Source: a virus (Duplodnaviria > Caudoviricetes). Taken from it: a DNA stretch of 64,000 nt. Shown piece after piece: positions 1 to 64,000 of the stretch. Every line of letters starts with the position of its first letter. Within the stretch, counting starts at the first letter, position 1. The stretch is from the IMG/VR virus record IMGVR_UViG_3300013121_000047, positions 1 through 64,000 of that record; one strand, 5' to 3'. The notes beneath the pieces were generated by a model, which had not been told where the DNA came from, made no database searches, and saw nothing but the letters and a program-made list of their open reading frames with translations. The translations under genes were made by a program, and so were the position numbers.

Positions 1-315
1 CTCCATTCCAGGAATAACAGGAAATTCTTTAATACCTTGCTCTGTCAGAAATCTTAACCAATCAAGATTGTGGTTGCCTTTTTCTTTTCCAAGATAAACT
101 GAGGTTTGGATTAAAAACCGCAACCAGGCTGGAGAATAACCGCAACTTTCAATCCACCAATATTTGGTTCCGTCTACATTTTCAACAGCTGGTCCATCTA
201 TTCGATGTCTTTTTCCTTCTTTAAACCATTCTTTTGTTCCATCTAAATGCTCAGCAATTCCTGTGAAGTTATCTGGAAGTCCATTCCAATTATTTATTTT
301 TATTGTTTTGTTCAT
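1..315 (-). CDS. HRxDGPA-repeat family protein (family A), 3' end runs off the window
   Basis: Read by hand from ATG at 315: MNKTIKINNWNGLPDNFTGIAEHLDGTKEWFKEGKRHRIDGPAVE...YLGKEKGNHNLDWLRFLTEQGIKEFPVIPGME; ATGA overlap with the upstream paralog stop. Confidence 0.85.
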   Translation of the reverse strand, partial: MNKTIKINNWNGLPDNFTGIAEHLDGTKEWFKEGKRHRIDGPAVENVDGTKYWWIESCGYSPAWLRFLIQTSVYLGKEKGNHNLDWLRFLTEQGIKEFPVIPGME

Positions 316-764
316 GTTATTGGTGCCCCGAAAACCTGATCAAACAGAGGTTTAAATTTTTTATCTTCTTCCATTCCTGGAATAATAGGAAACTCTTCGA
401 TACCTTCGTCTGTTAAAAACCTTAACCAATCAAGGTCATATTTGCCCTTTTCTTTTCCAAGGTAAATTGAGGTTTCAATTAAAACCTCAATATCAATAAA
501 CAAATACAATTGACCGTCAACCCACCATTCTTTTGATTTATCTAAACGTTCAATCGCTGGACCATCACTCCGATGACAGTTTCCTTCTTTATACCAATAC
601 TTGTTTCCATTTACCCATTCAATTGCTGGTCCATCTTCTCGATGAATTATTCCTTCTTTGAACCAATATTTTAAATACCATTTCTCTAAATTTGCGGAAT
701 ATTCCGCAACTCCAGTGAAGTTATTAGGAACTTCGTTAAGGTCGCTTATTTTTATTGTTTTCAT
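312..764 (-). CDS. HRxDGPA-repeat family protein (family A, 2 repeats)
   Basis: PNNFTG N-terminus, two HRxDGPAIE repeats, C-terminal IYLGKEKGKYDLDWLRFLTDEGIEEFPIIPGME. Confidence 0.85.
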   Translation of the reverse strand: MKTIKISDLNEVPNNFTGVAEYSANLEKWYLKYWFKEGIIHREDGPAIEWVNGNKYWYKEGNCHRSDGPAIERLDKSKEWWVDGQLYLFIDIEVLIETSIYLGKEKGKYDLDWLRFLTDEGIEEFPIIPGMEEDKKFKPLFDQVFGAPIT

Positions 765-1201
765 GGTTTTGGTGCCTCGAAAAGTTTATCGAAAAGGAAT
801 TTAAATCCTTTATCTTTTTCCATTCCTAAAATAATAGGGAACTCTTCGATACTCTTTTCTGTTAAAAATCTTAACCATTCAATATTATATTTTCCTTTTT
901 CTTTTCCAAGATATATTGAGGTTTTAATTAAAATTTGTAAGTTACGGTCGCGATATTGAATTTCATTAACATACCAAGACCTTAACCCACCCAGATACTC
1001 AATTGCAGGTCCATTTGTCCTGTGCCTTTTTCCTTCAACCCACCACTGTTTTATTCCATCTGAGTATTCACAAGCTGGACCATCAAGTCGATGAAGTTTT
1101 CCTTCTTTATACCAAAATTTATGTCCACTTCGTATAAAATCTACAATTCCTGTATAGTTTTTTGGGAGCTCTGTTTCATGTTTTATTTTTATTGTTTCCA
1201 T
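761..1201 (-). CDS. HRxDGPA-repeat family protein (family A, 2 repeats)
   Basis: Same architecture as its neighbours. Confidence 0.85.
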   Translation of the reverse strand: METIKIKHETELPKNYTGIVDFIRSGHKFWYKEGKLHRLDGPACEYSDGIKQWWVEGKRHRTNGPAIEYLGGLRSWYVNEIQYRDRNLQILIKTSIYLGKEKGKYNIEWLRFLTEKSIEEFPIILGMEKDKGFKFLFDKLFEAPKP

Positions 1202-1207
1202 TTTTGT

Positions 1208-1705
1208 TTATACCTCCAAAATCTGCTTAAATAAAAGAATAAACCTTTTATCCAACTCCATCTCAGGAACTATTGGAAACTCCTTTATTCCTTGTTCGGT
1301 TAGAAACCTTAACCAATCAAGGTTGTATTTACCTTTCTGTTTTTCAAGAAAAAGTGAAAATCGAATTAATCCCTTTAATCTAAAGGTTGTGTACAATTCA
1401 TCTTCAATCCACCATTCTTTAGCTCCGTTTGCATTCTCAATTGCAGGGCCATCTATTCTATGACGTTTGCCATTTACCCACCATTCTTTATATCCATTTG
1501 GATGTTCAACAGCGGGGCCATCTTCTCTGTGGCGTTTACCTTCTCTGTACCAATGTTTCGTTCCATCTGCAAATTCAACAGCAGGCCCATCTATTCTATG
1601 TCTTTCTCCTTCTTTAAACCACTCTTTTGAGTCGTTTAAAAATTCAGCGACCCCTGTGAAATCCCCAGGGATGTCATTCCAAGATTTTACTTTGATTGTT
1701 TCCAT
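1208..1705 (-). CDS. HRxDGPA-repeat family protein (family A, 3 repeats)
   Basis: Three 22-aa repeats HR(I/E)DGPA(V/I)E..G.K.W; same C-terminal domain. Confidence 0.85.
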   Translation of the reverse strand: METIKVKSWNDIPGDFTGVAEFLNDSKEWFKEGERHRIDGPAVEFADGTKHWYREGKRHREDGPAVEHPNGYKEWWVNGKRHRIDGPAIENANGAKEWWIEDELYTTFRLKGLIRFSLFLEKQKGKYNLDWLRFLTEQGIKEFPIVPEMELDKRFILLFKQILEV

Positions 1706-1713
1706 TTTTGTCT

Positions 1714-2778
1714 TCAGTCCTTTGTATCGAGTTCATTTTTGACAATAGCTTGATGCTTCCAGTGGTCGTTTGCTTGAACATGATTTTCTCTTACATATTT
1801 CAAACAGAACCTTCTGAATTCTGGGAAACTAAATTCTCTTGTTGGTCTAATAACATATCCTTCGCATTCATCTCCATTTTGAGAAACTGGTTTATAAATT
1901 TGTTTTATTTGTTCTTCGTTAAAGATGCCACGAAAAAGAACTGGTGGTGTTGGAATTTCCAATAGTTCTGCCCATTCGATTGTTTCGTCCCAAGAAAGAC
2001 AAAAGTTGTTTTCATTCCAAACGGAAAGAAGATAATGAAAATCCAAAAGATGTTTATAGTGAATGCTATGCTTTGCAAACACATTTTCTATACAAAATCT
2101 ATAGTTTTCTGGCAGGTCGTTCTTTATTTCAGAATGCCACGATTTTATTCTAGATCTTGATGGATGGTTATCCATTGAATCCAAAGATCTTGCATGAATA
2201 TGATCTCTGTATATGGTCGTATTTTCACCATCAAGTTTTTCAAGCACAACAATTTCTAAATCTTTAAAATGGTCTAACGAAGAAATAACTCGTTCTTCTT
2301 TATCTTTTCCGCCTGGACTCCACGGTAAATGAAGTGTTCTTGGATATTTTGTATAAGTTTCAAATAAATGAAGTACTGGTTCAAGAATTTTTTGAACGGA
2401 TTCTTCATAAAATAATTCCCCTTTTATTCTTCTCCCATCTGAAAGTATAAAGTTTCCCCATTTATCTATTTCTTGATTTTGATAGTAATGTTCTGGATAT
2501 ATGGTTGTTTTTATTCCGCAAAGTTTTCTCAGTTCATCACAACCAATAATTGTTTGCTCTGCTTTTATGTGGCATGGTTCACAAACAGTTGCGGCATTAT
2601 CCAAATAATAACCTCCATTTTCAAACAATTTTCTTTCAACCACATGGTGAACATCTAGGTTAGTTGGCTCACCTTCGTTGTCAAAAATAGCAGGTTCTTT
2701 ACAGACAACACACTTAAATCCATCCCGTTTAAAACAGCTTAAACGAAACTGATTTCTTGTTAGAAGTTTTTCAGACAT
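1714..2778 (-). CDS. HNH nuclease domain fused to ATP-dependent RNA ligase
   Basis: N-terminal RDGFKCVVC...DVHH...VCEPCH (HNH/Zn); C-terminal KYPRTLHLPWSPG, EKLDGEN (nucleotidyltransferase motif I), EGYVIR, KYVR. Confidence 0.8.
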   Translation of the reverse strand: MSEKLLTRNQFRLSCFKRDGFKCVVCKEPAIFDNEGEPTNLDVHHVVERKLFENGGYYLDNAATVCEPCHIKAEQTIIGCDELRKLCGIKTTIYPEHYYQNQEIDKWGNFILSDGRRIKGELFYEESVQKILEPVLHLFETYTKYPRTLHLPWSPGGKDKEERVISSLDHFKDLEIVVLEKLDGENTTIYRDHIHARSLDSMDNHPSRSRIKSWHSEIKNDLPENYRFCIENVFAKHSIHYKHLLDFHYLLSVWNENNFCLSWDETIEWAELLEIPTPPVLFRGIFNEEQIKQIYKPVSQNGDECEGYVIRPTREFSFPEFRRFCLKYVRENHVQANDHWKHQAIVKNELDTKD

Positions 2779-2782
2779 TTCC

Positions 2783-3223
2783 CTATCCTTTCAGTTGGAA
2801 TTCATTTTTCACTTTTGTTTTTTCGTTGTCGGCTTCTAATAATATTAGATTATATTCACTAGACATTCTATCTGGTTGTAAAAAAAGACGATATTTCACA
2901 AAAAAATCATATGGAAAATAAATTACAGAATCTTCTAATAGCCATCTCATTGAAAATAAAACTTGATTAATTTCTTCATCTAAAAAAGGCAACAATTCTA
3001 GATATATACCATTTTTAATTAAATTAACGATATCAATGGGTATCAATTCAGAGCCGTTAAGATACCAATATTTAATTCCATTTGAATATTCAATAGCTGG
3101 TCCACTTTCTCGGTGAAGTTTTCCATTTTTGTACCAATATTTATTTCCGCTTAGTGTAAAGTTTGCAACTCCTGTGAAGTTATCTGGAATCTCACCCCAA
3201 TCGTTTATTTTGATTTTATTCAT
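2783..3223 (-). CDS. HRxDGPA-repeat family protein (1 repeat, divergent C-terminus)
   Basis: IPDNFTG...LHRESGPAIE; degenerate GIYL...RWLLEDSVIYFP. Confidence 0.8.
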   Translation of the reverse strand: MNKIKINDWGEIPDNFTGVANFTLSGNKYWYKNGKLHRESGPAIEYSNGIKYWYLNGSELIPIDIVNLIKNGIYLELLPFLDEEINQVLFSMRWLLEDSVIYFPYDFFVKYRLFLQPDRMSSEYNLILLEADNEKTKVKNEFQLKG

Positions 3224-3639
3224 TATTTTGGTGCCCCAAAAACCTGTTTAAAGAGTGGTTTAAAGTCTTTATCCTCTTCCATTTCTGGGATGACAGGGAA
3301 CTCTTCAATTCCTGTTTCTATTAAAAACCTTAACCAATCAAGGTTATGCTCGCCTTTTTCTTTTCCAAGAAAAATTGATTTCGTTATCAGCTCTTTTAAT
3401 TTAAAAAATACATAAGATACGTTATCAATCCACCATTCTTCTTCCATACCAGAATGTATAATTGCTGGTCCATCTATCCTATGTCTTTTTCCTTCAACCC
3501 ACCATTCTTGTGTTCCATCTTTCCAAATTATTGCAGGACCATTTACTCGATGATAACATGTTAGATCTGTTTTATAAGACACAGATCTTCCAGCAGTTTT
3601 AATCATTACAGAATCCGATTCCTCACTTATTGTATCCAT
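3223..3639 (-). CDS. HRxDGPA-repeat family protein (different N-terminus)
   Basis: Two repeats plus IFLGKEKGEHNLDWLRFLIETGIEEFP. Confidence 0.8.
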   Translation of the reverse strand: MDTISEESDSVMIKTAGRSVSYKTDLTCYHRVNGPAIIWKDGTQEWWVEGKRHRIDGPAIIHSGMEEEWWIDNVSYVFFKLKELITKSIFLGKEKGEHNLDWLRFLIETGIEEFPVIPEMEEDKDFKPLFKQVFGAPK

Positions 3640-3895
3640 TTTACAACCTTTTTTAAGAGAATTTCCTGTATTTTTACAGCCTTAAATAACTTAGAAATAT
3701 TTTTATTATTATATTCTAGACCGCTCTTGGTATATAAGAATAAATTAAAAATGGAAATTTCCTAGTAAACTTGAATATATTATTTCTTTATTCATTTACT
3801 ATGTAAATTTCCATACAAAACATTGTTTTAACACACATAAAATCAAACAAGAATAAAATGCAGTGATCCGTGTTAAGGTGTTACGAAATCATGTA

Positions 3896-3924
3896 AGCAT
3901 AACCACCAGTTTTTGGTCAGTAAA
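3896..3924 (-). promoter_or_regulatory. sigma70-like promoter upstream of family A array
   Basis: TTTACT-17nt-TATGCT on minus strand. Confidence 0.5.
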
Positions 3925-3938
3925 GTGGAAAATTTAAA

Positions 3939-4412
3939 TTAAAGTGATAAAATAGATTCAATCTCAATATTTGACAATTGTGAGTAATTTTCTTTTTTCA
4001 AATTAGACATTTTTAATCTGGCCGATGCTGCTAAAAGATATTTTAATGCGGGTGCAAGCTCAGCGCGAGTATAAAAGTTTGCTTCTAAAAGTTCTTTTAA
4101 AACGTCAATTAACAAACCAGGCTTATCTATTGCCTGTTCTATTGAGATTTCATGTGGTTCGCCATTTTTATCCATTAAATCAATAGAACCTTTTGTGACT
4201 AATTTTAAAATTTCTTCTTGTGTTAGTTTTCCGCCATAGTTTGGCAAATATTTGTTTTCACCTTTAAAAATTGAGGCAACCTGTCTTCTTATTCCATCCA
4301 AAAGTTTATTACTTGTTGTTACGACAGGATGAACCCCCGCTTGAAAACCAAGTTGTTTATATTGGTTATCTAAATCGCGGTTTTCAAAAATTAAATCATA
4401 AAGTTTTAACAT
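3939..4412 (-). CDS. Hypothetical protein with IFE leader (putative internal head protein)
   Basis: Starts MLKLYDLIFE; TATTTA 8 nt upstream. Confidence 0.6.
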   Translation of the reverse strand: MLKLYDLIFENRDLDNQYKQLGFQAGVHPVVTTSNKLLDGIRRQVASIFKGENKYLPNYGGKLTQEEILKLVTKGSIDLMDKNGEPHEISIEQAIDKPGLLIDVLKELLEANFYTRAELAPALKYLLAASARLKMSNLKKENYSQLSNIEIESILSL

Positions 4413-4454
4413 AACAGTTTTAAATATGAAATTTAAAAGTTATATTTAGAATTG

Positions 4455-5012
4455 ATGTGCAAAATAAAACAAATAATTTTTGAAAAGCAAACTGAAGAGC
4501 AGGAAAATGAATTAGTTTATAATTTATCAAAAATTATTAACGCTTTATATAATTTTACAGAAGAAAATTTTTTAAAAACTTCTTTAAATAGTAAAATATT
4601 GAAATGGAATAAAATTGTAAACAATGATGATATTGATCAAATTTCAAAAGATATTATCCTATACAGTGAACCTAACGATATCGTAATAAAAACAGAAAAT
4701 GAATTATTTAATGGGCCACTTTTAGTCAAAAATTTTCCATTTATAAATGACGCAGAAAAACAAAATTATTTAAATCAAGATAAACAAGGAAAATACTTCG
4801 TTCCCTCGTTGTCTTTAATAAAAAGAAATAAAATAGATTACAGTTTAAAAATTGAAAAATTTGAATTAGTTGAGTTCAATTTAAAAAACAAAGATTTGTC
4901 TTTTATTAAATTTGTAAAAAATAAACAAGATAAAATGTATGCTATTGATTTAACAGACATTTCATATGTTTTTAACATATTGGCAAAAATAACTCAAGAA
5001 TTAGAAAATTAG
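4455..5012 (+). CDS. Hypothetical protein with IFE leader
   Basis: Starts MCKIKQIIFE; TATTTA at 4443-4448. Confidence 0.6.
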   Translation: MCKIKQIIFEKQTEEQENELVYNLSKIINALYNFTEENFLKTSLNSKILKWNKIVNNDDIDQISKDIILYSEPNDIVIKTENELFNGPLLVKNFPFINDAEKQNYLNQDKQGKYFVPSLSLIKRNKIDYSLKIEKFELVEFNLKNKDLSFIKFVKNKQDKMYAIDLTDISYVFNILAKITQELEN

Positions 5013-5317
5013 CCCATTTTTTGTCTTGTTTGGGTTGGAATTGTTGCGAGGTCATTTTTAAGTTTTCTTAAAATTCCAATCATTTCCAAAATAAGACGAT
5101 TTCTTTCACCAACTTGCGGTAAGCGAAGTATATCTTCTTCCATAATTTCTTCGCCTTCTTTGATTAATTCATCACAACCTTCAATAGTTTCACTTAGCAA
5201 ACTATCGACTTTAGTTAGATACTTATCAAGTTCACCGTGCCCAGGGTTTACAAGTTTAGACAATAAACCTTCTTTTAACACAGCTTTAATTTCATTTTTA
5301 AATTGAACTTTTTTCAT
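5009..5317 (-). CDS. Hypothetical helical protein, possible head-internal protein
   Basis: N-terminal IKAVLKE resembles an L-x-E protease site; coupled to upstream gene. Confidence 0.5.
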   Translation of the reverse strand: MKKVQFKNEIKAVLKEGLLSKLVNPGHGELDKYLTKVDSLLSETIEGCDELIKEGEEIMEEDILRLPQVGERNRLILEMIGILRKLKNDLATIPTQTRQKMG

Positions 5318-5973
5318 TATTGTCCTCTTAATTTGTCCATTATTCCACGGAAAAATCCTGGCTCTCTTGTTTTTGGAATATTTGCATCGGCTTCTGAACC
5401 TGCTACGGTTGAGGCCATGTTTGCATTCTTCATTAAACTTCTAGCTTCTTCGATGTCAAAATCTCTTGGAAGTTTAAGTCTTAATTCTTTTGCTTTTTCT
5501 GTGACAACTTTAAACATATTTGAAATTGCAAAATAAAGTTTTGCAATTAAAACTTTGGCTTCTTTTTGAACAACTGGTTCTTGTGCATCTAAAAGTGGAA
5601 GAACATCATCAACCGCACTAACAACAGATTCCATTTTTTCAGAAAGATCATTCACTGACTGAAACGAATCCATTTCAGCAGATTTTAACGCAGCTCTAAG
5701 TTTCCCAAGTGGTTTTGTTGCTTCTCCATATTGTCCTGGGCCTGGGAATGGTAGATTTACTTTTTTAAGACCTGTTGGTAGTCCTGATGGATTCGATCCC
5801 CATACTTCGTTTAATCCTTCGTAAAGAGCAACTTCTTCTTTTGAATCAAACTCTGATTTGATATCTTTAAAACAATCGTGTTGTAGCATTTCCTTCAACA
5901 CATTTCGGTGTTTGACCAACATTAAATTGTAATTTGCAACCGCTTCAGTTAAAGCGCTTATTTTTTTAGCCAT
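5317..5973 (-). CDS. Hypothetical protein, possible head-internal protein
   Basis: AGGAG RBS, TAATTA upstream, N-terminal MAKKISALTE/A matches a gp21-type site. Confidence 0.55.
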   Translation of the reverse strand: MAKKISALTEAVANYNLMLVKHRNVLKEMLQHDCFKDIKSEFDSKEEVALYEGLNEVWGSNPSGLPTGLKKVNLPFPGPGQYGEATKPLGKLRAALKSAEMDSFQSVNDLSEKMESVVSAVDDVLPLLDAQEPVVQKEAKVLIAKLYFAISNMFKVVTEKAKELRLKLPRDFDIEEARSLMKNANMASTVAGSEADANIPKTREPGFFRGIMDKLRGQ

Positions 5974-6078
5974 ATAGATTTTTTTCTCCTATGTGATTTA
6001 TGTAATCAAGAATAATTAATTTGTCAAAAATATAATTCAGAAAAAAGCATTATAAATAATTACTTTTGTGTAAATACT

Positions 6079-9000
6079 ATGCCTCTATATAGACATAATC
6101 AAAATGGTAAAATTTTTATAATTTTAGAGAGTGAACTTCAAAAAACTGAAAAAAAATTTGATTCAGGCGATGATTTTATTGTTCCGTTAAAAAAAGAAAT
6201 ATCAGAACAAGTTGGAATAAACAGCTTAAATGCCAAAGACGAATTTCCAATTCAGAGAACTTTTACTGAGGGTTCTAATGAAGGAGCGGAATTTGCTTTA
6301 TCAACAGTCTCACCAGAACAAAAAACTTTTATTTCAGAAATGAAATCTGAAGATGCCAAAAACATATTCCAAAATATATCAAATACGAATCAACTTTCTA
6401 TTAAAATAAAAAAAGGAAAATACAGTCCATCAGCCGATGCAGTATCTTGGCAAACAGCATTAAATGAACTTGAAACTGAAAAAGAAAAATCTAACTTAGT
6501 TAAATCAGTAGATAAACTAACATCAGAAAATAATGTTTACAGTTCAACAAATCCTATTATAGACCAACAAAATCCAAACGAGGACAATTTTGTTCTTGGA
6601 ACAATTGCTTATAAAACATTAGGCGTGCATGGACCAAGAAAATATCCGAATGTAGTTGAAGCCGATAAAAAAATTAATCAACTGACAATTTCAGAGATGA
6701 AATCAATTGGTTTGAAAATGATGCTTGCTGGATCTGGTGAATCTAATTCGACGATTACTAACCTTGCTGGAAATTCTGTGGCCGCTGTGGATGCAGTAAA
6801 TTTAGTTCCTAGTTTAACAGAGTTGGGATCTAAAATAAATTTTGGATCAACTAAAGCCTCTAAAATATTAGAAGATGTTAAACCAGGATTCAAATCATTA
6901 GATAATGGTGATTCGTTCATAGATAATTCGGCGATGATAACTTCTTATGGAAGCCCAAATAACCCATTAAAACCTTTTAGTGGAACTAGTTCACCGCTTT
7001 CTTTTGCCAAAACATTAACAACATTAACAACAATTTCATTTTTTTTAAAAAAGATAGCCTTATCGTTAAATATAACGGGAAGAACACAAGGAGATCATTT
7101 AGCAAATGGAAGTTCAAGAGACCGACAAAAACTTCTTGGTAGTGCTACAGGAAATGCAGGTTCAGATTTTTTACAGAACATTCTTGATCCATTTGAATTG
7201 CCACAAATAAACAATGATTTCTTTTTATCTTTGGATGCAGGTTTTAAGCAGTTTTTTGGACTTGGAGACAGTTTGGTTAGTTCTATACGCGCTAGCGAAG
7301 ATATAACAAGTTCAAAAAATTTTGGTTATTACTCAATTTTTATACGAAAATTAAATACTGGGATACAGAATCTTATAATAGGGGGTTTCGGCTCACTTTT
7401 ACAAAATATAAATTTAGGACAAGGAGCAGAAGCTAGAGAGTCACTCTCTCCAGAGAATTTAATGGAAAACCTTAAATCTAATTTTGTGTTAAAATTTATT
7501 AAATTTTTAGCACTTATTGGAGACAAGGTTTTGACTGCAAATGAATTGCAAATGCAGTCTCCTGTCCCTGGCTTAGAAACTACAATTTCAGCAATAGATG
7601 GAATCCAAGAAAAAATATCAAATGACGATCAAAGAGTAAACCCAGGAATTATTGTTGTAAAACATCGATTAGACCAGACAAATGGTGGAACTTCATATGC
7701 CAATAGTAATCTTCAATCAATGCTTTTGATGCCACAGTCTGTTACTGAAGCTGATAAGCTACTAAATGGAGAAGATAATCCTGTTGCAAAAGCTGTTAGA
7801 AAACTTTCCGAAAAAAATACTGTCTATACAAATGACTATATAAACGGAAGAATTCCAAAATCAGAAGTTAAAAAAATGGAAGATTATCTTGAAAGAGATT
7901 ATATGCCATTTTATTTTCACGATTTAAGAACAAACGAAATTATTTCATTTCATGCTTTTTTAGATTCAGCATCTGATAATATACAAGCTGAATATAATGA
8001 AGTTGAAGGTTATGGTAGAACGGGTGTTGTACCAATATATAAAAACACAAAACGTAGTATAAGTTTTTCTTTTAAAGTTTTAGCTGTAAATGATTCCGAC
8101 CACGATCAGATGTGGTATAAACTCAATAGACTGGCAGCATGTTTGTTTCCACAGTATTCAGAAGGCAGAATATTAAACTATCAAGGCAATAAATTCGTTC
8201 AACCTTTTTCACAAGTTTTTGCGGCCACTCCGCTAATAAGACTTAGATTAGGGGATTTATGGAAATCTAATTATTCAAAATTAGCGGTTGCCAGATTATT
8301 TGGTTTGTCGGGACAAATTCAAGGCAGAGAAGAAACTTTTAAACTTGCAACCGAAAGACAAATTTCAGTTAGACAACCAACAGATAACATCCGTGAACAA
8401 CAGCAAAGAAGAAATAATGAGGCTGCAATGTTGAGGAGACCGCTTCAACCTGGGGATTCCGTTGAAATTCGTGCAACGTCTAATAAAAACAGATGGCCCG
8501 TTGTTGTTCCAAGTGACGCATCAAGTACAAATGCTAGAGAACTTGGGCAAAGAATTGGGCAATATAGAATAGTGCCTGGGGCTTTTCTTTATATTCCTTC
8601 TGGTTATGTTAGAGGTGAAATTGTAGAATATCACCCATCTACTAGAGGTACTGGAAACAACTATCTTGTTCGCATAACAAACGTTAGTCCTGATGGACAA
8701 CAACTTGGATTTAGAACAATCTCTGGGAATCGTCGTGGGCAAAGTCCAACGTCGTTATTTAATATGGTAAGCGACGATCCAACTGGCGATATTGTATGTG
8801 TAAACCCAGATAGATTGGCCAGAATTTTACCACCAAGAGAAAATGTTGAACCACCAGACCCAATAACAAGAAGAGAAGTAATCAACTCAAGCATCTCAGA
8901 TTTTTTTAAATGCGATGGGGAAAATCCTAACCCAATAATGAAAGCCTTTTGTTCAACTGAAGGAAAAGGTCTTGCTTGTGTTATCAAATCAATGAATTTT

Positions 9001-9267
9001 GAAAACATAATGGACGCTCCATGGATAACTGATAAATTTGACGGAAGGACTCCATCACTTGTAACAATAAACATGGAAATTACTCCAATTCATGATATAA
9101 GTCCTGGCTTAGACCATAAAGGCGCAATGGTCGCTCCAATTTGGCCATCTGGTCAAATAACAACTAATTTAATGGGAAACAACCATTCTTCTGAAGAAGG
9201 TCATAAAAATTTTCATCAAAGTAAAATAGTTTATAACTTTCCGTCTATAAGAGGACCAAGAACATGA
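6079..9267 (+). CDS. Baseplate/tail-tube initiator-like structural protein (gp48/gp54-type domain)
   Basis: FHAFLDSASD...YGRTGVVPIYKNTKRSISFSFKV...KLNRLA..PQYS...PLIRLRLGD motif set; precedes LysM-like and hub genes. Confidence 0.55.
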   Translation: MPLYRHNQNGKIFIILESELQKTEKKFDSGDDFIVPLKKEISEQVGINSLNAKDEFPIQRTFTEGSNEGAEFALSTVSPEQKTFISEMKSEDAKNIFQNISNTNQLSIKIKKGKYSPSADAVSWQTALNELETEKEKSNLVKSVDKLTSENNVYSSTNPIIDQQNPNEDNFVLGTIAYKTLGVHGPRKYPNVVEADKKINQLTISEMKSIGLKMMLAGSGESNSTITNLAGNSVAAVDAVNLVPSLTELGSKINFGSTKASKILEDVKPGFKSLDNGDSFIDNSAMITSYGSPNNPLKPFSGTSSPLSFAKTLTTLTTISFFLKKIALSLNITGRTQGDHLANGSSRDRQKLLGSATGNAGSDFLQNILDPFELPQINNDFFLSLDAGFKQFFGLGDSLVSSIRASEDITSSKNFGYYSIFIRKLNTGIQNLIIGGFGSLLQNINLGQGAEARESLSPENLMENLKSNFVLKFIKFLALIGDKVLTANELQMQSPVPGLETTISAIDGIQEKISNDDQRVNPGIIVVKHRLDQTNGGTSYANSNLQSMLLMPQSVTEADKLLNGEDNPVAKAVRKLSEKNTVYTNDYINGRIPKSEVKKMEDYLERDYMPFYFHDLRTNEIISFHAFLDSASDNIQAEYNEVEGYGRTGVVPIYKNTKRSISFSFKVLAVNDSDHDQMWYKLNRLAACLFPQYSEGRILNYQGNKFVQPFSQVFAATPLIRLRLGDLWKSNYSKLAVARLFGLSGQIQGREETFKLATERQISVRQPTDNIREQQQRRNNEAAMLRRPLQPGDSVEIRATSNKNRWPVVVPSDASSTNARELGQRIGQYRIVPGAFLYIPSGYVRGEIVEYHPSTRGTGNNYLVRITNVSPDGQQLGFRTISGNRRGQSPTSLFNMVSDDPTGDIVCVNPDRLARILPPRENVEPPDPITRREVINSSISDFFKCDGENPNPIMKAFCSTEGKGLACVIKSMNFENIMDAPWITDKFDGRTPSLVTINMEITPIHDISPGLDHKGAMVAPIWPSGQITTNLMGNNHSSEEGHKNFHQSKIVYNFPSIRGPRT

Positions 9268-9545
9268 GATATAATAAAACACAGTTACTAAATTTTGGAA
9301 TGCAATATGGAACATCTGAGTTTATTCCAAACATAAGGAAGGCAATTGAATCAGGACAAATTCGATATGAAGTTCATATTCTTTCAGGAAAAGAACGGCT
9401 CGACACAATCGCTGCTCAGTATTATGGAGATGCTTTCAAATATGATATTTTAGCTGCCGCATCAAATATTGGAAATCCACTTCAGGTTTCTCCTGGGACC
9501 ATTGTTTTAATTCCTAATTTAGAAGATATCAACCTTATTACTTAA
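9264..9545 (+). CDS. LysM-like baseplate wedge protein (gp53/gpX-like)
   Basis: ERLDTIAAQYYGD...ILAAASNI.NPLQVSPGTIVLIP. Confidence 0.75.
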   Translation: MRYNKTQLLNFGMQYGTSEFIPNIRKAIESGQIRYEVHILSGKERLDTIAAQYYGDAFKYDILAAASNIGNPLQVSPGTIVLIPNLEDINLIT

Positions 9546-9552
9546 TATCGTC

Positions 9553-12500
9553 ATGGTTAAAAAATTAGATAGGGTCTATTATTATAAAGCTGTTGAAAAG
9601 CTTGCACCTTATTTTGGTGTACTAAGCGCAAAAGATCTTTCTTCTGCAGTAGCTTTAGAGCAATTACAGGGTTTATCTAACACTATTAGAAATATTGACA
9701 ATCCAATACAACCTTCACAAGCAGAAGCAAAGATTGTTGACCTTGTTATCAACACAAGAGAAGGAGCTTTGCCTGTTATAGATGAAATAAGAAATCGAAC
9801 TGCTACAGGTGCGCGGGGACAAATTACAGAAGGAGTGTTTAGAACACCGCCAACAGAATATCCAGAGTCATCTAGAAATGATCTTTTTACAGCCCTTGAT
9901 TATTATACAAGAGGCGCGAATACAGTAGATCAAACTGATCTCCAAGCAAAAATTGCAAATTTTATAACTTTACATCACAGCTCAAAATTAAATGAAAATC
10001 AATTTTCGATTGCTGATATTGGAGAAATGTTAAATAAACAAGATGATGACAACATAGTAAAAAAACTATCGGCAATAGAAATTTTTTCTCCAAACATTTC
10101 TCCTTCTGCAAAAGATACAGAAGGATTATCTATTTTATTTAATGGAGTTCCAAATTTAGAACTAAGTAGACTAATACCTTATTTAGATATTCAATTTATG
10201 TTTGGAAAACCAACAGCTGACTATGATGGCAATTTATCTGCTCCTTCTATTTTTAAATTTTTAGAAGGAGCAATTAAGGTAAGAGACAACTCAACGTTGT
10301 CATTATTAACAAAGGCAAACCAAATTGAGGGACGAATTGAAGGAGCACGAAACGATACTGGTAATCTTGCTATCTCTGGTATGGAATTATTTACCTCGCC
10401 GCAAACTATGGTAAATGCTGATACTCCAAATCCAAGATATAATCGATTAAATAATTCTACTGGCGAATATGATCTAAGATCAACTTCTGTAATTGATAAA
10501 TTTCGTCCATTTTTGAGTTTTAAACAACTGACTATTGATGTTGCTCCGTCTGTTGGTTTATTTTCGTTTAAAACAGCTAAAATGGAATTTATTTTGCACG
10601 ATAGAAGTAGATTACACGAAATAGCTGATTTAGTAAAACCAGATTTATATGGAACTACGGAGTTAATGGTCGAATATGGATGGGCACATCCAGATGGAGT
10701 CGAAATAGATAATTCGTATGCAGACTTATTTAATTCAACTAGAATAAAAGAAAAATATGGAATAAAAAATGTTCAATTTACTTTTGACGAAGTTGGCCAA
10801 GTTAACATAACGCTTGAATTGTTTACTAAAGGCGGGACTGATATTTATACTGCAAATATTGCAACAGCCTCAGAAGCTACACGCCAATCAATTGTAAGAA
10901 TTCAAGAGCTTAGCGATATAATATCTAGATTTAGACAGGCTCTTCCAAATCAATCAGGAACAAATAATTCAACCAGAGAAATACGTGGCATTCAAGCATT
11001 AGATACTGCCTCAGATATTCAGTCCAATATTAGACTAACCCCAGAAATAATTGGACAAATCAGAGAACTTAAACAAAGTTTAGGACCAATTTCAACAAGA
11101 AATCGAGATGTTTCTACTCTTTTGAATTCACTAACTTCGTTGTTTCAATCGATTAACCAAAATCGAAATTCAAGAGGGACACCTCAATCTCAAACTTCAG
11201 CTATTGAACAACTTTCAAATTCAATTCAATCTGATATACGACAACAGTTTACAATTCTAAAAGAAGGATTTGATCCATTTTATCCTACAGGGTTTGAATT
11301 ACCAGATAGAAGAATACAGGGTGCGCCAATTAGAAGACCTTCTGAAACATTTAGAAGAGTTTTAAGAAATGGACAGGGAGCAACCCAACAACAAAGAAGT
11401 CTTCCTGGACAAAATATTTCTGGTAATATTCTAAACGAATTTAATAATGAACAACTTTCACTTGGAAAGTTACTTATGACTTTTATTGGTCAACCCCTTG
11501 CTGCAACAGGAAAATATGATGAAATACAGTTTATATTTTACCCATTTAACAATTATGCAGGATATGCTAGATTTTTGCATACTGGTCAGTTTATGATTGA
11601 CTTAAGATTTATGATTGAACAATATTTTAAATTTAGAATGGAATCAATTTCTCGTGCCGCAAACGTTAACTTAAATGACTTTATGCAATTCATTCAATCT
11701 GTAATAATAGATGACCCAGCCGCTGCTGTATATGGCATTGATGATTTTTACGAAAAAACAATTGATAGAAACACTAATCAATCGCAAACAACTGCTCGTT
11801 TTGATGCGGTTAGATTGCAAACAGAAATCAGTGAACGCCTAAGAAACATCACCCCAGATGGTACATTTAAACAACCAACAATTGAATTATATATTGAGTC
11901 AGTTCCAAGAAAAAATTTTAACGCATCTTCCGCAGTGGAATCTTTAGATAATTCTAAAACGATTTTAAGAATCCAGGTATATGACAAACAAGCTTCTCAA
12001 TATGAAGGGCTTGGAAATATATTAGAAATAGCAAGGGACAATACTTTGTCAGCCTTTTCTACTATTTCAACAAATACAACAAACCAAAATTCAAGAATCG
12101 GACAAGCTCAAAAACAACAAGTCGAACAAATTATTAATAGCGCAGTAAGAAATGGACTAATTGAACGAATCGACCCATCGCGAAGAGAGTTGAATCCAGA
12201 TGGAAGATATAGCTACTATAAATTTGTTGGTAGTCAAGGAAAATTAAAAGAATTTATTATGAAAACAATGCCATATATAATATATGGCTGTGCTGGGACC
12301 ACGATTCAAACTGCCACACTAACATCACAAAATGATCCAGCGTTATCTTCCGTTAACATGATTCGTAGTGCGAATGCCAACCCTCAAAGAGCAAATGGAG
12401 AGCAACCAGGAGGTTTACCTATTCAAATTATTCCTGCGGAATTAAATGTTTCTTGTTTTGGGAATACTCTTGTAAATTTTGCACAAAGAATTTTCATTGA

Positions 12501-12702
12501 TTTTCAAACTGGAACCACAGTTGATAACATTTATGTTGTAAACGGAGTTAGCCATACAATAACACAGGGCGAATTTAAAACGGATATTAAATTTGTGTTT
12601 TATGATGGGTATGGCAAATATCGTTCTTTTATTGATCAAGTTAATGCATTTGCGGTTCAACTTGACAATATTTCAAGGACAAATTCAAATCGCCGTGTCT
12701 AA
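9553..12702 (+). CDS. Baseplate hub-like protein (gp27/GpD type)
   Basis: VEYGW motif, C-terminal IYVVNGVSHTITQGEFKTDIKF; synteny. Confidence 0.6.
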   Translation: MVKKLDRVYYYKAVEKLAPYFGVLSAKDLSSAVALEQLQGLSNTIRNIDNPIQPSQAEAKIVDLVINTREGALPVIDEIRNRTATGARGQITEGVFRTPPTEYPESSRNDLFTALDYYTRGANTVDQTDLQAKIANFITLHHSSKLNENQFSIADIGEMLNKQDDDNIVKKLSAIEIFSPNISPSAKDTEGLSILFNGVPNLELSRLIPYLDIQFMFGKPTADYDGNLSAPSIFKFLEGAIKVRDNSTLSLLTKANQIEGRIEGARNDTGNLAISGMELFTSPQTMVNADTPNPRYNRLNNSTGEYDLRSTSVIDKFRPFLSFKQLTIDVAPSVGLFSFKTAKMEFILHDRSRLHEIADLVKPDLYGTTELMVEYGWAHPDGVEIDNSYADLFNSTRIKEKYGIKNVQFTFDEVGQVNITLELFTKGGTDIYTANIATASEATRQSIVRIQELSDIISRFRQALPNQSGTNNSTREIRGIQALDTASDIQSNIRLTPEIIGQIRELKQSLGPISTRNRDVSTLLNSLTSLFQSINQNRNSRGTPQSQTSAIEQLSNSIQSDIRQQFTILKEGFDPFYPTGFELPDRRIQGAPIRRPSETFRRVLRNGQGATQQQRSLPGQNISGNILNEFNNEQLSLGKLLMTFIGQPLAATGKYDEIQFIFYPFNNYAGYARFLHTGQFMIDLRFMIEQYFKFRMESISRAANVNLNDFMQFIQSVIIDDPAAAVYGIDDFYEKTIDRNTNQSQTTARFDAVRLQTEISERLRNITPDGTFKQPTIELYIESVPRKNFNASSAVESLDNSKTILRIQVYDKQASQYEGLGNILEIARDNTLSAFSTISTNTTNQNSRIGQAQKQQVEQIINSAVRNGLIERIDPSRRELNPDGRYSYYKFVGSQGKLKEFIMKTMPYIIYGCAGTTIQTATLTSQNDPALSSVNMIRSANANPQRANGEQPGGLPIQIIPAELNVSCFGNTLVNFAQRIFIDFQTGTTVDNIYVVNGVSHTITQGEFKTDIKFVFYDGYGKYRSFIDQVNAFAVQLDNISRTNSNRRV

Positions 12703-12714
12703 TGCGATTATGGC

Positions 12715-12743
12715 TTGACAGACTCTCGTGCGATGGTTACTAG
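12715..12743 (+). promoter_or_regulatory. sigma70-like promoter for dnaJ
   Basis: TTGACA-17nt-TACTAG; GGAG RBS before GTG at 12765. Confidence 0.45.
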
Positions 12744-12764
12744 TGATAAGATTGGAGAAAAATC

Positions 12765-13760
12765 GTGGAAAAAAATCCGTATGAAGTTTTGGGAGTCGAA
12801 AAGGGTTGCGATGAAGATGCTTTAAAAAAAGCATACAAACAAAAATGTTTTGAATTTCATCCTGATAAATTCGCCACCGAAAGCCCAGAAAAGCAAAAAG
12901 AAGCAGAAGAAAACTTTAAGGAAGTTCAAAAAGCTTACAATTCAATAAAAGATGGTTCTTATGAAGCTTCTCAAAATCAACAAGGCGGTTTTGGATTCGG
13001 AGATATTTTTGCAGATATTTTTTCGCGATTTTCAGGAAATCGTTCTAATAAAATTACAAATATTCCAATAGAGATTCCGAATCCAATTCAACTGTCTTTT
13101 GTTGAAGCTGTTGCTGGGTGTATTAAACACATTGATTTTGACTTCACATTAGGTTGTACAACTTGCAGAAATCAAGGTGTTATTCCGACTGCAAATTCAT
13201 GCAAAAATTGCAACGGAAAAGGTACAGTAACTATCGACAAAAAAACACAATTTTCATTGTTTAAACAAACAACGACTTGTGATGCGTGTGGTGGTTCTGG
13301 AAAAGAATTAACTGAGTGCTCTGAATGTAGCGGCACTGGTTCAATCTCTTCTTCTCTGAAAGAAGAACTTAAATTTGAACCGTGCAACCCAGTAAGTAAA
13401 AAAATAAACAGAAAAATTCAAGGTATCGAATATACCTTTTTACTAAAAGTGCAAACAGCGCTACCAGAAAATTTAAAAATTGAGATTTTTAACAACGAAA
13501 GAATTTTAGCCACTAACTACGAGGTTTGTCTTACAGATTACTTGCTTGGGGGAGAATTTGAACTAGATATTAACGACGGCTGCGGAAAATTTAAGTTTAA
13601 AACAAAACTTGGTAGTCAATATATCATTGTGGAAAACAAAGGAATTCCACATAAAGGTGAGCGACTTCCATTAAAAATTAACATTGCGTTAAAACTCCCA
13701 GAAAATTTTTCTGAAGAACAAAAAGAAATTTTAAACAATTTGAAAAAAACTGGCATATAA
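12765..13760 (+). CDS. dnaJ: DnaJ-like co-chaperone
   Basis: J domain with HPD, G/F-rich linker, four CxxCxGxG-type repeats. Confidence 0.9.
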   Translation: MEKNPYEVLGVEKGCDEDALKKAYKQKCFEFHPDKFATESPEKQKEAEENFKEVQKAYNSIKDGSYEASQNQQGGFGFGDIFADIFSRFSGNRSNKITNIPIEIPNPIQLSFVEAVAGCIKHIDFDFTLGCTTCRNQGVIPTANSCKNCNGKGTVTIDKKTQFSLFKQTTTCDACGGSGKELTECSECSGTGSISSSLKEELKFEPCNPVSKKINRKIQGIEYTFLLKVQTALPENLKIEIFNNERILATNYEVCLTDYLLGGEFELDINDGCGKFKFKTKLGSQYIIVENKGIPHKGERLPLKINIALKLPENFSEEQKEILNNLKKTGI

Positions 13761-13770
13761 TAACTCTATT

Positions 13771-14010
13771 ATGGAAACAGAAAAAAAATCATTAAAACTT
13801 TCTGACCAATTAATTGGTCAACTTGCTAGTTTAATTACCGTGGCAATGGTAACACAAACAAATATTGTTGATCATTTTAGAATGATTAGAGTCGAAGAAA
13901 GCGACCAAAAAGGAATGGAAGGAAAACTTGTTCTGACAAAAGAATATGTTGATGTATATAACAAACAAGTTCAAGAATTAACCGAACTAGTCGAAAAACA
14001 ATCTCCTTAA
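13771..14010 (+). CDS. Small hypothetical protein
   Basis: ORF with TATAAT 9 nt upstream of ATG. Confidence 0.55.
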   Translation: METEKKSLKLSDQLIGQLASLITVAMVTQTNIVDHFRMIRVEESDQKGMEGKLVLTKEYVDVYNKQVQELTELVEKQSP

Positions 14011-14012
14011 TT

Positions 14013-14744
14013 TTAAGGAACTATTATATAGTCTATATTAAAATTCATTTTTTTGATAAAATTTTGACTTAAACAAAAAATATTAAAAGAGCTAAGAGAC
14101 CGATAACTAATATTGTATTTTTTGTTTTGTTCTATGTTTATAACAATATATTCTTGTTTTCTTGTTTTCAGTGTTTCTCCTGGTTTAACTGCTTCAAGAT
14201 TTAAAATATAATCCAAACAAACCAATTCCTTAATAGAATATATTAACTCGAAGGATTCAAGTGAATGATAAATCCATTCATTGAGTCCTTTTTTTTTAGC
14301 TAAATCAACATTTTTATATAATTTCACAATTGCAAATGAAATATTAAAATTTGAACTCCTTTTTGATTTATGAATCATGGCAGACTCTTCTTTTTTTGTT
14401 TTACAAATATGATATTCTCTGTTATGATAATAAATAAATCCTGTAATTTCTGCTGTGTATCCATGCAGTATATTAAGATCATTAATAGAATCCTCTAAAC
14501 TTAATTCTTTAAACTGTTTTAAAAAATCTTTTTTTGAATTCTTTAAATATTGTTTATATGAATGGTTTAAATCTACAGGTGCTTGAAACAAACATTGCAT
14601 TTTGATAGAATTTGTAAACCAAGATGTGAAATTTTCGTTTAATTTTACATTCATTGGGAATATAAAGCCTCTATAAAGTCTTAATGGTCTAACAAGTTTT
14701 CCAATTGGTTCATCTTTTATTTTTTTTATCTTTATATTTCCCAC
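14013..14744 (-). CDS. Hypothetical protein
   Basis: 243-aa ORF; TAGTTA 8 nt upstream of GTG. Confidence 0.5.
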   Translation of the reverse strand: MGNIKIKKIKDEPIGKLVRPLRLYRGFIFPMNVKLNENFTSWFTNSIKMQCLFQAPVDLNHSYKQYLKNSKKDFLKQFKELSLEDSINDLNILHGYTAEITGFIYYHNREYHICKTKKEESAMIHKSKRSSNFNISFAIVKLYKNVDLAKKKGLNEWIYHSLESFELIYSIKELVCLDYILNLEAVKPGETLKTRKQEYIVINIEQNKKYNISYRSLSSFNIFCLSQNFIKKMNFNIDYIIVP

Positions 14745-14764
14745 AACAAAAATAACTATCTGTT

Positions 14765-14793
14765 TTTACATTCGGCAAATATTTGTTTATTAT
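14765..14793 (+). promoter_or_regulatory. sigma70-like promoter, leaderless transcript
   Basis: TTTACA-17nt-TATTAT, ATG 6 nt after the -10 box. Confidence 0.55.
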
Positions 14794-14799
14794 TTTATT

Positions 14800-15288
14800 A
14801 TGTTTAAAAAAATAAAAGATAAATTATCTGAAAAAATAGACGGCGATTTGAAGACAACCGTTTCTGATGATTTTTATACTAGTGAGTGTGCATATCTGGA
14901 AACAAAATATTTGACTATGCCACTTAAATATTTAAATACTAAATTTGAAAACGAAACATTAAAAAGTGTTGAAAAATATTTGAAAAAGAATTTGGATAAT
15001 TTTTTTTACAAAAATAAAAAATATTTTGGCAAACCAGTATTAGTCGGCAGTAATATTATCGAATTTACTTTGTTTGATTTGAAAGATAAAAAACATCTGT
15101 TAAAACTCCCAGAAAAAAATATTGTTGTTAAACAAGTTGCAGCCGATGAGTTAAATGAAAAAAAACCTTTTGACCCTGAATTAGATACAGTTAAAAAATT
15201 TATTTATCCAATTAAAAATATGGAAACTCCTAAGAAAACAAAAAAGAAAAAAATCACTAAAAAGTCTTTGGTTAAAACACTAGTATAA
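14800..15288 (+). CDS. Lys-rich hypothetical protein
   Basis: ORF with promoter directly upstream. Confidence 0.5.
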   Translation: MFKKIKDKLSEKIDGDLKTTVSDDFYTSECAYLETKYLTMPLKYLNTKFENETLKSVEKYLKKNLDNFFYKNKKYFGKPVLVGSNIIEFTLFDLKDKKHLLKLPEKNIVVKQVAADELNEKKPFDPELDTVKKFIYPIKNMETPKKTKKKKITKKSLVKTLV

Positions 15289-15302
15289 TTATACATGTTA
15301 AA

Positions 15303-16610
15303 ATGACCTCAATAGGAAGCGGCTTCAATCAAACAATAAATCCAACACCTTATGGATTATATGACAGTTCTCCACTTTTTCAGTCAGATGCTGATAATCT
15401 CGTAAGATTTGTTCTGACCAGATTTGGAGAACAAGTTCTAAGTGTAGAGCTTACAAAAAAAATAATTTGGACTGCTTTTGAAGAGGCTACTTGGCAACTG
15501 AATTCTCTTCTTACGGAGTACCAAACAAAAAGTAATCTTGCTGCGTTGCTCGGATCGCCTACGGCAAGTTACATATCAGGATCAAATGGCTTATTTTCAT
15601 TAAACCTATCAAACACATATGTACAACAAAACTTAGGTTATTTAGACTCTTTATCTGGTCCATATACGGGTTATATTGGAATTGGTGGGTGGGCTGAATC
15701 ATATTCTGGATCAATTATCTTAACTGCTAGTCGCCAGGATTATGATCTTTATACTGAATTAAAAGATGAGGCGGGAAATCCTTTATTTGGATACCAAACG
15801 TCGGGCTCAAATGTTAGATTTACAATCTATGAAGTCTTCCACCATGAACCAGTTGAATATATTTTTAACTCAAACTATGGTTCAACTATTGCTTATGGTT
15901 CTGATTTTACATCTGAGGCGGGTGTTGCTGTACCAGATACGAAATATTTCGTTTTACCACTCTACGAGGATGTTTTAAGAGCAGGTTTATATGAAGACGC
16001 TAGACGTATTAGAAGATCACATTATTCTTATGAACAATTTGGAAGAAATCTAAGACTCTATCCTGTCCCTGGTATTGGCGATTTTATGGCTTCAGGTTCC
16101 GTTCGTAGAGTTTGGGTAAGAGTTGGATTTAAGCAGCCCGCATATGATCCAAGAATAGATTCTACATTTATTCAATCCAGCTCTTCTCTTGGATCAGGAT
16201 TACATCCAGGAAGCGGCCCTGGTGGAACTTTTTATTTTCCATCTAATCTATATGGAGTATCCAATCCAGCAAATACTCCATTTGGAGTTGTTAACTATGA
16301 TAGCCTTAACATGTGGTGCCGTAATTGGATACGAGAATATTCCCTTTATTTGTGTGCACAATCTCTTGGTTGGATTCGCTCTAAAACAAACGTAATCCCA
16401 ATTCCAGGTGCGGAATTAACTCTTAATGGAGAAAGTCTTTTGAGTTATGCAAAAGACGGACTAGATAAGTTAACAACTTCTGCAAGGGAATATCTTGATG
16501 CTTTAAGCTATGATAAACTTATGGAAAAAGAAGCAAACAAAATCGAACAAACAAATAAGATATTGTCGCTAATTCCTCTCCCGCCCACAGTTGTTATTAG
16601 AGTTTGTTAA
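15303..16610 (+). CDS. Neck/head-tail adaptor protein (gp13-like)
   Basis: RFGEQVLSVELT N-terminus, WIREYS...LGWIRSK...IPIPG.ELTLNGE C-terminus. Confidence 0.75.
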   Translation: MTSIGSGFNQTINPTPYGLYDSSPLFQSDADNLVRFVLTRFGEQVLSVELTKKIIWTAFEEATWQLNSLLTEYQTKSNLAALLGSPTASYISGSNGLFSLNLSNTYVQQNLGYLDSLSGPYTGYIGIGGWAESYSGSIILTASRQDYDLYTELKDEAGNPLFGYQTSGSNVRFTIYEVFHHEPVEYIFNSNYGSTIAYGSDFTSEAGVAVPDTKYFVLPLYEDVLRAGLYEDARRIRRSHYSYEQFGRNLRLYPVPGIGDFMASGSVRRVWVRVGFKQPAYDPRIDSTFIQSSSSLGSGLHPGSGPGGTFYFPSNLYGVSNPANTPFGVVNYDSLNMWCRNWIREYSLYLCAQSLGWIRSKTNVIPIPGAELTLNGESLLSYAKDGLDKLTTSAREYLDALSYDKLMEKEANKIEQTNKILSLIPLPPTVVIRVC

Positions 16611-16698
16611 TAATGCAATTTATATAAAATTTTATATTACTAGTTGCAGAAATTACTTAGAATGAAAAATTTAATTTTATAAACTTATATTTAAAACA

Positions 16699-17340
16699 GT
16701 GGAAACAATAAAAATCAGAACCTATCAAGATCTTCCTAGAAAATTCACAGGAATTGCTGAATGGCATAATGGAACCAAATATTGGTTTAAAGAAGGAAAA
16801 CTTCACCGAGAAGATGGGCCAGCAAAAGAATTCGCTAATGGAACAAAAGAATGGTGGCTTAACGGACGTATTCATCGAGAAGATGGTCCTGCGGCGGAAT
16901 TTCCAGACGGGTCAAAAGAATTTTGGATTAAAGGGGAAATTTTTAATGTTTTTAATGATGACAGTGAATTTTTCTTGAAATTAACTGAGTTATTCCAGAT
17001 TTTAGATGAGGTTGCGCAAACAAATCCAATATTTGATTTTTCTTATAACAAAAAAATAGAAAACGAAATTTTAATCTTTTCAGGCTTTTGTTTTGTTAGT
17101 TCTTTTCAAGATGGTTTTAAAATCACTGGTCAATCAACAGGAGAAATTATGGTGGATTACGAACCTATTTTTAGAATTTTCACAGAAGAAAATCTTTATA
17201 AACTTGCAAAAGAAATGCTTGAAATTGGAATTGAACATCTTGAAGAAAAAAATAATCTAAAGTATAGCGAAGAAGAAAAGATAAATAACCCATTACTAAG
17301 AGAAACACTTAGTTTAAAATCTTTCCTTTTCAATAGTTAG
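16699..17340 (+). CDS. HRxDGPA-repeat family protein with unrelated C-terminal domain
   Basis: METIKIRTYQDLPRKFTG plus two HREDGPA repeats; lies between neck genes. Confidence 0.8.
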   Translation: METIKIRTYQDLPRKFTGIAEWHNGTKYWFKEGKLHREDGPAKEFANGTKEWWLNGRIHREDGPAAEFPDGSKEFWIKGEIFNVFNDDSEFFLKLTELFQILDEVAQTNPIFDFSYNKKIENEILIFSGFCFVSSFQDGFKITGQSTGEIMVDYEPIFRIFTEENLYKLAKEMLEIGIEHLEEKNNLKYSEEEKINNPLLRETLSLKSFLFNS

Positions 17341-17346
17341 TCATAA

Positions 17347-18063
17347 ATGGCTCGGTTGTTTATAACAGAAAAAGAGATGCAATATCACGCGGATATTACT
17401 CAGGAAGTAATAAAAGATGTTATTGGTCAAAAAGTTTACTATTATTCAATATCAACAACAAAATCAATAATCAATGAAACTTATGATGAAGCAATTGAAA
17501 AGGTTTTTGATGGGCCAATAATTGTTGATGCGCTGTGTGGACAACCAGAATGGGAAAATATAGCAGATGCACATGGTTCTTATTTACGCGGAAAAATGGA
17601 AGTACTATTTCAAGCCAAAGATCTCTTATTAAAAAAGATCAAAATTTCTGAAGGCGACTTTATAACATATGGAAATCATGCGTATGAAATTGTTTCTTAT
17701 TTTCCAATGAATAATATGTGGGGACAGGAAGAATTCGATAGATCATTTAAAGCAGTTTGTATAACAGCAAGACCAGGAAAATTTGATCCCTCTTCCTTTA
17801 ATACACCATCTTCGGAAGGAATGCAAGGTGGGATTCAAAAAGAATTTGTCCAGCAACGGGGCTTAGAACAAACTAAAGAAGGTTTGACTAACGATATAAG
17901 AGAAATGAGAGAAAGACTTGGGGATGATATGGCTCCTAAAACATTGGAAGATGGACCAAGAGTTATCGGAACAAATGATCCAAACCCAGAAAACAGTAGA
18001 GACGAAGGTATTGTTAATTCATTTTTAAATGATGATAATGTTGACGACGATTTCTATGATTGA
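17347..18063 (+). CDS. Neck/head-closure protein (gp14-like)
   Basis: GQKVYYY...YDEA..KVF...EGDFI pattern; synteny. Confidence 0.65.
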   Translation: MARLFITEKEMQYHADITQEVIKDVIGQKVYYYSISTTKSIINETYDEAIEKVFDGPIIVDALCGQPEWENIADAHGSYLRGKMEVLFQAKDLLLKKIKISEGDFITYGNHAYEIVSYFPMNNMWGQEEFDRSFKAVCITARPGKFDPSSFNTPSSEGMQGGIQKEFVQQRGLEQTKEGLTNDIREMRERLGDDMAPKTLEDGPRVIGTNDPNPENSRDEGIVNSFLNDDNVDDDFYD

Positions 18064-18077
18064 TTAATTATAGATAA

Positions 18078-19391
18078 ATGACAACTGGAAAACCTAATCG
18101 ATTTGGCAATCAAGATGGTGAATTTTACAATTACTCACCAGAAATTCCTGTTCCTGAGAGGTATATTGATGGAACCAATGGTAATATTACAAGACAAAAT
18201 ATTAAGTCTCCATCAGAAACGACCCCTGGATTAGAGCAAATTCCGTTTGGGGGTCTTCAAGGACAAGATCCGTCTTATGAAACGGTTTATGCTCCTGCTT
18301 GCACATTACTCGATGTGGATCAAAGTGTGAAAAAGCTATTTAATGATAGTATCAAATTTCCAACCAAATATTTAAAAGGTGTAAATAAAATCACTTCATT
18401 GAATAAACCAATGGTAAAACTTGCTGGCGGCGATCGTTTTGCATTAGCTAAAAAAGTAACGCCATTAAAAGGACAAGATGGAACGTTGATACTACCTTCT
18501 ATTTCAATTAGAAGAACAAGTATTAACCATTCCTTAACAACACAAAATTCCAGAAGTATCAATAGCGCAACTGGCGAAGTTGTCGTAAAAGTTAGCTTGG
18601 ATCAAGAAAAAGACCCATTTTATCAGAATTTAATAAATAAAATAGGTTTAAAATCTAAACCAACTTCTTTTCCAACTTCTCAAAGAAAACAAAGAAAAAG
18701 TAAGGACAATTTAAGTATCAAACAAGGAAGTCTATTAGACCCAAAAACGAACAATAATGTTTTTGAATATCTTGTAATGCCAGCCCCAGTCTTTGTTGAT
18801 TTAACATATGAAATAGTATTATGGACAGAAGATATTAATTCGATGAATATTTTACTTCAGTCTATAATGGCTGCTAAATTACCACTAGATAATGGGTTTG
18901 TTTTAACCACAGATGCTGGGTATTGGTTTTGTTCGTATCTTGGTGATGATATCTCAATGGAAGATAATTTTGATGACTACTCGGAGAATGAAAAAATTGT
19001 TAAAACCAAACTAACCTTAACCGTTAAAGCGTTTCTTTTGTCATCAAATGATGAAACTAATATGTATCCAATTAAAAAATATACAACTGCTGTGTCGTTT
19101 GATTTTGAAATAAAAAACTCTCCAATAAAAACTTTTTTAAAAAAAGATATTAATACAATAGGAATAAAACAAACTCAAGATAAATTTATTTTATCTGATC
19201 TAAATGAACTAAATGATCAAAAAGATAAAACCTTAGAAGAGAATTTATATTTTGAAAAAACTGTTAGGAATGGATTAACTAATAAAAATGAATTAATTTT
19301 TGCGGAAGTATTAACAAATAAAGAAAGTAAAGAAAAAGTTTATTCTGCAACTAATATTGACGAACTAATAAATTTTATTTCTGATGAATGA
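18078..19391 (+). CDS. Tail terminator/sheath stabiliser (gp15-like)
   Basis: LILPSISIRRTSI, PVFVDLTYEIVLW motifs; precedes sheath. Confidence 0.6.
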   Translation: MTTGKPNRFGNQDGEFYNYSPEIPVPERYIDGTNGNITRQNIKSPSETTPGLEQIPFGGLQGQDPSYETVYAPACTLLDVDQSVKKLFNDSIKFPTKYLKGVNKITSLNKPMVKLAGGDRFALAKKVTPLKGQDGTLILPSISIRRTSINHSLTTQNSRSINSATGEVVVKVSLDQEKDPFYQNLINKIGLKSKPTSFPTSQRKQRKSKDNLSIKQGSLLDPKTNNNVFEYLVMPAPVFVDLTYEIVLWTEDINSMNILLQSIMAAKLPLDNGFVLTTDAGYWFCSYLGDDISMEDNFDDYSENEKIVKTKLTLTVKAFLLSSNDETNMYPIKKYTTAVSFDFEIKNSPIKTFLKKDINTIGIKQTQDKFILSDLNELNDQKDKTLEENLYFEKTVRNGLTNKNELIFAEVLTNKESKEKVYSATNIDELINFISDE

Positions 19392-19488
19392 AACGGTCTC
19401 AATTTCACCAAAAATATAGTTTCTTGAAAATCTCGAAATAATTATGTTAGAATTAAAAATTCATTGAAAGGTTTTCAAGGATTAAATT

Positions 19489-22400
19489 ATGGCAGAAACA
19501 ATTTTAAAATTTCCAGGATACAGCGACAGCGAAATAGATGCTTCGGTAAGAGATACCGTCCCAACAGGTGATCCACCTGCAATTATTGGTGCGATGGTTC
19601 AAGGGCCAGCATTTATACCAACTGTAATTGGCTCCTTATCAGATCAAATTTCAAAATTTGGTCAAGTAACACCAGGATACCCAGCATCTTATGCTTCGCA
19701 AAGATGGTTAGAGAATAGAAACAGCGCAGTAATTGTAAGATTACTTGGTGCGGGCGCAAACAGTGGTTCTGGAGAATTTGACGATACACGAACAAAAGGA
19801 ATTGTTAAAAACGCAGGATTTGTTGTTTCTAGTTCACTTGTACAAGCTCCTAGTGATAGTCGCCATAATGGTGCAGTTCAATTTTTAATTGGGAAGCATG
19901 CACTTGCAACAAAAGAAGCTTATGGATATCCACTTTTCACAGATAATGATTCGTATACTGCGAGTAGCGGATACGTTAATCTTGTAAGAGGTATGATACT
20001 CTGTGCATCAGGTTCGAGAGTCATGGTTCTTGACGGAATCAATGAAGCATTCGAAAATAGTGTAAACGATATTGCTTCAATTGATAGCGGTTCAAACAGT
20101 GTAACTTATGGCAAATTTAAACTCGTTGTATCTACAAGTTTAGGTGCAAGTTTTTCTACTTCAGACGGATTTGATGGAATTAAAATCTTAACAGCTTCAC
20201 TAAATCCAACGGATAGTGACTATTTCGGAAAAGTACTAAATACTAATCCAGATAGATTCCAGCAAGAAGGTCATATTTTATATGCAGATTTTCCAATTGA
20301 TGCTGAGTTGGCACTAATCGCAAGTGGCTCTTCTAACTTGAACAGTGTTGCAATTATTTCTGGTTCTGCTGGAACAACTGCTACTGGTGGAATAACAACC
20401 GATCCATTTAGAAATTTATTTGGAAGATTTGATGCAAGATACTCCACACCAAAAACCCCAATGGTTATTTCTCAACCATTCGGAAATATTGAATACGAAT
20501 TATTTAATTTTGAAACCATTTCAGATGGTGATAACGCAAACCGAATGGTGAAAGTTTCGATTGCTGGATTAAAGGCATCTTCTGATCCAACATATGACTA
20601 TGGAACTTTTACAGTTGTTGTAAGAGATTTCAACGATACAGATTTTAATCCCCAAATTTTGGAACAGTTTCCAAATCTAACACTTGATAAAGATTCTGAT
20701 CGTTACATTGCCAAAATAATTGGAGATATTAAAGCAGAATATCGCTTTGACTTTGAAGATGAAAATGATCGCGGTGTAAACATTTCTGGGACCTATCCTA
20801 ATAGATCAAAATATATCAGAGTTAGAGTTACAGATGGGGTTTCATTAAAAACTTTGCCTGCCAAATGCTTGCCATTCGGTTTTAAAGGTGTTCCAACATT
20901 AAAAACCGCCGATTCAATAACAGACTCAAGCGGAACAACAAGAATTGGTTCCTCTGGTTCAATTTCTGGTTCACCAATTGTTCCTCCACTTCCTTTTAGA
21001 TTTAAGATAACAAGAGGTGATGTTTCTTCGACTGCTGCGTACACTGGCCAAGCTGGAACAACTGAAATTGTTGATGGTAGACTATATTGGGGTGTCAAAT
21101 TTGAAAGAAACTCTGATGCAACAAATACAAATATAATCAGCGAACAAAACGGATTAATTTCAAGTTATGGTAAACTTCTCGGAATATCAAAACTTGATAC
21201 CTTGTTTACAGGTTCATTTGCCGATTCTTTTAACAACAATAAGTTTTCGTTGTCAAAAGTTGTTCTTCCAACAACTGCAATCGCAGACTTAACTGCTTCT
21301 GTTGCTGCGATCTTAAAAGAGTCAGCATATATACGTAATGGAATTCCAGATGGAACAAATTACACAATTACCGATGGAAGTATAGGAGCCAGAATTACAC
21401 TAGCTTCAGTTCTACAAAAAGGCACAGCTGCTGAGTTTAACAGATTTAGCGATTATAGCAAATTCACAACTATGTTTTATGGTGGTTATGACGGTGTAAA
21501 CTTATTAGATAAAGAAGCTAGAAAGTTTACCGATAGATCAACGTCAATTGAATCAGGAAGTCTTGGCTATGGTGGCGCGGCATCAAGCTTTGTTTCTCCT
21601 GGATTTTTAAGTAACATGAATGGCGTGGGTGATGCAAATAACCAAATTAATAGTTACAAAACAGCTATTAAAATTGTTACAGATCCATTAACATCTCCAA
21701 TGTATATGTTAACTGTACCAGGACAAAGAGAACCGATTGTAACAGATTATGCTTCACAAAAGGTTTTGGATTTTGGTAGAGCATTTTACATAATGGATAT
21801 CCCTGCGTACGATAGCGACTCAGTTAGAATATTTGACGGAGAAACAAATAGATTTGTCGACAACCAAATAACTGCTAGAACATTTGATGCAAGAGCATTA
21901 GATAATAACGCTGTTGCTGTTTATCACCCATCAGTTACAATTGAAGATCCAATAAACGAAAAACGAACAGTTGTTCCAGCTTCAGTTGCGGCACTTTCAG
22001 TTTATGGTTTTAATGACAGAACAACTTATCCTTGGTATGCTGCCGCTGGTTTAAATCGTGGAGCACTTTTGTTTGTAAAAGCAGTCTCTCAAAAAACAAA
22101 AGCTTTAGACAAAAACTTATTCAGTGATACCAGAATTAATCCAATTCTAAAAGATGAAGGAATATATGTTATTTTTTCTCAATTCACTTTAAAACAAGGT
22201 TCAAATGCACTTACTTCAAGAGTAAATGTCAAACGACTTTCAATTGAAATTTCAAGAATGATTTCGAGTGTTGGTCATCCATTTATTTTTGAAAATTATA
22301 CAAATGCAGCGAGAGATAGTCTTGTTCGTACTTTAGAAAATAGATTTTCATTCTTGCAACAAACAAAAGCGATAAGTGCATTCCGTATAATTTGTGACGA

Positions 22401-22533
22401 TACAAACAATACAACTGTTGACAAAGAAAATCATAAAATAAACATATCAATTAAAGTAAGACCAATTGAATCTGTGGAATATGTTGACTTAAGTTTTGTG
22501 ATTACAAGATCTGGAACCTTCCTTATAACATAA
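19489..22533 (+). CDS. Tail sheath protein 1 (gp18-like)
   Basis: FPGY..EID, GPAFIPT, PWYAAAGLNRG, RINPI, RVNVKRL, CDDTNNT. Confidence 0.9.
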   Translation: MAETILKFPGYSDSEIDASVRDTVPTGDPPAIIGAMVQGPAFIPTVIGSLSDQISKFGQVTPGYPASYASQRWLENRNSAVIVRLLGAGANSGSGEFDDTRTKGIVKNAGFVVSSSLVQAPSDSRHNGAVQFLIGKHALATKEAYGYPLFTDNDSYTASSGYVNLVRGMILCASGSRVMVLDGINEAFENSVNDIASIDSGSNSVTYGKFKLVVSTSLGASFSTSDGFDGIKILTASLNPTDSDYFGKVLNTNPDRFQQEGHILYADFPIDAELALIASGSSNLNSVAIISGSAGTTATGGITTDPFRNLFGRFDARYSTPKTPMVISQPFGNIEYELFNFETISDGDNANRMVKVSIAGLKASSDPTYDYGTFTVVVRDFNDTDFNPQILEQFPNLTLDKDSDRYIAKIIGDIKAEYRFDFEDENDRGVNISGTYPNRSKYIRVRVTDGVSLKTLPAKCLPFGFKGVPTLKTADSITDSSGTTRIGSSGSISGSPIVPPLPFRFKITRGDVSSTAAYTGQAGTTEIVDGRLYWGVKFERNSDATNTNIISEQNGLISSYGKLLGISKLDTLFTGSFADSFNNNKFSLSKVVLPTTAIADLTASVAAILKESAYIRNGIPDGTNYTITDGSIGARITLASVLQKGTAAEFNRFSDYSKFTTMFYGGYDGVNLLDKEARKFTDRSTSIESGSLGYGGAASSFVSPGFLSNMNGVGDANNQINSYKTAIKIVTDPLTSPMYMLTVPGQREPIVTDYASQKVLDFGRAFYIMDIPAYDSDSVRIFDGETNRFVDNQITARTFDARALDNNAVAVYHPSVTIEDPINEKRTVVPASVAALSVYGFNDRTTYPWYAAAGLNRGALLFVKAVSQKTKALDKNLFSDTRINPILKDEGIYVIFSQFTLKQGSNALTSRVNVKRLSIEISRMISSVGHPFIFENYTNAARDSLVRTLENRFSFLQQTKAISAFRIICDDTNNTTVDKENHKINISIKVRPIESVEYVDLSFVITRSGTFLIT

Positions 22534-22556
22534 CTTTTATATTATAAAATAAAATA

Positions 22557-22599
22557 AAAACGCACTTTAGATATAATGCTAGGTGCGTTTTGTTTTTTT
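22557..22599 (+). terminator. Intrinsic terminator between the sheath genes
   Basis: AAAACGCAC...GTGCGTTTT stem followed by T-tract. Confidence 0.65.
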
Positions 22600-22635
22600 A
22601 CCGTAATTACCATTTGATAATAGGAAAATTAAAGA

Positions 22636-25600
22636 ATGGCAGATTTAACATTTAGAAGTCCTGGCGTAAATGTAAAAGAAATTGATATAAGTGGTGGTAC
22701 TGCTATACTACCTGCTGGCTTACCTGCGGTTGTAATTTCAACCACGCAAACAGGTCCAGCATTCGTTCCAGTTGTTGTTCCAACCTTAAAAGATTGGAGA
22801 ACATACTTCGGAGTTCCAGCAACTTATATTAATTTTGGAGCACTTGCAGCTACAGAATGGTTTAAAACCCAACAAGCTTTAACTCAAATAAGAGTATTGG
22901 GTGTCGGTGATGGCACACAACGAACAGACAGTGGAGATAATCGTGGAAAAGTAACAAGTGCTGGTTTCGTTGTCGGTGATCGCCAACCTCAGTCTAGTTT
23001 ATCTGGCGCTTTAGGAAGTAACGTTTATGCAAACACAGTATCTGCCGCACCAAATGCAACAGGTTCGGCTGGAAGAACTTACTTCTTGGGTTGTTACATG
23101 TCTCAAAGTAATGGGTCGTCATTTTTGTCAGAGGCTGGATTAAGTGGTTATGGGCAGCCAATTTTAAGAGGTGTTATCATGGCGGCCTCTGGCGTTATTC
23201 CAACACTTTCTTCATCAAGAGGTCCAGATTCTTCTATTCCAAATGCATCAACTTCAGCGGATTATTCAGCTGGAACAGTAAAAGGTTATATAACAGGTAC
23301 CGTTTACTTATCTGGTGGCTCTCAAGAATTCGTTGTTTTGTTAAATGGACATAAAGGAACGAGCGAATCTTATCCAAGAGCCCTAACCGCATCATTTGAT
23401 CCAACTGCTCCAAACTATTTGGGAACTGTTTTAAATAAAGATCCACTTAAATTAGAAGAAGCTGGATACGTTTTGTATTCTTACTATGATGTACATAGCT
23501 CACTTGCCGTACCAACAGGTTCAGGAATTATTGCTACAACAAGTGGTGGTATTCGAGAAAATATTGCATTTTTAGTTACAGGTGCGATGTCAAGAAACAG
23601 TGGTTCTTCAACAGCTCCAAACTACGAATCGTTTGAAGATAGATATCGTACTGCTCACACTCCGTGGTTCATTTCTCAGCGCCAAGGTGGATTATATCAA
23701 AACTTATTTAGATTCCATCTTATAAGTGATGGCGAAACAAACCCAGTTAAAGTAAGCATTGAAAACATTTCACCATCTACAAGTGATGTAAATCCATATG
23801 GAACATTTGATGTACTTGTTAGAGCATTTAGTGACACCGATAGCAACAAAGTCATTTTAGAAGCTTTTAGAGGTTTAACTCTAAATCCAAAATCTAGCAA
23901 ATATATCGCAAAACAAATTGGAGATAAAAATATTTATTACAATTTCGATGCATCTGAAGATCAACAAGGTTTATCAGAACCAGGAAATTATGATCTTCGT
24001 TCTAGATATATTCGTGTTGAAATGGATGAATTGGTTGATAACATAGAAACTGATTCAAGTTTACTTCCAATGGGTTTCCGTGGTCCACAACACCTTGTAA
24101 CTTCTGGAAGCGCTCCTATGCCAGCTTATTCAGATACCAGTCATTTACTTTCTCAAAATCCATTTAATAAAATGGTGGAACCTCCTATTCCTTTTAGAAC
24201 TGCAATTTCCAAAGGAACAGGAACAACTAAAACTGCTGACCGTAGTTTATATTGGGGCATTCAATTTGAAAATGTTGTATCTGTTAGTGAACCAAATAGT
24301 TCCAAAATTCCAAATAGAAGCTTAGTATCCAGAACTAAATATTTTCCAACTTTCCAGGTTGACTGGGCAAATTTTGCTGTTGATAATAACGAAGGTGTTG
24401 CCGACACAGCAGCAAATGGTATTTTGGATGCTGATAGGTTTAATAACAATTTATTCTCATTAGAAAAAATTAGAATTTATTATAACTCTACAACAAATCT
24501 TCCAAATACAAACCAGATTAAAAATTGGGCTTACGTTAGAGCAGGAAATATATCTACAGATACATCTGCTTTAACAAGAGCACTTCAAGTTTCTGATTTG
24601 CTTGAACCAACAACCAGAACCGTTGCTAAATTCACATGTTATTTCTACGGTGGATTTGACGGTGTAAGAATTTTTAACTTAGATACAAAATATCTTACAA
24701 ACAAAGCAATTGTCGAAGAAATGGTTTCTTCTAATAGAGGATTCTCTGATGGACCAACCGTTAAAGCATATAGAAAATCTTTAGATCTTGTTGCAGATTC
24801 CACAGAAGTTGATGGAAGACTGTTTGTTATCCCTGGTATTCGCCACGAAATTATTACTGACGCAGCAATTGATGTGGCAACACGATCAAGAAATGATATT
24901 TTCTATATTTTTGATCTTGAAGAAAAAGATACAAATGGAAATACTATAACAAGTGACACTCAAGATGTGTCTATTTCTCAAACAATTACAAATTTTAGAA
25001 ATCGTGGTCTTGATTCAAGTTATGCTGCGACATATTTCCCTGATGTTATAATTCAAGACTCTTATAATAAAGTTTCTGTAAGAGTCCCTCCGTCTGTTGC
25101 TGTGCTCGGAGCATATGGATTAAATGATCTTATAGGATATTCATGGTTTGCACCAGCAGGATTTACTCGTGGCGCTTTAAATAGTGTTGATAGAACTGCG
25201 CTAAGTATTAAACAAGAAAATCTAGATGATTTGTATCCAGAAAAAATAAATCCAATAACAGCATTTCCAGGTGAAGGCGTAAAAGTTTGGGGCCAAAAAA
25301 CGGTAAATGCAAGTGTTTCTTCTCTCGAAAGAATTAATGTTCGTAGATTATTACTTACACTACGAAGAAGAATACGTTTAATTTCGAAATCTGCACTTTT
25401 TGAACAGTACACAGATACTCTCTTACAAGAATTTTCTAAATTAGTAGAACCAGTATTAAAAGAAATACAAGATCTTGGCGGTTTAGAAAACTACAGAGTT
25501 TATATTAATAATCTAACAACAACTCAACTTGATAAAGAAAATCGAGTTATTAGAGGAAAAATTATCGTTCAACCAACAGAGTCGATTGAATTTATTGAGT

Positions 25601-25644
25601 CAACATTTGAGTTAACAAGAGGAAATGTTAATTTTACCGACTAA
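22636..25644 (+). CDS. Tail sheath protein 2 (gp18-like)
   Basis: SPGVNVKEID, GPAFVP, WFAPAGFTRG, INPI..FPGEG..VWGQKT, RINVRRLL. Confidence 0.92.
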   Translation: MADLTFRSPGVNVKEIDISGGTAILPAGLPAVVISTTQTGPAFVPVVVPTLKDWRTYFGVPATYINFGALAATEWFKTQQALTQIRVLGVGDGTQRTDSGDNRGKVTSAGFVVGDRQPQSSLSGALGSNVYANTVSAAPNATGSAGRTYFLGCYMSQSNGSSFLSEAGLSGYGQPILRGVIMAASGVIPTLSSSRGPDSSIPNASTSADYSAGTVKGYITGTVYLSGGSQEFVVLLNGHKGTSESYPRALTASFDPTAPNYLGTVLNKDPLKLEEAGYVLYSYYDVHSSLAVPTGSGIIATTSGGIRENIAFLVTGAMSRNSGSSTAPNYESFEDRYRTAHTPWFISQRQGGLYQNLFRFHLISDGETNPVKVSIENISPSTSDVNPYGTFDVLVRAFSDTDSNKVILEAFRGLTLNPKSSKYIAKQIGDKNIYYNFDASEDQQGLSEPGNYDLRSRYIRVEMDELVDNIETDSSLLPMGFRGPQHLVTSGSAPMPAYSDTSHLLSQNPFNKMVEPPIPFRTAISKGTGTTKTADRSLYWGIQFENVVSVSEPNSSKIPNRSLVSRTKYFPTFQVDWANFAVDNNEGVADTAANGILDADRFNNNLFSLEKIRIYYNSTTNLPNTNQIKNWAYVRAGNISTDTSALTRALQVSDLLEPTTRTVAKFTCYFYGGFDGVRIFNLDTKYLTNKAIVEEMVSSNRGFSDGPTVKAYRKSLDLVADSTEVDGRLFVIPGIRHEIITDAAIDVATRSRNDIFYIFDLEEKDTNGNTITSDTQDVSISQTITNFRNRGLDSSYAATYFPDVIIQDSYNKVSVRVPPSVAVLGAYGLNDLIGYSWFAPAGFTRGALNSVDRTALSIKQENLDDLYPEKINPITAFPGEGVKVWGQKTVNASVSSLERINVRRLLLTLRRRIRLISKSALFEQYTDTLLQEFSKLVEPVLKEIQDLGGLENYRVYINNLTTTQLDKENRVIRGKIIVQPTESIEFIESTFELTRGNVNFTD

Positions 25645-25677
25645 AATTAGTTCGAAACTATTAATTTTATTTTAAAT

Positions 25678-25720
25678 AAATTCCTATTTCTAAAATATTT
25701 ATTCCTAGAAATAGGAATTT
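25678..25720 (+). promoter_or_regulatory. Perfect 15-bp inverted repeat with TATTTA in the loop and AGGA RBS in the 3' arm
   Basis: AAATTCCTATTTCTA (25678-25692) / TAGAAATAGGAATTT (25706-25720). Confidence 0.7.
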
Positions 25721-25729
25721 TTATTTATA

Positions 25730-26218
25730 ATGGCAGAAACAATACCAGTCGGCAAAATGCAACCAGTAAAATGGGAGCCAGTTTTAAAAAATCGTGCAAT
25801 TCTTGAAATTGAAGGAGTTGATTACTTCTTTGTAAAAAGTTTTTCCGCACCAGAAGTGCAAGTTGAAAAAGCAGATATCCATTGGTTAAATGTCCAACGT
25901 AAAGTTGCAACAAAAATGACATTTCAACCAATGAATGTTACCTTGCACCAAGCAATAGCCCCTAGCGCTGGTCAACAAGTTCAAGAATGGCTCAGACTCT
26001 CAACAGAATATATTTCTGGAAGATCTGGATATATGGATTTTTATAAACGAGATATAACAATCAAAGTTCTCGATCCAGTTGGAAATGTTATTAACCGTTG
26101 GGAAATTCGTGGTGCGTTTTTAACATCCGCAAACTTTGGAGAATTCTCTCATGAATCCGCCGAACTTCAAGAAATTCAATTAACAATTGAATACGATGCA
26201 GCTACACAAACTTTTTGA
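25730..26218 (+). CDS. Tail tube protein (gp19-like)
   Basis: VQEW...YKRDITIKVLDPVG....WEIRGAF...FG......IQLTIEYD; follows sheath. Confidence 0.9.
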   Translation: MAETIPVGKMQPVKWEPVLKNRAILEIEGVDYFFVKSFSAPEVQVEKADIHWLNVQRKVATKMTFQPMNVTLHQAIAPSAGQQVQEWLRLSTEYISGRSGYMDFYKRDITIKVLDPVGNVINRWEIRGAFLTSANFGEFSHESAELQEIQLTIEYDAATQTF

Positions 26219-26274
26219 TATCTCCAATAATTTCAACCACTTAGACAGGTTTCTTAAAAAATCTTTTCATTAAA

Positions 26275-26328
26275 AAAAACCTTATGATCATACCTTGACT
26301 TTTTTGGTAACATGATCATAAGGTTTTT
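26275..26328 (+). promoter_or_regulatory. 17-bp inverted repeat enclosing a TTGACT -35 box upstream of the HNH gene
   Basis: AAAAACCTTATGATCAT / ATGATCATAAGGTTTTT. Confidence 0.65.
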
Positions 26329-26332
26329 AATT

Positions 26333-27280
26333 ATGAAAAAGAATGAGTTAGAAAAAGAAAACTCCAACTTAGAGCTTTCAGAAGAAGAAAAAAAGAAGAA
26401 CAAAACCTATAAGTGTCCTGAATGTGAAGTTTGTTTTAACCTAGATTCTTTGCGAATTCACTATTCAAAATCGCACAAAAAAACTTCAAGTGAATTATGT
26501 GTCAAATTATTTTACAATGGAATTGAACCGACTTGTAAATGTGGATGCGGCGGCAAAGTTTACTATTTTGGATTAACAATAGGATTTGGCTCTTATGTTA
26601 AAGGGCATCATGTTAGAGAATATGATAAAAACCCATGGAATAAAGAAAAAGGAATTGAAGCAAGAAGAAAATCTAACGAAACTCAAATGAGACTTTGCAA
26701 AGAAGGAAAGATAAAACTTTTTGGCGGAAAAGAACCTTGGAATAAAGGTAAAGTAAAGGCAACAGATCCTGATTATGCTGCTAGAATTAAATTTACAGAT
26801 ACAGAAGAATTCAAAAGAAAGAGTAGCGAAATTGGAAAAAGAAACTGGAAAGAAAATAAAATTCCAGTTTTAAAGGGTGAAAAATCTTACGTTTGGAAAG
26901 GTGGAGTGAGTTCTCTTAGTAAAATTTGCAGAGCCTCAAATCTTTTATATAAAAAATGGATTTATCCAAAACTTAAAGAAAATAATTTTTCTTGTCTTGA
27001 GTGTGGTGTTGCCGATAGCAATCTTGAAGTTCACCACGACAAAGAAAAATTTTCAGAAATTTTAAGAAAAATTGCAAAAGAGGAAGGTTGGCTTGAAAAA
27101 CACTTTCTAAGTGTAAGACTGGAAAATCCAGATAAAGAAACACTTGATTTAAAAGAAAAAATAGCTGACAAAGTTGCGGAATATCATATCCAAAACAATG
27201 TAAGTGGAATTCCCTTGTGTCAAAAATGTCACGAAAAGCAACATAAAAATTACAACATTAAAAAGAAAAAATCCTTATAA
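26333..27280 (+). mobile_element. Free-standing HNH homing endonuclease (C2H2-like finger, CKCGCG, PWNKG NUMOD3-like motifs)
   Basis: CPEC..H...H, CKCGCG, PWNK(E/G), CLECG..LEVHH...CQKCH; start chosen at ATG 26333. Confidence 0.75.
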
Positions 27281-27287
27281 TCACACC

Positions 27288-27316
27288 TTGACTTTTTGGG
27301 AACTTATTCATATAAT
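27288..27316 (+). promoter_or_regulatory. Near-consensus sigma70 promoter, leaderless transcript
   Basis: TTGACT-17nt-TATAAT, ATG at 27325. Confidence 0.75.
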
Positions 27317-27324
27317 GTTTTTTT

Positions 27325-27807
27325 ATGCAAACAGAAAAACAAGAGAAACGTTCTTCTCCATTTTTTAAAACATGGTATTGGTCAAGAGTACCTGGCAAAT
27401 TTATAGATAAAGAAACTGGGAAAGAGCCCGAAAGAACAACTCTAATAGCAGGGCCAATGTATACTGGAACAGTAAGAGAATGGGCTGAATTTCTTACTCT
27501 TATGGTATCAGATGCCTCAAACTATATTCAAGTTGAAAACGGAGTAAATCCATATACTGTTATAGCATTTAACCGACAAACAAAAACAACGAGTTATGTT
27601 GAGTGTTATAGTCCAATAAAACAAATAACAACTGGTTTAAATGGGAAAACAATACTAGAAATTTGTGTTGGTTATCGTTCTGCAAATGAATTTAACGGAA
27701 CACTAAATGAAAGAACAGAAGTTAAGTTTGATCCAATGTATCCAGAAGATGTTTTGGTTGTTGGAGAGTTTGGAAAAAATCCAATCTTAATTAAGGTCAT
27801 TGACTGA
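27325..27807 (+). CDS. Stand-alone paralog of the major capsid protein A-domain region
   Basis: YWSRVPGKFIDKETG...AGPMYTGTVREW vs MCP YWSRAPGKFVNKQTG...AGPAFTGTVREW; KFDPMYPEDVLVVG vs YRDPYFPRNKILIG. Confidence 0.85.
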   Translation: MQTEKQEKRSSPFFKTWYWSRVPGKFIDKETGKEPERTTLIAGPMYTGTVREWAEFLTLMVSDASNYIQVENGVNPYTVIAFNRQTKTTSYVECYSPIKQITTGLNGKTILEICVGYRSANEFNGTLNERTEVKFDPMYPEDVLVVGEFGKNPILIKVID

Positions 27808-27834
27808 CTCATAATGTAAGTTTAACTATCAAGT

Positions 27835-28371
27835 ATGGATAAAGTAAACCTTATAGGTATAAAAGACGAATATGGTTCATATTGTCAATATTGGCCTGTG
27901 AAACCTGGAACGATAGTTAATATACTAACAGGGCAAGTTATAGCAGATAATATTCCATCTATGTCACCACACGGGCGATTATTGTTAGTCGCCCCAACAA
28001 CTGAAAAAAAAGAAAATTTAAAGTTTTGGAATCACACATTTTTAGTAAGTTTAATAGAAATAACAGAATGGTTTGAAAATCAAAGTTTAGACAATTATAG
28101 TACTATTCTTGTCGGCACTTCTGGTTGGAAACTTTTTAAAGATTTAGAATTATTTAATTTTAAATTAAAAAATGATTTTAAAGCTGAAATAACATGTTCA
28201 AACTATTCAAAAGATCCTAAAACAGCAGAACCTATTAAAATTGAAACAACCTATGAAATAAAATATGAACCATATTTTAATATAGATTCTATTTTAATTG
28301 GAAACAGAGAACTCGGCCCCACTGTTATGATTAAGCTTCTATACACAGAGGAACTATTTGCAGATGGTTAA
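27835..28371 (+). CDS. Second, more divergent capsid A-domain-like paralog
   Basis: YWPVKPGTIVNILTG, STILVG, YEIKYEPYFNIDSILIG align to MCP motifs. Confidence 0.65.
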   Translation: MDKVNLIGIKDEYGSYCQYWPVKPGTIVNILTGQVIADNIPSMSPHGRLLLVAPTTEKKENLKFWNHTFLVSLIEITEWFENQSLDNYSTILVGTSGWKLFKDLELFNFKLKNDFKAEITCSNYSKDPKTAEPIKIETTYEIKYEPYFNIDSILIGNRELGPTVMIKLLYTEELFADG

Positions 28372-28813
28372 GTTTAAAAATTTAATTAAAGACAATGTTG
28401 GATTCTATAGTGTAGAATATGACGATTATTTGGCTTTTGCCCATGCTTTAGAAAAAAGTAAACAGCTATTCGAACACAATAAAGAAAGTATTGTATTAGA
28501 AACAAAATTACACGAAGAAATTATTAAAACTTACAAAACCAAAGATAATATAATTTATAATTTTCTGCAATTTTCTTCTATAGATTCGTCTAGTTCTTTC
28601 AAAGTAAGAGCAATTCCATTTAATGTCAAAAGTTTAACTTCAAGTGCTATAGAAACATATATGAGTTATATCGATATTTGGCTTCATGTTGATACCGCAA
28701 ATAAAACAACATCATATAAATTTTTTCAATATCCATATAAGAAAGAAGATTTTCTTTATATGGAAGATGAAATTGCACTTAGTATGGATAAGATTATAGG
28801 AATTGAGTTTTAA
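28358..28813 (+). CDS. Hypothetical protein, possibly a third very divergent A-domain-like copy
   Basis: Similar size, same operon, SYKFFQYPYKKEDFLYM at the equivalent position; likely start MVKF at 28364. Confidence 0.4.
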   Translation: MQMVKFKNLIKDNVGFYSVEYDDYLAFAHALEKSKQLFEHNKESIVLETKLHEEIIKTYKTKDNIIYNFLQFSSIDSSSSFKVRAIPFNVKSLTSSAIETYMSYIDIWLHVDTANKTTSYKFFQYPYKKEDFLYMEDEIALSMDKIIGIEF

Positions 28814-28879
28814 ACCATTGAAGACACTGGTTTTTTTGCTCCAAAAATAAATTGTTTACTGATTCCATATTGGTAAACA

Positions 28880-29542
28880 TTAAAATTTCTTGGTAAAACC
28901 ATAATCTAGAATAACAAAATCACCATTTCGTCTTCGTCCCCAATTTCGTAAGTATAAATCTCCTGGGTTGATATCACATCTACGAATAACTGATAAAAGT
29001 TGCTTTAGCCAAGGAGATTTCTTTCCAGAAGATGCTCTTTTTTGAGCAGTTAAAAATCCTAAAAATGCTCCAATAAACATTTCTCCTTCTAACTCGTAAT
29101 TGGTAATTTTCTCTTCTTCTCCGCCATAAGATTCAATCCATATTTCTGTATTAAGAAAGTCAGAACCTTCCAATTCTCCTTTTAGATATTCCACAAAAGA
29201 TAGTGTGTCTCTGGCTGGATTTAACCCTCTTACTTTTTCGGAAATTATCCAAGTATAACCAATCGTATCATATGCATATATTTTTGTTAAAAACTTATCT
29301 CCACCGCAAGTTTTAATTTCAACTTCTTTTTTTATTTCATGAGTTTCGTCTTCAGAAACTTTTAAAACATAGTCATCGTTTAATTGGTAGACTACTTTAA
29401 ATGATCCCGCTCCAATTTCTTTGCCCGCAAACAGCTCTTTAATTTCATCAACAGAACTATTGTTTAAAACAAAAACAAGTTCTTTCATTGTTTTTGGCAT
29501 TTTAGATATTGCCATTTCAAAAATAATTGATTTAATTTCCAT
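28880..29542 (-). CDS. Minimal protein-kinase-like protein with IFE leader
   Basis: Start MEIKSIIFE at 29542; IGAGSFKVVY, YVLKV, KKEVEI, DLYLRN, ILDYG. Confidence 0.8.
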   Translation of the reverse strand: MEIKSIIFEMAISKMPKTMKELVFVLNNSSVDEIKELFAGKEIGAGSFKVVYQLNDDYVLKVSEDETHEIKKEVEIKTCGGDKFLTKIYAYDTIGYTWIISEKVRGLNPARDTLSFVEYLKGELEGSDFLNTEIWIESYGGEEEKITNYELEGEMFIGAFLGFLTAQKRASSGKKSPWLKQLLSVIRRCDINPGDLYLRNWGRRRNGDFVILDYGFTKKF

Positions 29543-30152
29543 CTCTAAATCCTTCAAAACCGTAGTCTAATATAACTAATTCTTTTCTATCTCGTGTGCC
29601 CCAATTTTGGTAGTAAAGGTCATTTGGGTCAAGATCACAACCCTCAATTAATCTTAAAAGTTCCTTCAACCAGCGATTGGGAATAATCATTTCTAAATTT
29701 GGCAAGCGCAGCCACCTTACAAACTCTCGACCTATGCTACTTTGATTACTTTTTGAGTTGTTTAATAAAATCTCTGAGAGTCCTGTTCCTTTTAAAGAAG
29801 CCAATAGAAGAGTTTCAAATTCTTTTTCTGATATAGTGGACACTTGTTCGAAGACTGCCCAATTAAGGCTTATAGAGTCATATCCATAAATTTTAGTTAA
29901 AAGGTCAGATTGAAAACATTTAAAAATTTCAATTTCTTTTTTAAGCTCTTCGGAATCCTCTTTCGTTAGTTTTAACAAATATTTTCCTGGTGTGAAAGTC
30001 ATATACAGATTTTTGTTTTCTCCGCCTCCCACCTGGTTTAAAACATATTTTCTTTTTATTTCTTGGAAAGAAAGAGTTTTAAGATTTTCAATTTCTGAAT
30101 TGATATCTTTAAACCTTGTTATGTTTTCAAATATAAACTGTCTAAGTTTCAT
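29532..30152 (-). CDS. Minimal protein-kinase-like protein with IFE leader
   Basis: MKLRQFIFE; VGGGENKNLY, YLLKL, KKEIEI, DLYYQN, ILDYG. Confidence 0.8.
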   Translation of the reverse strand: MKLRQFIFENITRFKDINSEIENLKTLSFQEIKRKYVLNQVGGGENKNLYMTFTPGKYLLKLTKEDSEELKKEIEIFKCFQSDLLTKIYGYDSISLNWAVFEQVSTISEKEFETLLLASLKGTGLSEILLNNSKSNQSSIGREFVRWLRLPNLEMIIPNRWLKELLRLIEGCDLDPNDLYYQNWGTRDRKELVILDYGFEGFRDGN

Positions 30153-30820
30153 TTCTTTGTCGATCGCTTTTCTTCTATTTTTTGGTTTAAATAATCAATA
30201 AATTCATCTGGTGTTTCATCAGGAAGCTCTTTGTAAATCCAATTATTCAAATTATCCATAAAAACATCTAGTACGCTATATCCACTATTCACATAAAAGT
30301 TTTCTAAAAACTGAATTGGGGCGATTGTTTCAATCACAGAAACTGTCCCAGGAATCAAAAGAGGTTCTCCATCTGTTCCAGTAAGATAGTCAAGAAATTC
30401 TGTTTCTTTTTCAATTTCTTCTGGGTACTGTTCTGCGTACCATTCTGCCATTTCTTGGCTATAGATTGTTTCTAATTCTCCTTTTACTACGTTAATTTGC
30501 CCAAGACAAATTGGTATTAAAAGTACATCAGTAAACATATTAACAAAATAATCTTTTAAACCATAGTCTGCACGAGACTGGTCTGGTTTTGAAATATTAT
30601 ACTTATCCCCACTTTTAGACAAGAAATAGCAAGAAACGCCACTTTCATAGTGTTTGCCAGTTTCTTGTTCCCACTCAGCCCCCAAGCCAAATTTTGAGGC
30701 AGAATTAATTTTGCTTCCTATTTTAAGGAATAATTGATTGCCTTTTTCGTTATCTACCAATCTTTGTGTTTTAACAATTTTTTTTGGAGATTCAAAAATT
30801 AATTTTTTAAGCTTTAACAC
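30149..30820 (-). CDS. Hypothetical protein with IFE leader (possible ART-like enzyme)
   Basis: MLKLKKLIFE; ESGVSCY and DGEPLL motifs; TAATTA 5 nt upstream. Confidence 0.5.
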   Translation of the reverse strand: MLKLKKLIFESPKKIVKTQRLVDNEKGNQLFLKIGSKINSASKFGLGAEWEQETGKHYESGVSCYFLSKSGDKYNISKPDQSRADYGLKDYFVNMFTDVLLIPICLGQINVVKGELETIYSQEMAEWYAEQYPEEIEKETEFLDYLTGTDGEPLLIPGTVSVIETIAPIQFLENFYVNSGYSVLDVFMDNLNNWIYKELPDETPDEFIDYLNQKIEEKRSTKK

Positions 30821-30828
30821 AAAGTTAA

Positions 30829-31077
30829 TTACAGAATATTAGCTTTTAATACTGCTGCTGTTTGAAGTCCAACCAATTTTTTCTTAAAGTTTCCTTCGTC
30901 ATCAATAACAACTATTGATGGAACCGCTCTTATTTGATACTTTTCTGCAACCTCTGGTCGTTCATCAATATCAATAAATTCAACCTCTATTTGAAGTTCT
31001 TTACTTAGTTTTTCAACTATTGGTTTTTGTACTTTGCATGGACCACACCATGTTGCATAGAATTCTAGTAGTTTCAT
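30829..31077 (-). CDS. trx: Thioredoxin
   Basis: FYATWCGPCK, IRAVP (cis-Pro). Confidence 0.93.
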   Translation of the reverse strand: MKLLEFYATWCGPCKVQKPIVEKLSKELQIEVEFIDIDERPEVAEKYQIRAVPSIVVIDDEGNFKKKLVGLQTAAVLKANIL

Positions 31078-31119
31078 TTTGTTTCCTTTGTCTCTTTTCT
31101 TTTGTTTGTATGATACATT

Positions 31120-31770
31120 TTACTTGAGTTTAGGTTCTTCTAATTCAAATTTAAAGTTAACTTTTATTCTCTTATAATTTAACGTTGAATCTGCCGTTAA
31201 AAACTCAATAAAAAACCAGTCGAAGTCAAATTTTTCGCCGAATAAACCTGGAATTCCAGGATATGAATCCGTACTGTGTTCTGTTAGTAGATAACTATGC
31301 TGGATTCCATCCCTGTCTATTTCACCGTATGGCATCAGAATACCTTCTGAAAAATATTTAACATATTCGCCCGAGCCTGCCGTAAACATATCGCCACCTA
31401 AATACCACCAACATATTTCAGTATATTCTCCATCTATAAAAATAGCAGATGGTCCTTTTCGGGATTCAAAATATTCAAAATTATCTACAATGTAAATCGA
31501 ATAATGATCTATCGATCCATAGCTGGAATCCCAAGTTATATATATTAATGTGTCAGTTTTTAAGCATTTAAAATCATTATCTCTTTTAAGATAATCAATT
31601 ATTTCTCGTGAAGTAAGTGATCCTGTGTCGTAATCGGTATCAATAGAAACAAATAAAGTATTTGTTTCCCCATCGTGATATATTTCAGCATAAAGTGGTT
31701 TAAAAATAAACTGTCCTTCTAGTTGAATTTTTTTTGTTTTAATATGTTTTATTTTCTTTTTAGAGTTCAT
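31120..31770 (-). CDS. Family B paralog (divergent relative of HRxDGPA family)
   Basis: SRKGPSAI...WWYLGG; YLLTEHSTDSYPGIPG. Confidence 0.6.
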   Translation of the reverse strand: MNSKKKIKHIKTKKIQLEGQFIFKPLYAEIYHDGETNTLFVSIDTDYDTGSLTSREIIDYLKRDNDFKCLKTDTLIYITWDSSYGSIDHYSIYIVDNFEYFESRKGPSAIFIDGEYTEICWWYLGGDMFTAGSGEYVKYFSEGILMPYGEIDRDGIQHSYLLTEHSTDSYPGIPGLFGEKFDFDWFFIEFLTADSTLNYKRIKVNFKFELEEPKLK

Positions 31771-32285
31771 TCTTTTATAAAAGTCCAACCCACAGTCTCA
31801 TATGTTTCGAATTTATATTGAATACCTTTTTCATTAATCAATACAAATTCATGGTCAATTAATCCTATATCTTCTCTTAAAGAAAATGATTCATCAATTT
31901 CCAATTCCAGAATGTCATTCTCTGTCAAAAACCTATTTTGATCTAACTGTATCAAATTTAAAAATTTAACAAAATTAGAAGTGGGTCCTTTATTTGAGTC
32001 TCTGATAAAAATTTGACTATTATCCACATAACAAGTTATAACCAGTTTTCCATTTTTAAGAAAGAATAAAAATTTAGGATTATATATTAATAAACCTGTA
32101 TATGGTACGCCAAAATGATTTTGGTAAATTTTTGATATACAAACATCGCTATTACCCATTGCTGGTAATATTCCTATTATTCTTGATTTTGTTATTGGAG
32201 ATTCATATACCTTAAAATAACATGTTTCATTTTCTCCGTCTACAAATTCACTGTGCTGTATTTCTTTCACAAGGTTCAGTTTCAT
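31767..32285 (-). CDS. Family B paralog
   Basis: GVPYTG...FFLKNGKL...RFLTENDILEL. Confidence 0.65.
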   Translation of the reverse strand: MKLNLVKEIQHSEFVDGENETCYFKVYESPITKSRIIGILPAMGNSDVCISKIYQNHFGVPYTGLLIYNPKFLFFLKNGKLVITCYVDNSQIFIRDSNKGPTSNFVKFLNLIQLDQNRFLTENDILELEIDESFSLREDIGLIDHEFVLINEKGIQYKFETYETVGWTFIKE

Positions 32286-32761
32286 TTAAACAACTCCTCA
32301 AAGTTTTCTATTTTTATTTTAACTAATTTAAGATTTGGGTCGATAAGATAAAAATCGTTCTCTAGTGACCCATTTTCTTTTGCTCCTAATTGTTCTGGAT
32401 AAGAAACTATTTTATCTTCGGATAAAAAGGTATCAAAACTTCCATATTTTTCCGAGAAAATTTTATTATTTAATGAAATTAAATTTTTCCCTGGATTCAT
32501 TGGTTCTAACTTTTCTGAGTTTAAATTTTTATGCCAAACAATAAAGACACTCTCAGTAAAAATTTTTATCTGATAAATAAGTTCTTTACCAGAAAGAAAA
32601 CTGATTATAGTGAATCCCTTTACTGTTTGTTCAAATGCCATGTAAGGTTGACGAATAATCTCAAAATCCATTTTAGAATTTTTTATGAAAACCAGCGCCA
32701 TATCAGAATCTGTTTCATACATGTTGTAGTTTTCATTTTTCTCTATCGCTTTTATTTCCAT
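32282..32761 (-). CDS. Family B paralog
   Basis: Likely start MEIKAIEK; LISLN...TFLSEDKIVSYP. Confidence 0.55.
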   Translation of the reverse strand: MEIKAIEKNENYNMYETDSDMALVFIKNSKMDFEIIRQPYMAFEQTVKGFTIISFLSGKELIYQIKIFTESVFIVWHKNLNSEKLEPMNPGKNLISLNNKIFSEKYGSFDTFLSEDKIVSYPEQLGAKENGSLENDFYLIDPNLKLVKIKIENFEELFK

Positions 32762-32768
32762 TTTTATT

Positions 32769-33269
32769 TTAACTTTCTTTAGGATGTAGCAATTGAAATT
32801 TATATTCAATTCCATCGCTATTAACAGAAAAAAGTTCATGCTCAATTTTTGAATCTATTATTTCTAAACAGAAAGGAATTTCTTTTATTCCTTTTTCTGT
32901 TAAAATCATTCGATAACTTATTCCATCCTTTGCAATCTGAACGCCTAAGTCAATAACCGCTTCTGGGCAAAACATTACACTTATTTTTGGCAGCCAGATT
33001 AAAATCTCATTTTTATAATGAACCAAATCAAATTCACAGTCTCCATTTCGAAAATATTTAATCCTTGATTTCAACTCTTTTAGATATCCAGTAAATTGTT
33101 TACCAAACATATATTCGTAATCACTTAATATGGCGAGTTGATTATATATCAAATTTTTTGGCTCTAAAATTTCTATTTCTTGATTTACATTCCATAATAC
33201 TTTAAACGTTTTTGGTTTCCATAATTTAAATGTTGCAGATTCTCTTGCTAGAGCAAATTTTTCCATCAT
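32769..33269 (-). CDS. Family B paralog
   Basis: FGKQFTG...YFRNG...IDLG...ILTEKGIKEIP. Confidence 0.65.
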   Translation of the reverse strand: MMEKFALARESATFKLWKPKTFKVLWNVNQEIEILEPKNLIYNQLAILSDYEYMFGKQFTGYLKELKSRIKYFRNGDCEFDLVHYKNEILIWLPKISVMFCPEAVIDLGVQIAKDGISYRMILTEKGIKEIPFCLEIIDSKIEHELFSVNSDGIEYKFQLLHPKES

Positions 33270-33612
33270 TCTTACTTTCTATTATGTTTTCAAAACTAAT
33301 TTGAGCACTAAAAGTCTCATAAGTTTCAAATCTTTCTATTTTAACAATAATTTTTGGACTTATAATCTCAAATGTTTTTTGTGCATTTCCAAGCATATCA
33401 ATTGACTTCAGTATTAATTTCTGATAATCTTGTTTGAAAAGGTGCCCAATTTCTTTATAAGAGGAAAAATTCTCAACATGAAAATCAGAAATGAATTTAT
33501 TTTTATGCCAATCATTCAAAAATTGTGATTCGTAATTTGGATTAAAACTTTTCATCAAGAACAAATTGTTTTCAAACTCAATAAAATACCGTTTTTTTTC
33601 AATTGGTTGCAT
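33226..33612 (-). CDS. Hypothetical protein
   Basis: ORF in operon; family motifs not evident. Confidence 0.45.
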   Translation of the reverse strand: MQPIEKKRYFIEFENNLFLMKSFNPNYESQFLNDWHKNKFISDFHVENFSSYKEIGHLFKQDYQKLILKSIDMLGNAQKTFEIISPKIIVKIERFETYETFSAQISFENIIESKNDGKICSSKRICNI

Positions 33613-33615
33613 TAT

Positions 33616-34179
33616 TTAAAATTTTCTATCTTTTATCTGAAATCTTGGCTTAATTTTGTTTAACAAACTTACTTCAAAATAATCGTAAAACATATTTGGC
33701 GGTAATATTATCTCTACAATTCCTTTGTCAGTTAAAAACTTTTCAAACTTTAGTTTGTTTTTTTCAATTTCACCTAAAGAAATAAAAGTTTCCTTGTGTT
33801 TGTTATATTTTTCAAATGTAAACCATATCTCTGTATAGAGACTTTTATCTAAACCATGCCAAATTAGTTTTCCATAATCTGAAACAATAGATGGCATCGA
33901 CTTTTCCGATATTATTGATTGTCCATTAACATGATGGAACCAATTAACGCCTGCGCCTCCATCTGAATTAAAACCACAAAATACTTCAATTATTCCTGAG
34001 TAGCCTATTCCATATAGGCTTAAATAAACTGCTTTGGCTTCGTCAATTTTTTTCAAAGGAAAATGTTCCTTTATGTTTTCAAAATTTAACATTAGATAAT
34101 TGTTTGAATTTTGATCTTGATAAAGAGAGTATTCTTTTGATAAAGAATTAATAAATTTTAGCCAAATTTCATTTGGCAT
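33616..34179 (-). CDS. Family B paralog
   Basis: YGIGYSG...HVNG...FISLGE...KFLTDKGIVE; likely start MPNE. Confidence 0.65.
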   Translation of the reverse strand: MPNEIWLKFINSLSKEYSLYQDQNSNNYLMLNFENIKEHFPLKKIDEAKAVYLSLYGIGYSGIIEVFCGFNSDGGAGVNWFHHVNGQSIISEKSMPSIVSDYGKLIWHGLDKSLYTEIWFTFEKYNKHKETFISLGEIEKNKLKFEKFLTDKGIVEIILPPNMFYDYFEVSLLNKIKPRFQIKDRKF

Positions 34180-34651
34180 CTTCGCTAATCTCAAACTTGT
34201 ATTCGAATTCGGATGAATTTATATCATAAGAAAATAGATCTGATTCAAAAGTGGTTTCAGTTATTTGAAAAAACGGTAACTCAATAATTCCATTTTCACT
34301 TAAAAATTTATTCATTCGAATATCACCTTTGTATTCAAAGTTAAGAAAGATAGATTTTGCGTAGAGTTCTAATTCATATATTCCAAAAAAATTTTCAAAC
34401 GTAGGCTTACCATTCACATGATAAATTGCGTATTCAGCTATTCCACTATTATATTTCATAATTGTGTAAACAAATCTATCATTAAGACAAGAGTTCTGAT
34501 AACCGCTAATCCTTATACCAGAATAATTTCTTGGCAATGAAAATACTTTACCGTAAAAAATATTTTCTTTATATGAACTATATTCACAATGACCTTTTTT
34601 ATCAACAAAAAATTTATATTTTTCTTTTTCCATTTTATCCTCAAAATTCAT
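34169..34651 (-). CDS. Family B paralog
   Basis: LPRNYSG (cf. family A LPKNYTG), SIFLN...KFLSENGIIELP. Confidence 0.7.
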   Translation of the reverse strand: MNFEDKMEKEKYKFFVDKKGHCEYSSYKENIFYGKVFSLPRNYSGIRISGYQNSCLNDRFVYTIMKYNSGIAEYAIYHVNGKPTFENFFGIYELELYAKSIFLNFEYKGDIRMNKFLSENGIIELPFFQITETTFESDLFSYDINSSEFEYKFEISEDAK

Positions 34652-35134
34652 TTATATATTTTTTTATTTTAATTTGAAAGTCTTTATCACTAACATAAAA
34701 AAATTCATTTTCGATAATGCCGTTTTCAATTTTAATTTCTTCTGGAAGTTCCATAATGCCATTGCTGGTTAGCCAAGAGTTATAAACTCTGCCGTTAATA
34801 TCTGAACTCAAAGAGTCTAAGTTGATAAAATCATCACACAAAAAAAATAATACATGTTACTTTCATTTTTTCCTAAAAAAGCAAGCTTTCTTTCTTTATT
34901 AATTGAATAAATTTCTTTTTCATTTTTATAGAAAGTTATGTCATCAATCCAATCTGTATAAGAATAAAAACCTGTATATGGTTTTTTGTACTCATTGTAA
35001 TATACACTAAAAATATCCCTTATCGAAAGAGATAGATCTGTTTGATATAGAAAACAATTCCCTTTACTACTTTCCCAAAGTCTAAAAGGTTTATTTATTT
35101 TGAATTTTACTTCAACTAAGTTGTCGGTTGTCAT
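34641..35134 (-). pseudogene. Family B paralog split by a -1 frameshift in a T8 run
   Basis: ORFs 34817-35134 (KPYTG) and 34641-34841 (WLTSNGIMELP) join if one T is added at 34840-34847. Confidence 0.65.
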
Positions 35135-35138
35135 TACG

Positions 35139-35579
35139 CTAACCCTTTCTGTTTTGTAGTTTAATCAATATTATTTTAAGTAACTCAATTGTTCTTTTTG
35201 ATGGATTACTGGTTAAAAATCCACAATTCTTTTTAAGTGAATAAGGTGGAATTTTTCCGTTAAATTGTTTAACTGTTATATCGATAATTTTTCCATCTTT
35301 TTTAGATAAAAACCAATGTGTTCCGCCGCAAAATTTAACATAAGAAGGTGTATATAAATTAGTTTGTTTTGTTAAATGATAAAAAGCTTCTGAGGCAACA
35401 TAACAATGCCCAGCCAATTTATTGCTATTTCCTTGATACTTTTTCTTTCTTAGATTATCTGAAAGTGATCTTTTTATTAAAACTATAATCTGACTTTCTG
35501 TTGGCTTAAATCCATTTTCATTTATTTCATATAAAATTTGCTTGATTAATTTTTTACCAAAGTTCTGTTTTGGTTTCAA
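35139..35579 (-). CDS. YunG-like protein with putative Cys-His-Asp triad
   Basis: GHCYVASE...THWFL...IIDITVKQF. Confidence 0.55.
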   Translation of the reverse strand: MKPKQNFGKKLIKQILYEINENGFKPTESQIIVLIKRSLSDNLRKKKYQGNSNKLAGHCYVASEAFYHLTKQTNLYTPSYVKFCGGTHWFLSKKDGKIIDITVKQFNGKIPPYSLKKNCGFLTSNPSKRTIELLKIILIKLQNRKG

Positions 35580-35591
35580 ACACTGTTCTCC

Positions 35592-36209
35592 TTAAAAAGA
35601 ATCTGTACGATATATATTTTTAATAGAAACCTTTGCGTTTTCATTTATTTTTTTAGCTTCTTTTTCTGCTTCGGCAATCGCCAACATTATTTCGGAACCA
35701 TTAGCAGCTTCAAGATGTGATTTTTTTTGTTTGGTAATTCGAATATAGCGTGAAACAGAATAAAGACCTTTGTCTTCAATAGAATTGAATTTTAACAGCA
35801 AATATGCTGCTGGCACTAATGTGGTAAAACATCCATCAGAATAAAATACTGATGTTTTTGTTCTGGTCATATAGATCTCAAACTCGCCCCAACGCTGCAA
35901 ACACTTAACAAGTGCATTTTGAAATACTATTTCACTGTTATCAACATTCATTTCTTTTACAGTCGTTTCAGGAATTTCTCCAATTTCTTGTTTTGTTTTC
36001 ATATCAAAAACCCTACAAGAGTAAGACAAGAATAATGTTTTCGATAAACTTTCAAGAGTTAAATTGATCTTATTTTCTTCTTCTTCGAACTCTACCCATT
36101 TATTATATTCGGTATCCTCTCCTGCAAGAAAAACTAGTTTTTGAAGTTCTTCTTTCAAATGTTTTATGTCTTGAGGTTTTGGTTCTAGATATATTCTATA
36201 TTTATTCAT
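35592..36209 (-). CDS. Hypothetical protein
   Basis: 205-aa ORF in operon. Confidence 0.5.
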   Translation of the reverse strand: MNKYRIYLEPKPQDIKHLKEELQKLVFLAGEDTEYNKWVEFEEEENKINLTLESLSKTLFLSYSCRVFDMKTKQEIGEIPETTVKEMNVDNSEIVFQNALVKCLQRWGEFEIYMTRTKTSVFYSDGCFTTLVPAAYLLLKFNSIEDKGLYSVSRYIRITKQKKSHLEAANGSEIMLAIAEAEKEAKKINENAKVSIKNIYRTDSF

Positions 36210-36240
36210 TTTTTATCCGATTTATAAATTAATTTTCAAT

Positions 36241-37185
36241 TTAGTCTTCATTTTCTATAAGAAATTTATTTATAATTTCTTCAACTTGTTCTGGTTTCAA
36301 TTTAGAACCAGAAACACGTGGACTTCCGCCAATTAAATCTCCACCTCCCCAAATATCTTTAGTTGAAAATTCTGTTCCATATTCTGCCACATTTAATACT
36401 TTGTAAAGTCCAATTATATCAAAATTTATAAATGGGGAAGATTTTCCAATTGTATAGGTATATGTTTTTTTGTCATTATGTTCTCTTACTGAGATAAAAG
36501 CCGTAATTCCATCTGAGATCATACCTACTCGGCTATGTGAACCATTTTCTTTTACAAGTTTCCAATTTTTGCCACCGCCAAAAATCTCATATGAGAAATC
36601 CATTTCAATTGATTCTGCATTTCCATTAATAAATGCCATTATTCGCCTTTCAACATCAGAAATAATTTCTCTGTATTCAGTTTCATTTTTTTTATTTAAA
36701 CCACCATTTAAACGAAATGTTCGATATGGACTAAAAACCCATGCGAGTTTGTGTAATGAATCTAAATCTACAGGAAATGGATAAAATCCCGATGTTGAAT
36801 CTGCCATGTCTTCTAAGTGAACAAGTTTATTCACTTGTGGATTCATAGAATTACTTACAAGAAAGTGATTTTTTAATAAAAACCAAGAAGTGCAAACATC
36901 TTCATCGCAGTCGTTTACAAAAACATTTGCAACCGCACCTGTTTTTTGTTTAAATGTGGAAAACAATCCTTGTCTAATAGCAAGTAACACTTGTGCACAG
37001 GTTGCCCTTGTTGCCAATCTATTAACTTCTTCGTGATGATTAAAATTTAAATATTTACCGATAGAAGTATATCGCGGTCCTGTATTAACATAACCATCAA
37101 GGGCAATAGAAAACTCTGGTTTTGTTTTAATAAACTCTTCCCAGGATATTGGAATTTGACTTGGTTCAACTATTAATTTGATCAT
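36241..37185 (-). CDS. Putative DHH-like phosphoesterase
   Basis: ALDG, NFNHH, NDCDED, C-terminal WGGG..IGGSPR (DHHA1-like). Confidence 0.4.
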   Translation of the reverse strand: MIKLIVEPSQIPISWEEFIKTKPEFSIALDGYVNTGPRYTSIGKYLNFNHHEEVNRLATRATCAQVLLAIRQGLFSTFKQKTGAVANVFVNDCDEDVCTSWFLLKNHFLVSNSMNPQVNKLVHLEDMADSTSGFYPFPVDLDSLHKLAWVFSPYRTFRLNGGLNKKNETEYREIISDVERRIMAFINGNAESIEMDFSYEIFGGGKNWKLVKENGSHSRVGMISDGITAFISVREHNDKKTYTYTIGKSSPFINFDIIGLYKVLNVAEYGTEFSTKDIWGGGDLIGGSPRVSGSKLKPEQVEEIINKFLIENED

Positions 37186-37790
37186 TTTACTTTTCTTTCA
37201 TATTCTTGTCGTGTTATGAATTTCGGTGCAATGTTAACAATTCTATTATCATATTCAAACATAGAAAAAATAGAATGGGTTTGTTCAATAAAACAAGCTT
37301 CAACAATCCCTTTGTCTGTTAGAAACCTACCGATTCTATATGGCATAGATCTGTTATCTTCCACTTCTCCAAGAAATATAGAATTATATAAAAACCTATT
37401 ATATTCCCATGCGCAAATTTCATGTTCTAGCAGTTTTTCTTTAAAAAAATAAAACAACTTTATTATTGAATAATTCCAAGGATTGTGTAAAAGAAAAATA
37501 TCTTCTGTATTTCGGCAAGAAGAATTTTTGGCAAAAAACCAAAAATCTCCATATTGATTTAAGTTTTGAACCATACCAGAAAATGGTTTCCCTATCTTAT
37601 GTTCATAAGCTTTAAAGATTTCATTTTCCAAATCATTTACATATTCTTGAATTGTAAACCGATAGTCATCAGATCCACCAGAACAAGCATAAATTAAAAA
37701 CTCGTATCCATCTTTGTTTTTATATAAATCAAGATTCCTATAAATTCTTGGTTTAACCAATTCCAAGATTTCTGTTTCCTTGCTTAGCAC
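37182..37790 (-). CDS. Family B paralog
   Basis: IGKPFSG...SIFLGE...RFLTDKGIVE. Confidence 0.7.
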   Translation of the reverse strand: MLSKETEILELVKPRIYRNLDLYKNKDGYEFLIYACSGGSDDYRFTIQEYVNDLENEIFKAYEHKIGKPFSGMVQNLNQYGDFWFFAKNSSCRNTEDIFLLHNPWNYSIIKLFYFFKEKLLEHEICAWEYNRFLYNSIFLGEVEDNRSMPYRIGRFLTDKGIVEACFIEQTHSIFSMFEYDNRIVNIAPKFITRQEYERKVK

Positions 37791-37796
37791 CCACTA

Positions 37797-37825
37797 ATCA
37801 TACACACTGTTTAAACGGTTGTAAA
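37797..37825 (-). promoter_or_regulatory. sigma70-like promoter, leaderless, heading the family B operon
   Basis: TTTACA-17nt-TATGAT, GTG start 6 nt downstream. Confidence 0.65.
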
Positions 37826-37840
37826 GCAGCAAGTTTAAAC

Positions 37841-38488
37841 TTATGCGCCATAATCTAAAATAACAAGACTTCCATCGGCGCGAAGCCCCCAATTATCTTC
37901 ATGAAAATCATCTGCATTCATTTTGCAGTTATTTAACTCATCAGATAAATTTTTACCCCAAGAATTTAACTCTATTTCAAGGCCACCAGACAAAGCATCG
38001 CCGATTGCGTATATTGCTCTGTTGGTGGTCATTAGAGAAATAAATTCAAAAAACTTTTCATCAGAACCCTCTAGATTTTGAATTAATAGTTTTAAAATTT
38101 GTTTATTTGATAATCCAGTTTGCACTTTTTCACAAATTATCCAAAAATAATTTTCTTTATCGAAATCATAAATTTTTGTAAAATATTCATCAGAAAAACA
38201 ATTTGACTTAAGTGTAATTTCGGCTTTGTTTTGATTCACTCCTCCAAATATACCTTCGCCATCTTTTGCAACTTTAACAATAAATTCAGTTCCTGGGATG
38301 TCATATATTATTCTTCCATTTCCTTCTGCTATTTCCACAAATCCATGAGCTTTAGCCAAAAGCTTGAATTTAATTCTTTCTGGAAGATCCATGTGCTGAT
38401 TCATTTCTTGCCTTATCAAATCTCCATACCTCTTTGCTTCAGGATTTGAAGTTAATGCCATTTCAAATATAATTGGATAAAGTTTCAT
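37841..38488 (-). CDS. Minimal protein-kinase-like protein with IFE leader
   Basis: MKLYPIIFE; IAEGNGRIIY, FIVKV, NKAEI, DFHEDN, ILDYG; TAATTA 6 nt upstream. Confidence 0.8.
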   Translation of the reverse strand: MKLYPIIFEMALTSNPEAKRYGDLIRQEMNQHMDLPERIKFKLLAKAHGFVEIAEGNGRIIYDIPGTEFIVKVAKDGEGIFGGVNQNKAEITLKSNCFSDEYFTKIYDFDKENYFWIICEKVQTGLSNKQILKLLIQNLEGSDEKFFEFISLMTTNRAIYAIGDALSGGLEIELNSWGKNLSDELNNCKMNADDFHEDNWGLRADGSLVILDYGA

Positions 38489-38569
38489 ACCAATTAATTA
38501 TAAAAGAAATTTATGGCCAGAATTTTAATTTCAAATCAGCAATCGAAACATCTAATATGAGCCTTTTAC

Positions 38570-39118
38570 TTATTTCACCATAATATTATTAACATATAAC
38601 CATTGTTTTTCTAACGGAACACTGGTCGAATACTGTATGTTATACATATTAACAAGAGAAAAATTATTTACAGTATTTGAAATAACTTGGTTACAATATG
38701 ATGAATATCCATTATAAAATAATGTTCCAACCATAGTACCAACAGTAATATTTGATGCGGCAACTTCAACCCCTCCAGTGACATAAAGAATTTGCGAATT
38801 ATTACAATATAAACTGTAGTTTCCATACGGCGTTGAAACAACAATCGTTCTTACGTTTTCTTTTCCAATATAATTTAAGGCTACTGGATTATTAGAATCT
38901 ACTGGATTAGTAAATTGAGTTGGTTTTTCTTGCGGTAGCGGCCTTTGCGTCGGTGGCATTATAGCAGGTGAAGAATTTGCTCCCCAATACCTTGTATCGC
39001 TTTCAATAGTTGAATTATGCGAATTTATATTATATAATGGTACCGTTTGTACTGTATCAATAGGATTACTATTATACGTTGCAAACATAAGAACAGGTTG
39101 ATTTGATGTTAATGCCAT
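38570..39118 (-). CDS. Stand-alone degenerate Hint (intein-like) domain protein
   Basis: ALTSNQPVLM (block A-like), LYCNNSQ...VAASNITVG (block B-like), MYNIQY (F), WLYVNNIMVK (G); catalytic residues absent. Confidence 0.5.
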   Translation of the reverse strand: MALTSNQPVLMFATYNSNPIDTVQTVPLYNINSHNSTIESDTRYWGANSSPAIMPPTQRPLPQEKPTQFTNPVDSNNPVALNYIGKENVRTIVVSTPYGNYSLYCNNSQILYVTGGVEVAASNITVGTMVGTLFYNGYSSYCNQVISNTVNNFSLVNMYNIQYSTSVPLEKQWLYVNNIMVK

Positions 39119-39168
39119 TTATTTTCCTTGTATCTAAATATAGATACGCTGACCATATAATCATTTTT

Positions 39169-39435
39169 TTAAATTAAAATATCCAAATACTGGTCATAAA
39201 TTTTCGTACGTGAACAGATATGTGGTTTAATAAATTTTTTATCTTTTAAAATATATTTTCCTCTATATTGAACAGTAGTACTGTTGCACATGTCGTTAAA
39301 TCTACTTCTTGTATTTACACTTTCTCCAACAGATTTAGCCCAACCGTTGAAGTTTGTAAATGTGTATTCTTCACCAGATTCGATATTATAAACTGTAAAA
39401 ACAGTCTTAGGTTTCTTATTTTCGTTTTTTGCCAT
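39169..39435 (-). CDS. Small NUMOD/homing-endonuclease-type DNA-binding domain protein
   Basis: VYNIESGEEYTFTN...WAK...QYRG; TTGTTT-17-TACCAT promoter (39442-39470) 6 nt before ATG 39435. Confidence 0.45.
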   Translation of the reverse strand: MAKNENKKPKTVFTVYNIESGEEYTFTNFNGWAKSVGESVNTRSRFNDMCNSTTVQYRGKYILKDKKFIKPHICSRTKIYDQYLDILI

Positions 39436-39544
39436 GGCTCCATGGTACGGTCCCATTACCCAACAAACAACAAGCAGAAGAATTTTTGCTTTTGTCAATA
39501 TAAAAAAGTTTTTAAACGCAATAATAAAAACCTGCCCAAAACAC

Positions 39545-39584
39545 AAAAAGAAAAAGTCTCACTAGATTTCTCTAGGAGACTTTT
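39545..39584 (-). terminator. Intrinsic terminator after the major capsid gene
   Basis: AAAAGTCTCCTAG-loop-CTAGTGAGACTTTTTCTTTTT on minus strand. Confidence 0.7.
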
Positions 39585-39623
39585 ATTTACAAGACAGGTT
39601 TTAGATGGAACCTTTTAAACCAC

Positions 39624-41525
39624 TTATATGACGTTCATGTCGAGAACTGTTATTACGCTGTAGAAGGATGGATTTACCATTTTCATCCCGTTACGGGTCA
39701 TTAGACCTCTACGTGGTGTAAAGTGTTCGGTATCATAAACTGTTGGTGTGAGAACCAATGGAATATAAGGAGCGAACACGAAACCTGATTCAAGGAATCC
39801 TGATCCTTTGAGACCGATGAGGATTTTGTTACGTGGGAAGTATGGATCGCGGTAAACAGTGAAACGACCAGCGATTGTTCCAACTGATTCTGCACCGACA
39901 CTCATTTGATCTGAAACTTGGCCATTTCCGTCAACTTTGTAGTTGGCTTTGTAACCTTGTGTCGCTTCAAGAATTGTGCTTACATCTGGGCCACAAACAA
40001 TGAAGTTACCTGAGCCGCGAAGTGTTTTGCGGTGAATTTCATTTGAGCAGTCGATGATTGTTTCGATGAGTGTTTCGTACCATTCTCTAACAGTTCCAGT
40101 GAATGCTGGACCCGCTGCGAGAGAGGCAGAACGTAATACTTCAGAACCTGTTTGTTTGTTAACGAATTTACCTGGAGCTCTTGACCAGTAGTATCTCGCG
40201 GCTTTCGCTTCGAGAAGTAATTGGTTAAGAATTTCGCGGTCGATTTCGAGAGTAACCATTTCTGAAATGATGTTGGTTAATTCAGCTTCAACATCCATTG
40301 AATAAAACGCGGACAAATCCTGTGCCATCTCAGGACTCCAGCGAGCGCGAAGTTTTCTTGCTTGCGCTGTAACAGCTGTTGATTCAATTTTGATTTCAAC
40401 TTCTGGAATCGCTGGTGTTGGTGGTGTTGCGAAATCAGATTCAAATGGAGAAAGTGTAAGTGCACTTCCATCTGTGTTAACAGTAAGAGAGTCACCAATT
40501 GCAGCAGACATTGTTACTGGACCTGCTGGTACTGCACCTGTATTACTTACAGCAACAACGAAAAGTACGTGTGTACCATTCAAGTGATCTGGTGTAAATG
40601 TTGAGGTAAGGTAGTTCCAGTTACCGCGTTGGTTAAGTTTACGGAGGTTTTTAACTGATTGGCCACCTTGGTAGGTAGAATCCCAGTTGGCAACGCCGTT
40701 AGCTGTTGTGAAACCAACGATAGCAAGTTGATCTACCGCACGAAGGTCAGCTCCTGGAATCTTTGTGAGAACTTCAGAAGATGAAACGAAGGCAAAGCAG
40801 TAGTCAAGGGCCGCGTTTTCAACATCTGTTGAGATTTTAGAATCATAGTCGATCCAACGAGCATTTAATCCAGTAACTTCCGCCGCTGTTGCAACTGTAT
40901 CTGCTGCTGTCCAAGAAGTACCTGATGCACCGAATGCACCGATGTCTGGAACAACTACAGTTGTTGCTGACTTGTGAACTTTTGAGAAACCAGTGTTTAC
41001 GTTATCATACATACCACCCGCCGCGTTTGTTCCGCTACGAATATCGGCACCTGATGGTGAACCGAAAAGTGATTGTCCTTTTTTGTATGTAGAGGCTGTG
41101 GCCGCATCACTTAAGCTTAAACCAGCTGTTCCACCAACGTTAGAACCATATGAGTAATCCATGTAGAAGATAAGTCCTGATGGAAGGCTCATTGGTTGAA
41201 CTGAAACTAATTCATTGGAAATTAATCCAGCGAAAAGTCTACGAACGATTGGGAACGCGATGGAAATAAAACCAGCAACCTGACCACTAGAAGCGAGTCC
41301 TGCTCCGCCTAATGAAAGCGCATTCGCTTCCATAAGAACTTGTGGGTTACGGATCATTTCAGCCGCTTGGTTTTCGAGCAAGCGCGCCATTTTTTGTTTC
41401 GCACCTTTGCTATTAAAACCGTCGAGTAAACCGTAATTGGCCCACTTATCGACTAAACGATCGTCCATTCCACGATTTGGATTAAGTTCTAAACCTTCTG
41501 ATAATTGTTGTAATGTAAAAGACAT
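39624..41525 (-). CDS. Major capsid protein (T4 gp23 family)
   Basis: ARLLENQ, VSVQPMSLPSGLIFY, ARKLRARWS.E.AQDL, EIDREI, YRDPY, FAPYIPL. Confidence 0.96.
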   Translation of the reverse strand: MSFTLQQLSEGLELNPNRGMDDRLVDKWANYGLLDGFNSKGAKQKMARLLENQAAEMIRNPQVLMEANALSLGGAGLASSGQVAGFISIAFPIVRRLFAGLISNELVSVQPMSLPSGLIFYMDYSYGSNVGGTAGLSLSDAATASTYKKGQSLFGSPSGADIRSGTNAAGGMYDNVNTGFSKVHKSATTVVVPDIGAFGASGTSWTAADTVATAAEVTGLNARWIDYDSKISTDVENAALDYCFAFVSSSEVLTKIPGADLRAVDQLAIVGFTTANGVANWDSTYQGGQSVKNLRKLNQRGNWNYLTSTFTPDHLNGTHVLFVVAVSNTGAVPAGPVTMSAAIGDSLTVNTDGSALTLSPFESDFATPPTPAIPEVEIKIESTAVTAQARKLRARWSPEMAQDLSAFYSMDVEAELTNIISEMVTLEIDREILNQLLLEAKAARYYWSRAPGKFVNKQTGSEVLRSASLAAGPAFTGTVREWYETLIETIIDCSNEIHRKTLRGSGNFIVCGPDVSTILEATQGYKANYKVDGNGQVSDQMSVGAESVGTIAGRFTVYRDPYFPRNKILIGLKGSGFLESGFVFAPYIPLVLTPTVYDTEHFTPRRGLMTRNGMKMVNPSFYSVITVLDMNVI

Positions 41526-41571
41526 AATTTATATTTTTCTCCGAGTATCTATATTACTATTTAGTGTCCAA

Positions 41572-43524
41572 TTAGCCATTTTTCTTGTTAGCTACTAATT
41601 CTCTAAATCTGTCTGCTGAACCGATCACAATTTTATCAGCCGCTGTTCCAGGTTTAACTGGTTTGCGAGAGACTGATTCATTAAGAGAATCAGTTTTTTT
41701 CTCTGTTTTTTTAGCAGCTTCTGCTTTCGCTTCGCTTAATTGTTTTTTAATTCTACCATAAATACGTTTTGCATCTTCAGGATTTTTTGCTCTATCAATA
41801 TATTCAACAACTAATTCTTTTTGTTTCTTTGATAGTCCGTCATAGTTTGCGAAAACTCTATTTATGTATAAAGAACGTGCCGCAACAGTTTCTAACTCTT
41901 TGGCATATTCTTTGAGAGATTTGACTTGTTTTGATTCTTGAAGACTTGATGGGGTTTCTTCTGGTGTTTTGGTTTCATCCATATCCCAATCTTCATCCAT
42001 CGATTCATCTTCGTCCATAACAATTTCAAACATATCTTCTTCATTGAGATCTTCATCACCTGAAGAAAGAGTCATGTCATCTTCGTCTCCGTCAGAATCT
42101 ACAAGATCAACTTTTGATCCCATATCTGAATCGGCTCCGTCAACTTTTCCATCTGTTGTAATTGTTATTGTAGTTTGTCCGCTAGAACCTTCCATACCAC
42201 CGCATTCGTCCATTTCTTTTTGGGCAGCGGCAAGTTGTTCCTTAAGTTTTTTAACTTTTTTGAAAGCTTCAACTTTTTTAGCTTTTTTCGCGGCTTTGTC
42301 ATCTTTTTTGGAAACTTTTTTACTTTCCATCACTGAACTTTCGCCAGCGCCAAGCATTTCATCCATTTCTTTTTCAAGAGCAGCAATTTCTTCATCGAGA
42401 CTTGAATCAGAATCTGAAGATTCTACTTCTTCTGTAGCGTCTTCTTTCAAAAGTGATTCGTCTTCTTTCGCCTTGTGTTTAAAAGGAGCTTGTTTACCTC
42501 TTTCGGGGTCTTCTAATTTTGGTTTCGAAGCAGCAGCCGCACCTTTTCCTGCTTTATCAGCAGCTTTATCTAATGCGTCGAGCGGTTCAGAAACTTTTTC
42601 TACCGTGCCATCATCTCCGAATCCTGTTTCTAAAGATTCGAGAAGGCCATTTAAAAATGATCTTGTTTTTGGATGAACTTTCATTATGTGATTTCCTTCA
42701 GTAATTTTTTGAGTTCTGTGATAACTATTGTACAATTTTTCAGAATTCTGAATTAACTTATAAAGATTTTCCATTTTTAATGATAAAACATCAAAAGATG
42801 TCTCTCTAATCTCTTTTAAATCTTTCATGTTTTCTAATTCAGAATAAGTTTCAAGCAACTTATAAGAAAAGTCAGAAACTTCTTTTAATCCAATTTTTTT
42901 AGAAATAAACATATTGGCATATTCATTTTCCAATACACCAATTTTGTCTCTGGCTTCTTGAAGTTTTTCTGGATTAAATTTTTCAGCAGGTTGAGTTTCA
43001 GGAACAGTTTCTGTTGGTGCTGGTTGTTCAACAGGAGTAACTCCTACTTTTTCCTCTGGTTGCGCAGGAGGGATTTCCGCAGATCCAACTTCAGGTGTTT
43101 CTAATGGTGGCGTACTTTCTGGTGCTTGAACTGGTGTTTGTGTTGGTTGTGGTAATCCACTTGGACTTGAAAAAAGTGATTCAAACGAAACAATTACTTT
43201 TCCGTCAGCGTCTGGTATTGGCATCGTTGCATTTCCGCCAACTGGTGTTATTGGAGCACTGAAACTAGTATCAACTGGTTCTGCTGATTTTTCAGCAGGT
43301 ATTTCAGATTTCTCTGCTGAATCTGTTGGTGGTTGCTCTTGCGAAGCCCCCAAATCTAGTGACTCAGGTTCATCTTGTTCAAATAGAAAACCTTCAATTT
43401 CTTGCTCAACCATTTTTTCAATATATGGTTTGTATTTTTTTAATACATCTGTTTCGACTTCTTGTCTTAAAACCTCTTTTAGTTTTTTACTGTCCGCAAT
43501 AGCTTGTTCGTAAAGTTTTGACAT
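41572..43524 (-). CDS. Prohead scaffold/core protein (gp22-like)
   Basis: Acidic low-complexity coiled-coil protein immediately upstream of MCP; many L-x-E sites. Confidence 0.7.
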   Translation of the reverse strand: MSKLYEQAIADSKKLKEVLRQEVETDVLKKYKPYIEKMVEQEIEGFLFEQDEPESLDLGASQEQPPTDSAEKSEIPAEKSAEPVDTSFSAPITPVGGNATMPIPDADGKVIVSFESLFSSPSGLPQPTQTPVQAPESTPPLETPEVGSAEIPPAQPEEKVGVTPVEQPAPTETVPETQPAEKFNPEKLQEARDKIGVLENEYANMFISKKIGLKEVSDFSYKLLETYSELENMKDLKEIRETSFDVLSLKMENLYKLIQNSEKLYNSYHRTQKITEGNHIMKVHPKTRSFLNGLLESLETGFGDDGTVEKVSEPLDALDKAADKAGKGAAAASKPKLEDPERGKQAPFKHKAKEDESLLKEDATEEVESSDSDSSLDEEIAALEKEMDEMLGAGESSVMESKKVSKKDDKAAKKAKKVEAFKKVKKLKEQLAAAQKEMDECGGMEGSSGQTTITITTDGKVDGADSDMGSKVDLVDSDGDEDDMTLSSGDEDLNEEDMFEIVMDEDESMDEDWDMDETKTPEETPSSLQESKQVKSLKEYAKELETVAARSLYINRVFANYDGLSKKQKELVVEYIDRAKNPEDAKRIYGRIKKQLSEAKAEAAKKTEKKTDSLNESVSRKPVKPGTAADKIVIGSADRFRELVANKKNG

Positions 43525-43573
43525 TTAAATTCCCTTCTAACTACTTTATAATTTTTAATTATTCTTTGAAATT

Positions 43574-43605
43574 AAAAAGCTCATACAGATATAACCATAT
43601 GAGCT
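43574..43605 (-). terminator. Intrinsic terminator
   Basis: AGCTCATA...TATGAGCT stem followed by TTTT on minus strand. Confidence 0.55.
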
Positions 43606-43634
43606 CTTAATTTTGAGAGTTTAAAATAAGAAAA

Positions 43635-44141
43635 TTATTCGTCTCTATTAATGAATGTGTTTCCAGAACCATTTCCTGGCCCATTTGTTTCACCTGGAGG
43701 TGGCGCAACATATTTTGCGACGTGTGGAGATACTAATCCATTTCCAATGAAAGCACCGCGACTTCTAGATTTTATTCTAATTGTTGCTTCTCTTCCTGCC
43801 TCTGGAGTTGTTCTAGGATCAAATGGAACAACTGGGTTTGCTATGTTTGGGGCAAATGGTGTTGCTGGCTTGCCAGCTCCACCAACTTCAACTTCGTCAA
43901 AGTTAGGTGTTCCACTGTATTTTCTATCAACTAATCCAAACATATATCCACCATCGTTGATAAAGTCTCCTTCTAATTCAGGTGGAGCATAAAAAGAATT
44001 TTTAATTGCTTCATCTGTTAATTCTCCATTATATAGTGGAGAAGCTGCAAAAACAATTTTTGCAGCTGTTGTATCGGCTGCACCAGCTCCAAAGGTTGTT
44101 GCTGGTACTTCTCCCAAATATCCTGGTTTAATTCTTGGCAT
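43635..44141 (-). CDS. Pro/Gly-rich putative virion protein
   Basis: In head gene cluster, AGGA RBS, TAGTTA upstream. Confidence 0.5.
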   Translation of the reverse strand: MPRIKPGYLGEVPATTFGAGAADTTAAKIVFAASPLYNGELTDEAIKNSFYAPPELEGDFINDGGYMFGLVDRKYSGTPNFDEVEVGGAGKPATPFAPNIANPVVPFDPRTTPEAGREATIRIKSRSRGAFIGNGLVSPHVAKYVAPPPGETNGPGNGSGNTFINRDE

Positions 44142-44157
44142 TTTTTATTTCCTAATA

Positions 44158-44709
44158 TTAACTATTATCTAATGTGTTTTTTAATGGATGTTTAAATGCT
44201 ATTTTTGCAAGAGGGTGCATTTGCTGTTGTGGAGCTTGAGTTTGTTGAGGAATTCCAGTTCCATATGGAATATATCCTTGTGGTGGAGCTTGAACTGGGT
44301 AACTCATTTCGTTTCCTGTGTATCCAATTTGTTGATTTCCATTGTTTGCTACTGCGGTAAAAGCAGGATGCCCTGTTCCTTGGCCAAAAAATGGTTGTCT
44401 TTGGTTCATTTCCATGCTCATCTGTTGAGGATTTGTTACTTTGGCGGTATCAGCAAAAATAGCCTCTAAAACATTTTTCTTTGCTGGGTCGTTCCCCGCT
44501 ACAGCACTCGCTAAAGTAGAAATATGGTTTGTTACATTTGGGTCTAATCCATATTTTCCTTGTGCTTGATTTTGCACAGTTCCAGGAATTGCACCAGCAT
44601 TAAACACACTAGCAAGTTCACCATTCGCAACCATCTCCTTAATCAACTCTTTTATCATGTTTTTCAATTCAGCACGGCGCAGTATCACTTTATTTTCTTT
44701 TATATCCAT
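44158..44709 (-). CDS. Gln/Pro-rich putative head-associated protein
   Basis: ELKNMIKELIKE N-terminus; follows protease gene. Confidence 0.5.
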   Translation of the reverse strand: MDIKENKVILRRAELKNMIKELIKEMVANGELASVFNAGAIPGTVQNQAQGKYGLDPNVTNHISTLASAVAGNDPAKKNVLEAIFADTAKVTNPQQMSMEMNQRQPFFGQGTGHPAFTAVANNGNQQIGYTGNEMSYPVQAPPQGYIPYGTGIPQQTQAPQQQMHPLAKIAFKHPLKNTLDNS

Positions 44710-44710
44710 C

Positions 44711-45430
44711 TTATTCTTCCTTTTTGTTAATCTTTTTTGCCATCTCTAAAAGAGTATTGTAATGAGAATTTTTAATTTTTTTATTTTCGTTCATTGAAAT
44801 TTGAAAATCTTTTGATTTTAAATTTTTAGATTTTTGCGTTGGTGTATTAATCTTATCTTCCATAAAAGCTTTTGGTGTAGAAGGTTCTGTAACAATATCC
44901 CAACAAATGATATGTAAATCATTCCCTACAACATCAGCGACGATTCCTTCTGGAAGTGTTTGTCGATTTACTGATCCCATCGCTCTAGAAGAAATCCCAA
45001 TTTTTCCTCCTGTTTTTAGCGCACCTCGTATTTTTTTATCTTCTTCTGTTCCAGGGAAAATAACAATTTCACCATAAACAATATCTTCTTCGAGCCAAAT
45101 TTTTCTAAACCTAAATGCAGCGTGCTTGAATTCGACAACTTCACTATCTTTATGATCTAATTCACCGTAAGCCATTCCAGTTTCAACTTTAGTTTTTATA
45201 TAGTGTTCAAGTTGAGGAACCAAAACATTTCTTGGATATACCCTTCCATTTTGATTTAAAGTATTACAACGTTGAATAATTCCAGATAAAACTAAAGCTT
45301 CGTTATATGAATCTAAATTGGATGCATCCAAACTTTCGTTTAGGGAAGTTTTTGCATTTTTTAAATCAAAAACAAAATTTTCTTTTAAAAGAATTTTCTT
45401 GATTTTTTTTTGAGTATTTTCTTTTTTCAT
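44711..45430 (-). CDS. Prohead maturation protease (gp21 family)
   Basis: NQNGRVYP, GELDH, GISSRAMGSV, WDIVTEPST. Confidence 0.93.
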   Translation of the reverse strand: MKKENTQKKIKKILLKENFVFDLKNAKTSLNESLDASNLDSYNEALVLSGIIQRCNTLNQNGRVYPRNVLVPQLEHYIKTKVETGMAYGELDHKDSEVVEFKHAAFRFRKIWLEEDIVYGEIVIFPGTEEDKKIRGALKTGGKIGISSRAMGSVNRQTLPEGIVADVVGNDLHIICWDIVTEPSTPKAFMEDKINTPTQKSKNLKSKDFQISMNENKKIKNSHYNTLLEMAKKINKKEE

Positions 45431-46266
45431 TCTTTAACCTCGCCGCGATCTGCTCTTAAAATATCCAATACTCCTATGAAAAATGTGCAATGACTATCAC
45501 AAGGAACAGGATCTAATGACTTTATTTCTTCTAAAAGTTCTTTATAATTTTTCTTATTTCCTATTTCTAAAATAACTTTTTCTTTAACGTTTATCAAAAG
45601 CTTAGAAAGATTTTCTTTGTCATCTATGATAAAGGCATTTAAAATATTTTTCTGATCTTCATTTAGAAATTTAGAATATTTTTCTTCAAACTTTTGGTGC
45701 ATAATTTTAGCTATAAGCTTACTATCTTTTTTAATATCTTCCTGTAAGTTAATAGGTTTTAAAACTACATTATTTTTAGATGGTGATGTTAAAAACGAAA
45801 TTAAGTTATCTTCAAGAAAAAGTGTATTAAACTTTGTTTCACTTAAAGTACCATGCCAACTGTTTAACAGTGTTTGTATCGTTGCAATTTCTTTATAGTT
45901 CTCAATATACTGATTAAAAAATAACCCGTCTTTATTTATTTGTTTGTTTATTTCATGTATAAGATTGGTTTTTTCATTTTCAAGTTTTGAGCTATTAAGT
46001 TTTTGAGTTTCTTTTTTTATCTCATCAACAAAACGTAAAGCTATTTCTTTCGAAACAAAAGAAGAGTTTAGTATTTTTTTAAATAAAAAAAGTTCTTTTT
46101 TTATTTCACTTTGTTGATTAAAATTTTCTTTAATTATTTTTTTTATTAAAGAAATTTCATTAACATTATTGTTGATTGTTGCCTTTGTTAGTTTTTGAAC
46201 TAAAAAGTCATAGACTAGTCCAACATTTCTTTTTTTGTTGTGTGGTACTTTAGTGTCTAAATTCAT
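45427..46266 (-). CDS. Putative prohead core protein
   Basis: Between portal and protease; helical; L-x-E sites. Confidence 0.45.
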   Translation of the reverse strand: MNLDTKVPHNKKRNVGLVYDFLVQKLTKATINNNVNEISLIKKIIKENFNQQSEIKKELFLFKKILNSSFVSKEIALRFVDEIKKETQKLNSSKLENEKTNLIHEINKQINKDGLFFNQYIENYKEIATIQTLLNSWHGTLSETKFNTLFLEDNLISFLTSPSKNNVVLKPINLQEDIKKDSKLIAKIMHQKFEEKYSKFLNEDQKNILNAFIIDDKENLSKLLINVKEKVILEIGNKKNYKELLEEIKSLDPVPCDSHCTFFIGVLDILRADRGEVKE

Positions 46267-46326
46267 TTTTAACCTTATATCGATATTTAACTATTAGATT
46301 GGTAATCGTTTTTAAAAGTAATATAC

Positions 46327-48405
46327 TTATCCTTCTTCATTTGTTGTAATATTTTTACTTATTAGTCCATAAAATGGTTTAAAGTCACTTTTTTCTTTTT
46401 CAATCTCAATCTCAATTTCCGATTCCTCAACTTCTTGTTTTTGTTTTGATTCTAAAAGAAATTTTTTGTAGTTTTTTAATGAAGAAACAACTTCTTTGTA
46501 AATGCCACTATTTGGAATTTTATTTTGAGCACTGTCTTTAAAACTTTCTTTAATAAGAGAAGTATAATGTTCATCTACTTCCTTCAATGTTTCAAAATTT
46601 GTTTTCTGTGATGTTATCATATTCATTCCAAAATAAGGATTTATAATTTGTTTATTAAAATTTGATGTTTTAATAAGTGATGGAAATAATTTCGACGGAA
46701 CTGAGTAGTTTGGATTTACAGGCATTTTCTCATTTGGTAAATTTACTTTTACAACCTCAGATTCTTCTACATCAATTTGAGGAACACGATTTAAATCTGT
46801 TGCTAAAGTTTCCTGATTTTGTATTTCTGCTGGTGGAGTTTGCATTAAACGACCATTTCCTCCTGGGACATCATAATTCGATGGATCAAATTGATCAGGT
46901 TCTTGTCCAGGTTGTGTTTGAATTGGTTGTAGTGCTTCGAAAGTTTTATTTCTAATAGTATCTTGTTCTCTACCTAAACGTATCCTTATAATATCTGCAT
47001 CATTAAATCCAAAAATTTCTTTTTGAATGACCTCTTCATCTACATGTGGTAAATCTTTTGCTTTTCCTGCAATGTCAAGTTTCTTTTCCCAAAGTTCAAG
47101 TTTCTGTAGAACTGCTGCCGTGCTAGGATTTGTTAGTTTTAAGTTGAAATTGACTAGATCTTCGCCGTCGAAACCCTTGGCGTAAAGGTGTATAGTTGCC
47201 ATTCGTTTCAATTCCGCGATTATTATTCGTTGAATTACAGAGACAGTTTTTGAAAACCTTATATCTTGTGCAGATAAGTTATTTTTACCTACAGCTTCAT
47301 CGTATCCTAAAAAGGCGCGTGGCATTTTCAGTGCTGCCGTTAGTTGTTTGTGAACGAAAGCAATATCATCGACTGCCGTTTGATGTGTAGCCCCTTCCAA
47401 AGTTTCAACTTTTGTTAAAGAGTCTCTTCTAATCGGAATAAAATAATTTTCTAACATGGAAGAAGGATTCCATCTATAATCTTGTCTTCCGTCATTATTA
47501 GAAACAATACTTTTTGCGTTAAAAGATTCTTCCACTTTTTTCATAAATGGATCTACAGCATTTGGATTTATCCCAGTAATGTCAATAAAAAATAATCTCC
47601 TAGCTGGGGATCTTACAATTCTATATGTTAACATCGCATCAATTAACATCATAAGAACTCGATACGGTCTTCTTGCGCCATCCAACCAACTTGTTCCATG
47701 TGGTCTATACGCATCATTTGCAAGTAATCGAAAATTTGCAACTTGAAAATTTTCTAAGTATGATGAATTCTGAGAAGAAGGATTTTGAATATTTGGGGTA
47801 GTAATTTTATACCTAACTGCATGTGGATCATTTTTATCAAATTTCTCTTGACGCTCACAATCTGGTGCTGGAATTTGCTCTATGTTTATAATTCCTTCTC
47901 TTTCTCTAACATCCAAAAACAAGAAGAAATCTCCGAATTTTAACATACTTCTGACCCAATATCTTAAGTCAGAATTTAATTTACAAACATCGAAAAATAA
48001 TTCTTCTAAACTTTTTCTAATTTCAATTGAATCTGTTTCTATGTGTAACATTTGATCATTTTGATCAACGGCACAAATTTCATCGGCCAAACCATCAAGA
48101 GCTGTACCACACTCAGATGATTGAGCATCCATGTCAATATATTCTCTATAACGATAAATTCTATCATAAACCCCAAAGTAACCCATACCAACAAATCCAG
48201 AATAACTGTGGCGATATGCATTATAACTTGGATAACCTATATTTCCGTGCAAAGCAAGTTCTTGTGGTGTTGCTAAATTTGTATAATCCAATCCTTTTAT
48301 CTTTCGATTAATATTAACACCAGAACGAAAAAGATTTGTTACTCTTTTGTAAAAATCTAAAGTTCTTTTTATTGCATCGTCGTTATTTTCTTTTGAATCT
48401 GACAT
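46327..48405 (-). CDS. Portal protein (gp20 family)
   Basis: YRIVRSPARRLFFID, MLENYFIP.R, VETLEG, ALKMPRAFL, QDIRFSK. Confidence 0.93.
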   Translation of the reverse strand: MSDSKENNDDAIKRTLDFYKRVTNLFRSGVNINRKIKGLDYTNLATPQELALHGNIGYPSYNAYRHSYSGFVGMGYFGVYDRIYRYREYIDMDAQSSECGTALDGLADEICAVDQNDQMLHIETDSIEIRKSLEELFFDVCKLNSDLRYWVRSMLKFGDFFLFLDVREREGIINIEQIPAPDCERQEKFDKNDPHAVRYKITTPNIQNPSSQNSSYLENFQVANFRLLANDAYRPHGTSWLDGARRPYRVLMMLIDAMLTYRIVRSPARRLFFIDITGINPNAVDPFMKKVEESFNAKSIVSNNDGRQDYRWNPSSMLENYFIPIRRDSLTKVETLEGATHQTAVDDIAFVHKQLTAALKMPRAFLGYDEAVGKNNLSAQDIRFSKTVSVIQRIIIAELKRMATIHLYAKGFDGEDLVNFNLKLTNPSTAAVLQKLELWEKKLDIAGKAKDLPHVDEEVIQKEIFGFNDADIIRIRLGREQDTIRNKTFEALQPIQTQPGQEPDQFDPSNYDVPGGNGRLMQTPPAEIQNQETLATDLNRVPQIDVEESEVVKVNLPNEKMPVNPNYSVPSKLFPSLIKTSNFNKQIINPYFGMNMITSQKTNFETLKEVDEHYTSLIKESFKDSAQNKIPNSGIYKEVVSSLKNYKKFLLESKQKQEVEESEIEIEIEKEKSDFKPFYGLISKNITTNEEG

Positions 48406-48439
48406 TTTATCTTAATAAATATTTAATATTAAACAAAAA

Positions 48440-48970
48440 ATGTTAAATTGTACCAGTTTGTTAACCTTGGAGCCGAAATATTGTGATGATGAAATTCAAA
48501 TAGAAATTAAAAAGGCTATACAGGTTTGTAATCTTTTTGTAGAGGAAAAAAATCAAAACTGGCTTCATTTTCGTTGGGTAATTTGGGAAGAAATTTGTAG
48601 ACTTATGCCAATAAAAACAAAACAGCCCATTTGGCCATTTGGTAAATTAGTTTACTACAATAAACGTTTTATTTTTGGTGACTTAGATATTTGGTTAGCC
48701 CATTATTGGAATAAATTAAATGGCGGTATTCTATGGATAGAAAACTCATATTTAAAAGAATACAAATATAAGCCAAAAAAAATACCAAAGATGTCGAAAA
48801 TAAAAAAAACAAAACAGAAAAAGACATTTTCTACATTTAATAATTTTTTACATTCAAAAGACTATACTGCAGCCAAATATTTATATTTGTTAAAAGAAGA
48901 AAAAAAATATGCAAAAGAAAAATCTAAGAAATCCAAAAAAAGAAAATCTAAAAATGATAAAATTATATAA
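48440..48970 (+). CDS. Hypothetical protein with basic C-terminus
   Basis: 176-aa ORF. Confidence 0.45.
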   Translation: MLNCTSLLTLEPKYCDDEIQIEIKKAIQVCNLFVEEKNQNWLHFRWVIWEEICRLMPIKTKQPIWPFGKLVYYNKRFIFGDLDIWLAHYWNKLNGGILWIENSYLKEYKYKPKKIPKMSKIKKTKQKKTFSTFNNFLHSKDYTAAKYLYLLKEEKKYAKEKSKKSKKRKSKNDKII

Positions 48971-50105
48971 TTTTATTTTTGAAGAATATGGCGACGATAT
49001 TGGAGGAGGAGGCTATTCAGATTTTTCAGCATATGGTTCAATTGGAGGTGGAGGTGTTGATATTTTTAAAAAAACATTTGTCGACCCATTTTTTGACATT
49101 TTCAAAACAGGTCAATATGCAGTAGAAAAGGCAACATCTTCAATTTTTTATTTTGCAAAAAAATTACTAGTTAATTTTCCAAGATTATTTTCACCTTCTA
49201 AGCCTCTTATATTTGATGAAATTAGAGACCAAGAAAAAGCTGCCTTTGCTAGAATGGACAAACGATATTCAGAAATTTTACAAAGAAATGCTGAAGCTCT
49301 TGAAAATAAAGATTTTAAATTAATTTTATTCTTATTGAATCCTAAAGCTGCTCTTGGTATGAAACTATTACAAAAATCGCCAAAAGCAGCATTCAATATA
49401 TTGAATACTTTTTCTGGTAACAAGTTACAGGACTTGATTTCGGACATTAAATCGGCATATTACGCTCTTCCAGCAGTACAAAGAAGAAATCTGCGTGTTC
49501 AAAAATATATTGAAAAATACAAAGAAGATGACGAAAAAAACAAAAAACATTTGCCAAAATCAACTGTTCCTGATGGTGCTGGTTATATGAGTTACGGAGC
49601 AGATTATCGCTATTCAACAAATAACGGAAACGAGGATTTTGTTCAAGAAAATGCGGAAAATTATGAACCAACAGAAAAAGATTTTCTTGAAGCAGGTTTG
49701 TTGTATTTAGAAAAAAATCCACAGAAAAAAGCGGAATTGTTTGGAGATGTCATAAACCAAATACAACCTATTGGAAATCAATTATTTGAATCGCTAATAG
49801 CTAAATTTCAACAAGTGAAAAACGCATCCTCATTAGAAGATTATTCTAAAATAACTGGTGCTAATTTATCTGTTGCAAAACAAGAAATGGATAAAATTAT
49901 AAACGAAGAGTTACAAAAACAAAAAGACGTTGACAAACAAAAGGTTGCAGATGCATATAAAAAAATGAAATCAATAATTGAACCACAACTTCTTGATTCA
50001 TTAAAATCTGATTATTTTTCTAATTTAAGTCAAACTATTAAACCAATAGTAAGTTCGCTTACCCCAGAACAACAACAAAAAATAAAAGAATTGTTTACAA
50101 AATAA
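48954..50105 (+). CDS. Hypothetical protein with IFE leader
   Basis: Likely start MIKLYNFIFEE at 48954, followed by a Gly-rich linker. Confidence 0.6.
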   Translation: MIKLYNFIFEEYGDDIGGGGYSDFSAYGSIGGGGVDIFKKTFVDPFFDIFKTGQYAVEKATSSIFYFAKKLLVNFPRLFSPSKPLIFDEIRDQEKAAFARMDKRYSEILQRNAEALENKDFKLILFLLNPKAALGMKLLQKSPKAAFNILNTFSGNKLQDLISDIKSAYYALPAVQRRNLRVQKYIEKYKEDDEKNKKHLPKSTVPDGAGYMSYGADYRYSTNNGNEDFVQENAENYEPTEKDFLEAGLLYLEKNPQKKAELFGDVINQIQPIGNQLFESLIAKFQQVKNASSLEDYSKITGANLSVAKQEMDKIINEELQKQKDVDKQKVADAYKKMKSIIEPQLLDSLKSDYFSNLSQTIKPIVSSLTPEQQQKIKELFTK

Positions 50106-50122
50106 TTTTTCTTTCATATTAT
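50094..50122 (+). promoter_or_regulatory. sigma70-like promoter for the groEL operon
   Basis: TTTACA-17nt-TATTAT. Confidence 0.5.
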
Positions 50123-50134
50123 TTGTTCTATAAT

Positions 50135-50404
50135 ATGAAAGAAAACACACAAGGGGTTGATTCACAACCGTCATCTGTAACAGAACTCGAACCATTAGTA
50201 AAAGAATTTATTTCAGAACTAAAGCGTATTGATTCTGAAATTGAAATTTTAACAATTGATCGAAAAGAACTTTTTGAGAAATATTCTGAAAAAATTGATG
50301 TGAAAACGTTAAAGCAAGCAATGCGTGTACAAGCTATTAGAGATAAAGTATCACGAAAAGATACGTTTGATACCTTTGTATCCATATTAGAAGGAGATAT
50401 ATAA
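50135..50404 (+). CDS. GapR/DUF2312/T4 DsbA-like dsDNA-binding protein
   Basis: VKEFISELKRID.EIE.L..DRKE....IDVKTLKQAMRV. Confidence 0.65.
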   Translation: MKENTQGVDSQPSSVTELEPLVKEFISELKRIDSEIEILTIDRKELFEKYSEKIDVKTLKQAMRVQAIRDKVSRKDTFDTFVSILEGDI

Positions 50405-50793
50405 TGCCAAGAAAATTTGATCCAAAAGCTAAAAGAAAAACAATTCCAGAAATACTTTATCAAAGTGATAGTAAAGAAAAAGTTATAAATCCAATTCCTT
50501 ATATTGAAACAGATAAAACAGATCCTATGCCAGTAATGTTATTTGTAGAGGAAGTTTACAACACTGGAGAGGTTGAAGTTGGTGACGACGGCAACCCTTC
50601 TCCAATTTATGAATTTGAAATGCATCAGTTCCTCAACATGAAAGTTCTTAAAGATGTTTTAAATACAAAACAATACGATAAAGTTCGCGTTGCTCTTGGT
50701 ATGGAAACAATGCAAAAAGCAAAAGAAAAAGGAGAAAAAATAATAAGTGCTGTTGAATCAGCCATCGCGAAAAAAGAAGGTGGAATAAATTAA
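50404..50793 (+). CDS. Hypothetical protein
   Basis: Translationally coupled ORF. Confidence 0.55.
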   Translation: MPRKFDPKAKRKTIPEILYQSDSKEKVINPIPYIETDKTDPMPVMLFVEEVYNTGEVEVGDDGNPSPIYEFEMHQFLNMKVLKDVLNTKQYDKVRVALGMETMQKAKEKGEKIISAVESAIAKKEGGIN

Positions 50794-51197
50794 TGAAACT
50801 TCATGTAAATACTGTTGAAACATTGTTGAACATTATCAAAAACCTTGGAGGAAATCAGAATAATGTTAAACTTCACGAAAGGTTATCTGGATTTGCGTTA
50901 AGTGTTTACATTAAAAAAGATGGGACACCTATATTAGTAGAAACTGAAAGATTAATTCAAGAGTTTAGAAACATTGGTCAAATGGAACCAGTTGTAAGTT
51001 ACATGTTTATGCACGAAAGCGCAGTAAACCAAATCATAAAATTCGAAGAATTATATGGAGGTTATGCCAATGAAACAAAAATGAATAATTTATTGTCAAA
51101 TTTGGATTTCACTCCATACGACAGAAAATATTCAAATGATACAGTATTAGTGTTAACAGAACATTATATCAACGCAATTGAAGGAACAAATAAATGA
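50793..51197 (+). CDS. Hypothetical protein
   Basis: Translationally coupled ORF. Confidence 0.55.
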   Translation: MKLHVNTVETLLNIIKNLGGNQNNVKLHERLSGFALSVYIKKDGTPILVETERLIQEFRNIGQMEPVVSYMFMHESAVNQIIKFEELYGGYANETKMNNLLSNLDFTPYDRKYSNDTVLVLTEHYINAIEGTNK

Positions 51198-51655
51198 AAA
51201 ATTTGGAAATTGGTCAAATTTGTTATGTGATAGATGAAGAAAAAGGACCACGGCCAGTGATTGTTGAGGAATTAATTGAACGTAAATCTAAACATGGAAC
51301 AGAACTTTTTTATGTTTTTTTGGCTGGCCCGCCTGGAAATCGTCGCCAAATAACCGAACAAGAACTCGGAAATGTTCCATTTTACGCGACAATTGAAGAA
51401 GTGAAAGAGCATTTGCAAAAATTCGCTATGTCTTGGATAAAAACACAGTGCGAAACCGCAGAAAAGTTAATGCATGACTGGTATCCTGATATTATCAACC
51501 CAACAAAACAACAGAAACAATCTACTGGCAATATTTTTGATGAACTTTCCGAAGTCGCTTCTACAAGTGAAAAAAATAATGTTTCTGAACAAAACGACGC
51601 CCCAGAAATAAAAATAGTGAAACCAAAAGGAAGACCTTCTATAAGGAAAGAATAA
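51194..51655 (+). CDS. Hypothetical protein
   Basis: Translationally coupled ORF. Confidence 0.55.
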   Translation: MKNLEIGQICYVIDEEKGPRPVIVEELIERKSKHGTELFYVFLAGPPGNRRQITEQELGNVPFYATIEEVKEHLQKFAMSWIKTQCETAEKLMHDWYPDIINPTKQQKQSTGNIFDELSEVASTSEKNNVSEQNDAPEIKIVKPKGRPSIRKE

Positions 51656-51658
51656 AAA

Positions 51659-54312
51659 ATGAAAATAACTGATACCTTATTAAACAAAGCTCACCAAGAC
51701 GTTGTGTTTGGAGATAAAGGACAAAAAGAATTATTGAAAGGTGCCGAAATTTTATATCGTGCAGTTAAATCAACAATGGGTCCATCAGGGCGCAATGTTA
51801 TTATCGACAATGGAATTTCTCCGCCTTTTATTACAAAGGACGGGGTTACTGTTGCGAAAAATATTAATTTAAAAAATCATTTACAAAATATTGGCGCAGG
51901 ACTTGTAAAAGAGGTTGCATTAAAAACAAATGAATTAGGTGGAGATGGACCGCAACCACTATACTCAAAAATATTAACCCCAACAGGTTGGAAAACTATG
52001 GGTGATATAAAAATTGGAGATACAATTTGCGGAACTAATAACACTTTTCAAAAAGTTCTTGGTGTATATCCAAAAGGAAAAAAAGAAATCTATAAAATAG
52101 AATTTTCTGGTGGTCAATTTGTAGAGTGCTGCGAAGATCATTTATGGAGTATAGTAACAAATACTGGTAAAAAAAAGACAATTACAACAAAAGAATTATT
52201 TCAGTCTGGTGTTGTTTTTTATAAAAAAATACTAGATGCCATAAATTCTATGTTCCAAATACAAGTGTTGAATTCGCAGAAAAAACAAAACTAAAAATTG
52301 ACCCATATACTTTAGGTGTGTTGCTTGGTGATGGCAGTTTATCTATGGGGAAAACTTCTGTCGAAATTTCAGTAGGTTTAAACGAAGAATATATTCTAAA
52401 CAATCTTATTTTACCAAAAAACAATAAAATCAACAAATCTTTTTATATGAAAAAACATTATATAAAAGGAAAAATAGGTAAAATTAACAAGTATCATAAT
52501 GGAAAAGATATAAAAGATTTTTTACGTGAATTAAATTTATTGGGAACATATAGTCATACAAAATTTATTCCTGATTCATATTTATTTTCTTCAAAAAAAT
52601 CTCGTGAAGCTTTATTAAACGGCTTAATCGATACGGATGGTTATATAAATAACAAAAACCTTTTTGAAATTTCCACAGTAAGTGAACAGTTGAAGAATGA
52701 TATTGTTTTTTTATGTCGTAGTTTAGGAAAACAGGTTTGTGTTACAGAATATGCAAGAAAACCAGGCAGCGCATTTGGAACAAGAAAAATTTATCGAATT
52801 ACTGAGCTTAAAGGTCGAAAATATGGAATTCAAATAAAGTCCATAAAACCAACAGGATCATTTACTGAAATGCAGTGTATTAAAGTAAGTAATTCTGATT
52901 CGTTGTACATTACAGACAATTTCATTCCAACACACAATACAACAACCGCGACTGTTTTGGCCTATCATTTATTTAATAGTGGATATAAATTTTCTGCTGC
53001 GGGACGCAATGCTATCCTTTTAAAAAAGGGTATTGATTGGGCAACTGATGTTGTTATCAAACGGCTAAAAGAAATTTCAACAGAAGTTAGAAACGATGAA
53101 GATATCATCTCTGTTGGAACAATTTCAGCAAATGGTGACAGAGAAATTGGAAAACTTCTTTGCGAGGCTATTAAAAAAGTTGGAGAAGATGGAATTATTA
53201 CTGTTGAAAAAGCTAAAAGTGTCAAAACTACGTTAAGCGTAATTGATGGTTTAAATTTAGATGTTGGTTACATTTCTCCATTTTTCGTAACAAATCAAGA
53301 AAAATTAACTTCAGATTTAGAAAATCCACTCGTATTGGTAACAAATAAAAAGATTTCAACCAAAGAGCAACTTATTCCTGTAATGAAAATTGCCAATGAA
53401 AAATCTAGATCACTTTTAATTATTGCAGATGAAATAGACCAAGAACCACTTCACATGTTATTAACCAATAAAATGCATGGAGCGGTAATTTCTTGTGCTG
53501 TCAAAGCTCCATCTTATGGCGATAACAGAATTGATATATTACATGATATTTGTCTTATAACAGGCGCAACCTGTTTTGATGCTGCGCAGTCAATTCAATT
53601 GGAAAAATTAAAAGAAGAACATCTTGGTTCATGCGAAAAAATAGTTGTTTCTAAAATGTCAACCACTTTTTTTGGACTTGGAGAGTCTGTTAAAAAAGAA
53701 CAAATTGATGAAAGAGTAAAAGAACTCAAGCAAGTTTTATCGATGCCCGTAGAGGGCTTGGATGACTTAAAAAGAAATAATGTTAAAAAACGACTTGCTA
53801 AACTTGCTGGTGGCATTGCTATCATTCACGTTGGCGGCTCAACAGAAGTTGAAATAATAGAGAAAAAAGACAGAGTAGATGATGCCTTAAATGCAACACA
53901 AGCCGCAGTGCAAGAAGGAATATTACCAGGCGGTGGAACTGCTCTTTTTTATTGTTCGGAGTTTTTAAATGAAAAAATTTCAAAAAATGAAGAGGGGTTA
54001 AGTGAAGATGAAATTTTTGGTGCAAAAATTGTTTACGAAACTTGTAAAGCTCCCTTGAAAGTCATTGTTGATAACACAGGAAAAAATCCAGAAGTTGTTA
54101 TGGATCATATTTTAAGAACAACCAATTCCTTAAACTATGGATATAATGCGTTTACTCATACATATGAAAACTTAATAGACAATGGAGTATCTGATCCTGT
54201 TAAAGTAACAAGATATGCCCTTGAATTTGCAAGCTCTGTTGTAGGCTTGATGCTTACTTGTAACTGTGTTATTATGACGCCAGAAGAAGAAAGAAACGAA
54301 ATAGAGGAATAA
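51659..54312 (+). CDS. groEL: Chaperonin GroEL (about 554 aa after splicing) containing an intein; frameshift at 52223-52229
   Basis: TMGPSGRNV, ITKDGVTVAK, GDG|TTTATVLA, ISANGD, GYISPFF, RLAKLAGG, GILPGGG, DPVKVTR. Confidence 0.92.
51950..52938 (+). mobile_element. Class 3 intein with LAGLIDADG endonuclease
   Basis: Pro1 (PQPLYSKILTPTGW), CEDHLW (Trp B12), LGVLLGDG, LNGLIDTDG, MQCIKV (Cys F4), IPTHN|T (Thr G5). Confidence 0.88.
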
Positions 54313-54318
54313 AAAAAT

Positions 54319-54639
54319 ATGGAAAAAGTAGTACTTGGCAGACGCCAATTAGATAAAATTATTTTAGAAAAAATACCAGTATATAGCGCAAGAATGGATG
54401 GAGAAAATGTTTTTGTTGATCAAGGAGGACATGGATTTTTAACAGTTGCTGGAGGTATTGACTCTGGAGAAGTAGGCACAATCGCTGGTTCTCCAATTAA
54501 AGTTTATAAATCAACTTTAAAAATGATAGACAAAAGTGAAGTGATGGCTGGTAGTGAAACTACAAGCGCCTTTCCAGTATATTTGGAAAAATATAGACAA
54601 ACCGTTTGGGTTCCTTCAGATTTTGTTCATATGATTTAA
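54319..54639 (+). CDS. Small hypothetical protein downstream of groEL
   Basis: GAGG RBS, 106 aa, beta-rich. Confidence 0.55.
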   Translation: MEKVVLGRRQLDKIILEKIPVYSARMDGENVFVDQGGHGFLTVAGGIDSGEVGTIAGSPIKVYKSTLKMIDKSEVMAGSETTSAFPVYLEKYRQTVWVPSDFVHMI

Positions 54640-55181
54640 TTTTGATATCTTTGTTTTAAAAGATATATATTGGTTTCATGTGATTCTAAAATTGTACCAA
54701 GAGTTTGTTCTAGTCCTGGTGTAAGTAATTTAACTGTTTTAAGTTGTTCAAATATTAGTGTACAAAGTGCCATAAAAAACAATTCAGCTTGATAACTTGA
54801 TTTTACTGTATTATCGACATTTAACTCTGTTTTAAATTTGTCAATAAATTTTGACAAATGATTCGTCTGTGGAACAAGACAAACAAATTCGGTTGTTGCT
54901 AGTCCAACAATTTTTTCTGCCAACTTATCAATTTCAGCATCAACAGATTCATATAATCTCATAAACAAAAGGTGATCGCCATACGATTTATCACCACTGG
55001 AAATCCAATGATTTTGTTGATGTATTAAAGATACTGCACGAATTGAACTTAACAGAACTGGCAATTCTGCATACTGTGTGTTTCCATACTTTTTCACTTC
55101 TTCTGATAAGAAAACTCTTGCAGAATTTTTGTAATCTTCTTCTGGCGAACCAAAAACAAATTTAGATATTGAAATTGACAT
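54636..55181 (-). CDS. Dps/ferritin-like protein
   Basis: HW...G...GDHLLF.RLY......DKLAEK ferroxidase-site pattern. Confidence 0.75.
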   Translation of the reverse strand: MSISISKFVFGSPEEDYKNSARVFLSEEVKKYGNTQYAELPVLLSSIRAVSLIHQQNHWISSGDKSYGDHLLFMRLYESVDAEIDKLAEKIVGLATTEFVCLVPQTNHLSKFIDKFKTELNVDNTVKSSYQAELFFMALCTLIFEQLKTVKLLTPGLEQTLGTILESHETNIYLLKQRYQN

Positions 55182-55216
55182 AACGATAATTATGTCTTTA
55201 ACTATTTATTATCGCC

Positions 55217-55624
55217 ATGAGTTATTCATATAATAAAGCAGGAGCGGGTCTAGTTTCAGAATTTCAAATTTCTGGTTTACCATTTGTTACATCAAGTACT
55301 GCTGCTGCCGTTTCTGTTTCTTTTCCTTATGTTACACAATGGATTATGGTTAGGTCGAGCGGTTCAGTTATTACAATGGCCTTTACACCATCTGGATTTT
55401 CTACTGGAAACAATTTCCTTATTCCAGCAAACACCACAATTGGTCCACTTCGGTTACGAATAACCGACCTACATTTTAGTGGATCTGGGATGCAAGTTAT
55501 TGGTGGTTTAACTCAAATTGATATAAACAACTACTTTAAACTAGTTTCCACTGGAGCGCTTACAACACTAACTGGTGGATTGGCTGTTACTGATACCAAT
55601 TATTTTGCTTATAGAGGAATTTAA
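55217..55624 (+). CDS. Small beta-rich putative virion protein, copy 1 of 3
   Basis: QISGLPFVT...FPYVTQW...GLT...DTNYFAYRGI. Confidence 0.65.
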   Translation: MSYSYNKAGAGLVSEFQISGLPFVTSSTAAAVSVSFPYVTQWIMVRSSGSVITMAFTPSGFSTGNNFLIPANTTIGPLRLRITDLHFSGSGMQVIGGLTQIDINNYFKLVSTGALTTLTGGLAVTDTNYFAYRGI

Positions 55625-55627
55625 AAC

Positions 55628-56023
55628 ATGAGTGTGTACAAAACAGGGCAATACAATGTGCCAAATTATCAAGTTTCTGGTCTTCCTTTTGTAACTTTTG
55701 CTGGCGGACCTATGGTTATTGAATTTCCTTATCTGACACAGTGGATCTTATTGAGAACAACAACCAGTTTAAGAGTTGGTTTCTCTCAAGGAGCACTAAC
55801 GAATGTTAACGATATTAACGGTTTAAGTACATCGTTCGTTCAAATGATTCCATTAAACGTTAGAATAAAAAAACTTTATGTAACAGGCGGAAGTTGTTAT
55901 GTGCTCGCAGGTTTAACAGGAATTGAAAATGGTTTTGAGCTAATTAACACTGCCTCATTAGCTGCGATTTCAGGTACCACCGATTTGGATTCTACAAATA
56001 TTTTTGCTTATAGAGGTATTTAA
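55628..56023 (+). CDS. Small beta-rich putative virion protein, copy 2 of 3
   Basis: QVSGLPFVT...FPYLTQW...TNIFAYRGI. Confidence 0.65.
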   Translation: MSVYKTGQYNVPNYQVSGLPFVTFAGGPMVIEFPYLTQWILLRTTTSLRVGFSQGALTNVNDINGLSTSFVQMIPLNVRIKKLYVTGGSCYVLAGLTGIENGFELINTASLAAISGTTDLDSTNIFAYRGI

Positions 56024-56027
56024 AAAC

Positions 56028-56456
56028 ATGAGTATAAATCATCCTTTTAGTGGTTATGGATTTACACCAGAATATCAATTATCTGGGCTCCCTTATGTTA
56101 CGGGTGTCTCTCCAACTGACACAAGATTTAAAATTGAATTTCCTTACGTTACCCAGTGGTTTTATTTAAGATTTACGCAAGTTGCCAGATCCGCTTCGAT
56201 ATCATTTGAATCAACAAATGCCTCAACTTTAAACAAAATTAGTTTTGAGGCTTCTTCGGGAAATATGTTTTTTGGTCCATTCTTTTTAAGAATAAAAGAT
56301 CTTAATATAGAACAGACGCATGGAGTTCATGTTATAGCTGGTTTAACTTCAATTCCAAGAGCACGCGCGCCAAGTTTAGTATCTCCAATAAATTCATCTG
56401 TAACGGGTAGTTTATCTGCTGTTGATACAAACTACTTTATTTATAATGGAATTTAA
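56028..56456 (+). CDS. Small beta-rich putative virion protein, copy 3 of 3
   Basis: Start MSINHP at 56028; QLSGLPYVT...FPYVTQW...DTNYFIYNGI. Confidence 0.65.
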   Translation: MSINHPFSGYGFTPEYQLSGLPYVTGVSPTDTRFKIEFPYVTQWFYLRFTQVARSASISFESTNASTLNKISFEASSGNMFFGPFFLRIKDLNIEQTHGVHVIAGLTSIPRARAPSLVSPINSSVTGSLSAVDTNYFIYNGI

Positions 56457-58144
56457 TCTTTCAACAAACAAGAAATCGGAATTCCAAACATTTTTATCCC
56501 AGTAATGTCTTTTTTGTTAGCCAAATCATTTTCCGCATTTTGTCTATTTACCAATTCATTTGAAAGTGAATTTTGGTGCGCATTTATTATGTTTTGATTA
56601 ACTGATTTTGGTTGAATTGACTTTAAAAATATTTCCTCCCAAGAAATTCCATTTTGAGATTGTTTATTTGCACTGAGCCCTGTTGGTTCGTAAACTAGTA
56701 ATGCAAAAGAAAGTGCCATAATGGAGTCATCAAATTTTCCTCTTATTGCTTGTGTCTTTTTGCCATTCCAAATAAAAGTATCTAATTCTTTTGCAAATCT
56801 AATAGAATTAATTCTTAATAACTTATTTCTTAGTACATTTTCAAGTTGGGATAAAAGTTTTTCTCTAATTTTTGGAGAAGTTGTATGACCAGGATAAATA
56901 TTTTCTCTTTCCTCGTCGGTCATTAAATGAAGGTTTTCTGTAATCTTTTCTTCGTAGTAAAGATTTGGATACTTTAGATCTCTTAGTTTTATAGCCGCAG
57001 CAATTCCAATTGAGTTCATTTCATTGATAATTTTTGCAGTGTTATACTTGTATCCGTATTCAACTAAAAGTTCGGCAAATTTATCTGGTGGCATTTTACC
57101 ATAGAACTCTCCAACTTGCTCATCTGTATCCATATCAATTATATGACAGCAAGAATGATCTTCTCCATCTCCACGAGCGATATCGCTTGTAATGATATAT
57201 TTATGATCTTGCTCTGGTAATGTCCAAATCCAAAAATCATTGTTTTTAGCTTCTTCAGAAATCGGCATAGTGATACCAGATTTAATCCATTCAATAGTAT
57301 CCGCATCAAAAAATGTATTTCCAGAACCTTCAAATCCACAACAGTATTCTTTGTCAATTTTTTTAGCATCCATTGACTTAGTTTCATTCTCAAACCATTT
57401 TTCATCTCTATCAGGATGGACTTGCCAAGGCAGTTTTATCGCATGAAAACCATTTATACCAACTTCCTCGCAATGAAGACCAACTCGATCCTTTCTAAGT
57501 TCTCCAGTGTCTGCATTTTTATAAATGTCATAAAACTCATTTTTACCGTTTGGAGAAGAGAAAAGGATTGCGTCGCCGCCAGTTGTAATGGTTGGTCTCG
57601 CAGCTTCCCATATGTCAGAAAATTTCTCGATGTGAGCGCATTCATCAATAATCAATAAGGAACACGCAATACCACGAACGCTTTCTGGTGTTGTTGGTAT
57701 TGCTTCAATTTTTGAACCATTTGTGAACTCGATATATTTAACAGATTCCTTTTCTGTTTCTGTTAATCCTAATAGCCTTTTAATCCAATCTGGAACATCT
57801 TTAAACGCAATTCGAATTTTCTGAATCATATTCTTGGCAGTTTCTAGACGCGTTGCCATTAACCTTATATCTTTGTCCATATGAAACATGGCATACCATA
57901 AACAATATGCCGAAGTAATTGTACTTAGCCCAAGTTGTCTAGATTTAACAACAATATTGTATTTAAATTCCAAAAAGTCATTAATACAATCTTCTTGAAA
58001 TGGATAAAGTTTAAGAGGAATTCTCCCTTTGACTGGGTGCTGTATGTATATATAATTTTTAATAAAGTGAATTGGATCTTCTTTACATCTCTGTAATTCT
58101 TGGAGCTTTAGATTCACCTGAGCTTTTTGCGTATCATTTGCCAT
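56453..58144 (-). CDS. terL: Terminase large subunit (gp17 family)
   Basis: LYPFQ adenine motif, KSRQLGLST Walker A, LLIIDE Walker B, SSPNG, nuclease DIARGDGED...DDSIMA. Confidence 0.95.
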   Translation of the reverse strand: MANDTQKAQVNLKLQELQRCKEDPIHFIKNYIYIQHPVKGRIPLKLYPFQEDCINDFLEFKYNIVVKSRQLGLSTITSAYCLWYAMFHMDKDIRLMATRLETAKNMIQKIRIAFKDVPDWIKRLLGLTETEKESVKYIEFTNGSKIEAIPTTPESVRGIACSLLIIDECAHIEKFSDIWEAARPTITTGGDAILFSSPNGKNEFYDIYKNADTGELRKDRVGLHCEEVGINGFHAIKLPWQVHPDRDEKWFENETKSMDAKKIDKEYCCGFEGSGNTFFDADTIEWIKSGITMPISEEAKNNDFWIWTLPEQDHKYIITSDIARGDGEDHSCCHIIDMDTDEQVGEFYGKMPPDKFAELLVEYGYKYNTAKIINEMNSIGIAAAIKLRDLKYPNLYYEEKITENLHLMTDEERENIYPGHTTSPKIREKLLSQLENVLRNKLLRINSIRFAKELDTFIWNGKKTQAIRGKFDDSIMALSFALLVYEPTGLSANKQSQNGISWEEIFLKSIQPKSVNQNIINAHQNSLSNELVNRQNAENDLANKKDITGIKMFGIPISCLLKD

Positions 58145-58162
58145 GGTATATTTAATAACTCT

Positions 58163-58780
58163 TTATTTTTTAAAATATTCAGCTATAAAAAGATCGGGAA
58201 AATCTTTTGGTGATGATATTGCAATAATTTTTCCATATGGGTGAACACTTGGTTTCGCAACCTCAAGGAGATCTTGAAAATTAGGTGCAAACATTATTTC
58301 GTCAAATAAAACATAAGAAACAGACTCACCTTTAAAAGAAGATATTGTAGGCGGAAGAATTTTAATTGAAGCACCGTTACTGAACTGAATCTTGGTATTT
58401 GTTTCATTTTCTAGTTTCAGATATTTCGTAAACCAAGCTGGCAATAAAGTAAGTTGATACTTAATTTTTTGTAGAAGATATTTACCTGATGCAAACGAAC
58501 TAGCACAAATTATTGAAGACGCGCCGAAAAGTACAGCATTCTGTATTGCAAAAGCAATTAAAAAAGAAGTTTTACCAATTTGTCTTTTAGCAAAAAGAAA
58601 ATCTCCTGAAGGAGAATTGTTTATTCTTTCATTGAAAAATTTTTGATAATCATTAAAAATAAATGGTATATTACCTTTAACGGGGTTTTGTAAAAATAAA
58701 CATTCCTTTGAAAAGAGTGAAAGGTCATTTTTATAGTCTTCTATTTTCGTTTTTTCGTTAATAAGATTGATTATAGACAT
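58163..58780 (-). CDS. Terminase ATPase-domain-only paralog
   Basis: QNPVKGNIPF.FNDYQ, KRQIGKTS, FSNGASI, GESVSYVLFDE, ISSP; ends before the nuclease domain. Confidence 0.82.
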   Translation of the reverse strand: MSIINLINEKTKIEDYKNDLSLFSKECLFLQNPVKGNIPFIFNDYQKFFNERINNSPSGDFLFAKRQIGKTSFLIAFAIQNAVLFGASSIICASSFASGKYLLQKIKYQLTLLPAWFTKYLKLENETNTKIQFSNGASIKILPPTISSFKGESVSYVLFDEIMFAPNFQDLLEVAKPSVHPYGKIIAISSPKDFPDLFIAEYFKK

Positions 58781-58809
58781 AGTATTCCTTAACTATATCA
58801 TAATATTAG

Positions 58810-59253
58810 TTATTTTACTTGGATTAATGCAAAAACTTTAAAAACTGAGGTTTTTTGAACACTATAGATCTGATAGGATAATGGATCAGAAGTTTCTTGG
58901 ATCGAATTATCTAACAATTCGAGCTTTATTTTCTTTTTAGCTGGTTCAGTGTTTTCATTTTTTGAAAGAACTTCGTTACTTTTGGCAATCTCGCTTAATT
59001 TTTCATAATCTTCTTCAATTTTTTTCATCCTTTTTTGAATATCGCTCAAAGCATCTTGTCGCCATTTTCTTTGAAGTTCTAATTTTACGGATTGATGTCC
59101 AGCAGAAACAAACGATTGATGGACAACTTTTATTAAAGTTTCATCGGCAGCTTCAAATTTTATCCAATGAGTGTTTCTTTCATCTTGTCCAGAATTCTGA
59201 GCCAGGGCGTTTGCTAATCTTTGATAAGTTAAATAATTTTTTACCTGTGACAT
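58810..59253 (-). CDS. Hypothetical protein (late motif upstream)
   Basis: TAATTA 8 nt upstream. Confidence 0.5.
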   Translation of the reverse strand: MSQVKNYLTYQRLANALAQNSGQDERNTHWIKFEAADETLIKVVHQSFVSAGHQSVKLELQRKWRQDALSDIQKRMKKIEEDYEKLSEIAKSNEVLSKNENTEPAKKKIKLELLDNSIQETSDPLSYQIYSVQKTSVFKVFALIQVK

Positions 59254-59264
59254 TATGAAAATAA

Positions 59265-59537
59265 TTATTCAAAGTCCACAGATATTTTGTTATTCTTTTT
59301 TCGTTTGTTTATGTATTTTTTAAAAAATTCAGAATTCACATCAACTGATATCTGAGCTTTAATAAAGGTTGTTTCACATAAAAAACAACATTTTGATTCC
59401 TTGTAAGATAAAATATCATCAAATGTTCTCATGGCAAACTCACAAATTGGACAAAAAACTGGTATCACCACATGATTTTTCGGAGCAAACACGTAAAAAT
59501 TTTCTTTGATACTTTCCATAAATTTAATGATAGTCAA
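59265..59537 (-). CDS. Small Zn-binding hypothetical protein
   Basis: CPIC...CFLC. Confidence 0.5.
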   Translation of the reverse strand: MTIIKFMESIKENFYVFAPKNHVVIPVFCPICEFAMRTFDDILSYKESKCCFLCETTFIKAQISVDVNSEFFKKYINKRKKNNKISVDFE

Positions 59538-62500
59538 TTTTAGACTGTTTTGTTTCTGCGTTTTGTGAAATCTCTATTATTTGATCCATATACTCTTTGA
59601 GTGATTGAATATGCGTTATGACATATATGGTTTTAAACTTTTCTTTTAGCTTATATAAAAGTTTAACAACATTTCCTAGATTATTTTGATCTAAAGCGTC
59701 AAAACCTTCATCAATTATCAAAGAATCTAATTTGGGGAGCGGCGTAAGTTGCATGAGTGCAGCTCTAATAACCAAAGAAGAAATCATTTTTTCCATACCA
59801 GATGCCAATTCTATAATCCTTGTTGATTTTTCATCTTCGATAAAAATGTCTAATGTATTTACTCCGACCTCGGTTTGAAATTTTAGTTTAAAATCGACCA
59901 CATCAGCAAGGTAATCGTTAATCAATTTATTTATTATTGGCAATTGCGAATTTAACAACATTGCAGGAATACCATTTTTTGAAAATGCATCCAGGATTGA
60001 TTCGAGAAGCTTAACTTTTTTAACTAATTCCTCTTTAGTTTTTATAGAAGACTCAATATTTTCGATGGAATTTTCATTTTTTCCTATCTCCAGTATTAAA
60101 GTATTTAGTTTTTGATACAAGTGTTTCTTGGCATTTATTTTTTCGGTTTTTAGCTCATTTATTCCTGATAAAACAAAAAGTTTTTCGCATTTAGTTTTAT
60201 ACTCTTCTTTTTTCTCTTTTAATTCGGTAACATCATTTTCTAATATTGGAATCAGTTTTTCCTTCTTTAACGAAAGTTGCATTTTCAACTCAGAGCTTTT
60301 TTGTTTTAAACTTTTTATTTCATTTTCCAAATTATTTAAATTTTTCTTTTCTTCATTTAAGAGTAAATTAATACTATTAAATAATTCAACTTTTGCCTGT
60401 GCTTCTTCTTCATTAAAACCTAAGCTAAGAATTTCAAATTCAATATCCTTTAAATCAATTTTTGCTTGGTGCGCATCTTTTATATACACACAACTTGGAA
60501 AAGCATCTCCACACGGAACAATTTCTAGTTTTTTAACTACCTTTTTTGAATTTTCTAGATCTTTTTTCAGTAAAGAAATTTTCGCTTTCAAACTAGAAAG
60601 TTTTCTATATTCCTCTTCAAGAAGTGAAAGTTCATTTTTTATAGTTTCTATCTCTTCAATTTTAAGTTGAAAAAGTTCTTCTTTTTGTTTTAAAGTAGTT
60701 TCTTTTGTCTCTAGTAAAATTTTTAGTGTCTCGCAGTTTTTAATTTCAGTTGATAGTTCCAGCTCTTTCTTTGAAAGAAGAGCTGAAGTTGATATTAAGT
60801 TCTGGTGAAAGAAATTATATTCTTTTATATCTGGTAAATTTTCGATTTCTTCTTCTAATAAAGAAATCTGTTCTTCAGTTAGAGATTTTTCATTAAGAAG
60901 ATCTGCTAAAATTTCTTTTGAAGACGACAAATCTTCTTCTGCTTTAATTTTATCATAATTTTTTAATTCTCCCTTTTTCAGTATATTATATTCTTCGCTA
61001 ACAGAAGAATGAAGTTGTTTAAAAATATCTAAATCCAGAAACCGATTTAATAGTTCTTTTCTGGAAGTTGCGCCTGAGTTGATAAATGAATTAATCTGAC
61101 CCTGCGCAGAAAGTGATGTGAATAAAAAGTCGTCTGGTGTACCTATTATATTTCGCAGTACTTTTTCCGTATCTGTTCTTGATATTGAGTTTTCATTTTT
61201 AAGTTCGTATTGCGAACCGTTTCTATCCAATTTAAATAGCTTTAATGAAGTTGCCGCTTTATCTTCTTCTTCCAATTTTCTGTTCTTATTTTTCTGAATC
61301 TGTTTTTCTATTTTTCTTTCTAAGAGATACTTTTGCCCCGAAACATTAAACAATAATCTCATACTTGCATCTTTTTCTCGATTATTTACAACAAATGCAG
61401 ATTTTACAGGGGCTCTATCTGTTACATTATAAAGTGTAAGCGCTAGTGACCCAATTAGCGAAGATTTTCCGATTCGATTTTTTCCGTGAATACCAACTAA
61501 ACCATTTAATTTATTAAAATTAACTTTATTTTCTTTTCCATAAGAAAGAACATTGTCAAATTCATAGCTTTCAAGCTTTATAATTGCATCTCTTACTTGA
61601 TCGGATATCCCAGATAATTTTTCCAAATTTTCTTCAATTATCTTTTTAGCCTGTTCCTTGTCTATAGATTTATAATTCGAAATATTTCTTTCAATAAATT
61701 TCACATATAATTCTTTAATTTTTTCCTTATTTGTTTTTAACTCTTCTTTTGTAATCGATTCGCCTTGCAAATCTACTGAGTCAACAGTCAACAAAATTGA
61801 ATCGTCTATATCTACTGATTTTGCTCCTAGTTTAGTACAGCCAAAAGTTTTCAAAGAAAGTTTGTCATTATCTGATATTCTTGTGTTGCTTTTAATTCTA
61901 AGTTTCCAACCATGGGAAACCTTGTATTTTTGAACTAAAGATAATGTTACCTCTTGTGTTTTTTCCAAACTTTCTTCAAATGAAACCGTAAGAAAAAGGT
62001 AAGGATTAGGCACTTTAACAAATGATTTACTAAAATTTGTTTTCGACTCAATCTCCCAAACAGTGAAACCTTTGTCTAAGGATTCGCCGAAATCAAGCTG
62101 AGATAGACTTCCTGGATAATGAATCTTTCCATTTCTATCCATATCCTGTCGTTTGTGGATATCTCCTAAGAATCCGTAATCCACTACATTGAAAAAACTA
62201 TTGTCGATATCCGCTTCAGTAGAAGCGATCCCGTTTTCATAAACACACCCCAAAACAGAACCATGAAAAACTGCAATGTTAATTTTGTCTTTTTCAATTT
62301 TAGAAGACAATGGTTTCCATCCATCTTGATCAAAAAGAGAATAGAATAGAAAATTTACATTTTCCTTTTTAAAAGACTCTGATTTCTTATGAAGGTGAAG
62401 ATTTTTTTTATTTAAAGCTTTAATGATTGGAGAAATAGCATCTTCTCTTTGGTCATTTTTCAAATTTCCATCGTGATTGCCTAAAATTATATGAGTTTCA

Positions 62501-62715
62501 GCCACTTCTGCTAAAGAATTAAAAAAATCTACAAGTAACGAAATTGACTCTGGTGTAATGTTTTCAGTTTTAGTGTGAAAAATATCACCTGCTAAAACGA
62601 TACAGTCAACATTTTCTTTTTTTATTTTAGAAAAAAAGTTATCTAAAATAATTTTATTTTCATGAATTCTCTCTTTTCCTTGTATGTGAATATCAGCTAA
62701 ATGTGCTATTTTCAT
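59524..62715 (-). CDS. Fused SbcD/Mre11 (gp47) nuclease and SbcC/Rad50 (gp46) ATPase
   Basis: ADIH, GDIFH, GNHD, GDIH; GKNRIGKSS, coiled coil, ASGME, LIIDEGF, ITH. Confidence 0.92.
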   Translation of the reverse strand: MKIAHLADIHIQGKERIHENKIILDNFFSKIKKENVDCIVLAGDIFHTKTENITPESISLLVDFFNSLAEVAETHIILGNHDGNLKNDQREDAISPIIKALNKKNLHLHKKSESFKKENVNFLFYSLFDQDGWKPLSSKIEKDKINIAVFHGSVLGCVYENGIASTEADIDNSFFNVVDYGFLGDIHKRQDMDRNGKIHYPGSLSQLDFGESLDKGFTVWEIESKTNFSKSFVKVPNPYLFLTVSFEESLEKTQEVTLSLVQKYKVSHGWKLRIKSNTRISDNDKLSLKTFGCTKLGAKSVDIDDSILLTVDSVDLQGESITKEELKTNKEKIKELYVKFIERNISNYKSIDKEQAKKIIEENLEKLSGISDQVRDAIIKLESYEFDNVLSYGKENKVNFNKLNGLVGIHGKNRIGKSSLIGSLALTLYNVTDRAPVKSAFVVNNREKDASMRLLFNVSGQKYLLERKIEKQIQKNKNRKLEEEDKAATSLKLFKLDRNGSQYELKNENSISRTDTEKVLRNIIGTPDDFLFTSLSAQGQINSFINSGATSRKELLNRFLDLDIFKQLHSSVSEEYNILKKGELKNYDKIKAEEDLSSSKEILADLLNEKSLTEEQISLLEEEIENLPDIKEYNFFHQNLISTSALLSKKELELSTEIKNCETLKILLETKETTLKQKEELFQLKIEEIETIKNELSLLEEEYRKLSSLKAKISLLKKDLENSKKVVKKLEIVPCGDAFPSCVYIKDAHQAKIDLKDIEFEILSLGFNEEEAQAKVELFNSINLLLNEEKKNLNNLENEIKSLKQKSSELKMQLSLKKEKLIPILENDVTELKEKKEEYKTKCEKLFVLSGINELKTEKINAKKHLYQKLNTLILEIGKNENSIENIESSIKTKEELVKKVKLLESILDAFSKNGIPAMLLNSQLPIINKLINDYLADVVDFKLKFQTEVGVNTLDIFIEDEKSTRIIELASGMEKMISSLVIRAALMQLTPLPKLDSLIIDEGFDALDQNNLGNVVKLLYKLKEKFKTIYVITHIQSLKEYMDQIIEISQNAETKQSKIDYH

Positions 62716-63785
62716 GTTAGTTTTTCTAAAAGTCTTTCTTTTTTTGTTTTTGGATACCAGACAAATTCTTCTACAAATTCAAGTTTATTTTGAATACCTA
62801 ATTCCTGTAATTCCGCATAATCTTTTGCGTTATCATGTTTTATATTTGCTATAATAATTTTTGTACCAAAATCTCGAAGAATACTCAAGTTTTGAGCAAT
62901 TGTATTATATTTTTTTACTTCATTTTTATCCAACGATATTCTTAATATCTCAGGTTTAAATTCAAATAACCATTCACTTAACTTAGAAGTATTCTCTAAA
63001 CTTGAACCAAGAATAGGTATTGTATTTTTATATGGACTACAAATATAATCGAAGGGTCCTTCGACAAGAGTAATTTCTTTTAAAGAAGTGTCAATAAAGC
63101 CATGATTAAATATAATTTTTTTAGCAATAGAAGAATTTGTATACTTGGATTTCAAATCCGAGTCAACAAATAATCTGGCCGTGTAAAAATCAAATTCAAG
63201 ATCGCTATTAATCGAAGGAAATATAATCCTATTTTCCAATAGGAATTTTTCTTTATAATTTTTATACGAATAAAGAATTGATATGTTGTTATCCCATACT
63301 TGTTGTTCAGTCAATTTTCTTTTTTCAAACAAATATTTATTTGCTTTCACAAAAATATTTTTATAGATTGGATTTGTTGGCATTTTTAAAGCTAAAGATA
63401 TTTGTTCTGGTAAGCAGAATTTATTTTCTATCTGAGGTTTATTACCTAAAATAATAGACTCTATTTTTTCTTGAAAAGAAGAACCTGTAATAAAATCTTG
63501 ATTTAAGATTTTTGTTTTATCTTGAAATTTTTCAATATATTCTTTTAATAAAGATTTCTTATAATTATAAATAAGCTTAAATAAATTTCTACTTTTATAA
63601 CCACAAACCCAGCAATGTAAAGCAAAATCAGTTGTTCTTATAACAAGTTTCTTTTTATCATAAGAAAATCCTTTTTTCTCTTTGCATATTGGACAAACCA
63701 CACTAACATTTAATCCAGCATTTGAAGTTTGACAGTCTCCAAAACACCTTTCCAAAAAGTCCAATGTTTCAAGTTTCGAAGGCAT
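62712..63785 (-). CDS. DNA primase (gp61/DnaG-type)
   Basis: CPIC...CWVC Zn finger, RIIFP, LVEGPFD TOPRIM. Confidence 0.85.
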   Translation of the reverse strand: MPSKLETLDFLERCFGDCQTSNAGLNVSVVCPICKEKKGFSYDKKKLVIRTTDFALHCWVCGYKSRNLFKLIYNYKKSLLKEYIEKFQDKTKILNQDFITGSSFQEKIESIILGNKPQIENKFCLPEQISLALKMPTNPIYKNIFVKANKYLFEKRKLTEQQVWDNNISILYSYKNYKEKFLLENRIIFPSINSDLEFDFYTARLFVDSDLKSKYTNSSIAKKIIFNHGFIDTSLKEITLVEGPFDYICSPYKNTIPILGSSLENTSKLSEWLFEFKPEILRISLDKNEVKKYNTIAQNLSILRDFGTKIIIANIKHDNAKDYAELQELGIQNKLEFVEEFVWYPKTKKERLLEKLT

Positions 63786-63827
63786 GGCTAAAATAGATAG
63801 CCAACATATTAGCCATTGGCAACCAGT

Positions 63828-64000
63828 TTAAATTTTCTTAGCGCCTTTACCCTGCACGATGTGGTAGTAACTTGCCCTAGTTTTTCTTTTTAAAGGAGAA
63901 TGATTTAATTTTTCTGATGAAAGATTCAGCTGAAATTCATTGTTTACGACTTTCGTTTCCCAATATATTGCGACATAGCCTTCATACTTTTCATCAAAAT
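63828..64000 (-). CDS. 3' end of a hypothetical gene entering from outside the window
   Basis: Open frame FDEKYEGYVAIYW...KGAKKI ending in TAA at 63828. Confidence 0.5.
   Translation of the reverse strand, partial: FDEKYEGYVAIYWETKVVNNEFQLNLSSEKLNHSPLKRKTRASYYHIVQGKGAKKI

Follow-up and report, generated by a model that had tools for sequence, protein, structure and literature searches.

A short N-terminal leader on unrelated proteins of an uncultured giant T4-like phage resembles the capsid targeting sequence of T4

An uncultured giant T4-like phage, known from its sequence, carries a short leader with the consensus M-(K/N)-(L/I)-x-x-(F/L/I)-I-F-E at the start of proteins that are otherwise unrelated to one another. 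This leader is probably a T4-type capsid targeting sequence (CTS) that is removed by the prohead protease, a reading that draws upon the analogy with T4 and from which we infer the packaging, cleavage, and injection of the tagged proteins. In the sequence of events that we propose, the tagged proteins would be made alongside the head proteins, and the leader would tether them to the prohead's scaffolding core. A protease of the gp21 family (S77) would then cut after the Glu to free the mature protein inside the head, and, as with IPI-III and Alt of T4, at least part of the cargo would exit with the DNA and act in the cell being infected. A packaging tag of this type had been suggested in a preliminary description of the same DNA, and all of the tests that we ran support it. 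The window, which is a stretch of 64,000 nucleotides at the start of a 185-kb viral record (IMG/VR record IMGVR_UViG_3300013121_000047), contains the following leader-bearing genes and weaker candidates:

3939-4412, minus strand: putative cargo gene, 157 aa, MLKLYDLIFE then N, without a family match
4455-5012, plus strand: putative cargo gene, 185 aa, MCKIKQIIFE then K, without a family match
5317-5973, minus strand: weak candidate, 218 aa, MAKKISALTE then A (a T4-like L-x-E, then A), conserved in the close relative G001
28880-29542, minus strand: minimal protein-kinase-like protein, 220 aa, MEIKSIIFE then MA, phrog_4301; weak Ser/Thr kinase phrog
29532-30152, minus strand: minimal protein-kinase-like protein, 206 aa, MKLRQFIFE then N
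30149-30820, minus strand: putative cargo gene, 223 aa, GTG start, (M)LKLKKLIFE then S, not detectably a kinase
35139-35579, minus strand: weak candidate, 146 aa, TTG start, LIKQILYE at residues 11-18, phrog_12251
37841-38488, minus strand: minimal protein-kinase-like protein, 215 aa, MKLYPIIFE then MA, the member modelled with AlphaFold
48909-50105, plus strand: head-module protein beside the portal gene, 398 aa from its likely start, IKLYNFIFE then EYGDD, with the leader at residues 17-25

The seven N-termini that had originally been singled out all translate as claimed, although two of their start codons required revision or comment. The leader at 30820 was read correctly and its gene starts with GTG, as do several other carriers, while the start that had been placed at 48954 is probably wrong. 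The true start of this gene is most likely 48909, because its 11 homologues begin with MQKK and most of them lack an inner Met at that position. In all 11, MQKK and a variable basic stretch are followed by (I/L)xL(Y/F)x(F/Y)IFE and then EYGDD. The protein is all-helical with a basic and variable N-terminus, and its structural model (pLDDT 50) was too poor for a fold search. The two candidates that had been listed as weaker, 35139-35579 and 5317-5973, stay weak, and the mature part of the former is basic (pI 10).

A genome-wide motif scan of N-termini, which had been put forward as a check of the pattern, revealed a strong N-terminal enrichment. Across the 59,219 residues encoded by the 185-kb record, [LIF]IFE occurs 14 times, with 11 of these occurrences falling in the first 25 residues compared to 1.3 expected. 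No other tripeptide of the record is as strongly enriched at N-termini as IFE (13 genes vs. 1.5 expected, p ~7e-9), and these enrichment statistics rule out chance or composition as the source of the leader pattern. The record contains 15 strong leader genes, with additional carriers located beyond the window at 103268, 104056, 105935, 112728, 113708, 118618, 130714, and 179393, and the complete 391-kb genome of the close relative G001 has ~21. Between the 185-kb record and G001, at least 20 tagged families are unrelated by BLAST. A family member that had appeared to be leaderless (P0003) turned out to be a gene-calling artefact, as a GTG start with VKLYPIIFE is present just upstream. In the more distant 305-kb relative G002, neither tripeptide enrichment nor all-against-all N-terminal clustering (5 edges vs. 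6 in the control) detected a shared leader, even though G002 has a protease of 45% identity, which speaks against the CTS reading. A tblastn search of 50,697 phage records yielded no cultivated relatives of two cargo genes, 48954-50105 and, beyond the window, 103268-104059.

We aligned 38-39 carriers on the Glu. P7 is L/I and P4 is F/L/I/Y in 34 of the 39 carriers each, while P3 is Ile in 34, P2 is Phe in 38, and P1 is Glu in every one. P3 is I, V, or L in all 39, as in the (L/I)-x-E protease motif of a T4-type CTS, and the hydrophobic-I-F-E end of the tag likewise agrees with the (L/I)-x-E rule by which gp21-type proteases cut. From P7 to P1, the information content of the logo is 2.4, 1.7, 1.1, 1.6, 3.1, 4.0, and 3.75 bits, after which it drops sharply to 1.2 bits at P1' and then to ~0.4 bits. 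The leader is 8-10 residues long in 31 of the 39 carriers and the distance from the start codon to IFE ranges from 3 to 10 codons, with the 398-aa head-module protein having a leader of 25 residues and a distance of 22 codons.

This arrangement closely parallels the CTS of T4. IPII and IPIII of T4 begin with MKTYQEFIAE then A (we verified both sequences), and their CTS is removed by gp21 (Mullaney and Black 1996, via PMC9026906, PMC3012670). T4 genetics has assigned targeting to CTS residues 4 and 7 and processing to residues 8 and 10 (PMC9026906). When aligned on the Glu, these residues correspond to P7, P4, P3, and P1, which are precisely the positions conserved here: P7 and P4 are hydrophobic or aromatic, P3 is Ile, and P1 is Glu. 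Both tags occupy ~10 N-terminal residues, nearly align as MK-x-Y-x-(x)-F-I-x-E, and are found on otherwise unrelated proteins in genomes encoding a gp21-family protease and a T4-like head module. There are also clear differences. P2 is Ala in T4 but a near-universal Phe here, and T4 has 3-4 carriers compared to 15 to ~21 here. In addition, the T4 internal proteins are small and basic, whereas the cargo of this phage is larger (123-429 aa), is mostly acidic or neutral in its mature form (pI 4.5-8), which speaks against the CTS reading, and includes enzyme folds.

Four genes of the head module, all within the window, are pertinent to this comparison:

39624-41525, minus strand: major capsid protein, gp23-like, with the candidate maturation site VLME then ANALSLGG after residue 66
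41572-43524, minus strand: acidic scaffold-like protein, 650 aa, in the gp22 position, without a Pfam or PHROG match
44711-45430, minus strand: prohead core protease of the gp21 family (Peptidase_S77), PF03420, E 9e-24
46327-48405, minus strand: portal protein, phrog_213, E 1e-46

The match to PF03420 confirms the gp21-family protease that had been recognized in the preliminary description. An LL-x-E near its N-terminus is invariant in 12 relatives and resembles LIE-9 of T4 gp21 (PMC9026906). The protein encoded by 41572-43524 starts with MSKLYE then QAIAD and has GFLFE then Q at residue 49, while its relatives start with M..LYDEAIAE then AK. From its position, acidic composition, and N-terminal similarity to these relatives, we infer that it is a gp22-like scaffold, and the genome would thus provide both the protease and the scaffolding core of a CTS system. 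The candidate capsid site is kept in relatives as hydrophobic-L-x-E then (A/Q)N. We also considered GYLGE then VPAT at the N-terminus of p168 (43635-44141) as a cleavage site and rejected it; the G001 orthologue has Gln there.

It should be noted that the capsid-loading principle is already known from T4 and is not new here, as T4 reviews present the CTS as a means by which T4-like phages load diverse proteins (PMC3012670, PMC9026906). The value of the current results is incremental to this textbook T4 biology, in that they extend the T4 rule to a distant jumbo lineage in which P7, P4, P3, and P1 are kept and the P2 Phe is added. A second point of reference is T4 Alt, an ADP-ribosyltransferase that is loaded into the core via a short propeptide, trimmed by the protease, and injected (PMC9026906). 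Alt offers a model for the kinase-like and GNAT cargo described below, although it belongs to a different enzyme class and is additionally trimmed at its C-terminus; we found no ADP-ribosyltransferase among the carriers. The phiKZ-like giant phages phiKZ, 201phi2-1, and SPN3US provide a further parallel, as a gp21-related protease strips the N-terminal propeptides of many of their internal or ejected proteins and paralogues have conserved N-termini in common (PMC5694885, PMC10052503). However, the propeptides of these phages are mostly >100 residues without a single short consensus, the cut site is S/A-x-E rather than I-F-E, and neither the scaffold nor the genome is T4-like.

The P2 Phe is conserved, unneeded by the T4 rule, and absent from the capsid site VLME. 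Therefore, recognition of the tag involves a reader in addition to, or in place of, the S77 protease. This residue could inform how the scaffolding core recognizes the tag. The same residue, which the protease rule does not require, also favors an explanation in which other phage or host machinery, such as a modifying enzyme or a system for degradation/timing or for localisation unconnected with the capsid, recognizes the tag as its leader and the hydrophobic-x-Glu end is coincidental. Consistent with this idea, G001 encodes one radical-SAM protein. However, its gene is located at 40 kb, does not adjoin a leader gene, and has no SPASM match as would be typical of a radical-SAM/SPASM maturase, while G000 contains no radical-SAM gene. 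Judged on its length and residues, the tag also differs from a Sec, Tat, or lipoprotein signal peptide, since 8-10 residues ending in Glu are too short and no long hydrophobic run is present. Signals of that kind have a basic n-region, a hydrophobic h-region of at least 7-15 residues, and a signal-peptidase site. Given that the conserved positions reproduce the functional map of the T4 CTS (PMC9026906) and that the boundary falls right after the Glu, we consider a leader for other machinery to be unlikely.

The cargo of the putative CTS includes a minimal protein-kinase-like family with three members in the window and six in the 185-kb record. These three had previously been described as kinases, which is backed by both fold and catalytic residues. 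The AlphaFold model of 37841-38488 (pLDDT 86, pTM 0.82) has a bilobal kinase fold, and a Foldseek search of the PDB returned 73 matches at E<=1e-3. The matches listed are all kinases from the kinase-like superfamily (probability 0.97-1.00); their TM-scores are just ~0.4, the fold here being a minimal one. Searching PDB sequences with a profile of the family similarly recovered kinases exclusively. K72, E90, D194, and D212, which correspond to the beta3 Lys, alphaC Glu, catalytic Asp, and DFG-like Asp, are invariant in 12 family members, and most members have D-x4-N, with His replacing Asn in two paralogues outside the window. We therefore assign 28880-29542, 29532-30152, and 37841-38488 as protein-kinase-like proteins. 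In the model of 37841-38488, the fold excludes residues 1-10, which are disordered (pLDDT 34). A second recognizable cargo is a tagged GNAT acetyltransferase that consists of a full-size GNAT plus ~9-12 extra N-terminal residues; our search for tag-free GNAT homologues gave near-identical proteins only.

The kinase-like family is also found far beyond this phage. Among 1.84 billion representatives, the phrog_4301 kinase-like family matches 4,646 clusters at E<=1e-3, and many of the kinase-like clusters start with a lineage-specific hydrophobic-x-E leader. The leader is of the IFE/LFE type at the start of 29 of the best 149 database matches, while the tag on the kinase family reads MPSELKSFIAE then V in a T4-like phage of 46% GC and MKLYNIIFE then N in one of 29% GC. 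If the tag works as in T4, then sequence alone predicts which proteins of a large uncultured phage are co-delivered with its DNA. The delivered set would comprise at least 15-21 proteins, would be enriched in enzymes (kinase-like and GNAT), and would be a natural search ground for first-response counter-defence and host-takeover factors. It is conceivable, though we advance this only tentatively, that the minimal kinase-like family represents widespread capsid-packaged and injected protein kinases with which T4-like and jumbo phages reprogram or disarm their hosts within the first seconds of infection, ahead of phage gene expression, in which case the six copies here would constitute a pre-loaded effector arsenal.

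Shared N-termini could also be a relic of common descent: a single ancestral family would have given rise to all carriers, their bodies would now be too diverged to recognize, and the leader would serve no tag function of its own. Indeed, 12 of the ~40 carriers belong to one family, and the tandem arrays at 28880-30820 here and at 118693-122015 in G001 indicate that duplication is active. However, carriers range in size from 123 to 429 aa and span two well-known folds, protein-kinase-like and GNAT. By both BLAST and hhalign, the mature parts behind the shared tag are unrelated, and within the window the earlier claim that only the three kinases resemble one another stands. When the kinase profile was compared with six other carriers using hhalign, the alignment was confined to residues 1-12, and in 3939-4412 the leader alone aligns. 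The G001 orthologue of this last gene is 71% identical and has the leader MIKIFDIVFE. Moreover, the leader is the best-conserved segment of proteins that are otherwise 25-30% identical, which is not the behavior of a neutral relic. Common descent is accordingly a very unlikely explanation of the leader.

The preliminary description had also linked most of the leader genes to a TADTTA late motif. The box itself is real and enriched, as TA(A/G/T)TTA is present upstream of 16 of the 19 leader genes that have an upstream gap >=25 nt, compared to 25% of the non-leader genes with such a gap, and usually lies 11-17 nt ahead of the start codon. Its designation as late could not be upheld. TAnTTA also precedes the portal gene, the scaffold gene, one sheath paralogue, and a baseplate-wedge-like gene, but it is likewise found before a thymidine kinase gene, and most of the large box genes have no family match. 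Because of the thymidine kinase gene, co-expression of the leader genes with the head genes is not upheld by the box either. The T4 late promoter TATAAATA is not enriched upstream of the leader genes (1/40), and a search for strand-asymmetric 7-mer promoter motifs returned ribosome-binding-like AAAGGA words only.

Selection on the leader acts at the peptide level, because synonymous codons vary among the carriers. The conserved Ile is encoded by ATT (17), ATA (14), and ATC (3) and the conserved Phe by TTT (27) and TTC (10), both following genome usage, while at least 12 different codons specify the hydrophobic residue at P4. Conservation at the nucleotide level (translation initiation, an mRNA element, or a recombination junction) that rides with the TAnTTA box and yields the peptide as a by-product is therefore the least probable reading. 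In its favor, the box and leader co-occur at a fixed spacing, the Glu codon is GAA in 38/38 carriers vs. 86% genome-wide, and several carriers have GTG starts, but this codon variation, the variable distance from the start to IFE (3-10 codons, up to 22), and the retention of the peptide by leader genes inside operons that lack the box all argue against it. The box is located 11 nt upstream of 30149-30820 as TAATTA, and the two divergent leader genes at the start of the window each have a copy in the short region between them:

4413-4454, divergent intergenic region of 42 nt: one TATTTA box per leader gene, at ~4421-4426 for the minus-strand gene and ~4443-4448 for the plus-strand gene

The record (185,441 bp, 51% complete by CheckV, with the window as its first 64 kb) matched no cultivated phage at the DNA level, and the nearest relatives of its capsid protein, found in Microcystis phage Mel-JY01, the Flavobacterium "immuto" phages, and uncultured huge phages, are 33-43% identical, which by sequence marks it as an uncultured jumbo phage of the T4 superfamily. 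Two relatives were used for comparison: G001, a terminally repetitive genome that is complete at 390,884 bp and whose protease is 85% identical to that of the record, and a more distant 305-kb genome (G002; 43% GC), whose protease is 45% identical. The head module is arranged as follows.

Head module of the record
39624-41525, minus strand: gp23-like capsid protein (phrog_138, E 9e-70)
41572-43524, minus strand: scaffold-like protein, acidic, 650 aa
Listed between the scaffold-like gene and the protease, minus strand: two small proteins
44711-45430, minus strand: Peptidase_S77 (gp21) protease (PF03420, E 9e-24)
Listed between the protease and the portal, minus strand: 279-aa protein
46327-48405, minus strand: portal

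All seven of the N-terminal leaders in the preliminary description, M-(K/N)-(L/I)-x-x-(F/L/I)-I-F-E in consensus, were recovered at their reported positions, while two gene starts required correction. The gene at 30149-30820 does carry its leader, with GTG as the start codon. The start proposed at 48954 almost certainly belongs at 48909, because all 11 homologues begin with MQKK and a Met at the inner position is missing from most of them; in these homologues MQKK is followed by a variable basic stretch and then by (I/L)xL(Y/F)x(F/Y)IFE/EYGDD (the slash marking the presumed cut after Glu). With this start, the 398-aa gene (48909-50105) overlaps the preceding 176-aa gene (48440-48970) by 62 nt in another frame. 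Several leader genes start with GTG, and public gene calls for such genes then begin at the Met after the tag. Across the 59,219 residues encoded by the whole record, (L/I/F)IFE occurs 14 times, 11 of them within the first 25 residues of a protein (1.3 expected), and an unbiased tripeptide scan returned IFE as the top N-terminal enrichment (13 genes vs 1.5 expected, p ~7e-9). A six-frame scan located further carriers beyond the window, bringing the record to 15 strong and 3 weak cases and G001 to ~21. Six adjoining leader genes of 212-429 aa, on both strands and lacking any BLAST kinship to one another, form a "cargo island" in G001 (L038; 293287-300149), in a region outside the partial record.

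When 39 carriers were aligned on the Glu (P1, with P2 to P7 counted back from it), the consensus was L/I at P7 (34/39), F/L/I/Y at P4 (34/39), Ile at P3 (34/39, otherwise Val in 3 and Leu in 2), Phe at P2 (38/39), and Glu at P1 (39/39), followed by a variable residue (S, E, N, K, T, or M). Information content from P7 to P1 was 2.4, 1.7, 1.1, 1.6, 3.1, 4.0, and 3.75 bits, dropping to 1.2 at P1' and ~0.4 beyond; the conserved unit therefore ends exactly at the Glu. This Glu is encoded by GAA in 38/38 leader genes of the record and G001, with genome-wide usage being 86% GAA and 14% GAG.

By BLAST, the ~40 carriers of these two genomes comprise one 12-member family and ~20 singleton or orthologue-pair groups, and a profile of the family aligned with six other carriers at residues 1-12 and nowhere beyond. 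Its window members (28880-29542, 29532-30152, and 37841-38488; the family matches phrog_4301) had been described as three kinases, which is upheld for fold and catalytic residues by the predicted structure, the invariant columns (K72, E90, D194, and D212, plus leader F8 and E9), and a profile search of PDB sequences that returned only kinases. The AlphaFold model (pLDDT 86, pTM 0.82) has residues 1-10 disordered (pLDDT 34), and the Foldseek matches listed from the PDB are to kinases of that superfamily (kinase-like), with probabilities of 0.97-1.00 but TM-scores of only ~0.4, which makes it a minimal version of the fold. A GNAT acetyltransferase (PF00583, E 1e-5) is among the carriers outside the window (118618-119127); it has an RGxGIA acetyl-CoA motif and is ~9-12 residues longer at the N-terminus than a GNAT of solved structure (166 aa). 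The remaining carriers had no match in family searches.

Were the tag a leader for another enzyme, such an enzyme might be encoded nearby; however, no radical-SAM gene was found in the record, and the only one in G001 lies at 40 kb, adjoins no tagged gene, and has no SPASM match. Common descent without function fits poorly with two distinct folds and with the stronger conservation of the tag compared with the bodies behind it. A nucleotide-level element is at odds with a start-codon distance that varies between genes and with the codons themselves, since the conserved Ile is ATT in 17, ATA in 14, and ATC in 3 cases and the Phe TTT in 27 and TTC in 10, as in genome-wide usage, and P4 employs 12 different codons, which places the constraint on the peptide rather than the DNA. 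A secretion signal is excluded by the length of the tag and its acidic end.

The capsid-targeting interpretation put forward in the preliminary description is instead supported by the sharp end at Glu, the unrelated bodies, candidate cut sites in head proteins, and a positional match to the T4 capsid targeting sequence (CTS). Both T4 ipII and ipIII begin MKTYQEFIAE/A (RefSeq record), and amber-suppressor analysis of this 10-residue CTS assigned targeting mainly to residues 4 and 7 and processing to residues 8 and 10 (PMC9026906). Counted from the Glu, these are P7, P4, P3, and P1, just where the tag described here is conserved, and the two nearly align as MK-x-Y-x-(x)-F-I-x-E. In the head module, a candidate site follows residue 66 of the capsid protein (VLME/ANALSLGG; conserved in relatives as FLNE/ANSLS or LLRE/QNSLS), close to where T4 gp23 has its 65-residue propeptide (PMC9026906), and the scaffold-like protein begins MSKLYE/QAIAD (M..LYDEAIAE/AK in relatives). 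The protease N-terminus contains an LL-x-E (L14, L15, and E17; KKILLKE/N) that is invariant in 12 relatives of only 35-41% overall identity and recalls LIE-9 of T4 gp21, suggested as a possible self-targeting propeptide (PMC9026906); it may likewise serve for self-targeting or autocleavage. Three observations count against this interpretation or limit it. The P2 Phe is near-invariant in the tag, yet the protease rule does not demand it and the capsid protein lacks it at its own site, implying that the tag is also read by something else, plausibly the scaffolding core. The mature cargo is mostly acidic or neutral, unlike the basic internal proteins of T4 and more like Alt. In the distant relative G002, no shared leader was found. 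From the sequences, we consider it probable that the tag is a targeting plus cleavage signal; injection of the cargo is also predicted, with less confidence. T-even internal proteins are diverse save for the CTS, which was proposed as a possible general loading route for varied proteins in T4-like phages (PMC9026906, PMC3012670), so that the principle has been published before. The present tag is the same in kind but has a consensus of its own, which is new, and a cargo set that is much larger and rich in enzymes.

A profile search of 1.84 billion representatives yielded 4,646 members of the kinase-like family (E<=1e-3), which may be a widespread class of injected kinases. Among the best 149 of these, an IFE/LFE-type leader opens 29, and others have different hydrophobic-x-E ends. 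On a 46% GC T4-like contig the member starts MPSELKSFIAE/V and two neighbours have ALIQE/A and TLVRE/A, while on a 29% GC contig the member starts MKLYNIIFE/N and a nearby 242-aa protein starts MKKIKLKSLLFE/E. Judged from these N-termini, one cargo family carries different tags in different lineages. The apparent lack of a leader in one member proved to be a gene-calling artefact, because VKLYPIIFE with a GTG start lies immediately upstream. In one subfamily the presumed cut is followed by MAL(S/T), which looks like the original start codon retained behind an added tag. Four database members (P0004, P0013, P0024, and P0052) combine 2-4 kinase-like domains in tandem within a single protein of 500-2,130 aa and may be true fusions or gene-array read-through. 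On an unrelated 46% GC T4-like contig (L064:9018-10675), two short genes matching Pfam Gp23, stand-alone capsid-protein fragments, directly adjoin a kinase-like member.

Of the leader genes, 70% have a TAnTTA box in the 50 nt upstream vs 19% of other genes; when only genes preceded by a gap of 25 nt or more are counted, the figures are 17/19 vs 27%. The box is mostly 11-17 nt before the start codon. Other genes of the record with the box upstream are those for the portal and the scaffold-like protein, one sheath paralogue, the truncated terminase copy, a baseplate-wedge-like gene, and a thymidine kinase gene. It is a genuine promoter-like element common to structural genes, but the "late" label given to it cannot be sustained, given the thymidine kinase gene. 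T4's late box, TATAAATA, was not enriched upstream of leader genes.

Two tail-sheath paralogues of ~1,000 aa each form a tandem pair on the plus strand (19489-22533 and 22636-25644; phrog_23, E 5e-31 and 3e-47). A second N-terminal enrichment signal (YTG, TGI) arises from a paralogue family whose members start METIKIK...P(K/N)N(Y/F)TG(I/V)(V/A)E(W/Y)...WYKEGKLHR.DGPA, which resembles a MORN-type repeat and has five copies in the window (four genes at 312-3223, minus strand, and one at 16699-17340, plus strand) and >30 in G001.

What the first reader, a model, noticed from the sequence alone, without database searches (positions are those of the whole stretch)
27288..28813. Early-type operon of stand-alone major-capsid A-domain copies: candidate capsid decoys
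Seen: ORF 27325-27807 aligns colinearly with MCP residues ~444-571 plus the last strand. Matches: YWSRVPGKFIDKETG/YWSRAPGKFVNKQTG, AGPMYTGTVREW/AGPAFTGTVREW, KTILEICVGYRS/STILEATQGYKA, GTLNERTEVKFDPMYPEDVLVVG/GTIAGRFTVYRDPYFPRNKILIG, LIKVID/VITVLD. ORF 27835-28371 is a more diverged copy (YWPVKPGTIVNILTG; YEPYFNIDSILIG), and 28358-28813 may be a third. The N-arm, E-loop and P-domain needed for lattice assembly are absent. The operon has a TTGACT-17-TATAAT host-type promoter rather than the late motif. Known: several defences are triggered by major capsid proteins (CapRel, Lit via the gp23 Gol peptide, PifA). Inference: pre-emptively made, diversified mimics that occupy capsid sensors without activating them. 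Alternatives are dominant-negative inhibitors of competitor capsid assembly, or assembly chaperones.
Basis: partly seen in the sequence, partly recalled or inferred. Interest (0 to 1): 0.9.

Follow-up and report, generated by a model that had tools for sequence, protein, structure and literature searches.

The report
Free-standing capsid A-domain gene family
Two small neighbouring genes of an uncultured giant T4-like phage encode only the "A-domain" of the phage's own major capsid protein, and they belong to a large, unnamed family of such capsid-domain-only proteins whose job (mimic, assembly modulator or something else) is still unknown.

Summary
The core observation holds for two of the three genes. 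ORF1 (27325-27807) matches residues 445-575 of the window's own gp23-type major capsid protein (MCP, 39624-41525, minus strand) at E = 4e-19. It also keeps the MCP's last strand and lacks the P-domain hairpin. ORF2 (27835-28371) is a diverged copy, supported by profile E = 1.4e-5 and by a fold search that returns almost only HK97-fold capsid proteins. ORF3 shows no capsid similarity.

The three-gene cassette is conserved in four phage lineages. It is under purifying selection (dN/dS 0.13-0.25) but evolves far faster than the MCP: 30-50% versus 96% identity for the same pair of phages.

A profile search shows a bigger picture. At least about 85 clusters of 120-245-aa metagenomic proteins have the same architecture: they start just before the YWSRxPGKFVNKxTG motif, lack the hairpin and end in VLDMNII. 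Their genes lie in replication modules, next to NAD-salvage genes, or beside the MCP gene. I found no name or paper for this family.

The function is not shown. The decoy idea is neither supported nor refuted. The "early promoter" is a single consensus match that is not conserved in the more distant relatives. No earlier scan note on other DNA described this family.

The parts
27325..27807 (+). ORF1, 160 aa: free-standing gp23 A-domain. It begins 16 residues before the YWSRxPGKF motif and ends with the MCP's last strand, with no P-domain hairpin.
   Evidence: BLASTP to MCP 445-575, E = 4e-19. Alignment A1. Independent family profile E = 5e-28. dN/dS 0.25 against L005.
27835..28371 (+). ORF2, 178 aa: strongly diverged second free-standing A-domain (YWPVKPG...TG; YEPYFNIDSILIG).
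   Evidence: BLASTP E = 1e-4. Profile hits. AlphaFold model pLDDT 71.8. VIA-align top hits are HK97-fold capsid proteins, Z up to 9.2. Top Atlas hit is the Gp23 cluster, TM 0.58. dN/dS 0.16.
28364..28813 (+). ORF3, 149 aa from the ATG at 28364, which overlaps the ORF2 stop in ATGGTTAA. It always follows ORF2 in the lineage but is not a detectable capsid-domain copy.
   Evidence: No match to MCP, ORF1 or ORF2. Low-confidence model, best Z 4.9, no capsid hit. Four related clusters only, all in this lineage. dN/dS 0.13. Overlap read from sequence.
27288..27316 (+). TTGACT-17-TATAAT sigma-70-like match upstream of ORF1. The -10 hexamer ends 8 nt before the start codon.
   Evidence: 11 of 12. Conserved in close relatives L005, L007, L008 and L009, but not in L003 or L012. 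No enrichment of such sites in the window.
26312..27280 (+). HNH homing-endonuclease-like gene inserted between the tail-tube gene and ORF1. The likely true start is 26334.
   Evidence: PHROG 8048 HNH endonuclease, E = 5e-4. Inverted in L003. Split into two ORFs in L012. Flanked by 35-nt direct repeats.
26273..26307 (.). Left copy of a 35-nt direct repeat that brackets the HNH gene and contains the TTGACT hexamer.
   Evidence: the repeat finder family D1, 89% identity, spacing 993 nt.
27266..27300 (.). Right copy of the 35-nt direct repeat, overlapping the -35 element of the ORF1 promoter-like site.
39801..40196 (-). Segment of the MCP gene (residues 444-575) that encodes the A-domain. It is the parental counterpart of ORF1 and ORF2.
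   Evidence: It aligns to mature T4 gp23 chain residues ~254-375.
39624..41525 (-). Full major capsid protein gene, 633 aa, gp23 family.
   Evidence: Pfam PF07068 E = 3.4e-72. PDB sequence hits to T4 gp23 structures, E ~1e-29.

Best explanation
ORF1 and ORF2 are functional members of a large, so far unnamed family of free-standing A-domain proteins derived from the gp23-type major capsid protein of one clade of uncultured large myoviruses.

Each protein is the segment that follows the spine helix plus the final beta-strand. The intervening P-domain hairpin is cleanly removed, and there is no N-arm, E-loop or P-domain, so it cannot be a lattice subunit.

The most likely role (inferred, not shown) is a soluble mimic of the capsid A-domain used in an accessory, conflict-type function. 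In this reading it occupies a partner that normally recognises the conserved YWSRxPGKFVNKxTG / GTVREW face of newly made capsid protein. That partner could be a host sensor, a chaperone, a protease or a phage factor. The rest of the domain, especially the A-loop, diversifies. ORF3 is a lineage-specific co-transcribed partner of unknown fold.
For: Shown:
- Homology of ORF1 and ORF2 to the MCP A-domain.
- The family exists. A profile search of 1.84 billion representatives gave 201 hits. Of the best 150, 130 are under 300 aa and only 20 are 360 aa or longer, most of them full-length 560-670-aa MCPs.
- In the short proteins the motif starts at residue 5-20 and the motif-to-end distance is 116-150 aa, against 178-191 aa in MCPs. 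They end in V.VLDMNII like the MCP.
- Purifying selection: dN/dS 0.13-0.25.
- Synteny of the cassette in four lineages.
- Much faster divergence than the MCP: 50, 38 and 31% versus 95.7% identity for the same phage pair. Short proteins sit on long branches, while the MCPs form one tight clade.
- Gene turnover: a third, split copy in the complete 390-kb relative G001.
- The shared motif is kept at protein level, not DNA level, so it is not recent gene conversion.

Context consistent with an accessory or conflict role:
- One member overlaps dUTPase inside a replication module.
- Three members sit next to UDP-glucose dehydrogenase. In two of these contexts NadM-Nudix follows, and in one of those NAMPT as well. 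NAMPT plus NMNAT is the NARP2 anti-defence pathway (bioRxiv 10.1101/2024.02.11.579819).
- Homing endonucleases flank the cassette.
Against: - No binding partner is known, and no expression or virion data exist.
- The conserved motifs may simply be the folding core of the A-domain rather than a recognition face.
- In G003 and in the P0017 contig the gene lies just downstream of the MCP gene on the same strand. This is compatible with late expression and a capsid-associated role.
- Most partial genomes of the clade that I checked show only the MCP, so the gene is dispensable.
- For sensors such as CapRel and CmdTAC, binding of capsid protein is itself the activating event (PMC9712102, PMC11618068), so a mimic could trigger rather than block them.
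Confidence: 0.4

Rival explanations
1. Capsid-assembly modulator. The free A-domain binds the A-domain interfaces of MCP monomers or capsomers. It could act as a chaperone or cap that delays premature oligomerisation of the phage's own MCP, or as a dominant-negative poison of co-infecting relatives or satellites.
For: An isolated A-domain keeps both intracapsomer faces but none of the elements that link capsomers (established HK97-fold knowledge). Some members sit directly beside the MCP gene, as gp24 sits beside gp23 in T4. Homing endonucleases next to the cassette point to inter-phage competition.
Against: The MCP is 96% identical between two phages whose ORF1, ORF2 and ORF3 are only 50, 38 and 31% identical. 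The cassette is therefore not co-evolving with its own MCP, and a poison aimed at near-identical competitor MCPs would also hit the phage's own. Many genomes of the clade appear to lack the gene, which argues against a core chaperone.
Confidence: 0.25
2. Minor virion component. The A-domain-only protein decorates or plugs capsomers (for example at hexamer centres or a special vertex) and is made late.
For: In the window the cassette lies downstream of the sheath and tube genes on the same strand, and read-through cannot be excluded. Positions adjacent to the MCP gene occur in other phages.
Against: It lacks every lattice-forming element. Its genomic positions are very variable, including replication and metabolic modules. 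It diverges fast while the MCP surface it would bind is conserved. The candidate late motif ATATTTA is absent upstream of ORF1.
Confidence: 0.12
3. Exapted scaffold. The A-domain fold has been recruited as a stable alpha/beta module for a function unrelated to capsids, such as host take-over. N-terminal extensions and loop insertions would provide the activity.
For: Sub-classes carry ~100-aa N-terminal extensions, long Pro/Glu-rich inserts, or CxxC-containing A-loops. Minimal kinase-like genes recur as neighbours.
Against: The best-conserved positions of the family are the same ones that are nearly invariant in MCPs: W19, S20, G24, G32 and W53 of ORF1 correspond to W447, S448, G452, G460 and W482 of the MCP. 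This suggests a constraint still shared with the capsid protein.
Confidence: 0.18
4. Decaying remnants. ORF1 and ORF2 are non-functional fragments of capsid genes carried along by homing-endonuclease traffic.
For: HNH and GIY-YIG genes flank the cassette, and a 35-nt repeat brackets the HNH gene. A split copy exists in G001.
Against: The frames are intact with conserved starts and ends in four lineages, with dN/dS 0.13-0.25. The same precise domain architecture is seen in dozens of deep lineages. The neighbouring HNH gene decays (it is split in L012) while the cassette stays intact.
Confidence: 0.05

Closest known systems
T4 gp24 vertex protein (paralog of the gp23 major capsid protein; PDB 1YUE)
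   Same: It arose by duplication of the MCP gene and is encoded in the same phage as a gp23-type MCP. The ORF2 model aligns to gp24 with Z 6.5.
   Different: gp24 keeps the whole HK97 fold and is a lattice subunit (pentamers). ORF1 and ORF2 keep only the A-domain and cannot join a lattice. No full-length gp24-like paralog was found in the 185-kb record or in the complete relative G001.
Satellite-encoded capsid-redirecting proteins: Ccm of cos-type PICIs, an HK97-fold MCP homolog (recalled from memory), and the external scaffold TcaP of the V. cholerae PLE satellite (PDB 8G1R, listed)
   Same: These are MCP-related or MCP-binding proteins made outside the normal capsid gene set to interfere with capsid assembly. 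This corresponds to the 'dominant-negative' rival explanation.
   Different: They belong to satellites, not to the phage itself. Ccm is a full-length HK97-fold protein. No A-domain-only form is described.
Phage-protein triggers of capsid-sensing immunity: CapRel SJ46 (PMC9712102) and CmdTAC (PMC11618068)
   Same: They show that hosts do recognise newly made major capsid protein, which is the premise of the decoy idea.
   Different: In both systems, binding of the capsid protein activates the toxin. No capsid-fragment inhibitor is reported in the papers I could search.
Pfam PF07068 (Gp23 major capsid protein family)
   Same: A few family members reach or approach the Pfam threshold over profile positions ~216-315, which is the A-domain part.
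   Different: ORF1, ORF2 and most relatives give no Pfam, PHROG or NCBIfam hit at all. The family covers only about a quarter of the Gp23 model.

Membership tests
HK97-fold major capsid protein (gp23 family, PF07068) | A-domain: the helix-strand-helix core after the spine helix, plus the C-terminal strand | tested here: met
   ORF1: E = 4e-19 to MCP 445-575 plus the last strand. ORF2: profile hits plus a fold match to the A-domain half of HK97-fold capsid proteins.
HK97-fold major capsid protein (gp23 family, PF07068) | N-arm, E-loop, spine helix and P-domain, including the P-domain hairpin that interrupts the A-domain | tested here: not met
   ORF1 starts at the position of MCP residue ~430-445 and lacks MCP residues 576-620. 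The motif-to-end distance is 116-150 aa in the family, against 178-191 aa in MCPs.
HK97-fold major capsid protein (gp23 family, PF07068) | Score above the Pfam gathering threshold | tested here: not met
   No Pfam hit for ORF1, ORF2 or ORF3 at E <= 0.1.
Free-standing gp23 A-domain family (defined in this report) | Own start codon within ~20 residues upstream of the YWSRxPGKFVNKxTG motif. GTVREW helix present. No P-domain hairpin. C-terminal V.V(L/I)D strand. | tested here: met
   ORF1 meets all four features. A profile built without the ORF1 sub-family scores ORF1 at E = 5e-28.
Free-standing gp23 A-domain family (defined in this report) | The same features, applied to ORF2 | tested here: met
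   The motif is degenerate (YWPVKPGTIVNILTG) and the GTVREW helix is not recognisable by sequence. Still, the profile gives E = 1.4e-5 with the next hit at ~1. The G001 ortholog is hit at 3.2e-6. The fold agrees.
Free-standing gp23 A-domain family (defined in this report) | The same features, applied to ORF3 | tested here: inconclusive
   No sequence or profile match. The model is too poor (pLDDT 56) to exclude the fold.
Anti-defence decoy or inhibitor of capsid-sensing immunity | Binds a host sensor of the MCP without activating it; made before the MCP; absent from virions | not testable with these tools
   The host and its defence systems are unknown. Promoter evidence is weak.

The most novel reading that the evidence does not exclude
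The free-standing A-domains are the first phage-encoded mimics of a structural-protein 'PAMP'. In this reading they keep the invariant capsid epitope (YWSRxPGKFVNKxTG / GTVREW). They act as competitive, non-activating ligands for host immune sensors or chaperone-based toxin-antitoxin systems that detect newly made major capsid protein. The result would be a widespread anti-defence strategy in giant uncultured myoviruses.
Probability: 0.15. Interest if true: 0.9.

Novelty: new variant of a known kind. Interest (0 to 1): 0.66.

Why it matters
Capsid-protein paralogs known so far, such as T4 gp24 and the satellite protein Ccm, keep the whole HK97 fold. This family is different. One domain has been cut out cleanly, is kept under selection, is duplicated, fused and diversified, and has spread over at least about 85 sequence clusters in uncultured large phages.

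Three consequences follow:
- The HK97 A-domain can probably fold and function on its own.
- The family gives a handle on what recognises newly made capsid protein in infected cells, whether immunity, chaperones or assembly factors.
- It provides a concrete, testable candidate for either capsid-sensor evasion or assembly interference.

It also gives annotators a rule. Short gp23-like hits of 120-245 aa that lack the P-domain hairpin are real genes, not fragments.

Tried and rejected
- **Foldseek against the PDB with the ORF2 model:** no significant match. The capsid fold appeared only with VIA-align wide and the Atlas.
- **hhalign between small family alignments:** ORF1 versus ORF2 was weak (E = 2.5e-4, probability 43%). 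ORF3 versus either gave nothing.
- **Complex prediction of MCP 345-633 with ORF1, both as alignments:** verdict 'no answer', score 0.00. This is not evidence either way.
- **Cultured phages:** tblastn of ORF1 and of family member P0021 against 50,697 phage records found only the MCP of the uncultured phage LR756508. That record has no free-standing copy. No cultured model is at hand.
- **The protein-atlas search with ORF1:** no usable hit.
- **Word-indexed search with the family alignment:** returned mostly MCP fragments from ~1-kb contigs. I did not use it for counting.
- **Viral-contig scan with the family alignment:** the 80 loci kept were almost all full MCP genes. L071 is a frameshifted MCP, not a free-standing copy.
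- **Recent gene conversion as the source of the shared motif:** rejected, because synonymous sites differ.
- **Reading the cassette as pseudogenes:** rejected on dN/dS and conservation.
Full report
**Setting.** The window is the first 64 kb of a 185-kb IMG/VR virus record that CheckV rates about 51% complete. It has about 31% G+C. It carries a T4-like structural module:
- a 1002-aa sheath-sized gene at 22636-25644
- the gp19 tail tube gene at 25730-26218 (Pfam PF06841)
- a gp23-family major capsid protein (MCP) at 39624-41525 on the minus strand (PF07068, E = 3.4e-72)
- a 650-aa acidic gene, presumably the scaffold, upstream of the MCP gene

The closest cultured phages are distant: Flavobacterium phage immuto at 43% MCP identity and Microcystis phage Mel-JY01 at 33%. 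A related IMG/VR record, G001, is complete. It is 390,884 bp long, has direct terminal repeats, and its MCP is 96% identical. The phage is therefore a jumbo myovirus with an unknown host.

**The observation.** ORF1 (160 aa) aligns colinearly with MCP residues 445-575 at 34% identity and E = 4e-19. The multiple alignment shows that ORF1 starts just after the MCP spine helix. It skips MCP residues ~576-620 and rejoins the MCP for the last strand: NPILIKVID versus NPSFYSVITVLD.
- By sequence alignment to solved T4 gp23, this MCP segment corresponds to mature gp23 residues ~254-375.
- In the HK97 fold, by established knowledge, the A-domain is exactly this: the segment after the spine helix plus the C-terminal strand, interrupted by a P-domain hairpin.

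ORF2 (178 aa) is much more diverged, but several independent lines agree:
- BLASTP to MCP 446-602 gives E = 1e-4.
- Its family profile hits the same MCP segment.
- A profile of free-standing relatives built without the ORF1 sub-family scores it at E = 1.4e-5, with the next of the window's 314 ORFs at E ~1.
- Its AlphaFold model (pLDDT 71.8) returns almost only HK97-fold capsid and encapsulin chains, aligned over their C-terminal halves. Examples are P1 at Z 9.2, lambda at 8.1, T4 gp23 residues 310-521 at 7.1, and gp24 at 6.5.
- Its best ESM-Atlas cluster is a Gp23 family (TM 0.58).
- Foldseek alone found nothing.

ORF3 (149 aa from the ATG at 28364, overlapping the ORF2 stop in ATGGTTAA) has no detectable relation to the MCP, ORF1 or ORF2. 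Its model is poor (pLDDT 56), with a best Z of 4.9 to unrelated folds.

**Are these real genes?** The three-gene cassette sits in the same place, after the tail tube gene, in four lineages: the window, L005-L009 (~90% identity), L003, and L012/G001.
- Against the close relative, dN/dS is 0.25, 0.16 and 0.13 for ORF1, ORF2 and ORF3.
- Against L003, the MCP is 95.7% identical and the sheath and tube ~89%. ORF1, ORF2 and ORF3 are only 50, 38 and 31% identical.

The cassette is under purifying selection but evolves far faster than the virion genes.

**The neighbouring HNH gene behaves like a mobile element.** It is inverted in L003 and split into two ORFs in L012, and a GIY-YIG gene follows the cassette in L005, L007 and L008. 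In the window the HNH gene is bracketed by a 35-nt direct repeat.

**A large family.** An HMM of the ORF1 family, searched against 1.84 billion representative proteins, gave 201 hits at E <= 1e-3.
- Of the best 150, only 20 are 360 aa or longer, most of them full-length 560-670-aa MCPs. The other 130 are shorter than 300 aa.
- These short proteins begin with Met and 4-20 residues, then YWSRxPGKFVNKxTG ... GPxFTGTVREWYETLVETIID ... DVxTILExSVLYKP ... GTLxNRFxV. They end in V.VLDMNII, the same ending as the MCP.
- The distance from the motif to the C-terminus is 116-150 aa, against 178-191 aa in MCPs. The P-domain hairpin is therefore missing in all of them.
- They are not contig-end fragments. 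Real MCP fragments keep the hairpin, and they dominated a separate word-indexed search.

I distinguish three classes:
- a minimal class of 120-180 aa
- a class with a ~100-aa N-terminal extension, 230-245 aa
- a class with long Pro/Glu-rich inserts, 190-265 aa

In a FastTree of the shared region, the full-length MCPs form one tight, well-supported clade with short branches. The free-standing proteins form many deep, long-branched lineages. That pattern fits an old origin followed by fast divergence. It does not fit repeated recent copying of the resident MCP. The resolution is low, however (142 columns).

None of the members I looked up carries a name or accession annotation beyond "hypothetical protein". 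Pfam, PHROGs and NCBIfam mostly miss them. My literature searches found no description.

**Distribution and context.** The MCP clade is common in IMG/VR, with at least 585 matching stretches. Among nine large records searched, only G001, G003 and G009 show free-standing copies, and most of the other six are 36-52% complete. The published 484-kb uncultured phage LR756508 has none.

G001 has ORF1 and ORF2 plus a third copy that is split into 70-aa and 94-aa ORFs. This is evidence of gene turnover.

Neighbourhoods vary:
- inside a replication module, overlapping the dUTPase stop and followed by 5'-3' exonuclease, DnaB and RNR genes (L029)
- next to a UDP-glucose dehydrogenase gene in three contigs, with NadM-Nudix following in two of them and NAMPT in one; NAMPT plus NMNAT is the NARP2 NAD-reconstitution counter-defence pathway (bioRxiv 10.1101/2024.02.11.579819)
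- two genes after the MCP gene, behind a NUMOD3 endonuclease gene
- in G003, directly between the MCP gene and a minimal kinase-like gene; that gene is homologous (E = 2e-15) to the window's 28880-29557 gene, which lies next to the cassette

**Expression timing.** The TTGACT-17-TATAAT match at 27288-27316 is real and is conserved in the close relatives. Several points weaken it as evidence of early expression:
- It is absent upstream of ORF1 in L003 and L012.
- Its -10 element ends 8 nt before the ATG, so any transcript would be nearly leaderless.
- Matches of this quality are not enriched in the window: 2 observed against 5.4 in shuffles.

The candidate late motif ATATTTA is enriched upstream of genes (7 observed against 1.1 expected, though intergenic AT-richness confounds this). 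It is absent before ORF1. Timing therefore remains open. Family members in other phages point both ways, to the replication module and to the position just after the MCP gene.

**Mechanism.** What is shown is that these are soluble-sized, selected, rapidly diversifying proteins made only of the capsid A-domain, and that they cannot form a lattice. What is inferred is the role.
- The positions best conserved in the family are the same ones that are nearly invariant in MCPs: W19, S20, G24, G32 and W53 of ORF1 correspond to W447, S448, G452, G460 and W482 of the MCP.
- The shared motif is kept at the protein level, not the DNA level.
- The A-loop region varies in length and often carries a CxxC pair.

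My preferred reading (about 0.4) is an A-domain mimic with an accessory, conflict-type function. It would occupy something that recognises the conserved face of new capsid protein.

I put it at about 0.15, because in CapRel and CmdTAC the binding of capsid protein is itself the trigger (PMC9712102, PMC11618068).

The assembly-modulator rival (0.25) is weakened by the lack of co-evolution with the almost invariant MCP. A virion-component role (0.12) and an exapted scaffold (0.18) remain possible. Neutral decay is essentially excluded. A co-folding test of ORF1 with the MCP core returned no verdict.

**Verdict.** The finding generalises to a sizeable, undescribed protein family, which is the main result. 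It is a new variant of a known kind (capsid-protein paralogs), of above-average interest.

Noticed in passing
window 26273-26307 and 27266-27300: A 35-nt direct repeat (89% identical, 993 nt apart) brackets the HNH endonuclease gene. The left copy lies in the loop of a 28-nt inverted repeat just after the tail-tube gene. This looks like the footprint of a mobile HNH cassette. The same gene is inverted in L003 and split in L012.
   Followed up: partly
L019:1050-1596 (minus strand; G001 ~330.8-331.3 kb): The complete relative G001 has a third free-standing A-domain copy split into a 70-aa ORF (YYWSRCPGKIVNKYTGNE motif) and a 94-aa ORF ending VQIIDMPIL. This is probably a recently broken copy, or a two-piece form.
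   Followed up: partly
L020:1207-1665 (G001) and G000:C1:116335-116790 (outside the window): A 152-aa ORF carries FSFAPYIPLV, nearly identical to the MCP P-domain hairpin motif FVFAPYIPLV. Its counterpart in the window's genome is 36% identical and is interrupted by two stop codons. This may be another capsid-derived peptide, or chance.
   Followed up: no
L094:2049-4569; L077:2809-5244; 345-kb ENA contig of P0023: In three unrelated contigs the free-standing A-domain gene is next to a UDP-glucose/GDP-mannose dehydrogenase-like gene. In two of them a NadM-Nudix gene follows, and in the P0023 contig NAMPT follows as well, giving a NARP2-like NAD-salvage block.
   Followed up: partly
L110:553-2055 (G003) and window 28880-30152: A minimal kinase-like gene ending in DYGF lies immediately after the A-domain gene in G003. 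It is homologous (E = 2e-15) to the kinase-like paralogs that abut the cassette in the window. This is a recurring neighbour across very different genome layouts.
   Followed up: partly
alignment A8 (family members P0021, P0024, P0030, P0043, P0099, P0120): Many family members carry a CxxC pair inside the variable A-loop region, and a conserved Cys in the ILECSVLY helix. This could be a small metal site that is absent from the MCPs.
   Followed up: no
window 28364-28813: The low-confidence ORF3 model gives its best, weak matches (Z 4.4-4.6) to p32/Mam33/gC1qR-type proteins. The protein is mildly acidic (pI 5.6). This is too weak to call.
   Followed up: partly
window, upstream of genes at 3939, 16699, 25730, 38570, 46327, 48440 and 48909: ATATTTA occurs 7 times within 60 nt upstream of gene starts, against 1.1 expected from its overall frequency. 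It is a candidate (late?) promoter element. AT-rich intergenic composition may inflate the enrichment.
   Followed up: partly
L071:1614-3570: In one IMG/VR contig the MCP gene itself is broken into 497-aa and 94-aa ORFs, by a frameshift or an assembly error. This is a reminder that short gp23-like ORFs must be checked for the hairpin before being called free-standing copies.
   Followed up: no

Follow-up and report, generated by a model that had tools for sequence, protein, structure and literature searches.

A predicted stand-alone terminase ATPase core encoded directly upstream of the large terminase gene in a subclade of jumbo phages

[quoted passage not shown] TerL ATPase domains in isolation can be active (PMC5727402). 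Stand-alone ATPase cores of this kind are emerging in several phage groups. [quoted passage not shown] 2026, Nat Commun, PMC13601566). CBB_274 (235 aa) of the Rak2-like Pectobacterium phage CBB, which has a homolog in GAP32, is a nuclease-less TerL-ATPase homolog encoded immediately upstream of terL. Ksap1 and Ksap2, the triggers of KpAvs2, are small proteins from few phage taxa with a TerL-ATPase-like arrangement of sheet and helices (PMC11564622). A literature search for the phrase "truncated large terminase" returned nothing, and a jumbo-phage comparative review makes no mention of such terminase paralogs.

The window analyzed here is a 64,000-nt stretch of an uncultured jumbo phage record, IMGVR_UViG_3300013121_000047, and S is used as shorthand for a 205-aa ORF within it. 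S shares with N-subdomain I of T4 gp17 (PF03237) the fold, the Q-motif, the Arg-bearing P-loop, the Asp-Glu pair of Walker B and the C-motif, and its P-loop is of the classic RQxGKT type found in gp17. However, S differs from T4-type TerL in being a separate protein without the lid, the linker and the RNase H-like nuclease, and it coexists with a complete TerL of the other P-loop type, KSRQxGLST. A kinship between S and T4 vs.8 closer than general TerL homology was looked for with hhalign and with the S profile but was not found: the hhalign probability is 32%, and the S profile gives vs.8 9.5 bits as against 76-118 bits for TerLs. The vs.8 gene lies next to denV, far from genes 16 and 17, whereas S lies directly upstream of terL. 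T4 vs.8 triggers EcAvs2 (PMC13601566); S resembles it in size, in the TerL ATPase fold and in having Walker A and B, with weak sequence similarity.

The likeness between S and CBB_274 (hhalign probability 88%, E 3e-6) is likewise no more than general TerL homology. CBB_274 overlaps CBB_275, whereas 18 nt separate S from terL. The motifs of CBB_274 are degenerate, RGAGLST replacing the P-loop and YDS replacing Asp-Glu, and it retains part of the lid; in contrast, S keeps GKT and DE and has no lid. Phage CBB has the classic GKT in its full TerL, the reverse of the window. For Ksap1 and Ksap2, the accessible part of the source describes at most weak structural likeness to TerL and reports neither TerL sequence homology nor nucleotide-binding motifs (PMC11564622), whereas S is a clear TerL sequence homolog with all motifs present. 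T4 vs.8 and CBB_274 are precedents for mini-copies of the TerL ATPase, of which S, judged by its motifs, is a catalytically intact variant.

The S family is an informative extreme among such proteins, its catalytic residues all being under selection while the rest changes faster than any neighbor, and it pairs a classic P-loop with an adjoining deviant-P-loop TerL. This provides a clean test case for telling enzymatic action on or with the packaging motor from binding in conflict with terminase-sensing immunity. Should the first role be demonstrated, a very well studied machine would gain a new component; should it be the second, phage counter-defence would. S is a small gene, open to synthesis and heterologous testing.

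Anatomy and catalytic motifs of S

S and terL are arranged as follows.

58163-58780, minus strand: S, 205 aa, very probably the stand-alone ASCE core (N-subdomain I) of a TerL ATPase
56453-58144, minus strand: TerL, the full large terminase, 563 aa, intein-free, with a deviant Walker A
58145-58162, minus strand: spacer between S and terL, 18 nt, without a TAGTTA-type motif

An earlier note on this DNA had described this pair of ORFs, the shorter one aligning to the N-terminal domain of TerL, ending before the nuclease domain, carrying a different type of Walker A and keeping its motifs intact despite divergence. The description holds on each count. S aligns with the adjacent TerL at 30% identity in BLASTP (E 2e-22; S residues 12-191 on TerL residues 16-198), and the shared motifs quoted in the note are real. 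Pfam PF03237 (Terminase_6N) matches S at 36.6 bits and its orthologs at 38.4 and 28.6 bits, above the cut-off of 22. PHROG families annotated as "terminase large subunit" also match S, and the S profile matches gp17 of T4 and RB49 with E values of 1e-20 to 1e-22. The alignment with TerL stops at about TerL residue 200, and S has no C-terminal RNase H-like domain. The C-terminus of S lies about 14 residues past S-x-P, and the lid subdomain (N-subdomain II) is missing as well.

Consistently, the AlphaFold (AF2) model of S (pLDDT 88.8, pTM 0.86) has the ATPase domain of T4 gp17 (2o0j) as its top structural match in both Foldseek and VIA, with a VIA Z score of 20.6 and an rmsd of 2.6 Å over 194 residues. 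Residues 1-199 of the model superpose on gp17 residues 100-313 (Foldseek E 1.4e-12), and the equivalent of gp17 residue 313 is both the end of S and the end of the ASCE core. P74-26 TerL is also aligned by the S model, over residues 4-198 of about 250. Identity and anatomy together make it highly probable that S is the ASCE core alone of a large terminase, with neither lid nor nuclease.

The catalytic motifs were compared across an alignment of 11 S sequences from five lineages, which are separated by 1.8-3.4 substitutions per site.

58565-58588, minus strand: Walker A of S, K65-R-Q-I-G-K-T-S72; R66, Q67, G69, K70 and T71 invariant (n=11)
58298-58312, minus strand: Walker B of S, V-L-F-D160-E161; Asp and catalytic Glu invariant (n=11)
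58208-58216, minus strand: C-motif of S, S189-S-P191; S189 and P191 invariant; aligns with the TTT/TPN region of T4 gp17
57920-57946, minus strand: Walker A of TerL, KSRQLGLST, of the deviant type

The adenine-binding Q46 of the Q-motif is invariant in all 11 sequences. R150, about 10 residues before Walker B, is nearly invariant and is also kept in TerLs. The P-loop of S is the classic RQxGKT, whereas the full TerLs of the host clade all have KSRQxG[LI]ST. S is likely to bind ATP and probably to hydrolyze it. The invariance of the catalytic Glu and of S-x-P over about 2-3 substitutions per site suggests a working ATPase; neither would be needed by a passive mimic.

Genomic setting and evolution of S

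Two features precede S in the direction of transcription.

58781-58809, minus strand: upstream signals of S; TATAGTTA at 58790-58797 overlaps the AAGGA ribosome-binding site at 58786-58790
58810-59253, minus strand: conserved gene of 147 aa, upstream of S; its position alone makes it a small-terminase candidate

The ribosome-binding site and the TAGTTA that had been ascribed to S are both present, TAGTTA being at 58790-58795 directly upstream of the S ATG. TATAGTTA is a longer form of TAGTTA and is kept shortly before S in the window as well as in L009 and L008; none is present before terL in the lineages compared. TAGTTA occurs within 40 nt upstream of 9 of the 69 genes (about 0.5 expected), and its placement upstream of genes is thus non-random. 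As a word enriched over the whole window it was rejected (27 matches against 43.7 expected). Because the spacer between S and terL has no TAGTTA-type motif, terL is probably co-transcribed with S. Translational coupling of the two genes in L008, where they overlap by 4 nt, is not claimed because the overlap hinges on a doubtful GTG start.

S takes the place immediately before terL, but in L015, a relative without S, this place is filled by the ortholog of the 147-aa gene, which lies directly upstream of terL. The 147-aa protein has no Pfam or PHROG match, no similarity to T4 gp16 and no PDB match, and the Atlas leads obtained for it are weak and come from a poor model. S itself was ruled out as a small terminase (TerS) by its ASCE ATPase fold.

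The earlier note had proposed to examine distribution and dN/dS, and both checks were run. S is lineage-restricted and its position is conserved: it is confined to one subclade of jumbo phages of about 390 kb and always lies between the 147-aa gene and terL. A complete 305-kb relative lacks it despite shared synteny, as do about 35 further TerL loci. A viral scan with S alone as the query gave no matches, and a scan with the S family alignment gave four contigs already known and otherwise full TerLs only. Among the matches listed in a metagenome scan, there was one full TerL (L005) and no S. The nearest orthologs, of the P0002 and P0003 types, are 70-73% identical to S. About 17 distinct S sequences are known, in the clusters of P0002, P0003 and P0124 and as HNC55845.1.

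S is the fastest-evolving gene locally, with 45% identity compared with 68-87% for all 15 neighbors. Its dN is 0.47 as against 0.05 for the N-domain of TerL, a rate about 10 times higher. By the NG86 method, dN/dS is about 0.30 for S, whose dS is saturated, and 0.03 for the TerL N-domain. The C-terminus is plastic: in one member, P0124, the strand ahead of the C-motif is missing, and L008 alone carries about 45 further residues. Nevertheless, the reading frame is open at 35-47% identity with almost no indels across the five lineages. S is not decaying; it is under purifying selection with a high rate.

Mobile elements cluster in the terL gene of the S clade. L009-type genomes have a mini-intein after IIDE of terL, L008 has a TnsA-like endonuclease ORF at the same terL site, and LAGLIDADG inteins occur in 963-aa TerL homologs. 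S might accordingly be a decaying or selfish partial duplicate of terL, generated as inteins and endonucleases moved through the Walker B site and heading to catalytic death, and CBB_274 with its RGAGLST and YDS motifs is a similar arrangement in which the motifs have degenerated. This explanation is very unlikely and is largely refuted by the sequences: the frame is intact in lineages 1.8-3.4 substitutions per site apart, the catalytic residues are all invariant, and dN/dS is about 0.3. Furthermore, the TerL-homologous region extends across the intein site, indicating that S is no simple exon copy. A decaying duplicate, which the earlier note had named as speaking against its own reading, is thus not what is seen.

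Candidate roles of S

We tentatively propose that S is a selectively maintained, predicted expressed and probably catalytically competent ATPase that serves as an accessory partner or regulator of the terminase. Its insertion between the 147-aa gene and terL would date to the ancestor of a single jumbo-phage subclade with genomes of about 390 kb, with vertical inheritance since. S and TerL would most likely be made together from the shared upstream element, on the presumption that they are co-transcribed. The ASCE module of S, acting in an ATP-dependent manner, may then dock on TerL or on terminase partners, being itself unable to cut DNA, to transmit force through a lid or to package. The fixed position of S upstream of terL and the presence of TATAGTTA in three lineages count for the partner reading. 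However, S evolves about 10 times faster than the TerL domain on which it would dock, as a tight motor partner would not usually do. Its absence from related phages indicates that it is dispensable there and also counts against a partner, as does the unsupported small-terminase identity of the 147-aa neighbor. That the role is tied to packaging, and not to immunity or to something unrelated, is possible but falls somewhat short of an even chance. A regulatory motor subunit, which had been the second suggestion of the earlier note, is a viable reading of these sequences. A more speculative alternative is that S assembles with TerL into a mixed ring, so that the packaging motor would carry P-loops of both types.

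The pattern of conservation in S bears on a different possibility. Only 34 of about 205 alignment columns are invariant, and although the catalytic set is intact, conserved surface outside the active site and the core is sparse. Together with the high evolutionary rate of S, this would fit a small NTPase that has parted from the terminase and been neofunctionalized, for instance as a nucleotide-dependent switch or in DNA metabolism, and stays beside terL by origin only. The T4 analog vs.8, which is located among early and middle genes, also agrees with such a role. In contrast, no lineage seen departs from the placement of S immediately before terL or lacks the shared upstream motif, and the N-terminal segment common to TerL and S (with DP..F and HPVKG.IPF) ranks with the best-conserved parts of S. 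We consider such an unrelated NTPase doubtful.

The earlier note had favored a decoy made alongside TerL against Avs sensors; this idea finds no support here and is weakened by published work on these triggers. For five terminases the ATPase domain by itself is a strong activator of EcAvs2, Upx is activated by the TerL ATPase domain alone, and T4 vs.8 is toxic together with EcAvs2 (PMC13601566). An extra core would therefore be expected to add a trigger. Activation rather than blocking of Avs, which the note had named as contrary to its decoy, is thus what is seen for the analog vs.8, not for S itself (PMC13601566). An immune-related role could nevertheless take several forms, S being a sponge or decoy against Avs1-3 or Upx or another anti-defence protein with a TerL fold. 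S has the highest dN in the neighborhood and a patchy, lineage-specific spread, as genes in arms races often do. The PhiV-1 TerL ATPase domain as bound by Avs3 (8dgc_E) superposes with S (Z 16.6). Avs2 reads the ATP site of TerL via a bridging ATP (PMC13601566), and this site is retained in S. Evans et al. have speculated that TerL-like activators that are not terminases may be anti-defence proteins (PMC13601566). However, the catalytic Glu and S-x-P are invariant although mimicry does not require them, S lies in the late packaging operon and not among early accessory genes, and its overall dN/dS is below 1. An immune-related mimic is therefore unlikely. The more specific proposal, that S is an ATP-loaded counter-defence mimic of TerL that would occupy or misdirect Avs1-3 and Upx, and would belong to a broader set of domain-only copies made by the phage of its own conserved virion and packaging proteins, appears decidedly improbable.

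Origin of S

The tree of S follows that of TerL, and S is monophyletic with support of 100/99. The best tree places S with the classic-P-loop TerLs L032 and L053 with support of 56/69, but the topology test does not reject a grouping of S with its own TerL clade (p-AU 0.21). The profile scores for S favor its own TerL clade, at 110-118 bits as against 81-88 bits with classic-P-loop TerLs. S had been called a paralog of TerL in the earlier note; homology stands, whereas strict duplication within the genome does not follow, because the tree also allows acquisition from a classic-P-loop TerL lineage. Short TerL-N-like proteins of 187-202 aa with a classic P-loop were also observed (P0165, P0215 and P0216; L057 is a 5-kb contig).

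The S–TerL gene pair and the catalytic core of S

The window covers the opening 64 kb of an IMG/VR virus record that runs to 185 kb and is estimated to be about half complete. The whole record contains two TerL-like sequences:

58163-58780, minus strand, 205-aa ORF (S)
56453-58144, minus strand, 563-aa ORF, T4-type large terminase (TerL)

S lies upstream of TerL, and 18 nt separate the two ORFs. Residues 13-489 of TerL match Pfam Terminase_6N and terminase families of PHROG. The protein shares 37% identity with its counterpart in Microcystis phage Mel-JY01 and 33% with that of the Flavobacterium 'immuto' phages. Because S aligns with TerL residues 16-198 (30% identity, E 2e-22), scores 36.6 bits against Terminase_6N by itself (cut-off 22) and is the only other TerL-like sequence in the record, the observation in the earlier note of an ATPase-only TerL relative directly upstream of the full terminase is correct, including the motifs quoted there.

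The S-family profile matches T4/RB49 gp17 (E 1e-20 to 1e-22) across the gp17 region that carries Walker A, Walker B and the C-motif. The AlphaFold2 model of S, built from an input alignment of 26 rows, is confident (pLDDT 88.8, pTM 0.86). Its top Foldseek match is the T4 gp17 ATPase domain (E 1.4e-12), and VIA-align places model residues 1-199 on gp17 100-313 (Z 20.6, rmsd 2.6 A, 194 residues aligned). In gp17, N-subdomain I ends at residue 313. In P74-26 TerL, whose ATPase domain has ~250 residues, the model covers residues 4-198 only. In large terminases the ATPase domain combines an ASCE subdomain with a lid, and a linker then leads to an RNase H-like nuclease (PMC5727402). By these alignment ends S comprises the ASCE core alone, lacking both lid and nuclease. 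All cis-acting catalytic elements are found in S:

Q46, Q-motif
R66-Q-I-G-K70-T71, P-loop with its Arg
D160-E161, Walker B and catalytic Glu
S189-S-P191, C-motif

A basic residue ~10 positions before Walker B is also kept (K150 in the window's S, Arg in almost all relatives and TerLs), and it may act as a trans-acting finger.

S and TerL differ in Walker A type, as the earlier note had pointed out. All full TerLs of the host clade (the window, the contigs L009, L015, L005, L010 and L021, Mel-JY01 and immuto) carry K-S-R-Q-x-G-[LI]-S-T, in which Lys is absent after Gly and present two residues before Arg, whereas every S sequence has the classic form. R-Q-x-G-K-T without the upstream Lys is the form in T4 gp17, and a small number of TerLs from jumbo phages (contigs L032 and L053) share it. 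The host-clade motif fits the 'deviant Walker A' class reportedly described by Mitchell and Rao in 2004, a paper cited in PMC6379665. Because the cultured phages Mel-JY01 and immuto have the deviant TerL and no S, the deviant form functions on its own.

Distribution, inheritance and origin of S

Among 5.8 billion clustered proteins, near-length matches to S form only two clusters, both of exactly 205 aa with 70-73% identity. When 1.84 billion representatives are searched exhaustively with a profile, the only further members ahead of the first full TerLs are P0124 (200 aa) and P0135, which is a fragment of the S form found in the more distant relative L008. Cluster look-ups give ~17 distinct S sequences on dozens of contigs; one homolog, HNC55845.1 (NCBI; P0274), named 'terminase family protein', lies in a Leptospiraceae MAG. 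The gene order SbcD, SbcC, small ORF, 147-aa gene, S, terL is constant at the IMG/VR S loci. These are a more distant 21-kb contig and three contigs that are nearly identical to each other; the three include a complete genome of 390,884 bp with terminal repeats. S is absent from the entire complete 305-kb genome of a relative (TerL 51% identical), where synteny is kept with the 147-aa ortholog directly before terL, and from ~35 other TerL loci.

S is monophyletic (100/99) and its tree mirrors that of TerL; its inheritance is therefore vertical. Compared with the 390-kb genome, the window's S shows 45% identity and each of its 15 syntenic neighbours 68-87%, and S is the fastest-evolving gene of its neighbourhood.

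Divergence between the window and the 390-kb genome (NG86; all estimates are rough, dS being saturated)
S: dN 0.47, dN/dS about 0.30
TerL N-domain: dN 0.05, dN/dS 0.03
Neighbours: dN 0.08-0.24, dN/dS 0.07-0.23

Across 11 S sequences from 5 lineages, 34 columns are invariant, every listed catalytic residue among them, so purifying selection on S centres on the active site and the core. The motifs are thus intact despite divergence, as first read. The dN/dS ratio, a check proposed at that time, likewise describes a gene that is not decaying. A decaying duplicate is ruled out by the invariant catalytic residues and purifying selection, and a relic is very improbable.

Deviant-P-loop TerLs score highest against the S profile (110-118 bits) and classic ones score 81-88 bits. 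In the best ML tree S joins the classic-P-loop TerLs L032 and L053 weakly (56/69), with long branches involved, and a constraint that groups S with its own clade of TerLs is not rejected (p-AU 0.21). S may have come from in-genome duplication followed by a P-loop switch, or from an acquired classic-type ATPase core. The ancestor of S was longer and underwent trimming later, because the L008 form retains ~45 extra residues aligning with the start of the TerL lid.

Role of S

The catalytic Glu and C-motif are invariant over ~2-3 substitutions per site, which argues that ATP hydrolysis by S, beyond protein shape, would matter; this makes a role as an enzyme or a switch more likely. Its fixed place in the packaging operon suggests that S would act on or with the terminase. 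Such a role on or with the terminase is the best explanation, though a tentative one; that S is an NTPase with a role unrelated to terminase is somewhat unlikely. An immune-related role is a serious rival, albeit an unlikely one: the high rate and dispensability of S fit conflict better than a tight motor partnership. However, the specific model favoured in the earlier note, S as a decoy for Avs sensors, is undercut by the activation of Upx by the TerL ATPase domain alone (Evans et al. 2026, PMC13601566). For TerL-like activators that are not terminases, those authors go no further than to suggest that they may be anti-defence factors which Avs2 has come to recognise (PMC13601566).

The resemblance of T4 vs.8 to S is weak, with an hhalign probability of 32% and an S-profile score of 9.5 bits, and vs.8 lies far from T4 genes 16 and 17; neither hhalign nor the S profile found a relationship closer than general TerL homology. 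In Pectobacterium phage CBB, the gene immediately before that of the full TerL CBB_275 is CBB_274 (235 aa, annotated terminase large subunit), which encodes a homolog of the TerL ATPase whose motifs are degenerate (RGAGLST and YDS), and so the general arrangement is already in GenBank annotation. What is distinctive of S is a fully intact, selected catalytic set together with a swapped P-loop type.

Expression signals, neighbouring genes and inserts

An AAGGA ribosome-binding site precedes the S ATG, and in three sequences (the window, L009 and L008) TATAGTTA stands just before S, bearing out the RBS and TAGTTA first ascribed to S; TATAGTTA is not found before terL in these three. We infer that S and terL would be transcribed together as a unit that begins with this element. 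TAGTTA occurs within 40 nt upstream of 9 of the 69 genes of the window (~0.5 expected) and is not enriched there overall. (T)ATAGTTA, which may be a late-promoter-like or translation-linked element, lies 8-25 nt upstream of many start codons in the window (for example 14753-14759, 17333-17339, 44159-44165, 46288-46294, 55199-55205 and 58790-58796).

The 147-aa protein (58810-59253, minus strand) is 84% identical in the 390-kb relative and is encoded directly upstream of terL in the S-less L015. It has zero matches to any family, PDB entry or T4 gp16 and only its position makes it a candidate small terminase. Three tandem paralogous small genes (55217-56456, plus strand; 135, 131 and 150 aa, ending YRGI or YNGI) converge on the terL 3' end, with 68-83% identity in the 390-kb relative and two copies in L015. 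Homologs of this phage group's S and TerL (P0274, P0054) occur in MAGs labelled Leptospiraceae or Spirochaetes; the labels may hint at the host or reflect a binning error. Further short TerL-N-like proteins in public data (P0165, P0215 and P0216, 187-202 aa; P0193, 223 aa) stop soon after the C-motif. Three have the classic RQxGKT P-loop and intact Asp-Glu, and two are on contigs of 30 and 280 kb; they may be exon fragments or further stand-alone ATPase cores.

The window's TerL is uninterrupted. Its closest homologs, of ~700 aa, have an in-frame insert of ~136 aa right after Walker B (L009:6505-6912, in the TerL of the 390-kb relative). The L009 insert resembles a mini-intein (IIDE|C...SSN|CAHIEKF), with Cys1, a C-terminal Asn, Cys at +1 and Ser as the penultimate residue, which is usually His in inteins. 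Other TerL homologs, of 963 aa, contain LAGLIDADG domains. In L008 (3997-7185), terL is split at that Walker B position by an ORF of 359 aa lying in a different frame (L008:4631-5710). This ORF has a TnsA-like endonuclease domain at its N-terminus (Pfam E 3.6e-9) and may encode a homing endonuclease associated with an intron or intein. The N-terminal part of a GroEL-like gene in the window (52318-54312, plus strand; L009 ortholog 884 aa) also looks like an intein with endonuclease.
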